Positions 1 to 45,338 of a DNA stretch of 45,338 nt are shown piece by piece. The stretch is from a virus (lineage: Duplodnaviria > Caudoviricetes). The notes under the pieces were generated by a model that worked only from the letters and a program-made list of their open reading frames with translations, was not told the origin of the DNA and did no database searches. Within the stretch, counting starts at the first letter, position 1. Every line of letters starts with the position of its first letter. Made by a program: the position numbers and the translations under genes. The DNA is taken from positions 1-45,338 of IMG/VR virus record IMGVR_UViG_3300032320_000535, one strand, 5' to 3'.

Positions 1-210
1 AACAAGTCCCGTGGCCAAGAGGGAAGGGGCACCATAGACCATGCATGGCGCGTGTTTGTGGGCAAGAAGGAATATCTTGCCAAGCACGTGATTTTTGCCA
101 TCCCCTGCCGCAGTGACAAAGAGTGTTGCTCTGACGACTGGAACATGGTGGCCGACGGACAAATCCAAATCGACCGCGATACATCAACAATCATTGTTGT
201 TGCAGAATAA
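1..210 (+). CDS. partial hypothetical protein (5' end outside the window)
   Basis: Frame 1 is open from base 1 to TAA at 208-210 (NKSRGQEGRGTIDHAWRVF...IIVVAE); not in the ORF track. Confidence 0.65.
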   Translation, partial: NKSRGQEGRGTIDHAWRVFVGKKEYLAKHVIFAIPCRSDKECCSDDWNMVADGQIQIDRDTSTIIVVAE

Positions 211-229
211 TCTAATTGCGTGTTAGACT
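200..229 (+). promoter_or_regulatory. sigma70-like promoter with embedded palindrome, copy 1
   Basis: TTGCAG(200-205)-18 nt-TAGACT(224-229) with extended -10 TG; palindrome TCTAA-N7-TTAGA at 211-227; the same layout recurs at 2970 and 5234. Confidence 0.6.
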
Positions 230-265
230 CTTCCTACCACAGCAAGTGGGTTAACAGGAGAATTG

Positions 266-655
266 ATGACCACGTACACACACTGGGACGTTTTACTGGC
301 CAGTCCCACGGAACCACTTCCGATCAAAAAGCGCCAGTACCAAATGGGCTTGATGCGCAATGCGCTTGAGAACTGCAAGACCAAGCCATCAGTAAAGGAC
401 ATTGCGGCGCTGTCCACTGCGGTTGACCTGATGGACACCCTGCGCGACATGGGGCACCTAGAAGACTCTCAGAAGGCCTTAGAGGACGCCATGGTGGCCT
501 TGATGCAAGACAGCTTCAACGAAGGCGAGGTGAGGCTGTTTGAGGGCATTCTGGAGGACTACCAGATGGTCATGGACAACCTTCCTGCGCGCACCATGAT
601 TGCGGCTCACAGAGAGACCGAGAAGCGCCTTGTAAAGCAGAAGGTGGCCGCATGA
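266..655 (+). CDS. hypothetical protein
   Basis: ORF with AGGAG RBS; ATGA overlap with the next gene. Confidence 0.75.
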   Translation: MTTYTHWDVLLASPTEPLPIKKRQYQMGLMRNALENCKTKPSVKDIAALSTAVDLMDTLRDMGHLEDSQKALEDAMVALMQDSFNEGEVRLFEGILEDYQMVMDNLPARTMIAAHRETEKRLVKQKVAA

Positions 656-993
656 CACAAGAAGCGCTGAAGCTGGCGCTGGAGGCGCTGGAAAATCTTG
701 AGCATTCCAACTTTAAACGGCGCAGACTTGATGCCTTGATTGGAATCAAGCAAGTATTGGCACAGCCACCCCTGCCAGTGCAGGATTGGAAGACACTGCC
801 AAAAGAGGCTCCTCCACTTGTCAAATGGGCAACAGAGCAAACCCCACCCCTGCCAGTGCAGCCAGAAGAACGTAACTTCTGCCCGAGGTGCGGCAAGCGC
901 ACTGCTGACCCGACCACAATTCACACATGCACACCGCCAATGGAGAACACATGACACAAGAAGCCCTGAAACTGGCGCTGGAGGCGCTGGAAA
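651..993 (+). repeat. 44-bp direct repeat at the two gene starts (651-694 and 950-993)
   Basis: catgacacaagaagc(g/c)ctgaa(g/a)ctggcgctggaggcgctggaaa, 2 mismatches. Confidence 0.9.
652..954 (+). CDS. hypothetical modular protein with CxxC motif
   Basis: Starts MTQEALKLALEALE; contains FCPRCGK...HTC. Confidence 0.7.
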   Translation: MTQEALKLALEALENLEHSNFKRRRLDALIGIKQVLAQPPLPVQDWKTLPKEAPPLVKWATEQTPPLPVQPEERNFCPRCGKRTADPTTIHTCTPPMENT

Positions 994-1343
994 CCGAGTT
1001 GTGTATTGATTGGACAAACGTCAATGAGTCCGAAGCAGCAGCAGAAAAAATGCACGAAGCTATCGCCGCCATCAAAGAAGCCTTGGCACAGCCAGCACCT
1101 CTGCCAGTGCAGAAGCCGGTAGGTAGCGTGGTGCGTTGGCTTGATGGCTCGTTGGTACATGGGTGGTTTTCTGATCCCCCACCTGAAGGAACCCTTCTCT
1201 ATATCACCCCACCCGCAGTACAGCCACAGCGCCTTTGGGTAGGGCTGACGAATAAGGAGCTTTTTGAAATCTTGGATAAAGCAAACACTCGATATCAGGC
1301 CTTGCAAATGACAGAAGACAAACTCAAGGAGAAGAACACATGA
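951..1343 (+). CDS. hypothetical modular protein sharing its N-terminus with the previous ORF
   Basis: GGAG RBS, ATG at 951, identical first 14 aa MTQEALKLALEALE. Confidence 0.7.
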   Translation: MTQEALKLALEALETELCIDWTNVNESEAAAEKMHEAIAAIKEALAQPAPLPVQKPVGSVVRWLDGSLVHGWFSDPPPEGTLLYITPPAVQPQRLWVGLTNKELFEILDKANTRYQALQMTEDKLKEKNT

Positions 1344-1681
1344 CTGAAGAAGAACTTGAGGTTGCCACTACTGTTCATGCACGCAGGCGCAAGGTGTTTG
1401 TCGAAGAGGGTTTGTGCGCAGAGCAAGCATGGGACTTGGCCGAGAAAATGCTTGAGCGCGACAAGGACATTGGCGACGACCGCCGTGTGTGCTTTGAGTG
1501 CAAACATCACGTGGCCAAACATTGCATGGCCTACAAAGACAAAAGCGGCAAGCCGACCATGCAGTTGCGTTTCATCTTACAGCGATGTCCAAAGTTCATG
1601 CTCAAAGGAAAGAAGCCTTTGACTGACGAAGAAAAGCACCAGATCGACAAATCAAACCAACATCAGGAGACAGACGAATGA
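1340..1681 (+). CDS. hypothetical Cys-containing protein, possibly Zn-binding
   Basis: DDRRVCFECKH...C...RCP; ATGA coupling on both sides. Confidence 0.7.
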   Translation: MTEEELEVATTVHARRRKVFVEEGLCAEQAWDLAEKMLERDKDIGDDRRVCFECKHHVAKHCMAYKDKSGKPTMQLRFILQRCPKFMLKGKKPLTDEEKHQIDKSNQHQETDE

Positions 1682-1872
1682 TCAAGACACCAAGACAAAA
1701 AATCTTTTGGGCAATTTTTTTATTACCGTTTGCATTTTCAGCGGCCATTCAATTTTTGCCCCTGTGGCTGTCTGTGCCTGTTGCATTCTTGTGCGGCGCG
1801 TTCTGGCTTGGCGCCGTCGTGACGTTGCGTTACTTACCACCGAAAGTCAAAGATGAGAACACTGGGAATTGA
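1678..1872 (+). CDS. small membrane protein
   Basis: Two hydrophobic segments; AGGAG RBS. Confidence 0.65.
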   Translation: MIKTPRQKIFWAIFLLPFAFSAAIQFLPLWLSVPVAFLCGAFWLGAVVTLRYLPPKVKDENTGN

Positions 1873-2302
1873 TCCGGGCGCGACAGGCGCAATTGTGTTG
1901 CTGGAGGATGGCCAGCCCATTGAGTGGACGACGATGCCCACCACCAAGATCGGCACGGCCACTCGCGTTAATGCGGCGGCCCTGACCGACTTCATTGCAT
2001 CATGCTGTTGCACTCACGTGTACGTTGAGCAGGTGCATGCAATGCCCGGTCAAGGCGTGACATCAATGTTCAATTTTGGCCACTCATGCGGCACTGTGAT
2101 GGGCGTGCTGGGCGCGATGGGCCTGCCGCACACTATGGTGACACCGCAGGCATGGAAGAAGGCCGCAGGCTTGATTGGCACCGACAAGGACGCCGCACGG
2201 GCACGAGCAATCCAACTGTGGCCCAAGTGGCGCGAGTTGGACAGGAAGGGTAAGGGTCAGGCACTGGCCGACGCCGCATTGATCGCAAAACACGGAGCAT
2301 GA
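1853..2302 (+). CDS. RuvC-like Holliday junction resolvase
   Basis: LGIDPG, VYVEQV, MFNFG, PQAWKK and ADAALIA motifs typical of phage RuvC-like RNase H-fold resolvases. Confidence 0.85.
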   Translation: MRTLGIDPGATGAIVLLEDGQPIEWTTMPTTKIGTATRVNAAALTDFIASCCCTHVYVEQVHAMPGQGVTSMFNFGHSCGTVMGVLGAMGLPHTMVTPQAWKKAAGLIGTDKDAARARAIQLWPKWRELDRKGKGQALADAALIAKHGA

Positions 2303-2303
2303 A

Positions 2304-2645
2304 ATGAGCCACAAGGAAATCAACGACGCAGTGGATTTTTTGTACACCCACGGGCGCAAGTACGCAGAGGCTAAAGCACAGAAGGGCTACCTCGACAACT
2401 ACACGAAGGCCCTGATCGCCTCGCTGTCAATCAAGTTCATTTCGGAGGGGCTGGCCAAGTCCATGGCGCAGGCTGAAGCCATGGCATATGCAGACCCGTC
2501 CTACGACGTCCACATACGGGGCCTGAAAGAGGCTGTAGAGGCCGAAGAGGGCCTCAAATGGGCCCTGACCTCAGCAGAGTCCCGGATCGACGTCTGGCGG
2601 TCTCAAGAGGCCAGCAACCGCACCATGGATAGATCAGCCGCATGA
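2304..2645 (+). CDS. hypothetical helical protein
   Basis: GGAG RBS; tightly packed between the resolvase and the Zn/HNH gene. Confidence 0.7.
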   Translation: MSHKEINDAVDFLYTHGRKYAEAKAQKGYLDNYTKALIASLSIKFISEGLAKSMAQAEAMAYADPSYDVHIRGLKEAVEAEEGLKWALTSAESRIDVWRSQEASNRTMDRSAA

Positions 2646-2914
2646 ACGGCAGTTACAACAAGAATGAGCGCGCATGGGTGGGGCTGGTCAAAGAGCAACC
2701 CTGTTCTGTCTGCGGCCAAGCCGGGCCCAGCGACGCCCACCACGTCAAGCAGGGCCTGCACTACACCGTGGTGGCCCTGTGTAAGTCCTGCCACCAAGGC
2801 TCCAAGATGGGCTGGCACGGGGAGAAAAGGGCATGGGCCATCGCCAAGATGGAGGAGATCGACGCCCTGAACGTCACTGTGAGCAACGTTTTTACTAATC
2901 TGATTAGTAGGTAA
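2642..2914 (+). CDS. Zn-binding HNH-like (Ref/DUF968-type) protein
   Basis: PCSVCG...DAHH...ALCKSCH pattern. Confidence 0.65.
   Translation: MNGSYNKNERAWVGLVKEQPCSVCGQAGPSDAHHVKQGLHYTVVALCKSCHQGSKMGWHGEKRAWAIAKMEEIDALNVTVSNVFTNLISR
2893..2909. promoter_or_regulatory. 17-bp palindrome TACTAATCTGATTAGTA, putative operator
   Basis: Perfect 8-bp arms; identical copy at 10009-10025. Confidence 0.65.
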
Positions 2915-2969
2915 TTGGTTTCCAAAACCATATTAGGGTAAGTCCTAGTAAAAATAATTGAAAAAAGTC

Positions 2970-3000
2970 TTGTCAGCAGAATCTAACTTCGTGTTAGAAT
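2970..3000 (+). promoter_or_regulatory. sigma70-like promoter with embedded palindrome, copy 2
   Basis: TTGTCA(2970-2975)-19 nt-TAGAAT(2995-3000), extended -10 TG, A-rich upstream tract; TCTAA-N7-TTAGA at 2982-2998. Confidence 0.7.
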
Positions 3001-3037
3001 TCTTTCACCGCAACTTCAGCGGGTTTAACTAAAGGAA

Positions 3038-3361
3038 ATGATCATGACAACAGTTCAAGCAACCATCCAAGCCCTCGCGACAGTCGAGTCCTTAACCAAC
3101 GACATCGACACACTGGCAGTGTTGGATCGCCAGCAGAAGGCATTGGCCACACAGGTCAAGACTCTCAAAGACGGCATCGCCAACACGCTCGGCGAAGGCA
3201 AGCACCGTGGTGAGAAGTACGGCGTGACTGTTGTCATTGCCAACGTCAAAGGCACCGTCGATTACGACGCACTGTGCAAGCACTTCGGCATCACCGAAGC
3301 ACAACTCGACACCTTCCGCAAAGAAGGCTCCGCACGTATCACTGTGTCTCCTACAGCCTAA
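3038..3361 (+). CDS. hypothetical protein
   Basis: First ORF after promoter copy 2; AAGGA RBS; start may be 3044. Confidence 0.75.
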   Translation: MIMTTVQATIQALATVESLTNDIDTLAVLDRQQKALATQVKTLKDGIANTLGEGKHRGEKYGVTVVIANVKGTVDYDALCKHFGITEAQLDTFRKEGSARITVSPTA

Positions 3362-3371
3362 GGTGATGACC

Positions 3372-3587
3372 ATGTCTAAGACAGAACAAAACATTCTCCG
3401 CACCCGCCTCTGGGTGGCTCACATTGATGACGAGCGCAGTGATGGCAGTGGGATCATCGTTACCTTGGCCAACGAATACGTTTGGGAAGATGAGCGCGAT
3501 TGTGGTGTGCGTGGGTTCGACACCCTGAAAGAAGTCGAGCGGGGCACACGCTTTGACTGCGTCATCCACAGGAACATCACTAAATAA
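3372..3587 (+). CDS. hypothetical protein
   Basis: AAGGTG RBS; start re-called from the track ORF 3231..3587. Confidence 0.65.
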   Translation: MSKTEQNILRTRLWVAHIDDERSDGSGIIVTLANEYVWEDERDCGVRGFDTLKEVERGTRFDCVIHRNITK

Positions 3588-3594
3588 ATCAACC

Positions 3595-3610
3595 GGGGGC
3601 TTCGGCCCCC
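3595..3610 (+). other. GC hairpin with cUUCGg tetraloop and no U-tract
   Basis: GGGGGC-TTCG-GCCCCC; the identical 16-mer forms the terminator core at 23491-23506. Confidence 0.6.
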
Positions 3611-3624
3611 ACTTGGAGAACACC

Positions 3625-4002
3625 ATGACACCTATGACACAACGCGACAAAGTACTGACCAGCAAAAACGTGTTGGCCGCCTGCAAGGACATTACTAAGC
3701 TGAACAAGCGTGGCTACGACTTCCTGTACTTGGCCAGTGGCTTCATTGCCCACTACAACATTGACGGGTTCAAGGCCTACTACTCTGAGCACAGCCTGCA
3801 AGCTGACATCGAGCGCAACGCCAAAGCAAACCAGTGGAACAACTTCCGCAATGGTGAGAGCAACGCCGACTACTACCACGCCAAGCGCGACTGCTACAAC
3901 ATGATCCTTGGTGGCTTCGTAGCGCGCCAAGCACTTGACGAGCAGTTCGGCCACCCAATGGAATTCCTGCGCACCCACCTCACAATCATTCGCGCCAACT
4001 AA
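3625..4002 (+). CDS. hypothetical protein
   Basis: GGAG RBS before ATG 3625. Confidence 0.7.
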   Translation: MTPMTQRDKVLTSKNVLAACKDITKLNKRGYDFLYLASGFIAHYNIDGFKAYYSEHSLQADIERNAKANQWNNFRNGESNADYYHAKRDCYNMILGGFVARQALDEQFGHPMEFLRTHLTIIRAN

Positions 4003-4012
4003 GGAGAACATC

Positions 4013-4396
4013 ATGAACATCGGCACACAAACAGGCAGTCTGGTCAATCACCTTTACAGCCGCATGACCATTGGCGCGCCAGAGCCCGTAGTCGGCATGG
4101 GAGTCACCATGCTGTCGTGGACTGATCGCCACGCAGGCACCATCGTCGAAGTGAACACAAAGAAGCGTTACATCGCCGTCATTGAAGACAACGCCAAACG
4201 CATCGACAACAACGGAATGAGTGAGTCGCAAGAGTACGAGTACACGCCAGACCCTACCGGGTATCGCAACTACTATCGCAAGGACAGAAAGGGTCAATGG
4301 CGTGTGTGCCATTACAACGACAACAAACGACTGGTGTTTGGCACTGGTGGCTTGATCATCGGGCGCCGTGAGTCGTACCACGATTTTTCTTTTTAA
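4013..4396 (+). CDS. hypothetical protein
   Basis: AAGGAG RBS before ATG 4013. Confidence 0.75.
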   Translation: MNIGTQTGSLVNHLYSRMTIGAPEPVVGMGVTMLSWTDRHAGTIVEVNTKKRYIAVIEDNAKRIDNNGMSESQEYEYTPDPTGYRNYYRKDRKGQWRVCHYNDNKRLVFGTGGLIIGRRESYHDFSF

Positions 4397-4404
4397 AGGC
4401 CAAC

Positions 4405-4482
4405 ATGAAAATTCATCCAACCATCAAAATGTGGATAGCGGTCATCCTGATCCTTGTCGCCTACTACCTTGCAAAGAATTAA
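4405..4482 (+). CDS. 25-aa single-TM microprotein
   Basis: MKIHPTIKMWIAVILILVAYYLAKN fills the gap exactly; AAGG RBS. Confidence 0.45.
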   Translation: MKIHPTIKMWIAVILILVAYYLAKN

Positions 4483-4484
4483 GC

Positions 4485-4772
4485 ATGACTGAAAAAAAAG
4501 AATTGAGTCAACTGGCCCGGCAACTGCTGGGAAGCCGTGGCGCCGTTGAGTTCTACACCCAGCAGGAGTTCGACGCCGCGCTGGCCATTGCAAAGGCTGA
4601 GATCATGACGGTGGCCATCCAGACCAGCAAGCAGGTCATCATGATCGAGCGTCAGGCTTGCTCAGACCTTGTCAGGGGCCTTGCAGACGCCGAGGATGAG
4701 GGCGAGGTAGCCACTGCCCTTAAAAACGCCGCTGAGGCCATCCTAGACCGCATACCGAGCCAGCGGCAATGA
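4485..4772 (+). CDS. hypothetical protein
   Basis: MTEKKELSQLARQ...; start re-called. Confidence 0.65.
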   Translation: MTEKKELSQLARQLLGSRGAVEFYTQQEFDAALAIAKAEIMTVAIQTSKQVIMIERQACSDLVRGLADAEDEGEVATALKNAAEAILDRIPSQRQ

Positions 4773-4891
4773 GACGGGACTTGTACGAACCAAACCCCAT
4801 GCTGACTAGGGGTGAGCGGCTTTGGCGCGCCGTGCTCATCGTGGCTTCAATTGCTGTAGTGTTGATGGACTTATTTGTTTGGAGACCATGA
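4769..4891 (+). CDS. 40-aa single-TM microprotein
   Basis: MRRDLYEPNPMLTRGERLWRAVLIVASIAVVLMDLFVWRP; ATGA overlaps at both ends. Confidence 0.55.
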   Translation: MRRDLYEPNPMLTRGERLWRAVLIVASIAVVLMDLFVWRP

Positions 4892-5220
4892 TGGATAACC
4901 GGGAAATTAAAGCGATAAAAAAAGTCAGCGAATCCATTGAGATTGGCAACAACGAGATCATGAAAAGCGTCATCGAGCGGTACAGCCCTGAGGTGGCCAT
5001 CAACGTGATGATTAACGTGTCCACCAGCATGTTGGCCAAGGCTCTGATCATGACTGATCCTAGTAACCGGGAGCACCTTGAAAAGATCATGATCAAACTT
5101 ACCCAGATGAAGGTGGACGAAGGGCATGCGGCCATCGAGTCTGTGATGGCCATCGGCAGGGCTATGTCCCCTCAGGGCGGCAACTACACCTGCCAGCAAA
5201 TGCCACCTAAAAAAGATTAG
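4888..5220 (+). CDS. hypothetical protein
   Basis: GGAG RBS; helical composition. Confidence 0.65.
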   Translation: MMDNREIKAIKKVSESIEIGNNEIMKSVIERYSPEVAINVMINVSTSMLAKALIMTDPSNREHLEKIMIKLTQMKVDEGHAAIESVMAIGRAMSPQGGNYTCQQMPPKKD

Positions 5221-5233
5221 GGTTTGTCCCTAG

Positions 5234-5264
5234 TTGTAATAAGACTCTAATTCCGTGTTAGAAT
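5234..5264 (+). promoter_or_regulatory. sigma70-like promoter with embedded palindrome, copy 3
   Basis: TTGTAA(5234-5239)-19 nt-TAGAAT(5259-5264); TCTAA-N7-TTAGA at 5246-5262. Confidence 0.7.
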
Positions 5265-5305
5265 TCTTCTCACTGCAACATCGCAGGTTTATTTAGGAGT
5301 TTCAA

Positions 5306-5596
5306 ATGATCACAGTAGACAAGTTCAATGTTCGCGTAGTCAAGCAAGGCGAGAAGTACGGCCGTGACTTTTGCCTGACCCACGATGGTGACAGGCCTTT
5401 GGTTGAGTTCTATGACACGCGCTACATGCACACAGAGTTTGGCCAGTTCGTGAGCCGTTACTACGTGGAGACAATTCTTTCTGAGAAAGGCAATGGCCCA
5501 AAGAATTGCGGCCTGAACCTGCATGGTGGCGTCCCAGAGTGGACAGTGTCAGCAGAAGACATGGACACAGTTCGTGGCTGGTTGAAAACAATTTAA
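5306..5596 (+). CDS. hypothetical protein
   Basis: AGGAG RBS; first ORF after promoter copy 3. Confidence 0.75.
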   Translation: MITVDKFNVRVVKQGEKYGRDFCLTHDGDRPLVEFYDTRYMHTEFGQFVSRYYVETILSEKGNGPKNCGLNLHGGVPEWTVSAEDMDTVRGWLKTI

Positions 5597-5605
5597 GGGG
5601 GCACC

Positions 5606-5863
5606 ATGAAGCGCGCATACATCAAAGCATTCAACGCCCTCAAGAAGCTGGGCGTGCCCGTATACGAACGTGACGACATGGACGGTCGGTTCCAGATCAG
5701 CGCAGAAGACCCAGAGTCTTACAAGTGGGCCGACTACTATGACGGATACTTGCAACCCAATTGGGTGTTCGGTGTCAATCCAAAGATCGATGCAGTTTTG
5801 AGCAAGAGTGGATTGTTTGCTGAGTGGATCAACCCCGGTGAACTTGGTGTTTACGAAGTTTAA
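5606..5863 (+). CDS. hypothetical protein
   Basis: AAGGGG RBS; operon packing. Confidence 0.7.
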   Translation: MKRAYIKAFNALKKLGVPVYERDDMDGRFQISAEDPESYKWADYYDGYLQPNWVFGVNPKIDAVLSKSGLFAEWINPGELGVYEV

Positions 5864-5873
5864 GGAGAGCGAC

Positions 5874-6131
5874 ATGGAAGACTTCAAAGCAATGGCCAAG
5901 ATGGTCGTCGAGACAACCGCCAAGGCACACAGCATGCTGGCCTACTGCGACTACATAGCCCACATCATTTCGGGTAAGCTGAAGGCGCACGACAGCGAGA
6001 GCCTGCTGTCCGTGGTGACCAGCCCCAAGTACGACGTGACCCCTCAGGGCAGTTTTGCCAGCACCAAGAAGACCATCATGGTGCAAGACCGCTATGGCAA
6101 GCAGTACTTGATCACAGTGGAGGAAGCATGA
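5874..6131 (+). CDS. hypothetical protein
   Basis: TAAGGAG RBS before ATG 5874. Confidence 0.7.
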   Translation: MEDFKAMAKMVVETTAKAHSMLAYCDYIAHIISGKLKAHDSESLLSVVTSPKYDVTPQGSFASTKKTIMVQDRYGKQYLITVEEA

Positions 6132-6346
6132 CCTACAACGAATGGCACAAGGTCTTTGAGACCAAAGTCAAGGGCTACGACGCCCAACAGTGTGAGCATG
6201 CCCTGCGTGACTGCCACGAGACGCTGGCACTGCACAAAGCTAACTCAGGTGGCCAGACCTATGAAAGCCCGTACTACCGCAAGCTGTGGGCTGAGATTGA
6301 CGCCCTGCGCGAGCGCCAGCTCAAAATCGGCAAGGTGGCAGCATGA
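6128..6346 (+). CDS. hypothetical protein
   Basis: GGAGG RBS; ATGA coupling. Confidence 0.7.
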   Translation: MTYNEWHKVFETKVKGYDAQQCEHALRDCHETLALHKANSGGQTYESPYYRKLWAEIDALRERQLKIGKVAA

Positions 6347-7047
6347 CGCCGTTCATCCGCTCAACGATGCGCTGGATGGTCGAGGCGGGCATCGATCCCA
6401 CCGAGATGCAATGGTTTGACATCTCGGGCACCCTCGATCAAAGCACGGTCGATCAGAACTGGTTGCATGAGTACCGGCCACCATTTGAAAAGTGCATGGT
6501 CGTCTGGCAGGGGAAATCCAAAACGCATCAGGTCTACGAGTTTCTGATGACAGTTGTGGGCACGGACCCCGAGGAGGGAATTGTCCTGTCAGTTCACAAG
6601 GGGCCGCACGGGCAAATGCCGACCAAGCTGCCTTTGATTGTGTACGCGCTCGACGATGGAATGATCCGTTACGGTCCAGTCGATGAGGGAGATACCATCG
6701 AAGAGAAGGACGCCCAGATGGTGCTCGGGGTTATAGGCAACTGGTATAGGTTGCTGTCACAGCGTTGCCCGTCTTATAAGCCGACGATGCGCGACACCTT
6801 TACAAACCGGCGCAAGATCGCGCAGGGGAAGGCCCCTAGCTACGACTGGACGACGGTTTACATCGAGCCGTCTAGGCCTCAATCCGAATCCAAGGGTGGT
6901 ACCCATGCATCACCTCGCCAGCACGACCGTAGAGGGCACCTGCGCAGGCTTAGGAGCGGTAAAAATGTTTGGGTGAAGCCCTGCAAAGTCGGAGATCCAA
7001 GCAAAGGCGTGGTCTGGCACGATTACGCAATTAAGGAGGCAGCATGA
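6343..7047 (+). CDS. hypothetical protein with basic His/Arg-rich C-terminal motif
   Basis: HASPRQHDRRGHLRRLRSGKNVWVKPCKVG; possible nucleic-acid binding (inference). Confidence 0.75.
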   Translation: MTPFIRSTMRWMVEAGIDPTEMQWFDISGTLDQSTVDQNWLHEYRPPFEKCMVVWQGKSKTHQVYEFLMTVVGTDPEEGIVLSVHKGPHGQMPTKLPLIVYALDDGMIRYGPVDEGDTIEEKDAQMVLGVIGNWYRLLSQRCPSYKPTMRDTFTNRRKIAQGKAPSYDWTTVYIEPSRPQSESKGGTHASPRQHDRRGHLRRLRSGKNVWVKPCKVGDPSKGVVWHDYAIKEAA

Positions 7048-7232
7048 ACAAACATGAGATCGACGACATGATGCGCGGCCTGCCCAGCCAACAGCCCACT
7101 GAAACCACGTGGCAGAACGTGCTGATCGGCGCGTGGCTGGCCATGTTCATTATTCTGTGCATTTATGCCCCTGACATCGTTTACCAACCAAAGGAGATTA
7201 CCCATGGCAACTGCCAAAAAGACACCAGCTGA
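7044..7232 (+). CDS. small membrane protein
   Basis: TAAGGAGG RBS; one TM segment. Confidence 0.65.
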   Translation: MNKHEIDDMMRGLPSQQPTETTWQNVLIGAWLAMFIILCIYAPDIVYQPKEITHGNCQKDTS

Positions 7233-7479
7233 GAAGGTGGCCGCCAAGGCACCCGCAAAGAAGGCACCCGCCAAGGCCGCAAAACAGCCCGTGGCGCCCA
7301 TCAAGCGAGATGAGCGCACCCATGCCATGCCCGTAGAGGTTCAAGAGTGGATAGAGCGCGCTTCCAGCATCATGAAGCATCAGGCCACCCAGATTGCCAC
7401 CATGAAGGAGGAAATCGTGCAATTGAAGGCGTACAAGAAGTTCGCCGCCAACAAGATTCAGGGGATCAGCTATGAGTGA
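7204..7479 (+). CDS. hypothetical protein with Lys/Ala/Pro-rich N-terminus and coiled coil
   Basis: AAGGAG RBS; AKAPAKKAPAKAAK. Confidence 0.7.
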   Translation: MATAKKTPAEKVAAKAPAKKAPAKAAKQPVAPIKRDERTHAMPVEVQEWIERASSIMKHQATQIATMKEEIVQLKAYKKFAANKIQGISYE

Positions 7480-7741
7480 GTACCAAGGCGGCGAGTGCCA
7501 ACAAAAGCACATTCAGCAAACCTTCACGCTTACAGGGCCTAAGCAAAACCACAAAATTACGTTCCATAACGCCGAAGGGCACGAGGTAGGCGCCATGGAC
7601 TTCAACGGCCCCGGACTATCCTTTGAAGGAGTTGCCGACGAGAGCGCCATCGTATTCATGGATTTCGTGAGCAAGCAATTCCAAGCGCGCCTGATACAGG
7701 AATACGACCGGGGCTACAAAGACGGGAAAGCCGCCAAGTGA
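7472..7741 (+). CDS. hypothetical protein
   Basis: Overlapping operon packing. Confidence 0.65.
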   Translation: MSEYQGGECQQKHIQQTFTLTGPKQNHKITFHNAEGHEVGAMDFNGPGLSFEGVADESAIVFMDFVSKQFQARLIQEYDRGYKDGKAAK

Positions 7742-7941
7742 CCAAGCAGACTGACGACCTGCTGAGTGAGGCCTACACCGATGCATTGCTGTACGGTGTA
7801 GGCATCATCAAGATCGTTATAACACTGAAAGGGCCAAGGATCAGTCACGTGCACCATGGAGAGTTCGTGGACTTGGCCGACCACCTAAAACACGTGGTGG
7901 AAAACACGCCGGACTTCACAGACACCCAGTCCAAGAGTTAA
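7738..7941 (+). CDS. hypothetical protein
   Basis: GTGA overlap with the previous gene. Confidence 0.55.
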   Translation: MTKQTDDLLSEAYTDALLYGVGIIKIVITLKGPRISHVHHGEFVDLADHLKHVVENTPDFTDTQSKS

Positions 7942-7987
7942 ACTTCCAGTTATGCGCTGAAATGATTGCGCGACAAAGGACTGGAAT

Positions 7988-8575
7988 ATGACCTACAAGA
8001 AGACGAAAGCCGCTACAAGCGAAGACATCACCACCAACCTTGGGGTGAACGAACTGGCTGTGGAGGCCAACAACCTCCCCGCGCCAAAGAACAGCCGTGG
8101 TAGACCATCCATCTACTCAAAAGACCTCGTAGACCGTATATGCATAAGACTCTCACTAGGGGAGAGCGTAAGGTCGATATGCAAAGACCCAGAGATGCCG
8201 TCACAGGCATTGATTTACCAGTGGTTGTATCGCCACCCAGATTTTCTTGAGCAATACACACGTGCGCGGGAAGAACAAGCAGAGACGCATGCTGACGAGA
8301 TCGTTGATATTGCTGACGAAACTCCTGCCCTGCTGGAGGTGAAGGACAAAGACGGCAACGTGGTGGACATCAAGCTAGACAGCGCCTATATCGCGTGGCA
8401 GAAGCAACGGATTGACTCGCGCAAGTGGAATGCATCGAAGCAACGCCCCAAGAAGTACGGTGACCGAGTCACCCATGGTGGCGACGACGACAGCCCGGTG
8501 GTGGTCGAGCACAACCTGAATGTGTTCGGTGACCTGCTCAAAGCCCTCAAGCTACAGCGCCAATCGGGCATATGA
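7988..8575 (+). CDS. terS: terminase small subunit (Sf6-like)
   Basis: GRPSIY...ICIRLSLGESVRSIC HTH, QYTRARE, RKWNASK..PKKYGD; immediately upstream of TerL. Confidence 0.88.
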   Translation: MTYKKTKAATSEDITTNLGVNELAVEANNLPAPKNSRGRPSIYSKDLVDRICIRLSLGESVRSICKDPEMPSQALIYQWLYRHPDFLEQYTRAREEQAETHADEIVDIADETPALLEVKDKDGNVVDIKLDSAYIAWQKQRIDSRKWNASKQRPKKYGDRVTHGGDDDSPVVVEHNLNVFGDLLKALKLQRQSGI

Positions 8576-10005
8576 GCGCTGTAGACGCCATCCTTGAAGA
8601 CCAAGAGTACCTCGACGAGGAGTTCGTCAAGCTGACACCCATCGCTCAGGCGGTGGTCAATTGGCAGATGAAATGGAACAAGGATGCGCACGACCACCAG
8701 ATCGAGCCCTTGGGCGACTGGTGGAACATCTGGCTCATGCTGGCCGGGCGAGGGGCTGGAAAGACCCGTGCGGCCGCCGAGACGCTGGCGCTGTGGGCAT
8801 GGGAGCAACCCGGCACCCGGTGGCTGGTTAGCGCGCCCACCAGCGGTGACTTGAAGGGCACCTGCTTCGAGGGTGACTCAGGCCTGCTTAAGGTCATCCC
8901 TGATGGCCTGATCGCCAAGTACAACTCCAGCCTGCACGAGATACACCTGATCAACGGGTCATTCATCAAGGGCATCCCGGCGTCAGAGCCTGAGCGGTTC
9001 CGGGGGCCGCAGTTCCATGGCGGCTGGCTGGACGAGTTGGCCGCATGGGAATACCTGCGTGAGTCGTGGGACATGATCCAGTTCGGCATCCGATTGGGAA
9101 CCCGCACCAAGCTGATCTGCTCGACCACACCCAAGCCAAAGGACGTGGTGATGGAGTTGATTGAGCGCGAGGGCGACGACGTGGTGATCACCCGCGCCAG
9201 CACCTACAGCAACATCGCCAACTTGGCCAAGTCCTTCCAGAAGCAGATTCTCCAGTACGAGGGCACCAACCTTGGCCGCCAAGAAATTCACGCTGAGATC
9301 ATCGACCCAGAGGAGGGCGGCATCGTCCACCGGGAGTGGTTCAGGCTCTGGCCAGACGGTAAGCCCTTTCCCCGGCTGGAGTACGTCCTACAGTCCTATG
9401 ACTGCGCCACCAGTAACAAGACCATCAACGACCCGACAGGATCGATCACGCTGGGCGTATTCAAGCCCGAGGACGGCGGCATGTGCGTCATGATCCTCGA
9501 CTGCTGGCAAGACCACCTCCAGTACCCGCAACTGCGCCCCAAGGTGATCGACGAGTTCGAGACCGTGTACGGCGAGGGCAAGACCCGCAAGCTGGTGGAC
9601 GTGATCCTCGTGGAGGACAAGAGCGCAGGCATCAGCCTGATCCAAGACTTACAGCAGGCCCACCTGCCCGTGATCGCCTACAACCCCGGCAGGGCCGACA
9701 AGGTACAGCGCCTGTCCATCGTGGCCAACATCATCAAAGCCGGGCGCGTATGGGTGCCTGAAAGCGGCGTGCGCAAGGGATTCGTCAAGGACTGGGCCGA
9801 GGGCATGGTCAGCCAGATATGTTCATTCCCAGAGGGCACGGTGCATGACGAGTTTGTGGACTGCATCAGTCAGGGACTGCGCTATCTGCGTGACGCTGGG
9901 TGGATCAGCATTGATTACTCACGCCGGGACGAGATCGAGGAAGAGGACATCACCGATGCCGAGATATTCAACAGCCGTGGCCGGGAGAATCCATATGGCT
10001 CATGA
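8572..10005 (+). CDS. terL: terminase large subunit
   Basis: Walker A AGRGAGKT, Walker B WLDE, STTP coupling motif, C-terminal nuclease residues (SYDCA, VEDK, HDEFVD). Confidence 0.95.
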   Translation: MSAVDAILEDQEYLDEEFVKLTPIAQAVVNWQMKWNKDAHDHQIEPLGDWWNIWLMLAGRGAGKTRAAAETLALWAWEQPGTRWLVSAPTSGDLKGTCFEGDSGLLKVIPDGLIAKYNSSLHEIHLINGSFIKGIPASEPERFRGPQFHGGWLDELAAWEYLRESWDMIQFGIRLGTRTKLICSTTPKPKDVVMELIEREGDDVVITRASTYSNIANLAKSFQKQILQYEGTNLGRQEIHAEIIDPEEGGIVHREWFRLWPDGKPFPRLEYVLQSYDCATSNKTINDPTGSITLGVFKPEDGGMCVMILDCWQDHLQYPQLRPKVIDEFETVYGEGKTRKLVDVILVEDKSAGISLIQDLQQAHLPVIAYNPGRADKVQRLSIVANIIKAGRVWVPESGVRKGFVKDWAEGMVSQICSFPEGTVHDEFVDCISQGLRYLRDAGWISIDYSRRDEIEEEDITDAEIFNSRGRENPYGS

Positions 10006-10008
10006 CCC

Positions 10009-10083
10009 TACTAATCTGATTAGTAGGGGTAAACCCGTACTAATTTAATTAGTAGGTAGAAACCCGTACTAATCAGATTAGCA
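10009..10083. repeat. three tandem 17-bp palindromes at a 29-bp period
   Basis: TACTAATCTGATTAGTA (10009), TACTAATTTAATTAGTA (10038), TACTAATCAGATTAGCA (10067); linkers GGGGTAAACCCG and GGTAGAAACCCG. Confidence 0.9.
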
Positions 10084-10100
10084 TCAACTAGGAAACGAGA

Positions 10101-10319
10101 ATGGCACATGACAATTTCATTCACATCAAAGCCGGGCCCGACTACGAAAAGATCGTCCAGCAGGACGGTGTGCGCACTACTGTGTGCGAAAACCGATACG
10201 AAGTCATTGCCAGCCCCACAGCACAGGTGTCAGAGCAACACGCCCTGCAACAGTTCCGCGAGTGGATCAAGATGCGCAACGCCAAGGTCGTGCAAGGAAC
10301 TGGCTGTGTGTCAGGGTGA
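10101..10319 (+). CDS. hypothetical protein
   Basis: 72-aa ORF with AGGA RBS following the palindrome array. Confidence 0.55.
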   Translation: MAHDNFIHIKAGPDYEKIVQQDGVRTTVCENRYEVIASPTAQVSEQHALQQFREWIKMRNAKVVQGTGCVSG

Positions 10320-10391
10320 CGGCCGGTGCCCTGATTGCCCAAACATATGACCCCAAGGCATAATTGATGCAATCACACCATGAGGTAACGC

Positions 10392-13300
10392 ATGCCCATT
10401 CCTGAGCAATACCGCAAGCAACTTGAACAGCAACGGCAGTTGGCCGAAGTGCGTTCGCAGTTGAATAAGCAGTACGACAAGGAAATGTCTTCCCGATACA
10501 CCAAAGACATGCCCACCTTTGCTCAGTGGCTGGCCCAGCGTCAGCAATCCAAGGCCAAGGGCGGCTCTGTAATGGGCATCAACGTGGCCTCAGACCGCAA
10601 GTCAGACCGCAGGTACGCCGACATGATTGTTGACGGCCAAAAGACCCTTGAATCTCGCAACAGCGACACTCTGCGCCCCTATGTGGGCAAGCGCGTGGCA
10701 ATTGTAAGGACGGGCGAGGGCAAGGCTAAAGCAATTGGCGAAGTGACTGTTGGTGAGCCCATGGTGGTCAACAAGCAAAAGTTCCGGGCACTGGAAGACA
10801 AGCACCACGTTCCCGAAGGATCAGCATTTGACATTAACACGCCGACTAAGCACTTGTACCCCATGCATGACCCAATACGATACGATGAAGAACGTGACGT
10901 TGGCCATGGCATCGTGTCACGCAGGGTCATTGAGAGGGCCAAGGGTGGATCAGTGAAAGAGCCTAAAAAAAGCGTCAAGGCCTACAAGCTGTTCCGTGTC
11001 CACCCAGATCATCCCGGCAAACTGTTTCCGCTTTTCGTGGACGCCAACACGCCCGTCGAAATGAACAAGTGGGTGGACGCCAAAGAAGGCGAGATGGCCA
11101 ACGGCAAGGTCAAGTCCAAGATCGGCGCGCTTGCCTACCGTCCCGGCTGGCATGCTGGTGATCTACCCATCGCAACCCATATCGGTGAGAAGTCCGACCC
11201 CAAGCTGACCGCGCCCGACCGCCGTCCTGCCAACCATGCATGGGCTGAGGTAGAGATGCCTGATGACGTGGACTGGCAGGCCGAGGCCACCAAGCGCGGA
11301 ACCAACGCTGAAGGCAAGGTGGTGCCCGTCAAGGCCCACATCACCGACCAGATACCCAAGGGTGGCCACTACCGCTACAAGACCAACCCGAACATGACTG
11401 GCAACTGGCTGATCGGCGGGTCAATGAAGGTCAACAAGGTGCTCACCGATGCCGAGGTGGCGCGCATTAACAAGAGTGCTGGCATGTCTGATCTGCCACG
11501 CGCTGAACCGTTCAAGAAAAAGTCCTTTGGCTTTGCTCAGGGTGGCTGTGTTGCCCCTCATGAGTGGGCGGCCGAAGAGCATGTCAACTACAAATCAAAA
11601 GGTGGCGAAGTGAAATACGACAACCCATTCGACTACGAGAACCCTGACCACGTCGAGAACGTGGCCAACATTGTTGCCAAACACAAAGACTTCAACCAAA
11701 TCACCGACGTGGCCAAACACTTGGCCGACTCATTGTCCAAGGGCAATTGGAAGTTTGTTGAAGACCCACGAGTCCAAAAGGCTATCAAGCAAGCAGGCCA
11801 TGATGGCTACTTCGTTCGAGAGAAGGATGGCAAAGAGTCGCACGTAATGAAGAAAGCAGAAGGCGGCAACGTGCAACCATCACTGGCCCAAATGAAAATG
11901 GCGCTGGCTCAGAAGAGCAGTAGCGTTGACCTCAAGAGAATTGGAGTCAATGAGGCGCCCAACATGACGCCCAAGCACTTCTTCCCACCTGAGACCAGCG
12001 ACATTGGTCTGCCCAGCCCCGGCGGCGTAGCTACACCACGTGGCATGCCCATCGGTGGGATTGACATGAGCAAGATGCAGGGTGGCCAGCAACTGATGCC
12101 TACACCGCCCCAGCCCCAGCAAGGCGCGCCTGATCAACCACCCGGTGCTCCCGGTGGCCTGCCTGCTGGCGGCCCTCCCGGTGCGCCTCCGGGCGCCCCT
12201 GCTGGCCCAACACCGAGCATGGGCAACATGCTGTCCATGACGCCTCAGGGCCAGACCATGAATGCTCTGGGCGGCCAGAAGTTGGCCAAGGGTGGCCAGC
12301 CATCCATGGACGCCATGAAATCCGAGTTGGCCGCCAAGAAGGCGCCAGCAAGCGAAGCACAGGATGACGACGAGGAAGACACGCCAGCGCCAGCAAAACG
12401 CATCACGATCAAGGCCGAGGGCCCCGGTGGCGTGACTGGTATTGTTGTGCCCCACCACATGCTTCATGGCCGCAGTTGGGTCAACAAGAAGGGCAAGACG
12501 GTTGTGGTGCCCGGCATGAAGGACATCAACAAGGCACGTGCTGAGGTGTATGGCGCCGAGAACCGCGATCCACTGAGCCTTGGCCAGATCGGCAAGATTC
12601 ACAAAGACACGCTGACAGAGCACTTTGCCAAATCGCCTAAAGAGCAGTTGGATGCTGAGAAGGAGGCAACCCAGCGCCTGCGCAAAGCCAAGCACTTGGG
12701 CGCCAAGAACAACACGCTGGACGAGTCCGAGAAGCTGGACACCGTTCGCCACGAGACCGATGAGCAAGGCCGCACCCACGTGGGCTTTGCATCAAAGGGT
12801 GTAGCAGGCCACGCGCTGTACACATCGGGCCATGGCGACAACATGAAATACCACGTGATCAACACCTGCCCCGGCCAGACCGAAGGCTGTGGTGGTGGCA
12901 AGGACTCCAAAGGGGTTGTGGATACCAGCAAGGGCACATGCTTCGCGCCCAACGCTGAGTCGCAATATGTGCATGCCGCAGTGCGCCGTGCTACTCACGA
13001 GCAGGCCAAGCACGATCCCAAGATGACACGCGACTGGATTCTTGCCCACACTGGATCAATGCGTGACGCCGCTAAAAAGGCAGACAAGACCAACCAGCGC
13101 TTGCTGTTCCGTCCCAACGTGGTGGACGAGACCGACGTGTCTTCACGCCACGCCATCCGTCACTTGAACAATCAACGCAGGATGGAAGACAAGCCAGACA
13201 TCATTGCCAACTCATACGGCAAGACCAATGAGTTGCATGACCCTGAGAACGGCTACTACGTGACCCACTCAAACGTGGGCCCCAAGGTCAAGAAGGGCCA

Positions 13301-14216
13301 AGAGATTTCTGAGAACGTGGGGCGCGACAAAGCACGTGTGCGCAACACCGTGATGGCCGCCGATAACCGTGGCGATTTCAAGAACGAGCAGGGCAACAAG
13401 ACGCCGCCCAAAGGCTCGTACATGGTGACCGACGTCAAGCGCAACTCACCCATGTCCAAAAAGATGGAAGAGCACATCACTCACGCCAAGTACTGGACGA
13501 CAGGACGCTCTGAGAATGAGTTGTCGGCCGATGAGAAGGATGAAGGCCCAGAAGGCCACTTCAGCGGCTCTGGACGCAAAACAAGCGAAGACAAGGCCCA
13601 CTATGGTCACACGACTGTTGAGGGCAAACGCTTCGATTACCAGAAGCAACACATCCTGCACCCACGCTTGGTGAACGTGCCTATTCGCAAGAAGAACAAA
13701 AAGACTGGTGAGATGGAGACCAAGGATCACATGATCCCGACCGACTCACGCTTCAAAGACACCGAGTTCTTGCCGAAAGACAAGTACAAAACCAAGAACG
13801 GCAAAGACGCTGGCCACATCCTGATGACCACGCCTACCGAGTCAACCAGCAACATTGGCCACGAGACTTCGTTCACGCACAACGTGAATCAAAAGCACAT
13901 TGAGCACGCAATGAAGAACAACGGCGAGTATGAGATTGACAAGCCAGAAGATCAAATCAAAGCGGCAGGCAAAGAGTACCGCGCACCGCAGTCCATCAAG
14001 TTCTATGCAGAGGGCGGTCAAGTTGGTCGTCACCCGGCCATGGGACACGATGACTTCCACGCATTCCCTGAGCAAAATGGCATGGCCCAACGTCACCTGA
14101 CAATGCGCCACGGTGAAGATGAGACTAAAAACGTTGCCCAGAAAAAAGCTGTTGTCGTCCACAAGAATGTTGGGACAATGCGGCACGAGATGAGCATGAA
14201 CAAAAAGGCTAAATGA
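10392..14216 (+). CDS. large multi-domain (polyvalent-type) protein with an ASCH-like domain and a GP88-like Cys domain
   Basis: YADMIVDGQKTLESRN (ASCH GxKxxExR motif); TCPGQTEGC...CFAP...RPNVVDETD (GP88-like, tentative); segments separated by 7 xAxGG-like motifs. Confidence 0.7.
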   Translation: MPIPEQYRKQLEQQRQLAEVRSQLNKQYDKEMSSRYTKDMPTFAQWLAQRQQSKAKGGSVMGINVASDRKSDRRYADMIVDGQKTLESRNSDTLRPYVGKRVAIVRTGEGKAKAIGEVTVGEPMVVNKQKFRALEDKHHVPEGSAFDINTPTKHLYPMHDPIRYDEERDVGHGIVSRRVIERAKGGSVKEPKKSVKAYKLFRVHPDHPGKLFPLFVDANTPVEMNKWVDAKEGEMANGKVKSKIGALAYRPGWHAGDLPIATHIGEKSDPKLTAPDRRPANHAWAEVEMPDDVDWQAEATKRGTNAEGKVVPVKAHITDQIPKGGHYRYKTNPNMTGNWLIGGSMKVNKVLTDAEVARINKSAGMSDLPRAEPFKKKSFGFAQGGCVAPHEWAAEEHVNYKSKGGEVKYDNPFDYENPDHVENVANIVAKHKDFNQITDVAKHLADSLSKGNWKFVEDPRVQKAIKQAGHDGYFVREKDGKESHVMKKAEGGNVQPSLAQMKMALAQKSSSVDLKRIGVNEAPNMTPKHFFPPETSDIGLPSPGGVATPRGMPIGGIDMSKMQGGQQLMPTPPQPQQGAPDQPPGAPGGLPAGGPPGAPPGAPAGPTPSMGNMLSMTPQGQTMNALGGQKLAKGGQPSMDAMKSELAAKKAPASEAQDDDEEDTPAPAKRITIKAEGPGGVTGIVVPHHMLHGRSWVNKKGKTVVVPGMKDINKARAEVYGAENRDPLSLGQIGKIHKDTLTEHFAKSPKEQLDAEKEATQRLRKAKHLGAKNNTLDESEKLDTVRHETDEQGRTHVGFASKGVAGHALYTSGHGDNMKYHVINTCPGQTEGCGGGKDSKGVVDTSKGTCFAPNAESQYVHAAVRRATHEQAKHDPKMTRDWILAHTGSMRDAAKKADKTNQRLLFRPNVVDETDVSSRHAIRHLNNQRRMEDKPDIIANSYGKTNELHDPENGYYVTHSNVGPKVKKGQEISENVGRDKARVRNTVMAADNRGDFKNEQGNKTPPKGSYMVTDVKRNSPMSKKMEEHITHAKYWTTGRSENELSADEKDEGPEGHFSGSGRKTSEDKAHYGHTTVEGKRFDYQKQHILHPRLVNVPIRKKNKKTGEMETKDHMIPTDSRFKDTEFLPKDKYKTKNGKDAGHILMTTPTESTSNIGHETSFTHNVNQKHIEHAMKNNGEYEIDKPEDQIKAAGKEYRAPQSIKFYAEGGQVGRHPAMGHDDFHAFPEQNGMAQRHLTMRHGEDETKNVAQKKAVVVHKNVGTMRHEMSMNKKAK

Positions 14217-16669
14217 TGTCAGAACAAAATCCAGACGAAATCGGAATTGAAGAGCAAGAAGACGGCAGTGCGCTTGTCGATCTGCCTGAGATGGAGATGG
14301 AAGAGCAGGATGATGGATCGGCCATCGTCACGTTGGATGACGGCCCAGAGTTCAACCCTGAGTTCTACGACAACCTTGCAGACACCATAGACCCCAGCGA
14401 ACTAACAACGCTGGCGTTCAGGTACCTTGATCTACTTGAGACCGACAAAGAAGCAAGGTCACTGCGCGACAAGCAGTATGAAGAGGGCATCCGACGCACT
14501 GGCATGGGCAACGATGCTCCCGGCGGCGCCACCTTTATGGGCGCATCCAAGGTGGTTCACCCTGTCATGGCTGAGGGCTGTGTGGACTTTGCCAGCCGGG
14601 CCATCAAAGAGATGTTCCCGCCAGACGGCCCTGTCAAGACAAAGATTCTTGGCAAGATCGACGACCTCAAAACGTCCAAGTCAGAGCGCAAGCGCGACTA
14701 CCTGAATTGGCAGATCACCGACCAGATCGAAGAGTTCAAAGACGAGCAAGAGCAGTTGCTCACGCAGTTACCACTGGGCGGCTCACAGTACTTCAAGCTG
14801 TGGTTTGACGAGCAGAAGAAGCGCCCCTGCGTGGAGTTCTTGCCAATCGACCGGGTGATCCTGCCGTTTGCCGCAACCAACTTCTACACAGCCCAGCGCG
14901 CCGCTGAAGTCCACGAGATTACGCAGTACGAGTTTGAGCGACGCATCCGCACTGGCATGTACCGCGACATCAGCTACGTCAAAGCTTCTGGCACTCTGGA
15001 TCAAAACAAAGTTGAGCAGGCCAACAACAAGGTTGAGGGCAAGCAGTTTGAGGACAACAAGGATGGCCTGCGCAAGGTCTATCACATCTACTGCTACTTG
15101 GAGTTAGAAGACGACAAGAAGACCAAAGGCGACTACGCACCCTACATCATGATGGTCGATGAACTCGACAACCAAGTGGTGGGCCTGTACCGCAACTGGG
15201 AAGAGCAGGACGAAACCCGCACCAAGCTGGACTGGGTCGTCGAGTTCAAGTTCATCCCATGGCGCGGCGCTTATGCCATCGGGCTACCTCACCTCATTGG
15301 TGGCCTCAGCGCGGCCTTGACGGGTGCATTGCGCGCCTTGCTGGATACTGCGCACATCAACAACTCAGCCACCATGCTGAAGCTGAAGGGCGCCAAGATC
15401 AGTGGCCAGTCACAGCAGGTCGATGTCACCCAGATCATTGAGATCGAAGGCGCGCCCGGCGTACAGGACATTCGCCAGATTGCGATGCCTATGCCGTTCA
15501 ACCCACCCAGCCCCGTGCTGTTTGAGTTGCTGGGCTGGCTGGATACGGCCGCCAAGGGCGTGGTTACATCCTCTGAAGAGAAGATTGCCGACATCAACAG
15601 CAACGCGCCCGTGGGCACAACACAGGCTTTGATTGAGCAGGGCGCGGCGGTGTTCTCATCGATCCACGCACGCATGCACGACTCACAGGCCCGTGTGCTG
15701 AAGATTCTGTGCCGCCTAAACCGCTGGCACTTTGACGAGATGAAGAAGGGCGACGTCGTTGCTGAGTTGGAAATTAGCCGCGAAGACTTTGACAAGAACA
15801 CCGACGTGGTGCCCGTGTCTGATCCTCACATCTTCAGTGAGACTCAGCGGATGGCTCAGAACCAAGCCGTTCTGGCATTAGCTGAGAAGCACCCTGATCA
15901 GTTCAACATGAGCGCAGTATTGAGCCGCATGCTCAAGCAAATGAAGGTGCCAAACATCAATGAATTGATGAAAGACGTGCCAGCCCCAGAACAGCGTACA
16001 TCGGCCGACGAGAATGCCGCACTGCTCATTGGCCAACCAGCCTATGCGTATCTGCAACAGGATCACATTGCGCACATTCAGGATCACCTGCAATTTGCAC
16101 TCAATCCTTTCTTGGGCCAGTCGCCATTTGCAGACCCGGACTACCTCAACAACCTGATTGAGCACCTGAAGCAACACATGACCTTGTGGTACCTCAACCG
16201 CTCCAACGGCTACGTGGAGGACTCTGTGGGCAAGCCTGTGGACGACTACGACGATCCAGCACTCACGGCCACCATCGACAAGGTGTACACCACCGTGGGC
16301 GCGCACGTCATGCTCGATACCCAGCAAGTGTTTGGCCAGTTCCAGCAGGCACTTGGCCAACTCGTGCAGATGGCACAGCAACGCAAGAATGCACCGCAAG
16401 TGTTGCCGCCTGACGCGCAGGTGGTCAAAGACACCAACATGGCCGAAACACAGCGCAAGACTGTCAAGGATCAAGCCGACATTCAGTTGGCCAAAGATCG
16501 TTTGCAGAAGGACGCACAAGAACACCTTGATGACAATCAAACCAAGATTGCAATCGAGAATGCAAAATTGACGCATCAGACCATCCAACAGATGGCTCCT
16601 GCTCAACTACCTGCGGCACCTGCCGCGCCCTCAATGCCACCTCAAGGAGAACCAAATGGCAACATCTGA
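14216..16669 (+). CDS. portal protein
   Basis: About 817 aa, located between terminase and capsid genes; VHPVMAE, FKLWFD, GAYAIGL, TTQALIEQG and a Gln-rich helical tail resemble podoviral portals. Confidence 0.85.
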   Translation: MSEQNPDEIGIEEQEDGSALVDLPEMEMEEQDDGSAIVTLDDGPEFNPEFYDNLADTIDPSELTTLAFRYLDLLETDKEARSLRDKQYEEGIRRTGMGNDAPGGATFMGASKVVHPVMAEGCVDFASRAIKEMFPPDGPVKTKILGKIDDLKTSKSERKRDYLNWQITDQIEEFKDEQEQLLTQLPLGGSQYFKLWFDEQKKRPCVEFLPIDRVILPFAATNFYTAQRAAEVHEITQYEFERRIRTGMYRDISYVKASGTLDQNKVEQANNKVEGKQFEDNKDGLRKVYHIYCYLELEDDKKTKGDYAPYIMMVDELDNQVVGLYRNWEEQDETRTKLDWVVEFKFIPWRGAYAIGLPHLIGGLSAALTGALRALLDTAHINNSATMLKLKGAKISGQSQQVDVTQIIEIEGAPGVQDIRQIAMPMPFNPPSPVLFELLGWLDTAAKGVVTSSEEKIADINSNAPVGTTQALIEQGAAVFSSIHARMHDSQARVLKILCRLNRWHFDEMKKGDVVAELEISREDFDKNTDVVPVSDPHIFSETQRMAQNQAVLALAEKHPDQFNMSAVLSRMLKQMKVPNINELMKDVPAPEQRTSADENAALLIGQPAYAYLQQDHIAHIQDHLQFALNPFLGQSPFADPDYLNNLIEHLKQHMTLWYLNRSNGYVEDSVGKPVDDYDDPALTATIDKVYTTVGAHVMLDTQQVFGQFQQALGQLVQMAQQRKNAPQVLPPDAQVVKDTNMAETQRKTVKDQADIQLAKDRLQKDAQEHLDDNQTKIAIENAKLTHQTIQQMAPAQLPAAPAAPSMPPQGEPNGNI

Positions 16670-16841
16670 TCAAGAACAAAAAGGCCCAATGGTGCGTTAC
16701 CACGCCCGTATGGCACAAGGCGTCAAGCTGGACGGCCAGAGCCTAGAGCCCAAGGGTGGAAGCCAGCAAGGCAAGGGTGGCACCAGCCAGTCTTCCAAGC
16801 GCACTGGCGGCCTCTCTGGCGCCAAGAAATCTAATGCTTGA
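16656..16841 (+). CDS. small basic Gly-rich hypothetical protein
   Basis: AAGGAG RBS. Confidence 0.6.
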   Translation: MATSDQEQKGPMVRYHARMAQGVKLDGQSLEPKGGSQQGKGGTSQSSKRTGGLSGAKKSNA

Positions 16842-17013
16842 AGCATTAATTCACCGGATAAAAATACGCCAAGCCGAGTTGCATGTGGCCCTTGCTCAAG
16901 GGATTCCAGCAACTTGGGACGGCTACCAGCGCATGGTTGGAGAGTATCAAGGACTGCAACTTACCTTGGACATGATTGACAACATGCTGGAAGAAGAGAA
17001 GAACCAAGATTGA
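16834..17013 (+). CDS. small helical hypothetical protein
   Basis: MLEALIHRIK...YQRMVGEYQGL; start re-called to ATG 16834. Confidence 0.7.
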   Translation: MLEALIHRIKIRQAELHVALAQGIPATWDGYQRMVGEYQGLQLTLDMIDNMLEEEKNQD

Positions 17014-17090
17014 TAGCCCCACTCCGGGGTGAGACCGCGCTGACTAAGCGCATAACGATGCACCTGAGATATGGTGTTTAGGAGTTGATG

Positions 17091-17546
17091 ATGAGTGAAG
17101 TGAAAAAGATCGTGGCTTTTGAGTCTACGAACGACACGCCTGACCCGCAAGAGTTGGCGTGGGCTTTCCCAGATGTAAATCCGGGGATGGCACCGCTTGG
17201 CGGGCGAGTAATCGTTCAACTGCGGCGCATTAAAAAGAAAACAGGACGCATCGTTCTGGTCGAAGAGACCAAGGAGAACGAGAAGTGGAACAACATGATC
17301 GGCAAGGTCGTGGCTGTTGGCCCACTGGCGTACAAGAATCGTGACACCATGACTGCATGGCCTGAGGGCGCGTGGGCTGAGGTGGGCGATTTCGTTCGAG
17401 TCCCCAAGTGGGGCGGTGATCGCTGGGAGATTAAAGACCCAAGCGATGAAGAGAACGAAGACCCGGTGCTGTTCATGACGCTGAACGATCACGAGTTGAT
17501 CGCCAAAGTCACGAGCAACCCACTTTCTTTCAAAGCCTACGTCTAA
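17091..17546 (+). CDS. groES: GroES-like co-chaperonin
   Basis: PLGGRVIV, GRIVL mobile loop, GKVVAVGP, VGDFV..PKWGG, LNDHELIA. Confidence 0.85.
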   Translation: MSEVKKIVAFESTNDTPDPQELAWAFPDVNPGMAPLGGRVIVQLRRIKKKTGRIVLVEETKENEKWNNMIGKVVAVGPLAYKNRDTMTAWPEGAWAEVGDFVRVPKWGGDRWEIKDPSDEENEDPVLFMTLNDHELIAKVTSNPLSFKAYV

Positions 17547-17558
17547 CAGGAGGAATCA

Positions 17559-18533
17559 ATGGCTGATCCAAAAGAAAAGCAGGACGACCTTGCAGTAGTT
17601 GAGGAGCAAGATGGCTCCGCTGTGGTCGATTTACCTGAAAACATGCTTCAAGACGAAGTTCTTGAGGGAAAAGCGGAGGGTGGCAACGTTCGCGACGACG
17701 ATGCAGACCATCCAGATGACGATGATGAACTGCGTGCGGCAAAACGTGGCCGCCGCCGGGCCAAAAAAGACCTGATTCGCAAGACAAATCAGGAAAAAGA
17801 CGTCCGACTCACTCAACTCCAGCGTGAAAACGAGGAATTCAAGCGTCGTTTGGGCCAATTGGAGCGAAACACCAAGTCAGAGCACTTGGTTCGCATCGAC
17901 AAGGGCATTGAAGACGCTCAAACTCGCCTTGAGTACGCCAAAATGAAGCTGTCTGAGGCCACTCAGAACGGCGATGGCGAGGCGATGGTCGAGGCACAGA
18001 CCCTGTGGCAGGCCGCGCAAGAAGAAGCGCGCAATTTGCAGAGTTTGCGCCAGCAGGCCAACCAAGAGTTACAAAGTCCCAAGCAGGACAACGCTGATCT
18101 GCCTGATCCGCAGGTTCAGAAGCTGGCCGCGCAGTGGATGCGCCGCAATAAATGGTACAACCCGGCGGCTACAGACCCTGACAGCCGTATTGCCAAAAAG
18201 ATTGATGAGGTGATGTCAACTCAAGGCTGGAACCCGACCGATCCCGACTATTGGGACGAGTTAGACAGCCGCTTGCAAAGAGAGTTACCTCACCGCTACA
18301 ATGAAACCAATGACAACGAATCCCGTGATGTCAGACGACCAAGGAATGTTGTGGGAAGTGCAGGACGCGAGGCTTCGGCCGCTTATGGTGGTTCTAACCG
18401 CACCCAATTTGTTTTGTCCCCTGACCGAGTCAAGGCGATGAAAGAAGTAGGTGCTTGGGACAATCCTGAGCGCAAAGCACGAATGGTCAAGCAGTTCATT
18501 GAATTCGATCGTGTAAACGGTCGCCGCAACTAA
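17559..18533 (+). CDS. probable capsid scaffolding protein
   Basis: Acidic N-terminus and long coiled coil; lies upstream of the capsid genes. Confidence 0.6.
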   Translation: MADPKEKQDDLAVVEEQDGSAVVDLPENMLQDEVLEGKAEGGNVRDDDADHPDDDDELRAAKRGRRRAKKDLIRKTNQEKDVRLTQLQRENEEFKRRLGQLERNTKSEHLVRIDKGIEDAQTRLEYAKMKLSEATQNGDGEAMVEAQTLWQAAQEEARNLQSLRQQANQELQSPKQDNADLPDPQVQKLAAQWMRRNKWYNPAATDPDSRIAKKIDEVMSTQGWNPTDPDYWDELDSRLQRELPHRYNETNDNESRDVRRPRNVVGSAGREASAAYGGSNRTQFVLSPDRVKAMKEVGAWDNPERKARMVKQFIEFDRVNGRRN

Positions 18534-18550
18534 TCTAAGGGGAAAACATC

Positions 18551-19096
18551 ATGGAATCACGTTTAAAAAAATCTCTCAATGCTGGTGGCCGCAATGATCG
18601 CGCAAGCGAGGACGCAAGCCGCAAAGCACCTGAGGATAAGTTCATTTCAAATCAGGAACGTCGCAAGATGTGGAGTGAGGAATGGACGCAATCAGCATTG
18701 CCAAAACTGCCCGACATGGACGGGTGGCACCTTTGCTGGCTTTCGACAACCAACAGCTACGACAGCATAGATAAGCGGATTCGCTTGGGTTACGTTCCCG
18801 TTAAATCGGATGAGTTGCCCGGCTATGAAGACTATCGCGTGAAGTCAGGTGAGCATGTTGGATACATCTCATGCAACGAGATGTTGTTGTTCAAGTTACC
18901 CATGGATATTTACCAAGAGGTCATGGCTTATCACCATCACGACAAACCACGTGAAGAGGCTGAGAAGATTCGTGTCCAAGTGGCAAACCTCCAAGGACAG
19001 CGTGACAGCAACGGCAAGTCGCTTGTGAATGTTGAGGGCGAAGGTATTGGCTCTATTGAACAGCAACCCAACCGAACGCCCGTATTTTCGGGTTAA
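18551..19096 (+). CDS. hypothetical head-module protein
   Basis: AAGGGG RBS; between scaffold and capsid genes. Confidence 0.7.
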   Translation: MESRLKKSLNAGGRNDRASEDASRKAPEDKFISNQERRKMWSEEWTQSALPKLPDMDGWHLCWLSTTNSYDSIDKRIRLGYVPVKSDELPGYEDYRVKSGEHVGYISCNEMLLFKLPMDIYQEVMAYHHHDKPREEAEKIRVQVANLQGQRDSNGKSLVNVEGEGIGSIEQQPNRTPVFSG

Positions 19097-19110
19097 CTAA
19101 GGAGTAAATT

Positions 19111-19707
19111 ATGAGTGCAACCTCTGCTCCGTTTGGCTTGCGTCCTGCGTTCCATCCTTCTGGTTTGGATCGTGCTCAGGCGCTCGCTGGCGGCATCCCT
19201 TCGGCGTACAACACTGACATTCTCAAAGGTCAGCCCGTTCGCTATCAAACTACTGCTATTGGCGGTACTCTCGGCACAATTCTTCCCGCCACCACTTCCG
19301 GTGCTTGGGTTGGTGCTTTTGCTGGCGTCCAGTTCACTGACACAACCGGCCGCGCCCGTGTGTCTAACTACTGGCCTGCCAACACCGCATATACCGCTGG
19401 TACATGCGTGGCTTACTTCTACAACGACCAAAACATCGTTTATGAAATTCAAGCCGACGGCTCAATGGCCCAAACCACCATTGGCAACGAGTTCAACTTC
19501 ACTAACGTGACCGCTGGTTCCACAACCACAGGTTTGTCGCAAGCCACTTTGGGCTCTGCAACTGCCGTGGGTAATGGCGCGCAAGGTCAAATGCGTGTTG
19601 TTGACATTGCTCCTTATCCGGGCAATGACTGGGGCGACGCATACACCATCGTGCGCGTTGTTTGTGCAAACTCGCAATTCTTCGGTGCTGTCACCGCAAT
19701 TGCTTAA
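19111..19707 (+). CDS. probable capsid decoration/cement protein
   Basis: APFGLRP start, Gly/Thr/Ala-rich beta composition, immediately before the MCP. Confidence 0.6.
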   Translation: MSATSAPFGLRPAFHPSGLDRAQALAGGIPSAYNTDILKGQPVRYQTTAIGGTLGTILPATTSGAWVGAFAGVQFTDTTGRARVSNYWPANTAYTAGTCVAYFYNDQNIVYEIQADGSMAQTTIGNEFNFTNVTAGSTTTGLSQATLGSATAVGNGAQGQMRVVDIAPYPGNDWGDAYTIVRVVCANSQFFGAVTAIA

Positions 19708-19725
19708 CTAGCCAAGGAGTAAAAA

Positions 19726-20640
19726 ATGGCCGCACCAATGCGCAGTACGGACTTCCGTTCCATCGTTGAACCAATTCTCAACGAGTGTTTTGACGGAGTC
19801 TATGATCAACGTGCCGACGAGTGGAGCCGTGTGTTCCGCGAAGAAGACGGCATTCCACGCAACTACCACGAAGAACCCGTCCTGTACGGTTTCGGAGCCG
19901 CACCTCAGTTGCCTGACGGTACGCCCGTAACCTATCAACAGGGTGGTGTGCTCTTCTTGAAACGCTACCTGTACAAGGTGTACGGTCTCGCTTTCGCCCT
20001 GACTAAAGTCTTGGTTGAAGACGGTGACCACATCCGTATCGGTCAGGTGTATGCACGTCACTTGGCTCAGTCTCTGGTGGAAACCAAAGAACTGTTGGCC
20101 GCGAACGTGTTAAACACTGCGTTCAACAGCGCCTTCCCCGGTGGCGACGGTGTGTCTTTGATTAACACATCGCACCCCATCGTTAACGGCACTTTCAGCA
20201 ACCAACTGGCTACCGCCGCCAACCTGTCCCAGACTTCTCTGGAGCAGATGTTGATCCAAATCCGTCAGGCTGTGGACAACAACGGCAAGAAGATTCGTCT
20301 GGTTCCACGTCAACTGATCGTGGCTCCCGGCAACATCTTCCAAGCTGAAGTTCTGCTGAAGTCTGTGCTACGTACAGGCAACGCAAACAACGACATCAAC
20401 CCCGTCAAGTCTATTGGCTTGCTGGACGAAGGTGCCGCTGTTCTGTCGCGTCTGACTTCGAGCACTGCATTCTGGGTTCAAACCGACGCTCCTGAGGGCT
20501 TCAAGCTACTCATGCGCCGTCGTTTGGAGAAGACCATGGAAGGCGACTTCGAGACCGACACAATGCGTTACAAGGCGACCGAGCGTTATGACCTCGGCTT
20601 CACCGACCCACGTTGCGCGTACGGTACTCCCGGCGTCTAA
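19726..20640 (+). CDS. major capsid protein (Mu gpT-like HK97 fold)
   Basis: 304 aa; GDGVSL...HP, LIVAPG, DFETDTMRYKATERY...DPR; strong RBS; followed by a terminator. Confidence 0.9.
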   Translation: MAAPMRSTDFRSIVEPILNECFDGVYDQRADEWSRVFREEDGIPRNYHEEPVLYGFGAAPQLPDGTPVTYQQGGVLFLKRYLYKVYGLAFALTKVLVEDGDHIRIGQVYARHLAQSLVETKELLAANVLNTAFNSAFPGGDGVSLINTSHPIVNGTFSNQLATAANLSQTSLEQMLIQIRQAVDNNGKKIRLVPRQLIVAPGNIFQAEVLLKSVLRTGNANNDINPVKSIGLLDEGAAVLSRLTSSTAFWVQTDAPEGFKLLMRRRLEKTMEGDFETDTMRYKATERYDLGFTDPRCAYGTPGV

Positions 20641-20646
20641 AGTGAC

Positions 20647-20679
20647 AGGGGCTGGTCTAAAAAGCCAGCCCTTTTTTTT
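20647..20679 (+). terminator. intrinsic terminator after the MCP gene
   Basis: GGGGCTGGT-loop-GCCAGCCCT followed by a T-run. Confidence 0.85.
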
Positions 20680-20711
20680 AAACTGATCATGCTTTTCAAG
20701 GAGAAGATCAA

Positions 20712-21959
20712 ATGCCTCAATTTTCAGACGACCTATTTTTAGGCCCCGCCCAAACGTACATGGGTACGGGTCTACGTAACTACTCCACCACCGCAACTGG
20801 CGGCACTGGTGGTTCTTCTTCTACAACTCTGACAGTGACTGCTGTGGGCTTTGGCGCACCAATTACTGTTGGTATGTTTGTTGACGGCACAAGCGTGACC
20901 GACGGCACCTACATCACTGCATTTGGCACTGGTACTGGTGGTGCAGGTACTTACACGCTGAATCAAGCAATTAACATTGCTAACACAACAGCTTTGACTC
21001 TTCATGATTTAGAGCCTTTTGACAATCCTGCTCCAATGAGTTTAGGTATTGGTCCATTGGGTCGTATCTACGTTTGGGACGTGGTGCCTCAAGCCGCTGT
21101 TGCAAACAACATTGCCGCTTCGCAAACTCCTGCGGCTGCTGGCTCGTTGACTTTGACTGCTGGCACTTCCGTGAAATCAGTCACTACAGCCGCTGGTGTT
21201 TCTGCTTTAACACTTGATATGCCTCGCGGCGTCAGCGTGACAACTGCAACTGCCGCTGTCGCTACTTTGTCAAGCGTGGCTGTGACTGGTACTGGTGGTC
21301 AGATTTCTTATACCTCTCAAGCAGGTTTGGTAACTGGTCAGCGCGTGACTGTGACAGGTACATTGAGTGGCAGTGCAACCATCACTGGTTACAGCACCCC
21401 AACAACCTACATCTTGACCGCTGTAACAGCAACTACTGCAACCCTGACTACTACAGCAGGCGCGGCAGTTGTAACCACCGCAGGTACAACGACTGGTTTG
21501 ACTTTCACTTTGGGTGTGGCTCCAGTAACTGTGACTGTGACTGGCTTTGACGTTTACGGTCAATCTATGAGCGAAGCAATCACTTCTAGCGCCGCTGTAA
21601 GCACCGCCGTGAGTGGTTTGAAAGCCTTTTACCTCATCACCTCTGTGAGCGTGAGTGGCGCTACTGGTACTGCTCTGACTGTTGGCACAACCAACGTGTT
21701 GGGTTGCCCAGTTCGTGTTCCTAACATTGCTTATGTGGCAAGCGTCAAGAGCAACAACGCTTTGGCGCAAGATGGCGGTACGTTTGTGGCGGCTGACACC
21801 AACACTGCTACGACCACCACTGGTGATGTTCGCGGTACATACACCCCTGCCACTGCATCGAACGGCATCGTTCGCACAGTAGTAGGAATCTTGTTGCCAG
21901 CAATCGCTGTTGGGCCTAACGCAACTCGCGTTGGCGCTCTCGGCGTCACACAAGCCTAA
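20712..21959 (+). CDS. Thr/Ala/Gly-rich virion structural protein
   Basis: Beta-rich composition; shares an ~80-aa module with 36618..38891. Confidence 0.7.
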   Translation: MPQFSDDLFLGPAQTYMGTGLRNYSTTATGGTGGSSSTTLTVTAVGFGAPITVGMFVDGTSVTDGTYITAFGTGTGGAGTYTLNQAINIANTTALTLHDLEPFDNPAPMSLGIGPLGRIYVWDVVPQAAVANNIAASQTPAAAGSLTLTAGTSVKSVTTAAGVSALTLDMPRGVSVTTATAAVATLSSVAVTGTGGQISYTSQAGLVTGQRVTVTGTLSGSATITGYSTPTTYILTAVTATTATLTTTAGAAVVTTAGTTTGLTFTLGVAPVTVTVTGFDVYGQSMSEAITSSAAVSTAVSGLKAFYLITSVSVSGATGTALTVGTTNVLGCPVRVPNIAYVASVKSNNALAQDGGTFVAADTNTATTTTGDVRGTYTPATASNGIVRTVVGILLPAIAVGPNATRVGALGVTQA

Positions 21960-21970
21960 AGGAGAAGGTC

Positions 21971-23482
21971 ATGGGTCAATTTAAACCAATGGTCAAAATG
22001 ATGACCGACGAGCCTTCAGTTATTCTGAAACTCAAAAAAGGCGGTAAGGTTGCTGTAAAAGGCGGCAAGGATAGCGGCCATAAAGCCATGTCTGGAGCCA
22101 ATCCTTTTGCCGAAGCTGAAAGTGGTATGGCTCCTAAAAAGCCATCCATGGCTGAACGTCGCAAGGCAATGAATCCAAACATGTATGCCAAAGGCGGCAA
22201 AGTCGCTCGCAAGCAAATGGGTGGTGGCATGCCTATGAATATGCCCGGTGCCATGCCCGGCGCTACAGCACCTGCTCCTGCGCCTATGCAGGCCATGGGC
22301 CGTCAGGCTCTGGCTGGTATGGCCCCTGCCCAGCGCATGAGGCGTGCCGCAATGGTCAAGCGCGCCATGAGTGGCATGAAGGACGGCGGCTCTGCTGAGT
22401 GCAAGGCTCTTGAGAAAGAGTTGAAGCACCACGAGTCCATGTCTGCCTCAAAGGCGCACGGCAAAGCCTCTGGCGGCTCAATCGACAAGGCAATGACCAA
22501 AACCACCATTGAAGGCAATGCTGGCAAGTACGCCAAGACCAAAATGGACACATCCAAGAAGGATCGCGCCCATGGTACTGGTGGCGTAAAAGAAGGCATG
22601 CCCGGCGGTTACGCCATGGGTGGCTCTATCATGGGCAACGAAAAGGCCTATGAGAAAACCAAGATGGTTACCGCAGGCAAGGGCAAGACTAGTGGTAGCA
22701 CTGGTGGCGTCAAGATGGGCAATGCAGGCGGCTTTAAAAGCGGCGGCAAAGTGCCCGGTCTTGGCAACGCAATTGAAGGTGGCAATTGGGAAAATCGTCC
22801 TGCCAATTCAGCCAAGCCCGGTGTTAAGAACACTACCACTGGTGGTGTGAAGAACGGCAACGGTGGCGGCTACAACATGGGAGGGCGTGCCTCAAAAAAA
22901 GCCTACGCGACGGGGGGAACTGTTGATACAGGCAAACCCGTCGCGATGCCACGCAAGCCTGTCTCGCGTCCGATAGCGAACAGCTTGCAGTCAGGCACTT
23001 TTGCCAAAGGCGGTAAGGTTGAGAAAGAGGAGAAGCCAAGCCTTCGGCTCATCAAGACCCATACCGGCCCCAAAGGTCATGTAGCAAAGGTTTATAAAGA
23101 CCGTGAATATGGTGAGCATCGTGTGAAATTCTTCAGTCCTGAAGGAAAACACATGACCAATGCTGACTACCACACCGATGACGTGAGCGATGCTCATGAC
23201 ACCGCTGAAGGTCAATTGAACCGCTACAAGATGGGTGGCAAAGCAAAAAAGTTTGACAGTGGCGGTTCTACCGATGACAAGTACTTTGTCAAAGACCCAA
23301 AGGCAACAGCCGACAAAGCAAGTCGCGAACTTGAAGAAGCGCTGAATCCTTTGAGTATGGTTAAGGAACTGGCTGGCAAAGCGAAGAACTACTTCATGCC
23401 CAAGGCTGACAGTGTGACCAAGACCAAAGAGTCTGTAACGGTCTCACCAGCAACTAAAAAGCGTGGCGGTGGCGCTTGTTAA
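21971..23482 (+). CDS. Lys/Gly/Met-rich low-complexity protein with about 13 xxxGG motifs, putative internal head protein
   Basis: LKKGG, YAKGG, KQMGG, MKDGG, KASGG, YAMGG, FKSGG, YNMGG, YATGG, FAKGG, YKMGG, FDSGG, KKRGG. Confidence 0.75.
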   Translation: MGQFKPMVKMMTDEPSVILKLKKGGKVAVKGGKDSGHKAMSGANPFAEAESGMAPKKPSMAERRKAMNPNMYAKGGKVARKQMGGGMPMNMPGAMPGATAPAPAPMQAMGRQALAGMAPAQRMRRAAMVKRAMSGMKDGGSAECKALEKELKHHESMSASKAHGKASGGSIDKAMTKTTIEGNAGKYAKTKMDTSKKDRAHGTGGVKEGMPGGYAMGGSIMGNEKAYEKTKMVTAGKGKTSGSTGGVKMGNAGGFKSGGKVPGLGNAIEGGNWENRPANSAKPGVKNTTTGGVKNGNGGGYNMGGRASKKAYATGGTVDTGKPVAMPRKPVSRPIANSLQSGTFAKGGKVEKEEKPSLRLIKTHTGPKGHVAKVYKDREYGEHRVKFFSPEGKHMTNADYHTDDVSDAHDTAEGQLNRYKMGGKAKKFDSGGSTDDKYFVKDPKATADKASRELEEALNPLSMVKELAGKAKNYFMPKADSVTKTKESVTVSPATKKRGGGAC

Positions 23483-23486
23483 AAAC

Positions 23487-23512
23487 AAGTGGGGGCTTCG
23501 GCCCCCGCTTTT
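23487..23512 (+). terminator. intrinsic terminator with UUCG loop
   Basis: AAGTGGGGGC-TTCG-GCCCCCGCTT-TT. Confidence 0.8.
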
Positions 23513-23526
23513 AATTGGAGAAAAAT

Positions 23527-24300
23527 ATGGGAATTTATTCATCAGTGTCCCGCCAAGGTGCATACGAGCCGTTTGAGTTGCAAGTGGCGCGTGGTCAAAT
23601 TCAGGCACACTCTGTCGTAACGATTGCTGGCTACAACTCTGATGTTGACACCTCGTGGGAAATGATTACGCCCGTTGGCAATTTGTCCTATCCCGCCGCC
23701 GCTTTGCAAATGACTGTGAGTTCTGCTGACGCAGACGACACATCAGCAGGCACTGGCGCACGAACTGTGTTGATTACTGGTTTGGACGCCAACTATGCAG
23801 TTATCAGTGAGACCGTGACCATGAATGGTCAGACCGCTGTGACAACTACAAATTCATTCTTGCGCATCAACGCTATGTTGGTGACAACCGCAGGTACAAG
23901 CCTCGCAAACGAAGGCATCATTTATATTGGCACAGGCACTGTGACCTCTGGCGTACCAGCGACCATCTACAACGTGATTGCGGCTGGTTTCAACAACGCA
24001 ACCTCAAGCCAATACACAATTCCTGCTGGCTACACAGGCTATTTGGCTGTGGCTCGAATTGGTTTGGCGCAAGACGCTGGAACCACTTTGATTACTGCTC
24101 GAACACGCTTTGTAGGCACAAACGGAATTGCCTTGACTGGCCCAGTCATCGTAACCAACAACGGCATTTCTACCATTGACTTTTCGTATCCTATTGCTAT
24201 TGCTGAGAAGACTCGCATTCAAGGCGAAGCAATTGGTAATGCTGTTGACAATGAAGCGGCTGGTTTCTTTGAGTTGGTTCTCATCAAGAATGCTGACTAA
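23527..24300 (+). CDS. virion structural protein (beta-rich)
   Basis: GGAG RBS; GTGARTVLITGLDANY...ETVTMNG; structural gene context. Confidence 0.65.
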   Translation: MGIYSSVSRQGAYEPFELQVARGQIQAHSVVTIAGYNSDVDTSWEMITPVGNLSYPAAALQMTVSSADADDTSAGTGARTVLITGLDANYAVISETVTMNGQTAVTTTNSFLRINAMLVTTAGTSLANEGIIYIGTGTVTSGVPATIYNVIAAGFNNATSSQYTIPAGYTGYLAVARIGLAQDAGTTLITARTRFVGTNGIALTGPVIVTNNGISTIDFSYPIAIAEKTRIQGEAIGNAVDNEAAGFFELVLIKNAD

Positions 24301-24302
24301 TC

Positions 24303-24581
24303 ATGCCAAGCAAATCATCTTCTCAACACAATTTGATGGCGGCGGTCGCACATAACCCTGCGTTCGCCAAGAAGGTAGGCATCTCTCAAAAAGTCGGCAA
24401 AGAGTTTGCCAAGGCTGATGAGGGTAAAAAATTCAAAGGAGGCGGTCTCTATGACAACATCAATGCAAAACGCGAAAGAATCGCTGAAGGCTCTGGCGAA
24501 AAGATGCGGCGAGTGGGTAGCAAAGGTGCGCCAACGGCTCAAGCCTTCCAAGAGTCAGCCAAAACAGCCAAATCAAAATGA
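24303..24581 (+). CDS. small basic protein
   Basis: Lys-rich; central FKGGG motif. Confidence 0.7.
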   Translation: MPSKSSSQHNLMAAVAHNPAFAKKVGISQKVGKEFAKADEGKKFKGGGLYDNINAKRERIAEGSGEKMRRVGSKGAPTAQAFQESAKTAKSK

Positions 24582-24832
24582 GCAAGAAAAAAGTTAATCT
24601 TGCTGTTGGTCGCGGCGAGAAGTTGCCTGTTGAAAAAGGCGCTGGATTAACAGCCAAAGGTCGGGCAAAATACAACCGTGAAACTGGGAGCAATTTGAAG
24701 GCGCCACAGCCTCAAGGCGGTAGCCGCAAGGACTCGTTTTGCGCTCGCATGTCAGGCGTTGTGGAGCACTCTAAAGGGGATGCACCTCGCGCTAAGGCTT
24801 CGTTAAAACGCTGGAATTGCCCCGGCTGGTAA
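24578..24832 (+). CDS. small basic protein
   Basis: GLTAKGRAKYN...RKDSFCARM...SLKRWNC. Confidence 0.7.
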   Translation: MSKKKVNLAVGRGEKLPVEKGAGLTAKGRAKYNRETGSNLKAPQPQGGSRKDSFCARMSGVVEHSKGDAPRAKASLKRWNCPGW

Positions 24833-24844
24833 CAAGGAAAAATT

Positions 24845-25309
24845 ATGGAATACAGTCCTTTTGCAAAAATCAACAAATCTCCAAAAGAGAAGCAAGCATT
24901 GATTGATGCACCACCACGCAAGCAACAAGCGGATAAGCCAATCATCAAAGAAGTAAGCCCCCATGTTCGGATTGTCAAAACAGGCTCGGGCATGAAGCCG
25001 GGCGACAATCTTGAAATACATGAGAAGGTTGGCGATGACTGGAAAAAACATTGGGGCACCAATGAGATGTCCAATGACATGGCTTCGACTGAAATAAGAG
25101 AAAAAGCCGAGGCTCTTGCAAAAAAGCGTGCGCAAGAGAAAACAAAAAAAATGCCTGTGCAGAGTTTTGAAAAAGAAAAAGCTGAACACGGCTACCTGAG
25201 TGTTCCCCAGCGCCAAAAACTCATTGAAAGCGGCGAGTACAAGGGCTACTTGAAAAAAGGTGGGAAAGTATCAACTCGCACCTCAAGCAATAAAAAGTCA
25301 AGCTGGTAA
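24845..25309 (+). CDS. basic hypothetical protein with C-terminal LKKGGKV motif
   Basis: AAGGA RBS; Lys-rich. Confidence 0.65.
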   Translation: MEYSPFAKINKSPKEKQALIDAPPRKQQADKPIIKEVSPHVRIVKTGSGMKPGDNLEIHEKVGDDWKKHWGTNEMSNDMASTEIREKAEALAKKRAQEKTKKMPVQSFEKEKAEHGYLSVPQRQKLIESGEYKGYLKKGGKVSTRTSSNKKSSW

Positions 25310-25318
25310 GGAAAATTC

Positions 25319-26374
25319 ATGGCTTACTCTGGAACCGTTGGACAAACAGTTGTCTCAGTACAAAAATTCATCGACCAAGGGGCCCGGATGTCGGGCAAAC
25401 TTGCCGAAGAATTGACTGTTGAGCAAGTTCAAGGCTCCAAGCAAGCGCTGTTTTTCATCCTCTCCAACCTGATCAATCAGGGCATCAACTACTGGTGCAT
25501 CAGCAAGAAGGTCTACGGTCTCAAGGCTGACCAGTACGAGTACCTGCTACCTCTGGGTGGCAACGACGTCCTGAACGCCCTGTATCGCACCCTGACACGG
25601 CCATCTGGTGCTGGATATGCATCGTCTGGTAACGCCGGGCTGGCTTTTGACAACGACGTAACGACCTCAGACGCGCAAACAGCGATCAATGGCTACATTG
25701 CCATCAACTACGGCAATACGCCCGTCTACGCTGGTTCTATTGGCATCCTGCCTGCCACGTCTGGCTCATTCCACATCTTGCTTGAATGGTCGAACGATGG
25801 ATCGACATGGAATCTGCTTGAAGACACTGGCGTGACTACGTGGGTGAACGGTGAATGGCTGTGGTACGACATCGACCCCGGCCAGACTTGCACCTACTAC
25901 CGCATGCGCGAGACTGGCGGCGGCACATTGAACGTGGCCGAGTTCTACGTTGGCAACAACTCCACCGAAGTCACCATGGCTCGTTTGAACCGTGACGACT
26001 ACACAAACTTGCCGAACAAGAACTTCACGGCCAACCAGCCGTATCAGTACTGGTTCAACCGAACACTGCCACAGTCAACAATTGTGCTGTGGCCAGCCCC
26101 GTCCGATCCGTTTGTGCAAATGACGATCTGGTACTCGCGCCAAGTGATGGACGTGGGCGATCTGTACGACGAATTGGAAATCCCTCAATATTTTTATCAG
26201 GCGATTCAGATGATGCTGGCTCACCAGATGAGCCTGATCATGCCCGGTGTTGATCTTGCGCGCATCGCGTATCTTGAAGGCCAAGCCGACAAGTATTTCA
26301 CGATGGCAGAGAACGAAAATCGCGACAGGTCGCCGATCTACTACGCCCCGAATATTGGAGTTTACACACGATGA
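25319..26374 (+). CDS. probable head-tail adaptor with an inserted discoidin (F5/8)-like domain
   Basis: Helical N-terminus; central AFDND...LEWSNDGSTW...YYRMR; C-terminal LWPAP motif. Confidence 0.55.
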   Translation: MAYSGTVGQTVVSVQKFIDQGARMSGKLAEELTVEQVQGSKQALFFILSNLINQGINYWCISKKVYGLKADQYEYLLPLGGNDVLNALYRTLTRPSGAGYASSGNAGLAFDNDVTTSDAQTAINGYIAINYGNTPVYAGSIGILPATSGSFHILLEWSNDGSTWNLLEDTGVTTWVNGEWLWYDIDPGQTCTYYRMRETGGGTLNVAEFYVGNNSTEVTMARLNRDDYTNLPNKNFTANQPYQYWFNRTLPQSTIVLWPAPSDPFVQMTIWYSRQVMDVGDLYDELEIPQYFYQAIQMMLAHQMSLIMPGVDLARIAYLEGQADKYFTMAENENRDRSPIYYAPNIGVYTR

Positions 26375-26880
26375 GCGCCGCCATCTATTGGATTCGCTCA
26401 AAAGAACACACTGACATTACCTGCCAAGGGTACGTCGGAGTGGCTAAGAACGCCTCCAAAAGATGGTGGGGACACAAGTGGGCACTCAAGGCTGGGCGTC
26501 ACGATAATCCACTTTTGTCCAATGCGGTCAACAAGCATGGGTGGGACAACTTGGTCAAAGAGATTGTGCTTATTGCCGATGAGCAATATTGCTACGACAT
26601 TGAAAACAAATTGCGCTCAGAGTCAAAAATTGGTTGGAATTTAGCGGTTGGCGGGTGCAAGCCACCAGTCAGCAAATCACGTGGCCCTGACTATGTTAGC
26701 CCCTTGAAGGGCGTGTCACGCCCAACGCCATGGCTCGTCGGAAGAGAAAAGCCAATGCCTGAAGATTTTTTTAGCAAAGGCGGTAAGGCTGGCAAAGGGC
26801 GCAAGCAAACGCCTGAGCAAATTGCCAAGCGCGTTGCCTCTCGTCGTGCCACATTGGCGGCACAAGGGAGGACTGTTTAA
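26371..26880 (+). CDS. free-standing GIY-YIG homing endonuclease with a NUMOD3-like tail
   Basis: AIYWI...YVGV...RWWGH...E...GWN; C-terminal KGRKQTPEQIAKR. Confidence 0.8.
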   Translation: MSAAIYWIRSKEHTDITCQGYVGVAKNASKRWWGHKWALKAGRHDNPLLSNAVNKHGWDNLVKEIVLIADEQYCYDIENKLRSESKIGWNLAVGGCKPPVSKSRGPDYVSPLKGVSRPTPWLVGREKPMPEDFFSKGGKAGKGRKQTPEQIAKRVASRRATLAAQGRTV

Positions 26881-27221
26881 TGCCTCGTTTTTTAAACACC
26901 GAAGGCAATGCACTAATCGCGATCTTCATCTGCGACCGTTGTCGCATGAAGCGTGCAATTGTGGAGGCCATGCCTGACCCCAACTTTCCGGGCTTAAAGG
27001 TGTGTCAGCAAGGTTGTGCCGATCAGAAAGACCCGTATCGTCTGCCTGCTCGTAAAACCGAACGCATTGCGTTACAGTTTCCAAGGCCCGATGTCAGTGT
27101 GGCGCTTGACCCCAATGACCTCCTTACTCAACCTAGTGGCGGTTACGTCCTGAGCACAGAGCAAAACACAACAACTCCTGCCCAGACTGGTAACCAAGAC
27201 ACAATTGGATTGCAACCCTGA
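26880..27221 (+). CDS. small Cys-motif protein
   Basis: ICDRC...LKVCQQGC...DP...PRPD. Confidence 0.7.
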   Translation: MPRFLNTEGNALIAIFICDRCRMKRAIVEAMPDPNFPGLKVCQQGCADQKDPYRLPARKTERIALQFPRPDVSVALDPNDLLTQPSGGYVLSTEQNTTTPAQTGNQDTIGLQP

Positions 27222-27222
27222 T

Positions 27223-29544
27223 ATGCCACAACTTTCGATTACCCAATTACCTCAGGCGCAGGCATTAACCGGGACTGAGCCAGTACCAGTCGTTCAAAAT
27301 GGCGTGACGGTTCAGACCACCACGGGTGCTGTTGCTGGCGCTGGCGCGCTGAATTACCCGTTTCTGACTGTTGGCCAGACTGCTGGCTTGGCCCAGTCGC
27401 GTTACATCTCGACCAACGCAGGCTTGTCGGTGACCGATAACGGCGCCCAAAACACCCTTGTAGTTAATTTGATCGGTGCGGCACTGTCACTGAACTCAAG
27501 CGGCAACGGAATACAGGTCAAGACGGCCGCAAATACGGTCACAGCGCGTTCAATTGCGGTTAGTGCAGGCTTGGGTGTCACCAACGCCGACGGCGTCTCT
27601 GGCAACCCCACAATTGCTTTGGGCACCTTCTTGCAACAACTGGTATCGCAGACAGGCACAGGCCTTTTGGCTTTGCAAAGTGGTGTTCCAGCCAAAATTA
27701 CATTACAAGGCACTACTAATCAGATTAGTATTGCCAATGGTGATGGAGCGGCTGACCCGGTCATTTCAATTGCCAGCAACCCCATCATTCCCGGCACGGG
27801 AAGTATCACGGTACCAAATGGAACGGCCGCGCAAAGAACTGGCAGTTTTGGTGCATTTCGCTACAACACCAGTCTTTCTCAGTTTGAGGGCTTTACCAAC
27901 ACGGGATGGAACCAGTTTTCGCTGACTGGCGCTGTAACATCGTTTAGTGCAGGCACAACAGGCTTTACGCCCAACACTGACACCACTGGTGCAGTGACCC
28001 TTGGCGGCGTGTTAAATGTGGCAAATGGCGGTACGGGCGCGGCAACATTGACAGGCTACGTGTACGGCAACGGCACTGGTGTGATGACCGCATCCACCAC
28101 AATTCCAAATGCTGGTTTGGCCAACAGTTCAGTGACCTACAACGGCGTGAACGTTGCTCTGGGCGCCTCTGGAACCATTACAGCAACCAACCCCAACGCA
28201 CTGACCATCGGCACCGGGTTGACTGGCACGTCGTATAACGGCTCTGCGGCTGTAACGATTGCAATTGATTCAACTGTTGCGACGTTGACCGGGGCCCAGA
28301 CGCTGACCAACAAAACCATCAGCGGCGCAACTAACACGCTGACCAACATTGGCAATGCATCGCTGACCAACTCGTCCGTGACTGTTGGAACGACTGCGAT
28401 TGCTTTGGGCGCTTCAAGCCTTACCTTGGGTGGCCTGACTTCTGTCGCTGTAACGCAAGACCCCACATCTGCATTGCAATTGGCAACCAAGCAGTACGTT
28501 GACGCTGTTGCTGAAGGTCTTCACATCCACGAGTCTTGCGCGGCCGCAACACCGGGAACGCTTGCTTCGATCACCGGAGGCACGGTCACTTACAACAACG
28601 GCACGGCTGGTGTCGGCGCCACCTTGACCTTGTCTGTGGCCTTGACTGTTTTGGACGGCTACACACTGCTCAACGGCAACCGTGTGCTGATCAAAAACGA
28701 AGCGACGCAGGCCAACAATGGCATCTACACATGGGCTACTGGCGGCACGGTTCTAACCCGTGCGACTGACTTTGACACTGCCGCCGAGATGGCAAGCGGT
28801 GACTTCACATTTATCACAAACGGCACTTTGTACGCCAACACAGGATGGGTGCAAACTGACCCGGTGACGGTTGTTGGCACAAGCCCGGTGACATGGATAC
28901 AGTTCTCTGGTGCAGGCACTTACACAGCAGGCACCGGCCTCACATTAGCTGGAACGCAGTTCAGCATCACCAATACGGCGGTGACTGCTGGCGCGTATGG
29001 CTCTGCAACTCAGGTAGGTACGTTCACGGTCAATGCGCAGGGTCAGTTGACTCTGGCAGGCAACGCTACGGTGACTCCAGCGGTTGGCTCCATCACTGGG
29101 TTGGGTACTGGGGTTGCTACTGCACTTGCAATCAACGTAGGCTCTGCTGGCGCTATTGTGGTCAACGGTGGGGCTTTGGGTACACCAAGTAGTGGTACGG
29201 TCACAAACCTGACTGGAACCGCCTCAATCAACATCAACGGTACTGTGGGTGCAACAACCCCAGCAACTGGCGCATTTACAACCATTTCAGCGTCTGGGGT
29301 CATCACCTCAACCGTTGTGACGGGTACTGCGCCATTGACGGTTGCCTCAACAACGACCGTGGCAAATTTGGGCGCGACCAACACCGTAAACACGGCGGTG
29401 ACAGCGGACTCAACCAACGCGACGAACTACCTCACTTTTGTGAACGCTACTAGCGGTAATCTGGGGCAATTGGTAAACTCTTCGATAACTTGCAACCCAT
29501 CAACAGGCCAAATGACTGGCGGTATTGCTGGTGGCGCTTTCTAA
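27223..29544 (+). CDS. tail fibre-like structural protein
   Basis: Thr/Gly/Ala-rich; FRYNT..FEGF, ATKQYVD, RVLIKNE..QANNGIY...LTRATD motifs typical of fibre proteins. Confidence 0.75.
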   Translation: MPQLSITQLPQAQALTGTEPVPVVQNGVTVQTTTGAVAGAGALNYPFLTVGQTAGLAQSRYISTNAGLSVTDNGAQNTLVVNLIGAALSLNSSGNGIQVKTAANTVTARSIAVSAGLGVTNADGVSGNPTIALGTFLQQLVSQTGTGLLALQSGVPAKITLQGTTNQISIANGDGAADPVISIASNPIIPGTGSITVPNGTAAQRTGSFGAFRYNTSLSQFEGFTNTGWNQFSLTGAVTSFSAGTTGFTPNTDTTGAVTLGGVLNVANGGTGAATLTGYVYGNGTGVMTASTTIPNAGLANSSVTYNGVNVALGASGTITATNPNALTIGTGLTGTSYNGSAAVTIAIDSTVATLTGAQTLTNKTISGATNTLTNIGNASLTNSSVTVGTTAIALGASSLTLGGLTSVAVTQDPTSALQLATKQYVDAVAEGLHIHESCAAATPGTLASITGGTVTYNNGTAGVGATLTLSVALTVLDGYTLLNGNRVLIKNEATQANNGIYTWATGGTVLTRATDFDTAAEMASGDFTFITNGTLYANTGWVQTDPVTVVGTSPVTWIQFSGAGTYTAGTGLTLAGTQFSITNTAVTAGAYGSATQVGTFTVNAQGQLTLAGNATVTPAVGSITGLGTGVATALAINVGSAGAIVVNGGALGTPSSGTVTNLTGTASININGTVGATTPATGAFTTISASGVITSTVVTGTAPLTVASTTTVANLGATNTVNTAVTADSTNATNYLTFVNATSGNLGQLVNSSITCNPSTGQMTGGIAGGAF

Positions 29545-29553
29545 GGAAAAAAC

Positions 29554-30426
29554 ATGGCACAAACTGGATACACCCCGATCCTGATCTACGCAAGCGGCAC
29601 GGCTACAAACGTGCCCTTGGCGGCAAACCTTACAAGCAGTGCATCGGGCGCCGAATTAGCATTGAACTATGCTGATGGCAAGCTGTACTACAAAAACGGT
29701 TCTGGCGTTGTTACTCTGTTGGCCAACAGTTCTACTGTTGCACCCGTGACCACGATTTCTTTTGGCACAACTGGCTTGACTCCATCTACTGCGACTTCGG
29801 GCGCGGTAACGGTAGCAGGTACGCTGGTTGTCGGAAATGGCGGTACAGGACTTGCCACAATCACCGCAGGGCGCATTTTGTTCGGTGCTGGTACATCAGC
29901 CATCGGAAACTCTGCCAGCCTCTTTTGGGACTCTGCAAACAGTCGTTTTGGCGTCAACACCGCAACCCCAGCCGTTACCACCGAGTTGGTTGGTACGGAT
30001 GCCATGCTTATTCCCAAGGGAACGACAGGAAACCGTCCTACAGGCGTTTCAGGCTATCTGCGCTTCAACACCACCACAAGCGAGTTTGAGGGCTACAACG
30101 GCACTGCATGGGCTTCTGTTGGCGGCGCGGGACTGAGCAACGACACAAGCACAGCAACCAATGTCTATCCCTTGTTTGCGGCGGCTACATCAGGCACTGC
30201 ATCTACTTTATACACAGGCAACGCCAAGCTGTTGTACAAGCCAAGCACAGGTGAGTTGCAAGCATCGGTTCCTGTTGCATTGAATGGTATTGTGGTGAAC
30301 AGCCAAACAGTTGCGACAAGCTACACAATTGCGGCAGGGTATTCAGGAATGTCTGCTGGGCCCGTCACTGTGGCAAGTGGTCAAGCGGTGACAGTCAGTT
30401 CAGGTTCACGCTGGGTTATCCAGTAA
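29554..30426 (+). CDS. tail fibre-associated protein
   Basis: ELALNYADGKLYYK, LRFNTTTSEFEGYNGTAW. Confidence 0.7.
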   Translation: MAQTGYTPILIYASGTATNVPLAANLTSSASGAELALNYADGKLYYKNGSGVVTLLANSSTVAPVTTISFGTTGLTPSTATSGAVTVAGTLVVGNGGTGLATITAGRILFGAGTSAIGNSASLFWDSANSRFGVNTATPAVTTELVGTDAMLIPKGTTGNRPTGVSGYLRFNTTTSEFEGYNGTAWASVGGAGLSNDTSTATNVYPLFAAATSGTASTLYTGNAKLLYKPSTGELQASVPVALNGIVVNSQTVATSYTIAAGYSGMSAGPVTVASGQAVTVSSGSRWVIQ

Positions 30427-30438
30427 AAAGGAAAAATT

Positions 30439-31011
30439 ATGGCAAGCATTGTTGTTAATGGAGATACATCTGGGGCGGTAACGCTGTCTGCACCTGCGGT
30501 TGCGGGTACGGTGACTGTGACTTTGCCAGCGGCAAGCGGCACTATGCTAACCACTGCTACGGCTGGTGTGCCTGTCAACGGGCCAGCGTTTAGTGTTTAC
30601 ATGAGTGCTAATCAAACAATTACTACTGCTACTTGGACAAAACTAAACCTTAACACAGAAGAGTTTGACACAAATAGTTGCTATAACAATTCTACTTATC
30701 GTTTTACGCCTACTGTGGCTGGTTATTATCAAGTAAATGGAAAAGTTGTATATGACCCAATTGAAGCTGGAAAAATAACTATTGTTTCTATTTATAAAAA
30801 TGGCTCAAGATATAAAGATGGTTCAAGGGGTATGAATAGTGTTGGTGGCACAGGTAATGCATCTATGGTTTCTAGCATTGTTTACTTTAATGGAACTACT
30901 GATTATGTAGAGTTGTATGCATATAACTCAAACACTACTTCAGCAAGTGCTGTTGGCGCATCTGAATTTGAAACATTTTTTAATGGTGCAATGGTAAGGA
31001 GCGCGGTATGA
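30439..31011 (+). CDS. tail fibre protein with a C1q/TNF-like C-terminal domain
   Basis: PAFSVY...EEFDT...YRFTPTVAGYYQVN...DYVELY. Confidence 0.65.
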   Translation: MASIVVNGDTSGAVTLSAPAVAGTVTVTLPAASGTMLTTATAGVPVNGPAFSVYMSANQTITTATWTKLNLNTEEFDTNSCYNNSTYRFTPTVAGYYQVNGKVVYDPIEAGKITIVSIYKNGSRYKDGSRGMNSVGGTGNASMVSSIVYFNGTTDYVELYAYNSNTTSASAVGASEFETFFNGAMVRSAV

Positions 31012-31169
31012 CCCTCTACGACAAAATCATGGCGCTGTACCCTGCGTTGACTCAGCAAGACTTCACCACCACCATCCGCTTGCAGAACGACTCTGACGGC
31101 AAGGGTGACTACATCGCTGCTTGGGAGCACCCAACGCTTGCACGACCCACTGAGGAGCAACTAGCATGA
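31008..31169 (+). CDS. XkdW-like small tail fibre accessory protein (53 aa)
   Basis: MTLYDKIMALYP...LQNDSDGKGDYIAAWEHPTLARPTEEQLA; ATGA overlaps on both sides; below the track cutoff. Confidence 0.7.
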   Translation: MTLYDKIMALYPALTQQDFTTTIRLQNDSDGKGDYIAAWEHPTLARPTEEQLA

Positions 31170-32050
31170 CCGCGACAATCAACGCATCGACATCGGCAGG
31201 GGTAGTCACGACTGCTGACACCTCTGGGATTTTGCAACTCCAGACAAACGGCACTGCCGCGCTCACCGTAGACGCGAGTCAGAACGTGGGCATTGGGACG
31301 GCTTCGCCAGCCAGCATACTTGAATTAAAAGCCGCAACACCAGTTCAAACTTTTAATCAAACAACGGCAAACAGCAACCAAGGCATTGAGTATCGGGTTA
31401 ACGGGACAGCCTACGGGCGCATACTTAACAACGCCACAACCGGCATTTTAGATATTCGTAACGGACTGACTGGCGGTGCTGGTTATGTTGTTACATTTTC
31501 TACTGACGGCACAGAACGCGCCCGTATCGACTCCAGCGGTAACTTGCTAATTGGGGCTACATCCTACAGCGGTGGCGTTCCAAACGATTCTGCCATTGTA
31601 ATTAGGCAAGACGGATATATGGTTACGCGAGTTTCTGGAAATGGTAACTATGCCGCAGAATTTCAAAATGTAAGCGGCACAGGTGTCGGCAACATAACAG
31701 TAAATTCTGGCTCAACACAATACGTTACATCTTCAGACTACCGATTGAAAGAAGACATTGCGCCGATGACAGGTGCTTTGGCAACAGTAGCCGCACTTAA
31801 ACCAGTATCGTACAAATGGAAAGCTACTGGCGAGGCAACACAGGGTTTTATTGCCCATGAACTGCAAGCAGTCGTTCCTGAGTGTGTAGTGGGCAAGAAA
31901 GACGCTGTAGACGCTGATGGCAAGCCCCAGTACCAAGGCATTGACACCAGCTTCTTGGTCGCCACACTGACAGCGGCAATCCAAGAACTCAAGGCTATCG
32001 TAGACGCACAAGGCGCTGAAATCGCCGCACTCAAAGGAGCAACAGCATGA
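31166..32050 (+). CDS. tail fibre/spike with a C-terminal intramolecular chaperone (peptidase S74)
   Basis: SSDYRLKEDI autocleavage motif, GFIAHELQAVVP, terminal coiled coil AIQEL. Confidence 0.85.
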   Translation: MTATINASTSAGVVTTADTSGILQLQTNGTAALTVDASQNVGIGTASPASILELKAATPVQTFNQTTANSNQGIEYRVNGTAYGRILNNATTGILDIRNGLTGGAGYVVTFSTDGTERARIDSSGNLLIGATSYSGGVPNDSAIVIRQDGYMVTRVSGNGNYAAEFQNVSGTGVGNITVNSGSTQYVTSSDYRLKEDIAPMTGALATVAALKPVSYKWKATGEATQGFIAHELQAVVPECVVGKKDAVDADGKPQYQGIDTSFLVATLTAAIQELKAIVDAQGAEIAALKGATA

Positions 32051-32709
32051 GTTTAATTCTTGACGGCACAAACGGCCTGTCTGATGTAGACGGCTCTGCC
32101 GCAACCCCTGCTATCAGAGGCACTGATGCCAACACAGGCATCTTCTTCCCTGCCGCTGACACCATTGCTTTTGCTGAGGGCGGTGTTGAGTCTGCGCGAT
32201 TTAATTCTTCAGGCAACTTGCAAACAATTGGCACTATCAGCGTGGGTAATGCCACTCCCTCAACCTCTGGTGCTGGCATCACCTTCCCCGCAACTCAATC
32301 AGCATCATCTGACGCAAACACGCTGGATGATTATGAGGAGGGGACTTTTACTCCGTCTTTTACACCTATTGCTGGAAGTGCAACATACACAAATCAAGTA
32401 GGAAATTATGTAAAAATTGGCAGAAAAGTGACTGCTGTTTTTTACATAACAGTCAATGTTTCTAGTTCTTTGACAACTGGACTTATAGCTGGCCTTCCGT
32501 TTACAGGCTCTAACACTAACTATGCGGGTACAGTTTTTAGCGTATGGTCTGGCATTGGCGGGTACTGCAATCTTCTTGGTTTGACTGCGGCCTCAACTAC
32601 CATCCAAACTCGCGCAACAAGTTCAGCAACTGCCGCACCAACTGTTGTTACATTGACCGTGTCAAATGGTGCTGAAATTGCTGGCACTGTAACTTATTTC
32701 ACATCTTAA
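32047..32709 (+). CDS. tail fibre-related protein
   Basis: NTLDDYEEGTFTP...GNYVKIGRKV...GLPF. Confidence 0.7.
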   Translation: MSLILDGTNGLSDVDGSAATPAIRGTDANTGIFFPAADTIAFAEGGVESARFNSSGNLQTIGTISVGNATPSTSGAGITFPATQSASSDANTLDDYEEGTFTPSFTPIAGSATYTNQVGNYVKIGRKVTAVFYITVNVSSSLTTGLIAGLPFTGSNTNYAGTVFSVWSGIGGYCNLLGLTAASTTIQTRATSSATAAPTVVTLTVSNGAEIAGTVTYFTS

Positions 32710-32756
32710 TTAACTTGATTGGATTATCAAGTCGGACACTCAACCAAAGGAAAATC

Positions 32757-33011
32757 ATGGCATTCACCGAAACCAAAGTTATCGACCAAATCACCGTCAC
32801 CGAGAACGGCACTGTGCTGTACCGCGAGGCAACACGCATCCTAAAAGACGGCGACCAGATTGCTCAGACCTACCACCGCACAAGCCTGACACCAGCACAA
32901 GACCTCACTGGTCAGCCAGCCAATGTCGTGGCAATCTGCAATGCGGCATGGACTGCTGAAGTGGTTGCGGCGTATCAGGCTCAAGTTGCGGCTCAGGCGG
33001 CTTCGTCATAA
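32757..33011 (+). CDS. small tail accessory protein
   Basis: AAGGA RBS before ATG 32757. Confidence 0.7.
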   Translation: MAFTETKVIDQITVTENGTVLYREATRILKDGDQIAQTYHRTSLTPAQDLTGQPANVVAICNAAWTAEVVAAYQAQVAAQAASS

Positions 33012-33066
33012 TAGAAAAAGGGCGAACCGCTGGCCCATAACAGCGGAAATTTTCAGGAGAATGGCA

Positions 33067-33213
33067 ATGGACAAACTGACTCTATCAACGCAATTGGTCA
33101 ACGCTGTGCTGGGCTATCTTGGCTCACGCCCGTACCAAGAAGTCTTTCAACTCGTTGATGCCTTGCAAAAAGAAGCGCAAGCCAACGTGACTGAGCAACC
33201 AAAAGCGGAGTGA
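33067..33213 (+). CDS. 48-aa hypothetical protein
   Basis: AGGAG RBS; MDKLTLSTQLVNAVLGYLGSRPYQEV. Confidence 0.7.
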   Translation: MDKLTLSTQLVNAVLGYLGSRPYQEVFQLVDALQKEAQANVTEQPKAE

Positions 33214-33217
33214 TGAC

Positions 33218-33433
33218 ATGGAAGGGGTTCATGAATTAGCCAGCGAAACTGACAAGCGCCTCAGCGTGCATGAAGCTGTTTGCCAGCAGAGATACGAGGT
33301 AATTCAGACCCGCTTTGACGAAGGTTCCAAGCGCATGAACAGGATTGAGTACCTCTTGTATGTAGTCATTGCTGTCGTGTTGCTTGGCCCCGGCGTCGCC
33401 GCAGAATTTGTTAAAAAATTACTGGGGATGTAA
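33218..33433 (+). CDS. coiled-coil plus TM protein (XhlA-like lysis accessory)
   Basis: HEAVCQQRY coiled coil followed by a C-terminal TM helix. Confidence 0.55.
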   Translation: MEGVHELASETDKRLSVHEAVCQQRYEVIQTRFDEGSKRMNRIEYLLYVVIAVVLLGPGVAAEFVKKLLGM

Positions 33434-33888
33434 TGATTGACCTCACTAAAGCGATTGGGGCAGTTGCCGCAAGCGTTGCCGCATTAGGCGGCAGTTACAC
33501 GCTTGCTGACAAGTTTGGCTGGTTTGACAAAGCCATCATTGAATGGTCTCCAGAGAATTTTAAAATTGTGGCAGATGCTGGAAAACCCATCACTGTTACG
33601 GTTGCAAGAATAAAGAAACGGGACGACTGCTCTGTTGAGAGTTTTACCCCAAGCATTCGTGATGCGGCAGGAATGGTGCATGAGGCGACCACCACCGCAA
33701 GCAAGTTCAGTGGCCCAGCAGGCCCAGAGATTGACACGTTCACATATGAACTCACAATGGTGAGAAAAGAAAAGATTGCCAGCGGAAAAGCAACTTTGTT
33801 GGCGACCATCAAATACAAATGCCCTGAAGGGGAGCGCGTTGTGCAATATCCCCGTCATGCAAATTTAAGTTTTGAATTGAAAGGGTGA
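33433..33888 (+). CDS. N-terminally anchored hypothetical protein in the lysis module
   Basis: Hydrophobic N-terminus, beta-rich body with two Cys. Confidence 0.6.
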   Translation: MIDLTKAIGAVAASVAALGGSYTLADKFGWFDKAIIEWSPENFKIVADAGKPITVTVARIKKRDDCSVESFTPSIRDAAGMVHEATTTASKFSGPAGPEIDTFTYELTMVRKEKIASGKATLLATIKYKCPEGERVVQYPRHANLSFELKG

Positions 33889-33890
33889 CC

Positions 33891-34409
33891 ATGATTCCAA
33901 TCGTTGCATCACTACTTGGTACATTGGCTCAGAATGGTCTGGGCCTTTTGTCTTCTGCGATTCAAGCAAAGGGCAAAGAGGTTGTTGAGAACGCCCTTGG
34001 CGTGAAGATTTCTGACAACCCGTCTGACGCTGAAGTTGCTAAGTTGCGCCAGCTTCAGTTTGACCATGAAGAGCGTCTGCTTGAGTTAGGCATTGAGAAG
34101 GCCCGTATTGAGCAGGAAGAACTCAAGGCTCTGTTGGCGGCACAAGCCAACCAAGAGGACAACGTCAGCAAGCGCTGGCAAGCTGACATGTCTTCGGACT
34201 CGTGGATGTCAAAGAATATCCGACCCATGACTTTGGTCTACATCCTGACCGCCTACTTGCTGTTTGCTGGCCTGAGCGCCGCAGGCATTGACGTCAATGA
34301 GGCTTACGTTTCGTTGCTGGGCCAGTGGGGGATGCTTGTGATGACCGCCTATTTCGGGGGTCGGACAGTCGAGAAGGTCATGGAAATGCGCAAGCGGGGT
34401 GACAAATGA
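33891..34409 (+). CDS. holin (3TM, gene-transfer-release type)
   Basis: SKNIRP + TM segments + AYFGGRTVEK; adjacent to the endolysin. Confidence 0.7.
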   Translation: MIPIVASLLGTLAQNGLGLLSSAIQAKGKEVVENALGVKISDNPSDAEVAKLRQLQFDHEERLLELGIEKARIEQEELKALLAAQANQEDNVSKRWQADMSSDSWMSKNIRPMTLVYILTAYLLFAGLSAAGIDVNEAYVSLLGQWGMLVMTAYFGGRTVEKVMEMRKRGDK

Positions 34410-34747
34410 GCCTCAGTCAAGAACAAGCGGCTTTCCTGTTGGATGCCTGCGCACTCATCAAATACGCCACTGAGCAGGGTTTTATGGTCACTGGTGGGGA
34501 GTTGGCCCGTACACCTGAGCAACAGGCCATCTACGTCAAGACGGGCCGCTCAAAGACCCTGAACTCAATCCACCTCAAGCGCTGTGCCATCGACTTGAAC
34601 TTCTTCAAGGGCGGCGCGATAATTTGGGACAAGGAGACGCTGGCTCCATTGGGCGTATATTGGGAGTCATTGCACCCCAAGAACCGCTGGGGCGGCAACT
34701 TCAAATCACTCGTAGATTGCCCTCACTTTGAGCGCAATGTTGGATAA
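34406..34747 (+). CDS. endolysin, peptidase M15 family
   Basis: RTPEQQ, SIHLKRCAIDL (SxH...D), RWGGNF, DCPHFE Zn-ligand motifs. Confidence 0.88.
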   Translation: MSLSQEQAAFLLDACALIKYATEQGFMVTGGELARTPEQQAIYVKTGRSKTLNSIHLKRCAIDLNFFKGGAIIWDKETLAPLGVYWESLHPKNRWGGNFKSLVDCPHFERNVG

Positions 34748-34759
34748 AGGGACGACGCG

Positions 34760-35398
34760 ATGACACTAATCCCATCATGGGTGATGACGTATGACAGTTT
34801 GACCTCCACTGTACTTCAGTACTTGGAGCGAAATGACGCCGCTGTTGTCAACGCGATTCCCACTTTTATTTCTTTGGCCGAGTTTGAAATTGCCCAAGAG
34901 ATTAAAACACTTGGCCAATTGCAAGTGGTCGAGTCAGCCATGAGCGTAGGCAATGCTATTTTGCAAAAACCTGCACGCTGGCGCAAGACGGTGTCAATGA
35001 GCGTGACCGTTGCCGGGAAAAAGCAACCTGTCTACTTGCGCAAGTACGAGTACCTCAAGAACTACTGGCCAGACGCCAATCAAACCGATGTGCCCCTGTA
35101 CTACGCTGACACCGACTGGGAGCACTGGTACCTTGCACCCACGCCAGCATTGGCCTACGCTTTTGAAGTGCTCTACTATGAGCGGATTGCACCACTGAGT
35201 TCTGCCAATCAGACAAACTGGCTGACTCAAAACGCCCCAAACGCCATGCTGTTTGGAACCCTGTTGCAAGCCATGCAGTTTTTGAAAAACGATCAGCGTG
35301 TAATCTTTCAACAAAAGTACACCGAATCACTCCAATCGCTCAAGACTGAGGATGTGGCGCGAGTTGGTGATCGTCAAGCCATTGCCGTGGATTCCTAA
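34760..35398 (+). CDS. probable head-tail adaptor (tail tubular A-like)
   Basis: IPTFISLAE, LAPTP, TNWL...P..MLFGTL; position. Confidence 0.6.
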   Translation: MTLIPSWVMTYDSLTSTVLQYLERNDAAVVNAIPTFISLAEFEIAQEIKTLGQLQVVESAMSVGNAILQKPARWRKTVSMSVTVAGKKQPVYLRKYEYLKNYWPDANQTDVPLYYADTDWEHWYLAPTPALAYAFEVLYYERIAPLSSANQTNWLTQNAPNAMLFGTLLQAMQFLKNDQRVIFQQKYTESLQSLKTEDVARVGDRQAIAVDS

Positions 35399-35400
35399 AA

Positions 35401-36618
35401 ATGACAAGTTACATAAACCCATACACAGGTCAGACGATCAGCCCATCGCAAGTGGGCTATGAAGCACTGGCCATTTCAGCCGACACAGTCCTTGAGTGGC
35501 CAATCAATGGCAACACGGACAATGTTGTTGCCAACATCATTGAGGTCACTGCTTCAACCGCAGGTCTGAAGTTGTACATGCCTCCAGCCACTTCTGTGTC
35601 TACTGGCCAGAGTGCATTGATTCGCAACACCGGGGCCAATTCTTTTACGGTGGTGAACACAAGCGGCAGTACGATTGTTTCGATTGCTTCAGGTATCGCT
35701 CAATATATCTACGTTACCAACAACGCCACCATCAATGGCACATGGGGCACGGTGACGTTTGGTGCAGGCACCTCTGCGGCCAATGCGGCCACACTTGCTG
35801 GCTACGGCCTTGAAGCGGTGAGCACTACATTGAACACAGTGACTCCCGTCACAACGTTCTCGTCTAACTATCAAATGCTTCCAGAAGACCAATCGTCTTT
35901 GTACGTTTGGACTGGTGGTGCTGGCACCGTCACATTGCCAACTTCCGCATCTGTTGGTGCAAGTTGGTACGCCATCCTAAAAAACGATGGCACCGGCATC
36001 TTGAACGTTGTTCCCAGTGGAGCAAACACTATTGATGGCGAAGTCAGCAAGCAATTGCAAATTGCTGAGTCGTTTGTTGTTGTATCTGACGGCTCAACTT
36101 TTTACAGTTACGCCTACGGTCAATCTGCAACTTTCTTTTTTACTCAGTTGACCAAATCTGTGACTGGTGGAACTGTGACGCTGACATCGCCCGAGGCGGC
36201 CAGCATCATTCAAGAATACACCGGAACATTGACATCAAATTGCACGGTCATCGTTCCACCAACGGTGCAGTTGTACTCGTTCCGAAACAACACAAGTGGC
36301 GCCTTCACTTTGACGTTTAGCACTGGTGTTGGCGGTGCCTTAACGGTGACACTTCCGCAAAACCAAACAATTATTGCGATTTGCGATGGCACAAACGTTT
36401 ACAACGCTCAAACATCGACCTCATCATTCATCAATGCTTTGACTTTGGGCAACGGCTCTGCGGCCGCTCCTTCGCTGTCATTCACTGGTAGCGCAACGAC
36501 TGGCTTGTACCTTGCCGCATCAAATCAACTAGGTTTTGCTGTTGCTGGCGCCAATGCAGGAACCTTGGCCGCAACTGGATTACGCATGCCTGTAGGAATT
36601 ATTGGTGGAGCGTTCTAA
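35401..36618 (+). CDS. tail structural protein
   Basis: Beta-rich; VTLP...ILKN...TIDG; NGSAAAPSLSF; ends GGAF. Confidence 0.65.
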   Translation: MTSYINPYTGQTISPSQVGYEALAISADTVLEWPINGNTDNVVANIIEVTASTAGLKLYMPPATSVSTGQSALIRNTGANSFTVVNTSGSTIVSIASGIAQYIYVTNNATINGTWGTVTFGAGTSAANAATLAGYGLEAVSTTLNTVTPVTTFSSNYQMLPEDQSSLYVWTGGAGTVTLPTSASVGASWYAILKNDGTGILNVVPSGANTIDGEVSKQLQIAESFVVVSDGSTFYSYAYGQSATFFFTQLTKSVTGGTVTLTSPEAASIIQEYTGTLTSNCTVIVPPTVQLYSFRNNTSGAFTLTFSTGVGGALTVTLPQNQTIIAICDGTNVYNAQTSTSSFINALTLGNGSAAAPSLSFTGSATTGLYLAASNQLGFAVAGANAGTLAATGLRMPVGIIGGAF

Positions 36619-38891
36619 TGACCGCAAAGGTTGTTGCCCTTCAAGTGGGCCCCGGCATTCAACGGGACGGGACGGCATTTGCATCGGTGAGTTATGTGGA
36701 TGGGAAATGGGTGCGTTTCCAATACGGTCGCCCAAGAAAAATTGCTGGCTACAACGGGGCGTTTTTGAACGCAACAGGGATCAGTCGCGGGATGATCATG
36801 AGCGCAGAGAACGGGCTCAACTACGTGATCTCTGGATACAACAACGGCGTCGAGCAGTGGACGACTGACAATGACAATGGTGTTGGATTTGGCCCGACAC
36901 CCATTGAGCCAGTTGGATCGCTTGCCTCAATTACCATTACCAATCAAGGCAGTCTGTACACCAACGGCACCTATACAAGCGTGCCAATTGTTGCTGTAGC
37001 AGGCACTGGTGCTTTAGCCACTGTGGTGGTTGCAAGCAACTTGGTTACCAGCGTTGTGATTACCAGTGGTGGCGCTGGCTACGTCCACAATGCATCAGTG
37101 ACGATCAGCGCGGCCAGTATTGGCGGCACTGGTTCTGGCTTTGCCGGGTACATCGACAACCTCACGACTTACTCGCCAAACCCAAATACGCTGTGGCAGT
37201 TTGACATTGGCTACGACGCCTATGGCAATGCCCAGAACAACCTGATTGCACACCCCGGCCAGAACTTGGCTGACATTTCATCGTCGGTGAACACGCGACC
37301 CATGTTTGGCCCGTTCACTGGTAATACATTGCTTCCCGTCGGCGTGTTCACAGACACAGCAACAACAACCTCAGGATCGTCCACAATAACTTTTCCGAAC
37401 ATCAACGTGGGCATAGGCGCTGGCGTGTCCGTTTCGGGCACCGGCATTCCCTCAGGCACCACGGTGGTCAGCGCGCAAGAAGTTTCTGGCGTATGGACTG
37501 TCGTACTTAGCGCAAACGCAACAGCATCAACACCAAGTGCTTTGTTGGCCAGCGTTGCGGTTACTGGCACTGCTGGACAATTTTCATGCACTGCAACAAC
37601 CAACATTGCAGTTGGCCAAGCAGTCGTTGTGACAGGGACATTGACGGGAACCGCCACGGGTGTTGCCGCTGGAACTTATTACGTCATCGCCACCAACACT
37701 ACAAGCACATTCACCTTGTCTGCCACATCTGGCGGCGCGGCAATCACCACCACGGCAGGGACAACAACCGGGCTCACGTTTGGCGCTTATTCGACCTTGA
37801 CTTTTGACAACAACATCGCTGTGTCTGGTGGCATCGTGATGTTGTTCCCGTACTTGTTTACTTACGGCAACAACGGCTTCATTGGAAACTGTGCGGCTGG
37901 TGACTTCAACAATTGGACATCGGCCGACTCAAACAGGAACAACATTTCCTCTACCAAGGTGGTCAAGGGACTGCCGATTCGCGGCGGTACGACATCGCCT
38001 GCTGGCCTGTTCTGGACTCTGGATTCCGTGGTTCGGGTTACCTACTCACCAACACAGGTGGGCAACGTAACCCTGTACTGGCGCTATGACTTGATCACAC
38101 AGCAGTCCTCAATCATGTCAAGCCAGTGCGTGATTGAGTACGACGGCATCTTCTACTGGGTGGGTTCTGATCGCTTCCTCATGTACAACGGTGTTGTGCA
38201 AGAGGTGGACAACAAGCAGAACTTCAACTACTTCTTTGACAACCTGAACTACGTCCAGCGCCAAAAAGTCTGGGTGAGCAAGGTTCCTCGCTGGGGTGAA
38301 ATCTGGTGGTTCTTCCCATCGGGTGACAGCGTCGAGTGCAATGACGCGATCATCTACAACGTGCGTGAGAAGGTGTGGTACGACGCTGGCCAAGCCTTGG
38401 GTGCGCGCCGCTCTGCTGGTGTGTTCACTGAGGTGTTTCGTCGCCCCATCTGGGCAGGCAATGACCAGAACACGGCAGGCAAATACACACTGTGGCAACA
38501 CGAGACTGGTACCAACGAGGTGTACACGAATCAGGTAAATGCGGTTGACTCATTCTTTGAGACCAACATCATTGGCACGCGCTTAGGACTTGTGGGTGCT
38601 ACTGAGCAACCCGGCGACAACGTCTGGACTCGCTGTGAACGCATCGAGCCTGACTTTGTACAGTCTGGCGCCATGGAAGTGACTGTGCTGGGTAAGGGCT
38701 ACGCTGAGGACACGACGCAAGAATCAAGTCCGTACACATTCAACCCAGACACACTGAAGGTTGATATGCGTGAACAATATCGTGAGATGCGTTTGCGCTT
38801 TAGAAGCAACACCCAGAACGGTAACTACTTCATGGGTCGTGTACTCTTGAGCATAGACACAGGTGACGTGCGTGGCACAGGAAACCCGTAA
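36618..38891 (+). CDS. probable tail nozzle (tubular B / P22 gp10-like) with inserted beta modules
   Basis: WVRFQYGRPRKI start, beta-propeller-like aromatic repeats (FYWVG, EIWWFFP, IYNVREKVW); position before the internal proteins. Confidence 0.6.
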   Translation: MTAKVVALQVGPGIQRDGTAFASVSYVDGKWVRFQYGRPRKIAGYNGAFLNATGISRGMIMSAENGLNYVISGYNNGVEQWTTDNDNGVGFGPTPIEPVGSLASITITNQGSLYTNGTYTSVPIVAVAGTGALATVVVASNLVTSVVITSGGAGYVHNASVTISAASIGGTGSGFAGYIDNLTTYSPNPNTLWQFDIGYDAYGNAQNNLIAHPGQNLADISSSVNTRPMFGPFTGNTLLPVGVFTDTATTTSGSSTITFPNINVGIGAGVSVSGTGIPSGTTVVSAQEVSGVWTVVLSANATASTPSALLASVAVTGTAGQFSCTATTNIAVGQAVVVTGTLTGTATGVAAGTYYVIATNTTSTFTLSATSGGAAITTTAGTTTGLTFGAYSTLTFDNNIAVSGGIVMLFPYLFTYGNNGFIGNCAAGDFNNWTSADSNRNNISSTKVVKGLPIRGGTTSPAGLFWTLDSVVRVTYSPTQVGNVTLYWRYDLITQQSSIMSSQCVIEYDGIFYWVGSDRFLMYNGVVQEVDNKQNFNYFFDNLNYVQRQKVWVSKVPRWGEIWWFFPSGDSVECNDAIIYNVREKVWYDAGQALGARRSAGVFTEVFRRPIWAGNDQNTAGKYTLWQHETGTNEVYTNQVNAVDSFFETNIIGTRLGLVGATEQPGDNVWTRCERIEPDFVQSGAMEVTVLGKGYAEDTTQESSPYTFNPDTLKVDMREQYREMRLRFRSNTQNGNYFMGRVLLSIDTGDVRGTGNP

Positions 38892-39133
38892 TGATCAGTT
38901 ACGATCCTCGTGGCATGACTTGGGATCAGTACTGCAAACTGATGGCCGAGTTGTTTGCCCCTAACCAGTTGGGGTATGTAGAAGAAGAAAACTGGCGGCA
39001 CTGGGTTGATGGCTTGAGTGGCATTGGGTACTTCTCTGAATCAGGAATACCTAGCCACCAAGGCTTTGAACACTGGTACCAATGGGCCGAACAAATGTGC
39101 GGCATTTTGAGTGTGACTGTGGGGGAAATATGA
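38891..39133 (+). CDS. small Trp-rich hypothetical protein
   Basis: TAATG coupling to the nozzle gene; ATGA coupling to the ACP gene. Confidence 0.7.
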   Translation: MISYDPRGMTWDQYCKLMAELFAPNQLGYVEEENWRHWVDGLSGIGYFSESGIPSHQGFEHWYQWAEQMCGILSVTVGEI

Positions 39134-39411
39134 ACTTTCTTGATTTGCTCAACATGGTGGCGCGTGAGGCACGTCCTGCGCACCATGGGCTCAGTCCTAT
39201 AACGGATATGGAGACGCCGTTCACAGAGACTGAAATTGACTCACTTGATGGCCTGATGATCGTCATGTTCATGTCCATCATTTACAACATTGAAGACGAT
39301 CTGGTGAAAGACTTTCACCCAGAGACGCCACAGCAGTTGTTTGACTTCCTCGAACAGCACAAGACCCGTGACCCGGCGTCAATCGAAGAAGCCAAGGAGA
39401 TGATCAAATGA
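39130..39411 (+). CDS. acyl carrier protein
   Basis: 93 aa, acidic; EIDSLD phosphopantetheine motif (Ser38, codon at 39241) followed by a helix, then I.DD...T..QLFDFL. Confidence 0.85.
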   Translation: MNFLDLLNMVAREARPAHHGLSPITDMETPFTETEIDSLDGLMIVMFMSIIYNIEDDLVKDFHPETPQQLFDFLEQHKTRDPASIEEAKEMIK

Positions 39412-40523
39412 TCTATCTCAGCGACTACCGACTGGCGCACACAACAAACACCAAACTCTTGGAAGACATTCGCCACCCTCAGATGGTGAATTGGTTTTCA
39501 GAGTCCTACGAGAAAGTCAAGACTGGCCTGTTTTACCCTCCGCACCGGGTTGCCGACAAAGTGATTGATCAGGCCTTGGCCAAGACACTTCGTGAGGACA
39601 CCGAAGCCAAGACCGCCTTCATTTTGGCGGCTGGCAATGGTCACTTTGCAGGCATCAACGCCGTCAAGTCCGAACCCAACACGCTGACCTACGAATACAA
39701 GTTCCTGCCCCTGACGCTGACTCAGGTCTACGCCGGGCGTACCGCTCAGGTCTTTGGTGCGGCAGACCACATAGTGACCGACTCTACGGCCTGCGCATCC
39801 AGCATGAAGGTGCTCATGGACGTTCAGACCCTAATGCGCTTTTATGGGTTCAACCGGGTGATCGTGCTGGCCATTGAAGATCAGGTCAGCAACCTGACAT
39901 TGAACTTTTTTGGCGAAGCACAGGCCTCGCTGGTCTGGAAAGACGAAAAAGAGGGTGTCAAGCCATCGGCCTTTGACAGTGTCAACGGCGGCTTCCACGT
40001 TGGCCAAGGCGCCTGTTTGGCGGTGTTTGAGGATGCAGTGACGGTCAAGCGCCGTGGAATCACCCCCAAGGGCCGCCTTTTAGGGGCCTACACGGCCTCG
40101 GAGACCTGCGCCAATGCCATCGGCCAGACTGAGGACGGCGAAGGCTTTGTGAAGGCCGCAAAGGGCGCTCTGGACATGGCCAAATTGACCCCGGCATGCG
40201 TTTCGGTGATCAAAACCCATGGCACGGGCACCAAATCCAATAACCGGGCTGAGAGGGCGGCCATTGAATCGACGTTCACGGACTTTGTGGCCACCTCGTA
40301 CAAGCAGGTGATTGGTCACACTATGGGCGTGAGCGGCTTGCTTGAAACCTGCATGTTGATCGACAATATGACAAATGGGTTTGTGCCAAGCATTCCAAAC
40401 AGAACAGAAGAGGACGATGTGTTCCTGTCGCACGACATTGAGGCTCCCAAAGGAGCCATTTTGTCATTGGCGGCTGGCATGGGGAACGTTTACTCGGCCG
40501 CAGTAATGACAACGGAGTTATGA
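39408..40523 (+). CDS. beta-ketoacyl-ACP synthase (FabB/FabF-like), divergent
   Basis: STACASS (Cys129), SAFD...GFHVGQGA, KTHGTGT (His271), KQVIGHTMG (His304). Confidence 0.92.
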   Translation: MIYLSDYRLAHTTNTKLLEDIRHPQMVNWFSESYEKVKTGLFYPPHRVADKVIDQALAKTLREDTEAKTAFILAAGNGHFAGINAVKSEPNTLTYEYKFLPLTLTQVYAGRTAQVFGAADHIVTDSTACASSMKVLMDVQTLMRFYGFNRVIVLAIEDQVSNLTLNFFGEAQASLVWKDEKEGVKPSAFDSVNGGFHVGQGACLAVFEDAVTVKRRGITPKGRLLGAYTASETCANAIGQTEDGEGFVKAAKGALDMAKLTPACVSVIKTHGTGTKSNNRAERAAIESTFTDFVATSYKQVIGHTMGVSGLLETCMLIDNMTNGFVPSIPNRTEEDDVFLSHDIEAPKGAILSLAAGMGNVYSAAVMTTEL

Positions 40524-40524
40524 A

Positions 40525-40959
40525 ATGCAAGTAGATTCAAAAAACCAGAAACTTGACTCAGGCCAAATCATCGGCATTTTTTTGAAAAACAATAAACAGC
40601 CTCACCCCCCTGAGGTGATGATCCCTGCCATTCTGGATGAATTGAATCAGCCAAACACTGAGGTCAAACAATTTGGCAACACATTGTTTGAAGTTCATAA
40701 AGGCAAGGATGGCCAAGGATTCTTTAAGGCGTTTAATGCCGACACGGGCGCCAACTTCGTAGAGAACAGCAAAGTGTTTGCTGTATGGGCAAAGCGAGTG
40801 CTTGGCCTCAAAATTATAGTCACAGAATATTCTGACGAATCCCTTGATCGTTTGTTCAAGTTGATTGCGTTCAACCCACCAATGCCCGGCATGGGCTATC
40901 AAGTATTCAAAGCAAAAGACGGCAAAACAACTCGTGTTGCTTTGAATTTAGGAGCCTGA
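40525..40959 (+). CDS. hypothetical alpha/beta protein, candidate acyltransferase
   Basis: The ORF is clear; the function is inferred only from its size and its position between the KAS and internal protein genes. Confidence 0.4.
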   Translation: MQVDSKNQKLDSGQIIGIFLKNNKQPHPPEVMIPAILDELNQPNTEVKQFGNTLFEVHKGKDGQGFFKAFNADTGANFVENSKVFAVWAKRVLGLKIIVTEYSDESLDRLFKLIAFNPPMPGMGYQVFKAKDGKTTRVALNLGA

Positions 40960-40960
40960 T

Positions 40961-42874
40961 ATGTCAGCAGTAGTCAATGCAGTCAGCAGTGTTTTTGAGG
41001 CAGTTGGCGACGCTGTCGGTGATATTGCCGAGGGCATTGGTGACGTTGTAGAAACGGTTGTTGAAGAAGTTGTTGAGCCTGTTGTCAAAGCAGTAGGCAA
41101 CACAATTGATGCGGCAATGAAAGACCCGATTGGCACGATTGCCAAGGTTGCCACGGCTATTTATGCGCCGTACCTTTTGCCAGTTGTAAATTTTGGTGTG
41201 TCTGTTGCAAATGGCGCTTCGATTGAAAAAGCGATTGGCAATGCGGCCTTGAGTTATGTGGGCGGTCAAATTGGACAGGGCATTGGCGACTACGCATCAG
41301 AAGCGTTTGAATTGGGTGATGCCGCAAGCAACATAGTGACCGCAGGTGCCAAGGGCGCAACGTCCTCGACCCTGAGAGGTGAAAATCCTTTGTGCGGTGC
41401 TATTGGTGCTGTGGCCAATAATTTAATCAACACTGGCGCAAACGCGCTGTACAAGTGCCTTAGCACTTCAGGTGGCGGCAATACCACGCAAGAGGGTGGC
41501 CTTCCCGTAACTGTCAATGGTGCGGTTAATGATTGCACGGTTGGTTGTGCATCGACCACCGAACTCGGTGCTTTGCCTACTGTCACTCCACCACAAATTA
41601 ACGAAGAGCCCGTTGAAGTCAATGCTTCTGGTTATGACTGTTGCCGCCTAAACGAGGGTGTGCCCTCATTGCCACCAGTTGAAGTGAACGCCTCCGGTTA
41701 TGACTGCTGTCGCCTAAACGACGAAGTTCCTGCGCTTTCACCAGTTGAGGTGGATGCTTCACCTTACGACTGCTGTCTTTTAAACGAAGGAGTAGAGCCG
41801 CTTGATTGCTGTTGCGCGGCCTGTGAGTGCGAAAAAACTCCCGGATTTAAGTTCCCAAGGATCAAACTTCCAAACATTAATTTTTCAAAGAACAATGCTT
41901 CAAGGGCTGGTGCCCCAAAGACCAGCGCAGTGCAAACTGTTGGATCGAGTGGCGGCCTTGGTTGCGGCGCGATCCCATGGCTGGATACAAGAGACTCAAT
42001 GTTGCGCAACCAGATTTCTTTTGACAAGCCTACCGAAGCAACGGCCGATCAAACCAAGTTGCGCGACATCTACGGCCGCATGGATACATGCTTGGCCAAA
42101 GAGATGCAAGACCGCTATGGTGGCGTGCCCCAGATTAACCTTAAACCGTTTGGTGAACCTATGAGTGGATTGGCACAAGTTGGTAATTTTGCAGGTGGCG
42201 GCACAACCGGAACATCGAGTTGTGTGGCAAGTTGCTCATTTGCGTATTGCTACAACCAAGACGCCAAGTACATGCCAAAGTTTGTGTCGTGTGGCCCAGA
42301 CGTTTTGACAAATTCTGCCGCAAGCAAGCGCCAGCCTTTGACGCATAAGCAGTTGACTCATTTGCAACAGCGCATCTCCAACATGGGCAACATGGGTGGC
42401 TTGGCCGCTGGCGGCTTGCCCAAGAAGTACCAAGATGCAATGCCTAAAGATCACAACCCACAGTTTGTGACTGGCATGACCGGGTACTACGCTTGCGGTG
42501 GCGGCACGGGTCAGTCTGACGACATCTCGGCGATGCTCCATGATGGTGACTATGTGATGGACGCTGACGTTGTGGCGGCTCTGGGTGATGGCTCCAGCAA
42601 GGCTGGGCGCGAAGTCCTTGACGGGTTCCGCAGTCAGATTAATCACAAGGAGACATCAAAGGGCCAACCAGTACCAGCCAAGATCGCGGATGGCGAGTAC
42701 GTATTCCCAGAAGGTTTTGTTTCAGCCCTCGGTGGTGGCGACAACAAGGCGGGTGCAAAAATTCTGGACGGTTTGCGTGAGAAGTTGCGCGCACACAAAA
42801 GATCGGCACCCACAAGTAAAATACCACCCAAGGCGAAATCCCCACTTGACTACATCAAGCAGGCGAAAGGTTAA
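40961..42874 (+). CDS. Cys-rich putative internal virion/ejection protein
   Basis: Amphipathic and Gly/Ala-rich N-terminus, 22 Cys, duplicated C-terminal DG(D/E)YV motif. Confidence 0.65.
   Translation: MSAVVNAVSSVFEAVGDAVGDIAEGIGDVVETVVEEVVEPVVKAVGNTIDAAMKDPIGTIAKVATAIYAPYLLPVVNFGVSVANGASIEKAIGNAALSYVGGQIGQGIGDYASEAFELGDAASNIVTAGAKGATSSTLRGENPLCGAIGAVANNLINTGANALYKCLSTSGGGNTTQEGGLPVTVNGAVNDCTVGCASTTELGALPTVTPPQINEEPVEVNASGYDCCRLNEGVPSLPPVEVNASGYDCCRLNDEVPALSPVEVDASPYDCCLLNEGVEPLDCCCAACECEKTPGFKFPRIKLPNINFSKNNASRAGAPKTSAVQTVGSSGGLGCGAIPWLDTRDSMLRNQISFDKPTEATADQTKLRDIYGRMDTCLAKEMQDRYGGVPQINLKPFGEPMSGLAQVGNFAGGGTTGTSSCVASCSFAYCYNQDAKYMPKFVSCGPDVLTNSAASKRQPLTHKQLTHLQQRISNMGNMGGLAAGGLPKKYQDAMPKDHNPQFVTGMTGYYACGGGTGQSDDISAMLHDGDYVMDADVVAALGDGSSKAGREVLDGFRSQINHKETSKGQPVPAKIADGEYVFPEGFVSALGGGDNKAGAKILDGLREKLRAHKRSAPTSKIPPKAKSPLDYIKQAKG
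41609..41806 (+). repeat. 3 x 66-bp in-frame tandem repeat encoding PVEVxASxYDCCxLN
   Basis: Units start at 41609, 41675 and 41741. Confidence 0.9.
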
Positions 42875-42876
42875 AA

Positions 42877-44346
42877 ATGGCAAACTTACTGCAATCCTCG
42901 CAAAACAAACAAACAACGGCGCCGGGTTATTACACCGACTACCTGACCAACCTTGCAAGCAAGGGTCAAACAGCCGCTGATCAGGCGCAGTTTGTAGGGG
43001 CCCAGCCTCTGCAAGAAAAGGCCTTCTCAGAGGTCTGCCAGAACTTTGGCAACCAGCAGGCAAGCATTGCCGCAGGCAAGGGTCTTGTTGGCCAAGCCGC
43101 CAACCAAAATGTCACGGGCGCGGCGGCACCATACCTACAAGCGGGAACCGGCGCCAGTCCACTGAACGCCATGGCTCCTTATGCCGAAACGGCCATGGGC
43201 ACGACTGGCTACGAGGCTGGTGTTCCACTTGTCACTCAGGGCGCAAGCAAATCAGGTTTGTGCGCCGCTAATCCGTACCTCCAGCAAGCCACAAGCACCA
43301 GCCCTGCTGACTTGGCCGCTTCCTACATGAACCCGTTTCTCAAGACGGCCGTTCAATCGATGTCAGACATTGCCCAGCGTAATATCCGTCAGAACCTGTC
43401 GCCTGCGGCGGCGGCGGCGGCAGTGGGCTCTGGCCAGTTTGGTTCACAGCGCGGTGCTCAGGTGCAAGGTCAGATCACTGCTCAGGCACAACAAGACCTG
43501 AATAACCAGATCGCCCAGATGATGGCTTCGGGTTACGGACAGGCCTTATGCGCCGCTGGCAAGCAAAACGCACTGGTGGCCAACGCAGGCAACACTGCTG
43601 GCGCGCTGACCAACCAGACCGCTCAGAACCAAATCAATGCAGGTACAAATCTTGGCAGTTTGCAACAGGGTGCAAACCAAATTGCGGCGGGTCTTGGATC
43701 GACTGCGGCACAGGCGCAAGCACAACAGAACCAAGCCAACCTCACTGCGGCACAGACTGCGGCGACTGCGGCGGCAAACCAAGGCCAGTTGCTCAATGCG
43801 GCTGGCACCAATATGGGCAACTTGGCACAGACTGGTGCCAACATGAACTTGGCCTGCATCAACGCGCTATCTACCCTTGGTGGCCAGCAACAAACAATTG
43901 GACAGAACGAGCAGAACTACCCGCTCACCAAGTTGCAATCGCTTGGAAGCCTGCTCCAAGGCTACAGCATCCCGACTGGCACAAGGACTACTTTGTGCAT
44001 GTCTCCATTGTCTGGCGCGGCCGCTTTGGGCGCCGCTGGCAAAGCCGCAATCACATGCTTCCCCAGCATCAAAACTGGCCTTGGAGACATCATTGGTCGA
44101 ATGGGTGGCGGTGGTGGTAGTAGCGGTGGTGGCAACAACTCAAGCGGGTGCGACATCAACGGCTTATGCCTTCCATGTTGCGCAGGTGATTTACCTGAAG
44201 AATTAGGAGAGTGCTACTCCTACTGTTGCTGTTGCTGTTGCATCTGCTTAGAAGCAGAAGGCGGCTTGATCAAATCCAAGGCACGTGGCTTCAAGGGTTG
44301 TGCATCCACTTATTCACGTGGCGCACTGCCATCGAAGAAAGGTTAA
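42877..44346 (+). CDS. Gln/Ala/Gly-rich putative DNA ejection protein with a poly-Cys tail
   Basis: YMNPF, GQFGSQRG and QAG-rich helices typical of podoviral pilot proteins; 19 Cys including CCCCCC. Confidence 0.7.
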   Translation: MANLLQSSQNKQTTAPGYYTDYLTNLASKGQTAADQAQFVGAQPLQEKAFSEVCQNFGNQQASIAAGKGLVGQAANQNVTGAAAPYLQAGTGASPLNAMAPYAETAMGTTGYEAGVPLVTQGASKSGLCAANPYLQQATSTSPADLAASYMNPFLKTAVQSMSDIAQRNIRQNLSPAAAAAAVGSGQFGSQRGAQVQGQITAQAQQDLNNQIAQMMASGYGQALCAAGKQNALVANAGNTAGALTNQTAQNQINAGTNLGSLQQGANQIAAGLGSTAAQAQAQQNQANLTAAQTAATAAANQGQLLNAAGTNMGNLAQTGANMNLACINALSTLGGQQQTIGQNEQNYPLTKLQSLGSLLQGYSIPTGTRTTLCMSPLSGAAALGAAGKAAITCFPSIKTGLGDIIGRMGGGGGSSGGGNNSSGCDINGLCLPCCAGDLPEELGECYSYCCCCCCICLEAEGGLIKSKARGFKGCASTYSRGALPSKKG

Positions 44347-44349
44347 TTC

Positions 44350-45338
44350 ATGGCTACTCCAGAACGTAAAACACAGGACTACAGCTTTGCTGGTGGTCTT
44401 GGAAATATTAACCCTGCTGAGATGCCACCAGAGTCAATTGAAAAGTACAGAACAACTCTGGATGAGCAAATTCAAGCACTGCAAAAGCGCTACGAAGAGC
44501 CGAACTATTGGAAGGTGGCCGCTGGGTTTGCGAAGCCGCAACTCGGTGGTTTTCTTGCGTCTCTTGGTAGCGCATCAGAGGCCATGGGTGAGAACGTTGA
44601 GCGCCAGCGTGAACAGCAATTGCCCATCGCACAGATGAAGGTGCAGATGGAGCAGGCCAACATGCTGTTGTCTCAAAAGCAAAAGCAAAACGAAATCTAT
44701 CAAGAGTGGCTGGCCAAGAACACCGGGCCTGATGGCAAAGTTGCTCCAATGGATGCAACGACGTACAGCCGCATCACATCACTGGGTGACAGCACGCCTG
44801 TTGCAAATGCCGCCAAGGCCTATTACGAAGGCGCACAGCAGGGTTTAAACATCAAAACTGCGGCTGTTACGGCGATGGGCAAAGACCCATTGATGGATTT
44901 GGACGACTTTGCAAAGTTTCAATTAAGCGGAAACGCAGATTCCAGAGCAGGTCAGGCCAAACAAGTTAAGTTTGAGAAAGCGCTTGAAGAAGGCCGTCCT
45001 CCACAAATTGATTTAGCGCAATGGGCAACCATGGGCCGGTACGAGAAGATGGATCAGGCGGCCGCTTATGCAAAAGAAATGCGCGAGAAGGGTATGGGCA
45101 TCGAAGAGGTCATGCGTCAGCGCGCAGATAGCGCGCCAGATCGCTTGAAGTTGCTTGGCTCCATACGCGACCTGTCTTTGGGTGTTGGTCTTGCAGAATC
45201 TACAACCCCAGAGGGCAAAAAGATCAGCGGCCAAGAACAAATTGGCGCGTTACTCAACAAGTTCGGCGGCAACAATCCGATGGAAGTGTTTGCACGTGCG
45301 GCGGCCGATGGCAAGTTGGGCGAAACGCTCAGAGACAT
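44350..45338 (+). CDS. partial putative internal virion protein (runs off the window)
   Basis: ATG 44350, open to the window end (MATPERKTQDYSFAGG...); absent from the track because there is no stop codon. Confidence 0.8.
   Translation, partial: MATPERKTQDYSFAGGLGNINPAEMPPESIEKYRTTLDEQIQALQKRYEEPNYWKVAAGFAKPQLGGFLASLGSASEAMGENVERQREQQLPIAQMKVQMEQANMLLSQKQKQNEIYQEWLAKNTGPDGKVAPMDATTYSRITSLGDSTPVANAAKAYYEGAQQGLNIKTAAVTAMGKDPLMDLDDFAKFQLSGNADSRAGQAKQVKFEKALEEGRPPQIDLAQWATMGRYEKMDQAAAYAKEMREKGMGIEEVMRQRADSAPDRLKLLGSIRDLSLGVGLAESTTPEGKKISGQEQIGALLNKFGGNNPMEVFARAAADGKLGETLRD

Follow-up and report, generated by a model that had tools for sequence, protein, structure and literature searches.

Adenain, the ASFV protease S273R and the C39 peptidases recognize hydrophobic-x-Gly-Gly and cut after it, and T4 gp21 and phiKZ gp175 cut after Glu, recognize the residues that precede the bond and act on capsid proteins. 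Polyvalent proteins are built from swappable effector domains, with zincin MPTase or assemblin domains proposed to process them (PMC5512222); glycine and diglycine go unmentioned in the available parts of that paper. The cleavage of lambda gpH to gpH* was first reported in 1974, and a 2025 account gives products of about 78 and 14 kDa and calls both the site and the catalyst unknown (PMC12617516). For the T5 tape-measure protein pb2 the cut lies after R1127 (PMC10038345), and the intact fragment masses, obtained without trypsin, are 121,683 and 9,702 Da (PMC11937500). An older report had placed it at V1148 (PMC11937520), and trypsin too would cut at R1127, two points that the later T5 authors answer (PMC11937500); the available portions of these three papers neither describe the motif discussed below nor name an enzyme. 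In crAss001 the resolved portal-bound piece of gp45 is residues 425-552, and the authors join it to a tail-located piece, 214-245, by an intact linker, the accessible text containing no mention of cleavage, protease or proteolysis (PMC10172136).

The DNA analysed here, a stretch of 45,338 nucleotides called the window, is a linear virus record (IMG/VR IMGVR_UViG_3300032320_000535) that is about 82% complete. Its genes run from terminase, portal, GroES and capsid through two SU10-type adaptors and tail genes to three likely ejection genes, a layout that makes a podophage probable. The capsid is 77% identical to that of Caulobacter phage RW and about 40% identical to those of HTVC023P and CRP-901, and about 2,500 stored stretches match it. 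The comparison set was 160 related loci, 80 around related capsids and 80 around relatives of the end of the protein encoded at 40961..42874, all of them close kin (capsids 89-99% identical) that do not amount to independent samples. Features are given on the plus strand, and genes are named by their first nucleotide.

An earlier note on this DNA had drawn attention to a recurring xxxGG motif in its head and internal proteins, and the motif is a real feature that goes beyond chance. In the 65 window ORFs there are 17 matches to the strict pattern [FYMLKR]-[AK]-x-G-G-x-[VIA], against 1.14 expected from 500 per-protein shuffles, which reached a maximum of 5. The related loci are the fairer test, because the strict pattern was derived from the window itself. 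There, 117 strict sites were counted in 38 relatives of 10392 (2.0 expected), 574 in 69 relatives of 21971 (9.1 expected), 54 in 80 relatives of 40961 (6.7 expected) and 21 in 78 relatives of 42877 (3.5 expected), so that the motif stands 6- to 60-fold above a composition-matched background in four families of likely internal proteins. Another 90 strict sites, against 3.9 expected, were found in 202 unassigned head-region proteins of these loci. No description of the motif was found in the open-licence PMC and bioRxiv literature.

Capsid and portal serve as negative controls. No strict site occurs in 80 capsids, 61 portals, 63 GroES proteins or 72 relatives of 18551, nor in the relatives of 19111, the adaptors or the fibres of the related loci, and the 154 minus-strand proteins of the relatives have none against 1.1 expected. 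Likewise, the 23 early window ORFs (2,739 aa) hold no site; the earlier note had noticed none in the early genes or in the major capsid protein (19726..20640). Loose matches were seen in two non-cargo window ORFs (26371 and 32047), and in the 36618 family a conserved R-K-I-G-G inflates the loose count (58 vs 19.4 expected), with strict sites at only 2 vs 2.7.

The window contains 25 sites in seven likely head-internal proteins. The largest of these, a 1274-aa modular cargo protein encoded before the portal (10392..14216), has all seven of the sites first claimed for it, at nt 10551, 10935, 11532, 11592, 11853, 12282 and 14004; the predicted pieces are 1-54, 55-182 (ASCH), 183-381 (phrog_30118), 382-401, 402-488, 489-631, 632-1205 (GP88-like) and 1206-1274, and most homology blocks end at about 54, 182, 381-407 and 488. 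For the 503-aa Gly/Lys-rich protein (21971..23482) the first count of about 13 was close: 11 sites fit [FYMLKR][AKD]xGG and YNMGG makes 12, among 23 GG runs, with the last site 7 aa from the end. Cutting is predicted to turn it into basic peptides of 0.6-8.5 kDa, and in its family 201 of 660 site spacings are 12 aa or less, with tandem copies 8-12 aa apart. In the small 92-aa protein (24303..24581) the site F↓KGGGLY (nt 24432; the arrow marks the bond proposed below) joins halves 1-44 and 48-92, which match different PHROG families. The neighbouring DUF6321 protein (24578..24832) has no site in the window and 43 loose sites against 8.7 expected in 46 relatives, and the 154-aa protein (24845..25309) carries a C-terminal L↓KKGGKV at nt 25250. 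The likely first ejection protein (40961..42874) has FAGGG at nt 42188 and LAAGG at nt 42401, of which 78 of 80 relatives retain the second. The likely second (42877..44346) has E↓AEGGLI at nt 44251, 30 aa from its end, and 49 of 67 relatives have [AK]xGG within the last 45 aa. The likely scaffold (17559..18533), so called from position and composition, does have the single KAEGG reported at nt 17670, but this site is optional, being found in 11 of 70 relatives. Two of the sites in the earlier note do not hold up: only about 52 of the 80 relatives share the second Gly of YACGG (nt 42488), which belongs to the module described below, and the FAGG of 44350 is not upheld by its relatives (0 strict sites vs 1.7 expected, n=64).

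The motif marks junctions and C-termini of likely internal proteins. At motif sites (125, not mutually independent) a homology block runs across in 19% of cases, compared with 64% at other GG pairs (260) and 65% at random positions. Of 581 internal block ends, 44% have a motif no more than 25 aa away, where random placement gives 17%. A site falls within the final 25 aa of 86 of the 207 complete proteins that bear the motif and within the opening 19 aa of 3, with 47 expected for each; the low count at the start led to rejection of the idea that proteins starting with Met-Ala-x-Gly-Gly mimic a cut product. Of the proteins encoded before the portal, 56 of 59 carry the motif. The segments between sites include ASCH and GP88-like domains in the window and ART-PolyVal, PcfJ and PBECR5 in relatives, and the same modules are carried by relatives as separate ORFs. 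In holding several unrelated effector domains in variable order the cargo is like the polyvalent proteins, with Pfam matches in 13 of 71 segments or proteins; the other 58 have no match at all, and MPTase, MuF and assemblin domains gave no Pfam match in any of the 71. Since sites coincide with module swaps, they might be DNA-level recombination joints, or else low-complexity linkers, with no function in the protein. This is hardly credible: at 23 window sites the codons vary freely while the residues are conserved, and selection therefore acts on the protein; the shuffles preserve composition; and the motif recurs at a measured cut in unrelated phages.

The positions conserved around the Gly pair are -3 (Tyr/Lys/Phe/Met/Leu), -2 (Ala/Lys) and the second residue after the pair (Val/Ala/Ile/Met). 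A cysteine protease like adenain, the ASFV enzyme or C39, cutting after Gly-Gly, was the analogy drawn by the earlier note and would suit the invariant Gly-Gly. It is very improbable here, as position -2 holds Ala or Lys in 812 of 952 sites and Met, Ile or Leu in 40 of 952, no such protease was found among 32 window proteins by Pfam, and two other phages point to a cut before Ala. The first is crAss001, where (PMC10172136) the portal-bound piece of gp45 begins at A425-F-G-G, continuous with the resolved domain, and ends before the next site, A560. This model start may be just where order begins. The register, a cut before Ala, was proposed from gp45 before T5 pb2 was examined, and T5 alone offers an out-of-sample test in which the bond was measured. 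The T5 sequence at the cut is V-P-R↓A-E-G-G-M-M, and cutting there, before Ala and not after Gly-Gly, gives computed masses of 121.68 and 9.70 kDa, matching the published ones; the protein (1219 aa) has only 3 [AK]xGG sites and about 1,200 bonds.

As with the window motif, the T5 cut X↓A-E-G-G-M-M is followed by a short conserved acidic module. All five of the distant T5-like or related proteins compared retain the Arg, the Gly pair (as Ser-Gly in one) and GE-x-G-x-E, and four of the five retain the Ala; a search for more diverse T5 modules returned near-identical proteins only. The two systems differ in that pb2 is a siphophage tail protein with one cut, whereas the window, probably from a podophage, has its 25 sites spread over head-internal candidates. 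Papers on JBD30, DT57C, phi24B, Sf11, TP901-1, Xop411 and marine phage proteomes contained no further measured site in the parts available, and the DT57C authors state that tape-measure C-fragments share no conserved motif. T4 gp21 and phiKZ gp175 process many internal proteins by one short code, as the window motif would if cut. Unlike in T4, HK97 and phiKZ, the window capsid and portal families are site-free, and, compared with T4 and phiKZ, the motif has its information mostly beyond the proposed bond, and scans of 32 (Pfam) and 30 (PHROG) window proteins gave no gene for such a protease. The earlier comparison with T4 and phiKZ head maturation fits the way the motif would work but not its absence from capsid and portal.

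The crAss001 protein gp45 (PF25725) provides a close parallel to the window, as each has a first ejection-type cargo protein with repeated A/K-x-G-G; gp45 has 9 [AK]xGG against 2.3 expected, and 14 other proteins (11,450 aa) have 1 between them. Of 21 crAss001 proteins checked, only gp45 carries the motif, in contrast to its spread over seven likely internal proteins in the window. Within gp45 the resolved domain that begins at the motif binds the portal, and the tail-located piece lies between sites A207 and A261, so that two pieces about 420 A apart fall in separate motif-bounded segments. Reading the motif as a cut would be a simpler account of these separated parts. A cut is not the only use to which such a sequence could be put: the module or the portal might bind the motif as a packaging tag to load cargo, with cutting confined to the module-adjacent site and the distant sites left intact. 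The C-terminal bias (86 of 207 proteins), the tandem copies, which suit multivalent binding, the crAss domain on the portal and the T5 cut, which adjoins a module, all fit a tag. Sites between exchangeable domains inside proteins are needless for a tag, however, and the same modules exist as separate ORFs and the two gp45 pieces are far apart in their own segments; a tag without general cutting is on balance unlikely, at perhaps one chance among several. The earlier interpretation is supported in part: a maturation site common to proteins carried in the head is backed by the restriction to likely internal proteins, the module junctions and the T5 cut at the same motif. That the X↓Ala/Lys bond is cut, by whichever enzyme, is fairly likely.

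The best candidate for the protease is at the end of the likely first ejection protein. Residues 482-637 of this protein (42404..42874) form a two-repeat module that may recognize and cut the motif, each repeat being about 55 aa, with cores L-H-D-G-D-Y-V and I-A-D-G-E-Y-V and with D530 and E579 invariant in 71 sequences. Its profile matches 10,712 clusters (50% identity) and the Douge tape-measure protein (E 8.6e-5). A/K-x-G-G stands directly upstream of the G-E/D-hydrophobic core in the window, RW, Pag-Yong1, F116 and MW202675; in RW, Pag-Yong1 and F116 the motif leads directly into the module, and MW202675 has a stand-alone 193-aa module gene with a site before each repeat. In a sample of ten genomes including the window, some partly fetched and compared with no tree correction, MW202675 has 15 sites against 2.1 expected, capsid relatives without a detectable module (CRP-901, QDWS535, MW202785 and MW202796) have 0-1 against 0.8-1.2 expected, and the module-bearing RW, HTVC023P, F116 and Pag-Yong1 have 3-6 matches each, not clearly above chance; for F116 and Pag-Yong1 the presence of the module rests on separate searches and not on ORF calling.

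The predicted structure of the module (pLDDT 79) does not confidently dock its own motif (residues 1-10 at pLDDT 46). Foldseek against the PDB returned nothing at E 0.001, a viral structure library gave uncharacterised proteins only and a VIA wide fold search gave a best Z of 3.1 and no solved fold, so that neither a protease fold nor a known catalytic motif was found in the module by these fold searches. In line with the earlier view that the window has no recognisable prohead protease, no known protease was found among 32 (Pfam) and 30 (PHROG) window proteins of a genome about 82% complete; the capsid matches two protease-capsid fusion profiles in their C-terminal part only. Among the unknown ORFs proposed as proteases, the C-terminus of 40961 remained and the other two yielded nothing: 18551 has a model at pLDDT 67, no fold match and hypothetical clusters only in the Atlas, and 40525 has no Pfam family and no clear link to slot-matched GNATs (E 0.07-0.6).

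The module is also difficult to connect to its putative counterparts by profile. The T5 module was not detected by the module unit profile and PHROG gave no bridge, its likeness being one seen by eye, and the same holds for the crAss module. PF25725 did not match 40961 at E up to 10 (gp45 itself gives 2e-66), fold searches with the module model did not return 7qog, and the Atlas lead to crAss cargo protein 1 for the end of 40961 (0.84, 101/256 features) was a weak one. We infer that the module is catalytic, that it is homologous to those of T5 and crAss and that the window phage makes any such cut. The same bond might instead be cut by a protease of the host or by some other protein of the phage, with the module a structural element. 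The missing protease fold would agree with this, as would the title of a 1973 T5 paper, reporting host involvement in tail-protein cleavage; further, the genome is 82% complete, and the Pfam scan covered 32 window proteins. This is rather improbable, since the motif is found in phages of E. coli, Bacteroides, Caulobacter and Pseudomonas and falls to background where the module is missing, though head genes are shared; and 18551, as another such phage protein, has a weak relative (33.9 bits) in the motif-free CRP-901 and no fold match.

A cut at X↓Ala/Lys made by the 40961 module, reading the residues after the bond, has about an even chance of being correct. The module would first release itself by a cut just upstream, at L481↓A482. 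Where relatives have a single repeat, this site leads straight into the module, and therefore the cargo motifs would mimic the module's own first strand. Sitting on the portal inside the prohead (the portal, 14213..16669, is itself motif-free and a possible docking site by analogy with crAss001), the module would bind cargo through the motif, trim the C-terminal tags of cargo proteins, divide the 1274-aa protein into injectable effector domains and break the 503-aa protein down to basic peptides. More tentatively, and with somewhat less than even confidence, the module may be an undescribed small peptidase common to podophage ejection proteins, crAssvirus cargo protein 1 and siphophage tape-measure proteins, which cuts X↓[A/K]-x-G-G and provides the catalyst so far missing for lambda gpH and T5 pb2 maturation; gp45 would then be a polyprotein, and in the lineage of the window phage the module would have become a general loader and releaser of injected effectors through a seven-residue tag. 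The T5, lambda and crAss A425 sites all adjoin a module and therefore carry little information on distant sites. If true, injected cargo could be predicted from sequence across a large phage family, and the motif could serve as a short tag with which to load proteins into phage heads and release them.

What is new here is the register, its match to the T5 measurement, the co-occurrence of module and motif, and a prediction for lambda. Just after F-A-T-G-G, gpH has a weak in-register module match (E 0.03, the best of 34 ORFs), and a link through shared columns of phrog_3547 and phrog_24 is likewise weak and in register. The motif thus predicts an exact candidate bond for the lambda gpH cut, F733↓A734, with E755 as candidate residue. 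F-A-T-G-G stands where the published sizes require it, followed by the weakly related module: cutting at F733↓ATGG gives computed products of 79.6 and 12.5 kDa, a match that rests on comparison with the published gel masses.

Directly before the first likely ejection protein gene (ORF 40961), at 39082-40959 of the window, lie an acyl-carrier-like ORF, a ketoacyl synthase with Cys-His-His motifs (PF00109/PF02801) and a 144-aa ORF, and the complete trio was found in 11 of the 73 loci spanning this region. In related phages, the same slot holds an annotated GNAT, and the genes placed there may serve for a putative acylation of an ejection protein. Both likely ejection proteins (40961-44346) are rich in cysteine, at 3.5% and 3.9%, and a content of at least 3% was seen in 32/80 relatives of the first and 48/78 relatives of the second (42877). 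Among synthase-bearing loci the content reached a maximum of 8.7%, and high values were also found beyond these loci.

The two-repeat module, the candidate unit for recognizing and cutting the [AK]-x-Gly-Gly motif, exists as a separate gene in the capsid relative MW202675 (8103-8684 of its locus), where a motif stands ahead of each repeat and the N-terminal domain is short, making this gene the simplest construct for an activity test. In the T5 tape-measure protein pb2 (residues 1143-1148), V1148, the older proposed T5 site, comes immediately after the second of the conserved Glu residues in pb2's own acidic module.

Many motif-tagged proteins, among them the products of the window ORFs ending at 23482, 24832 and 25309 and others in related loci, carry Cys, Cys-Trp, Gly-Trp or Asn-Trp at their very C-terminus, which comes within a few residues of the last site. 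The initial 21 residues of the Gly/Lys-rich repeat protein (21971-22030), N-terminal to its first site, are strongly conserved in relatives and are possibly a capsid-binding arm. A phage GroES (17085-17546) lies within the head module of the examined capsid relatives, with or without the motif. A GIY-YIG homing endonuclease (26371-26880) is an insertion 3' of the first adaptor gene, present there in 5 of 80 capsid-centred loci.
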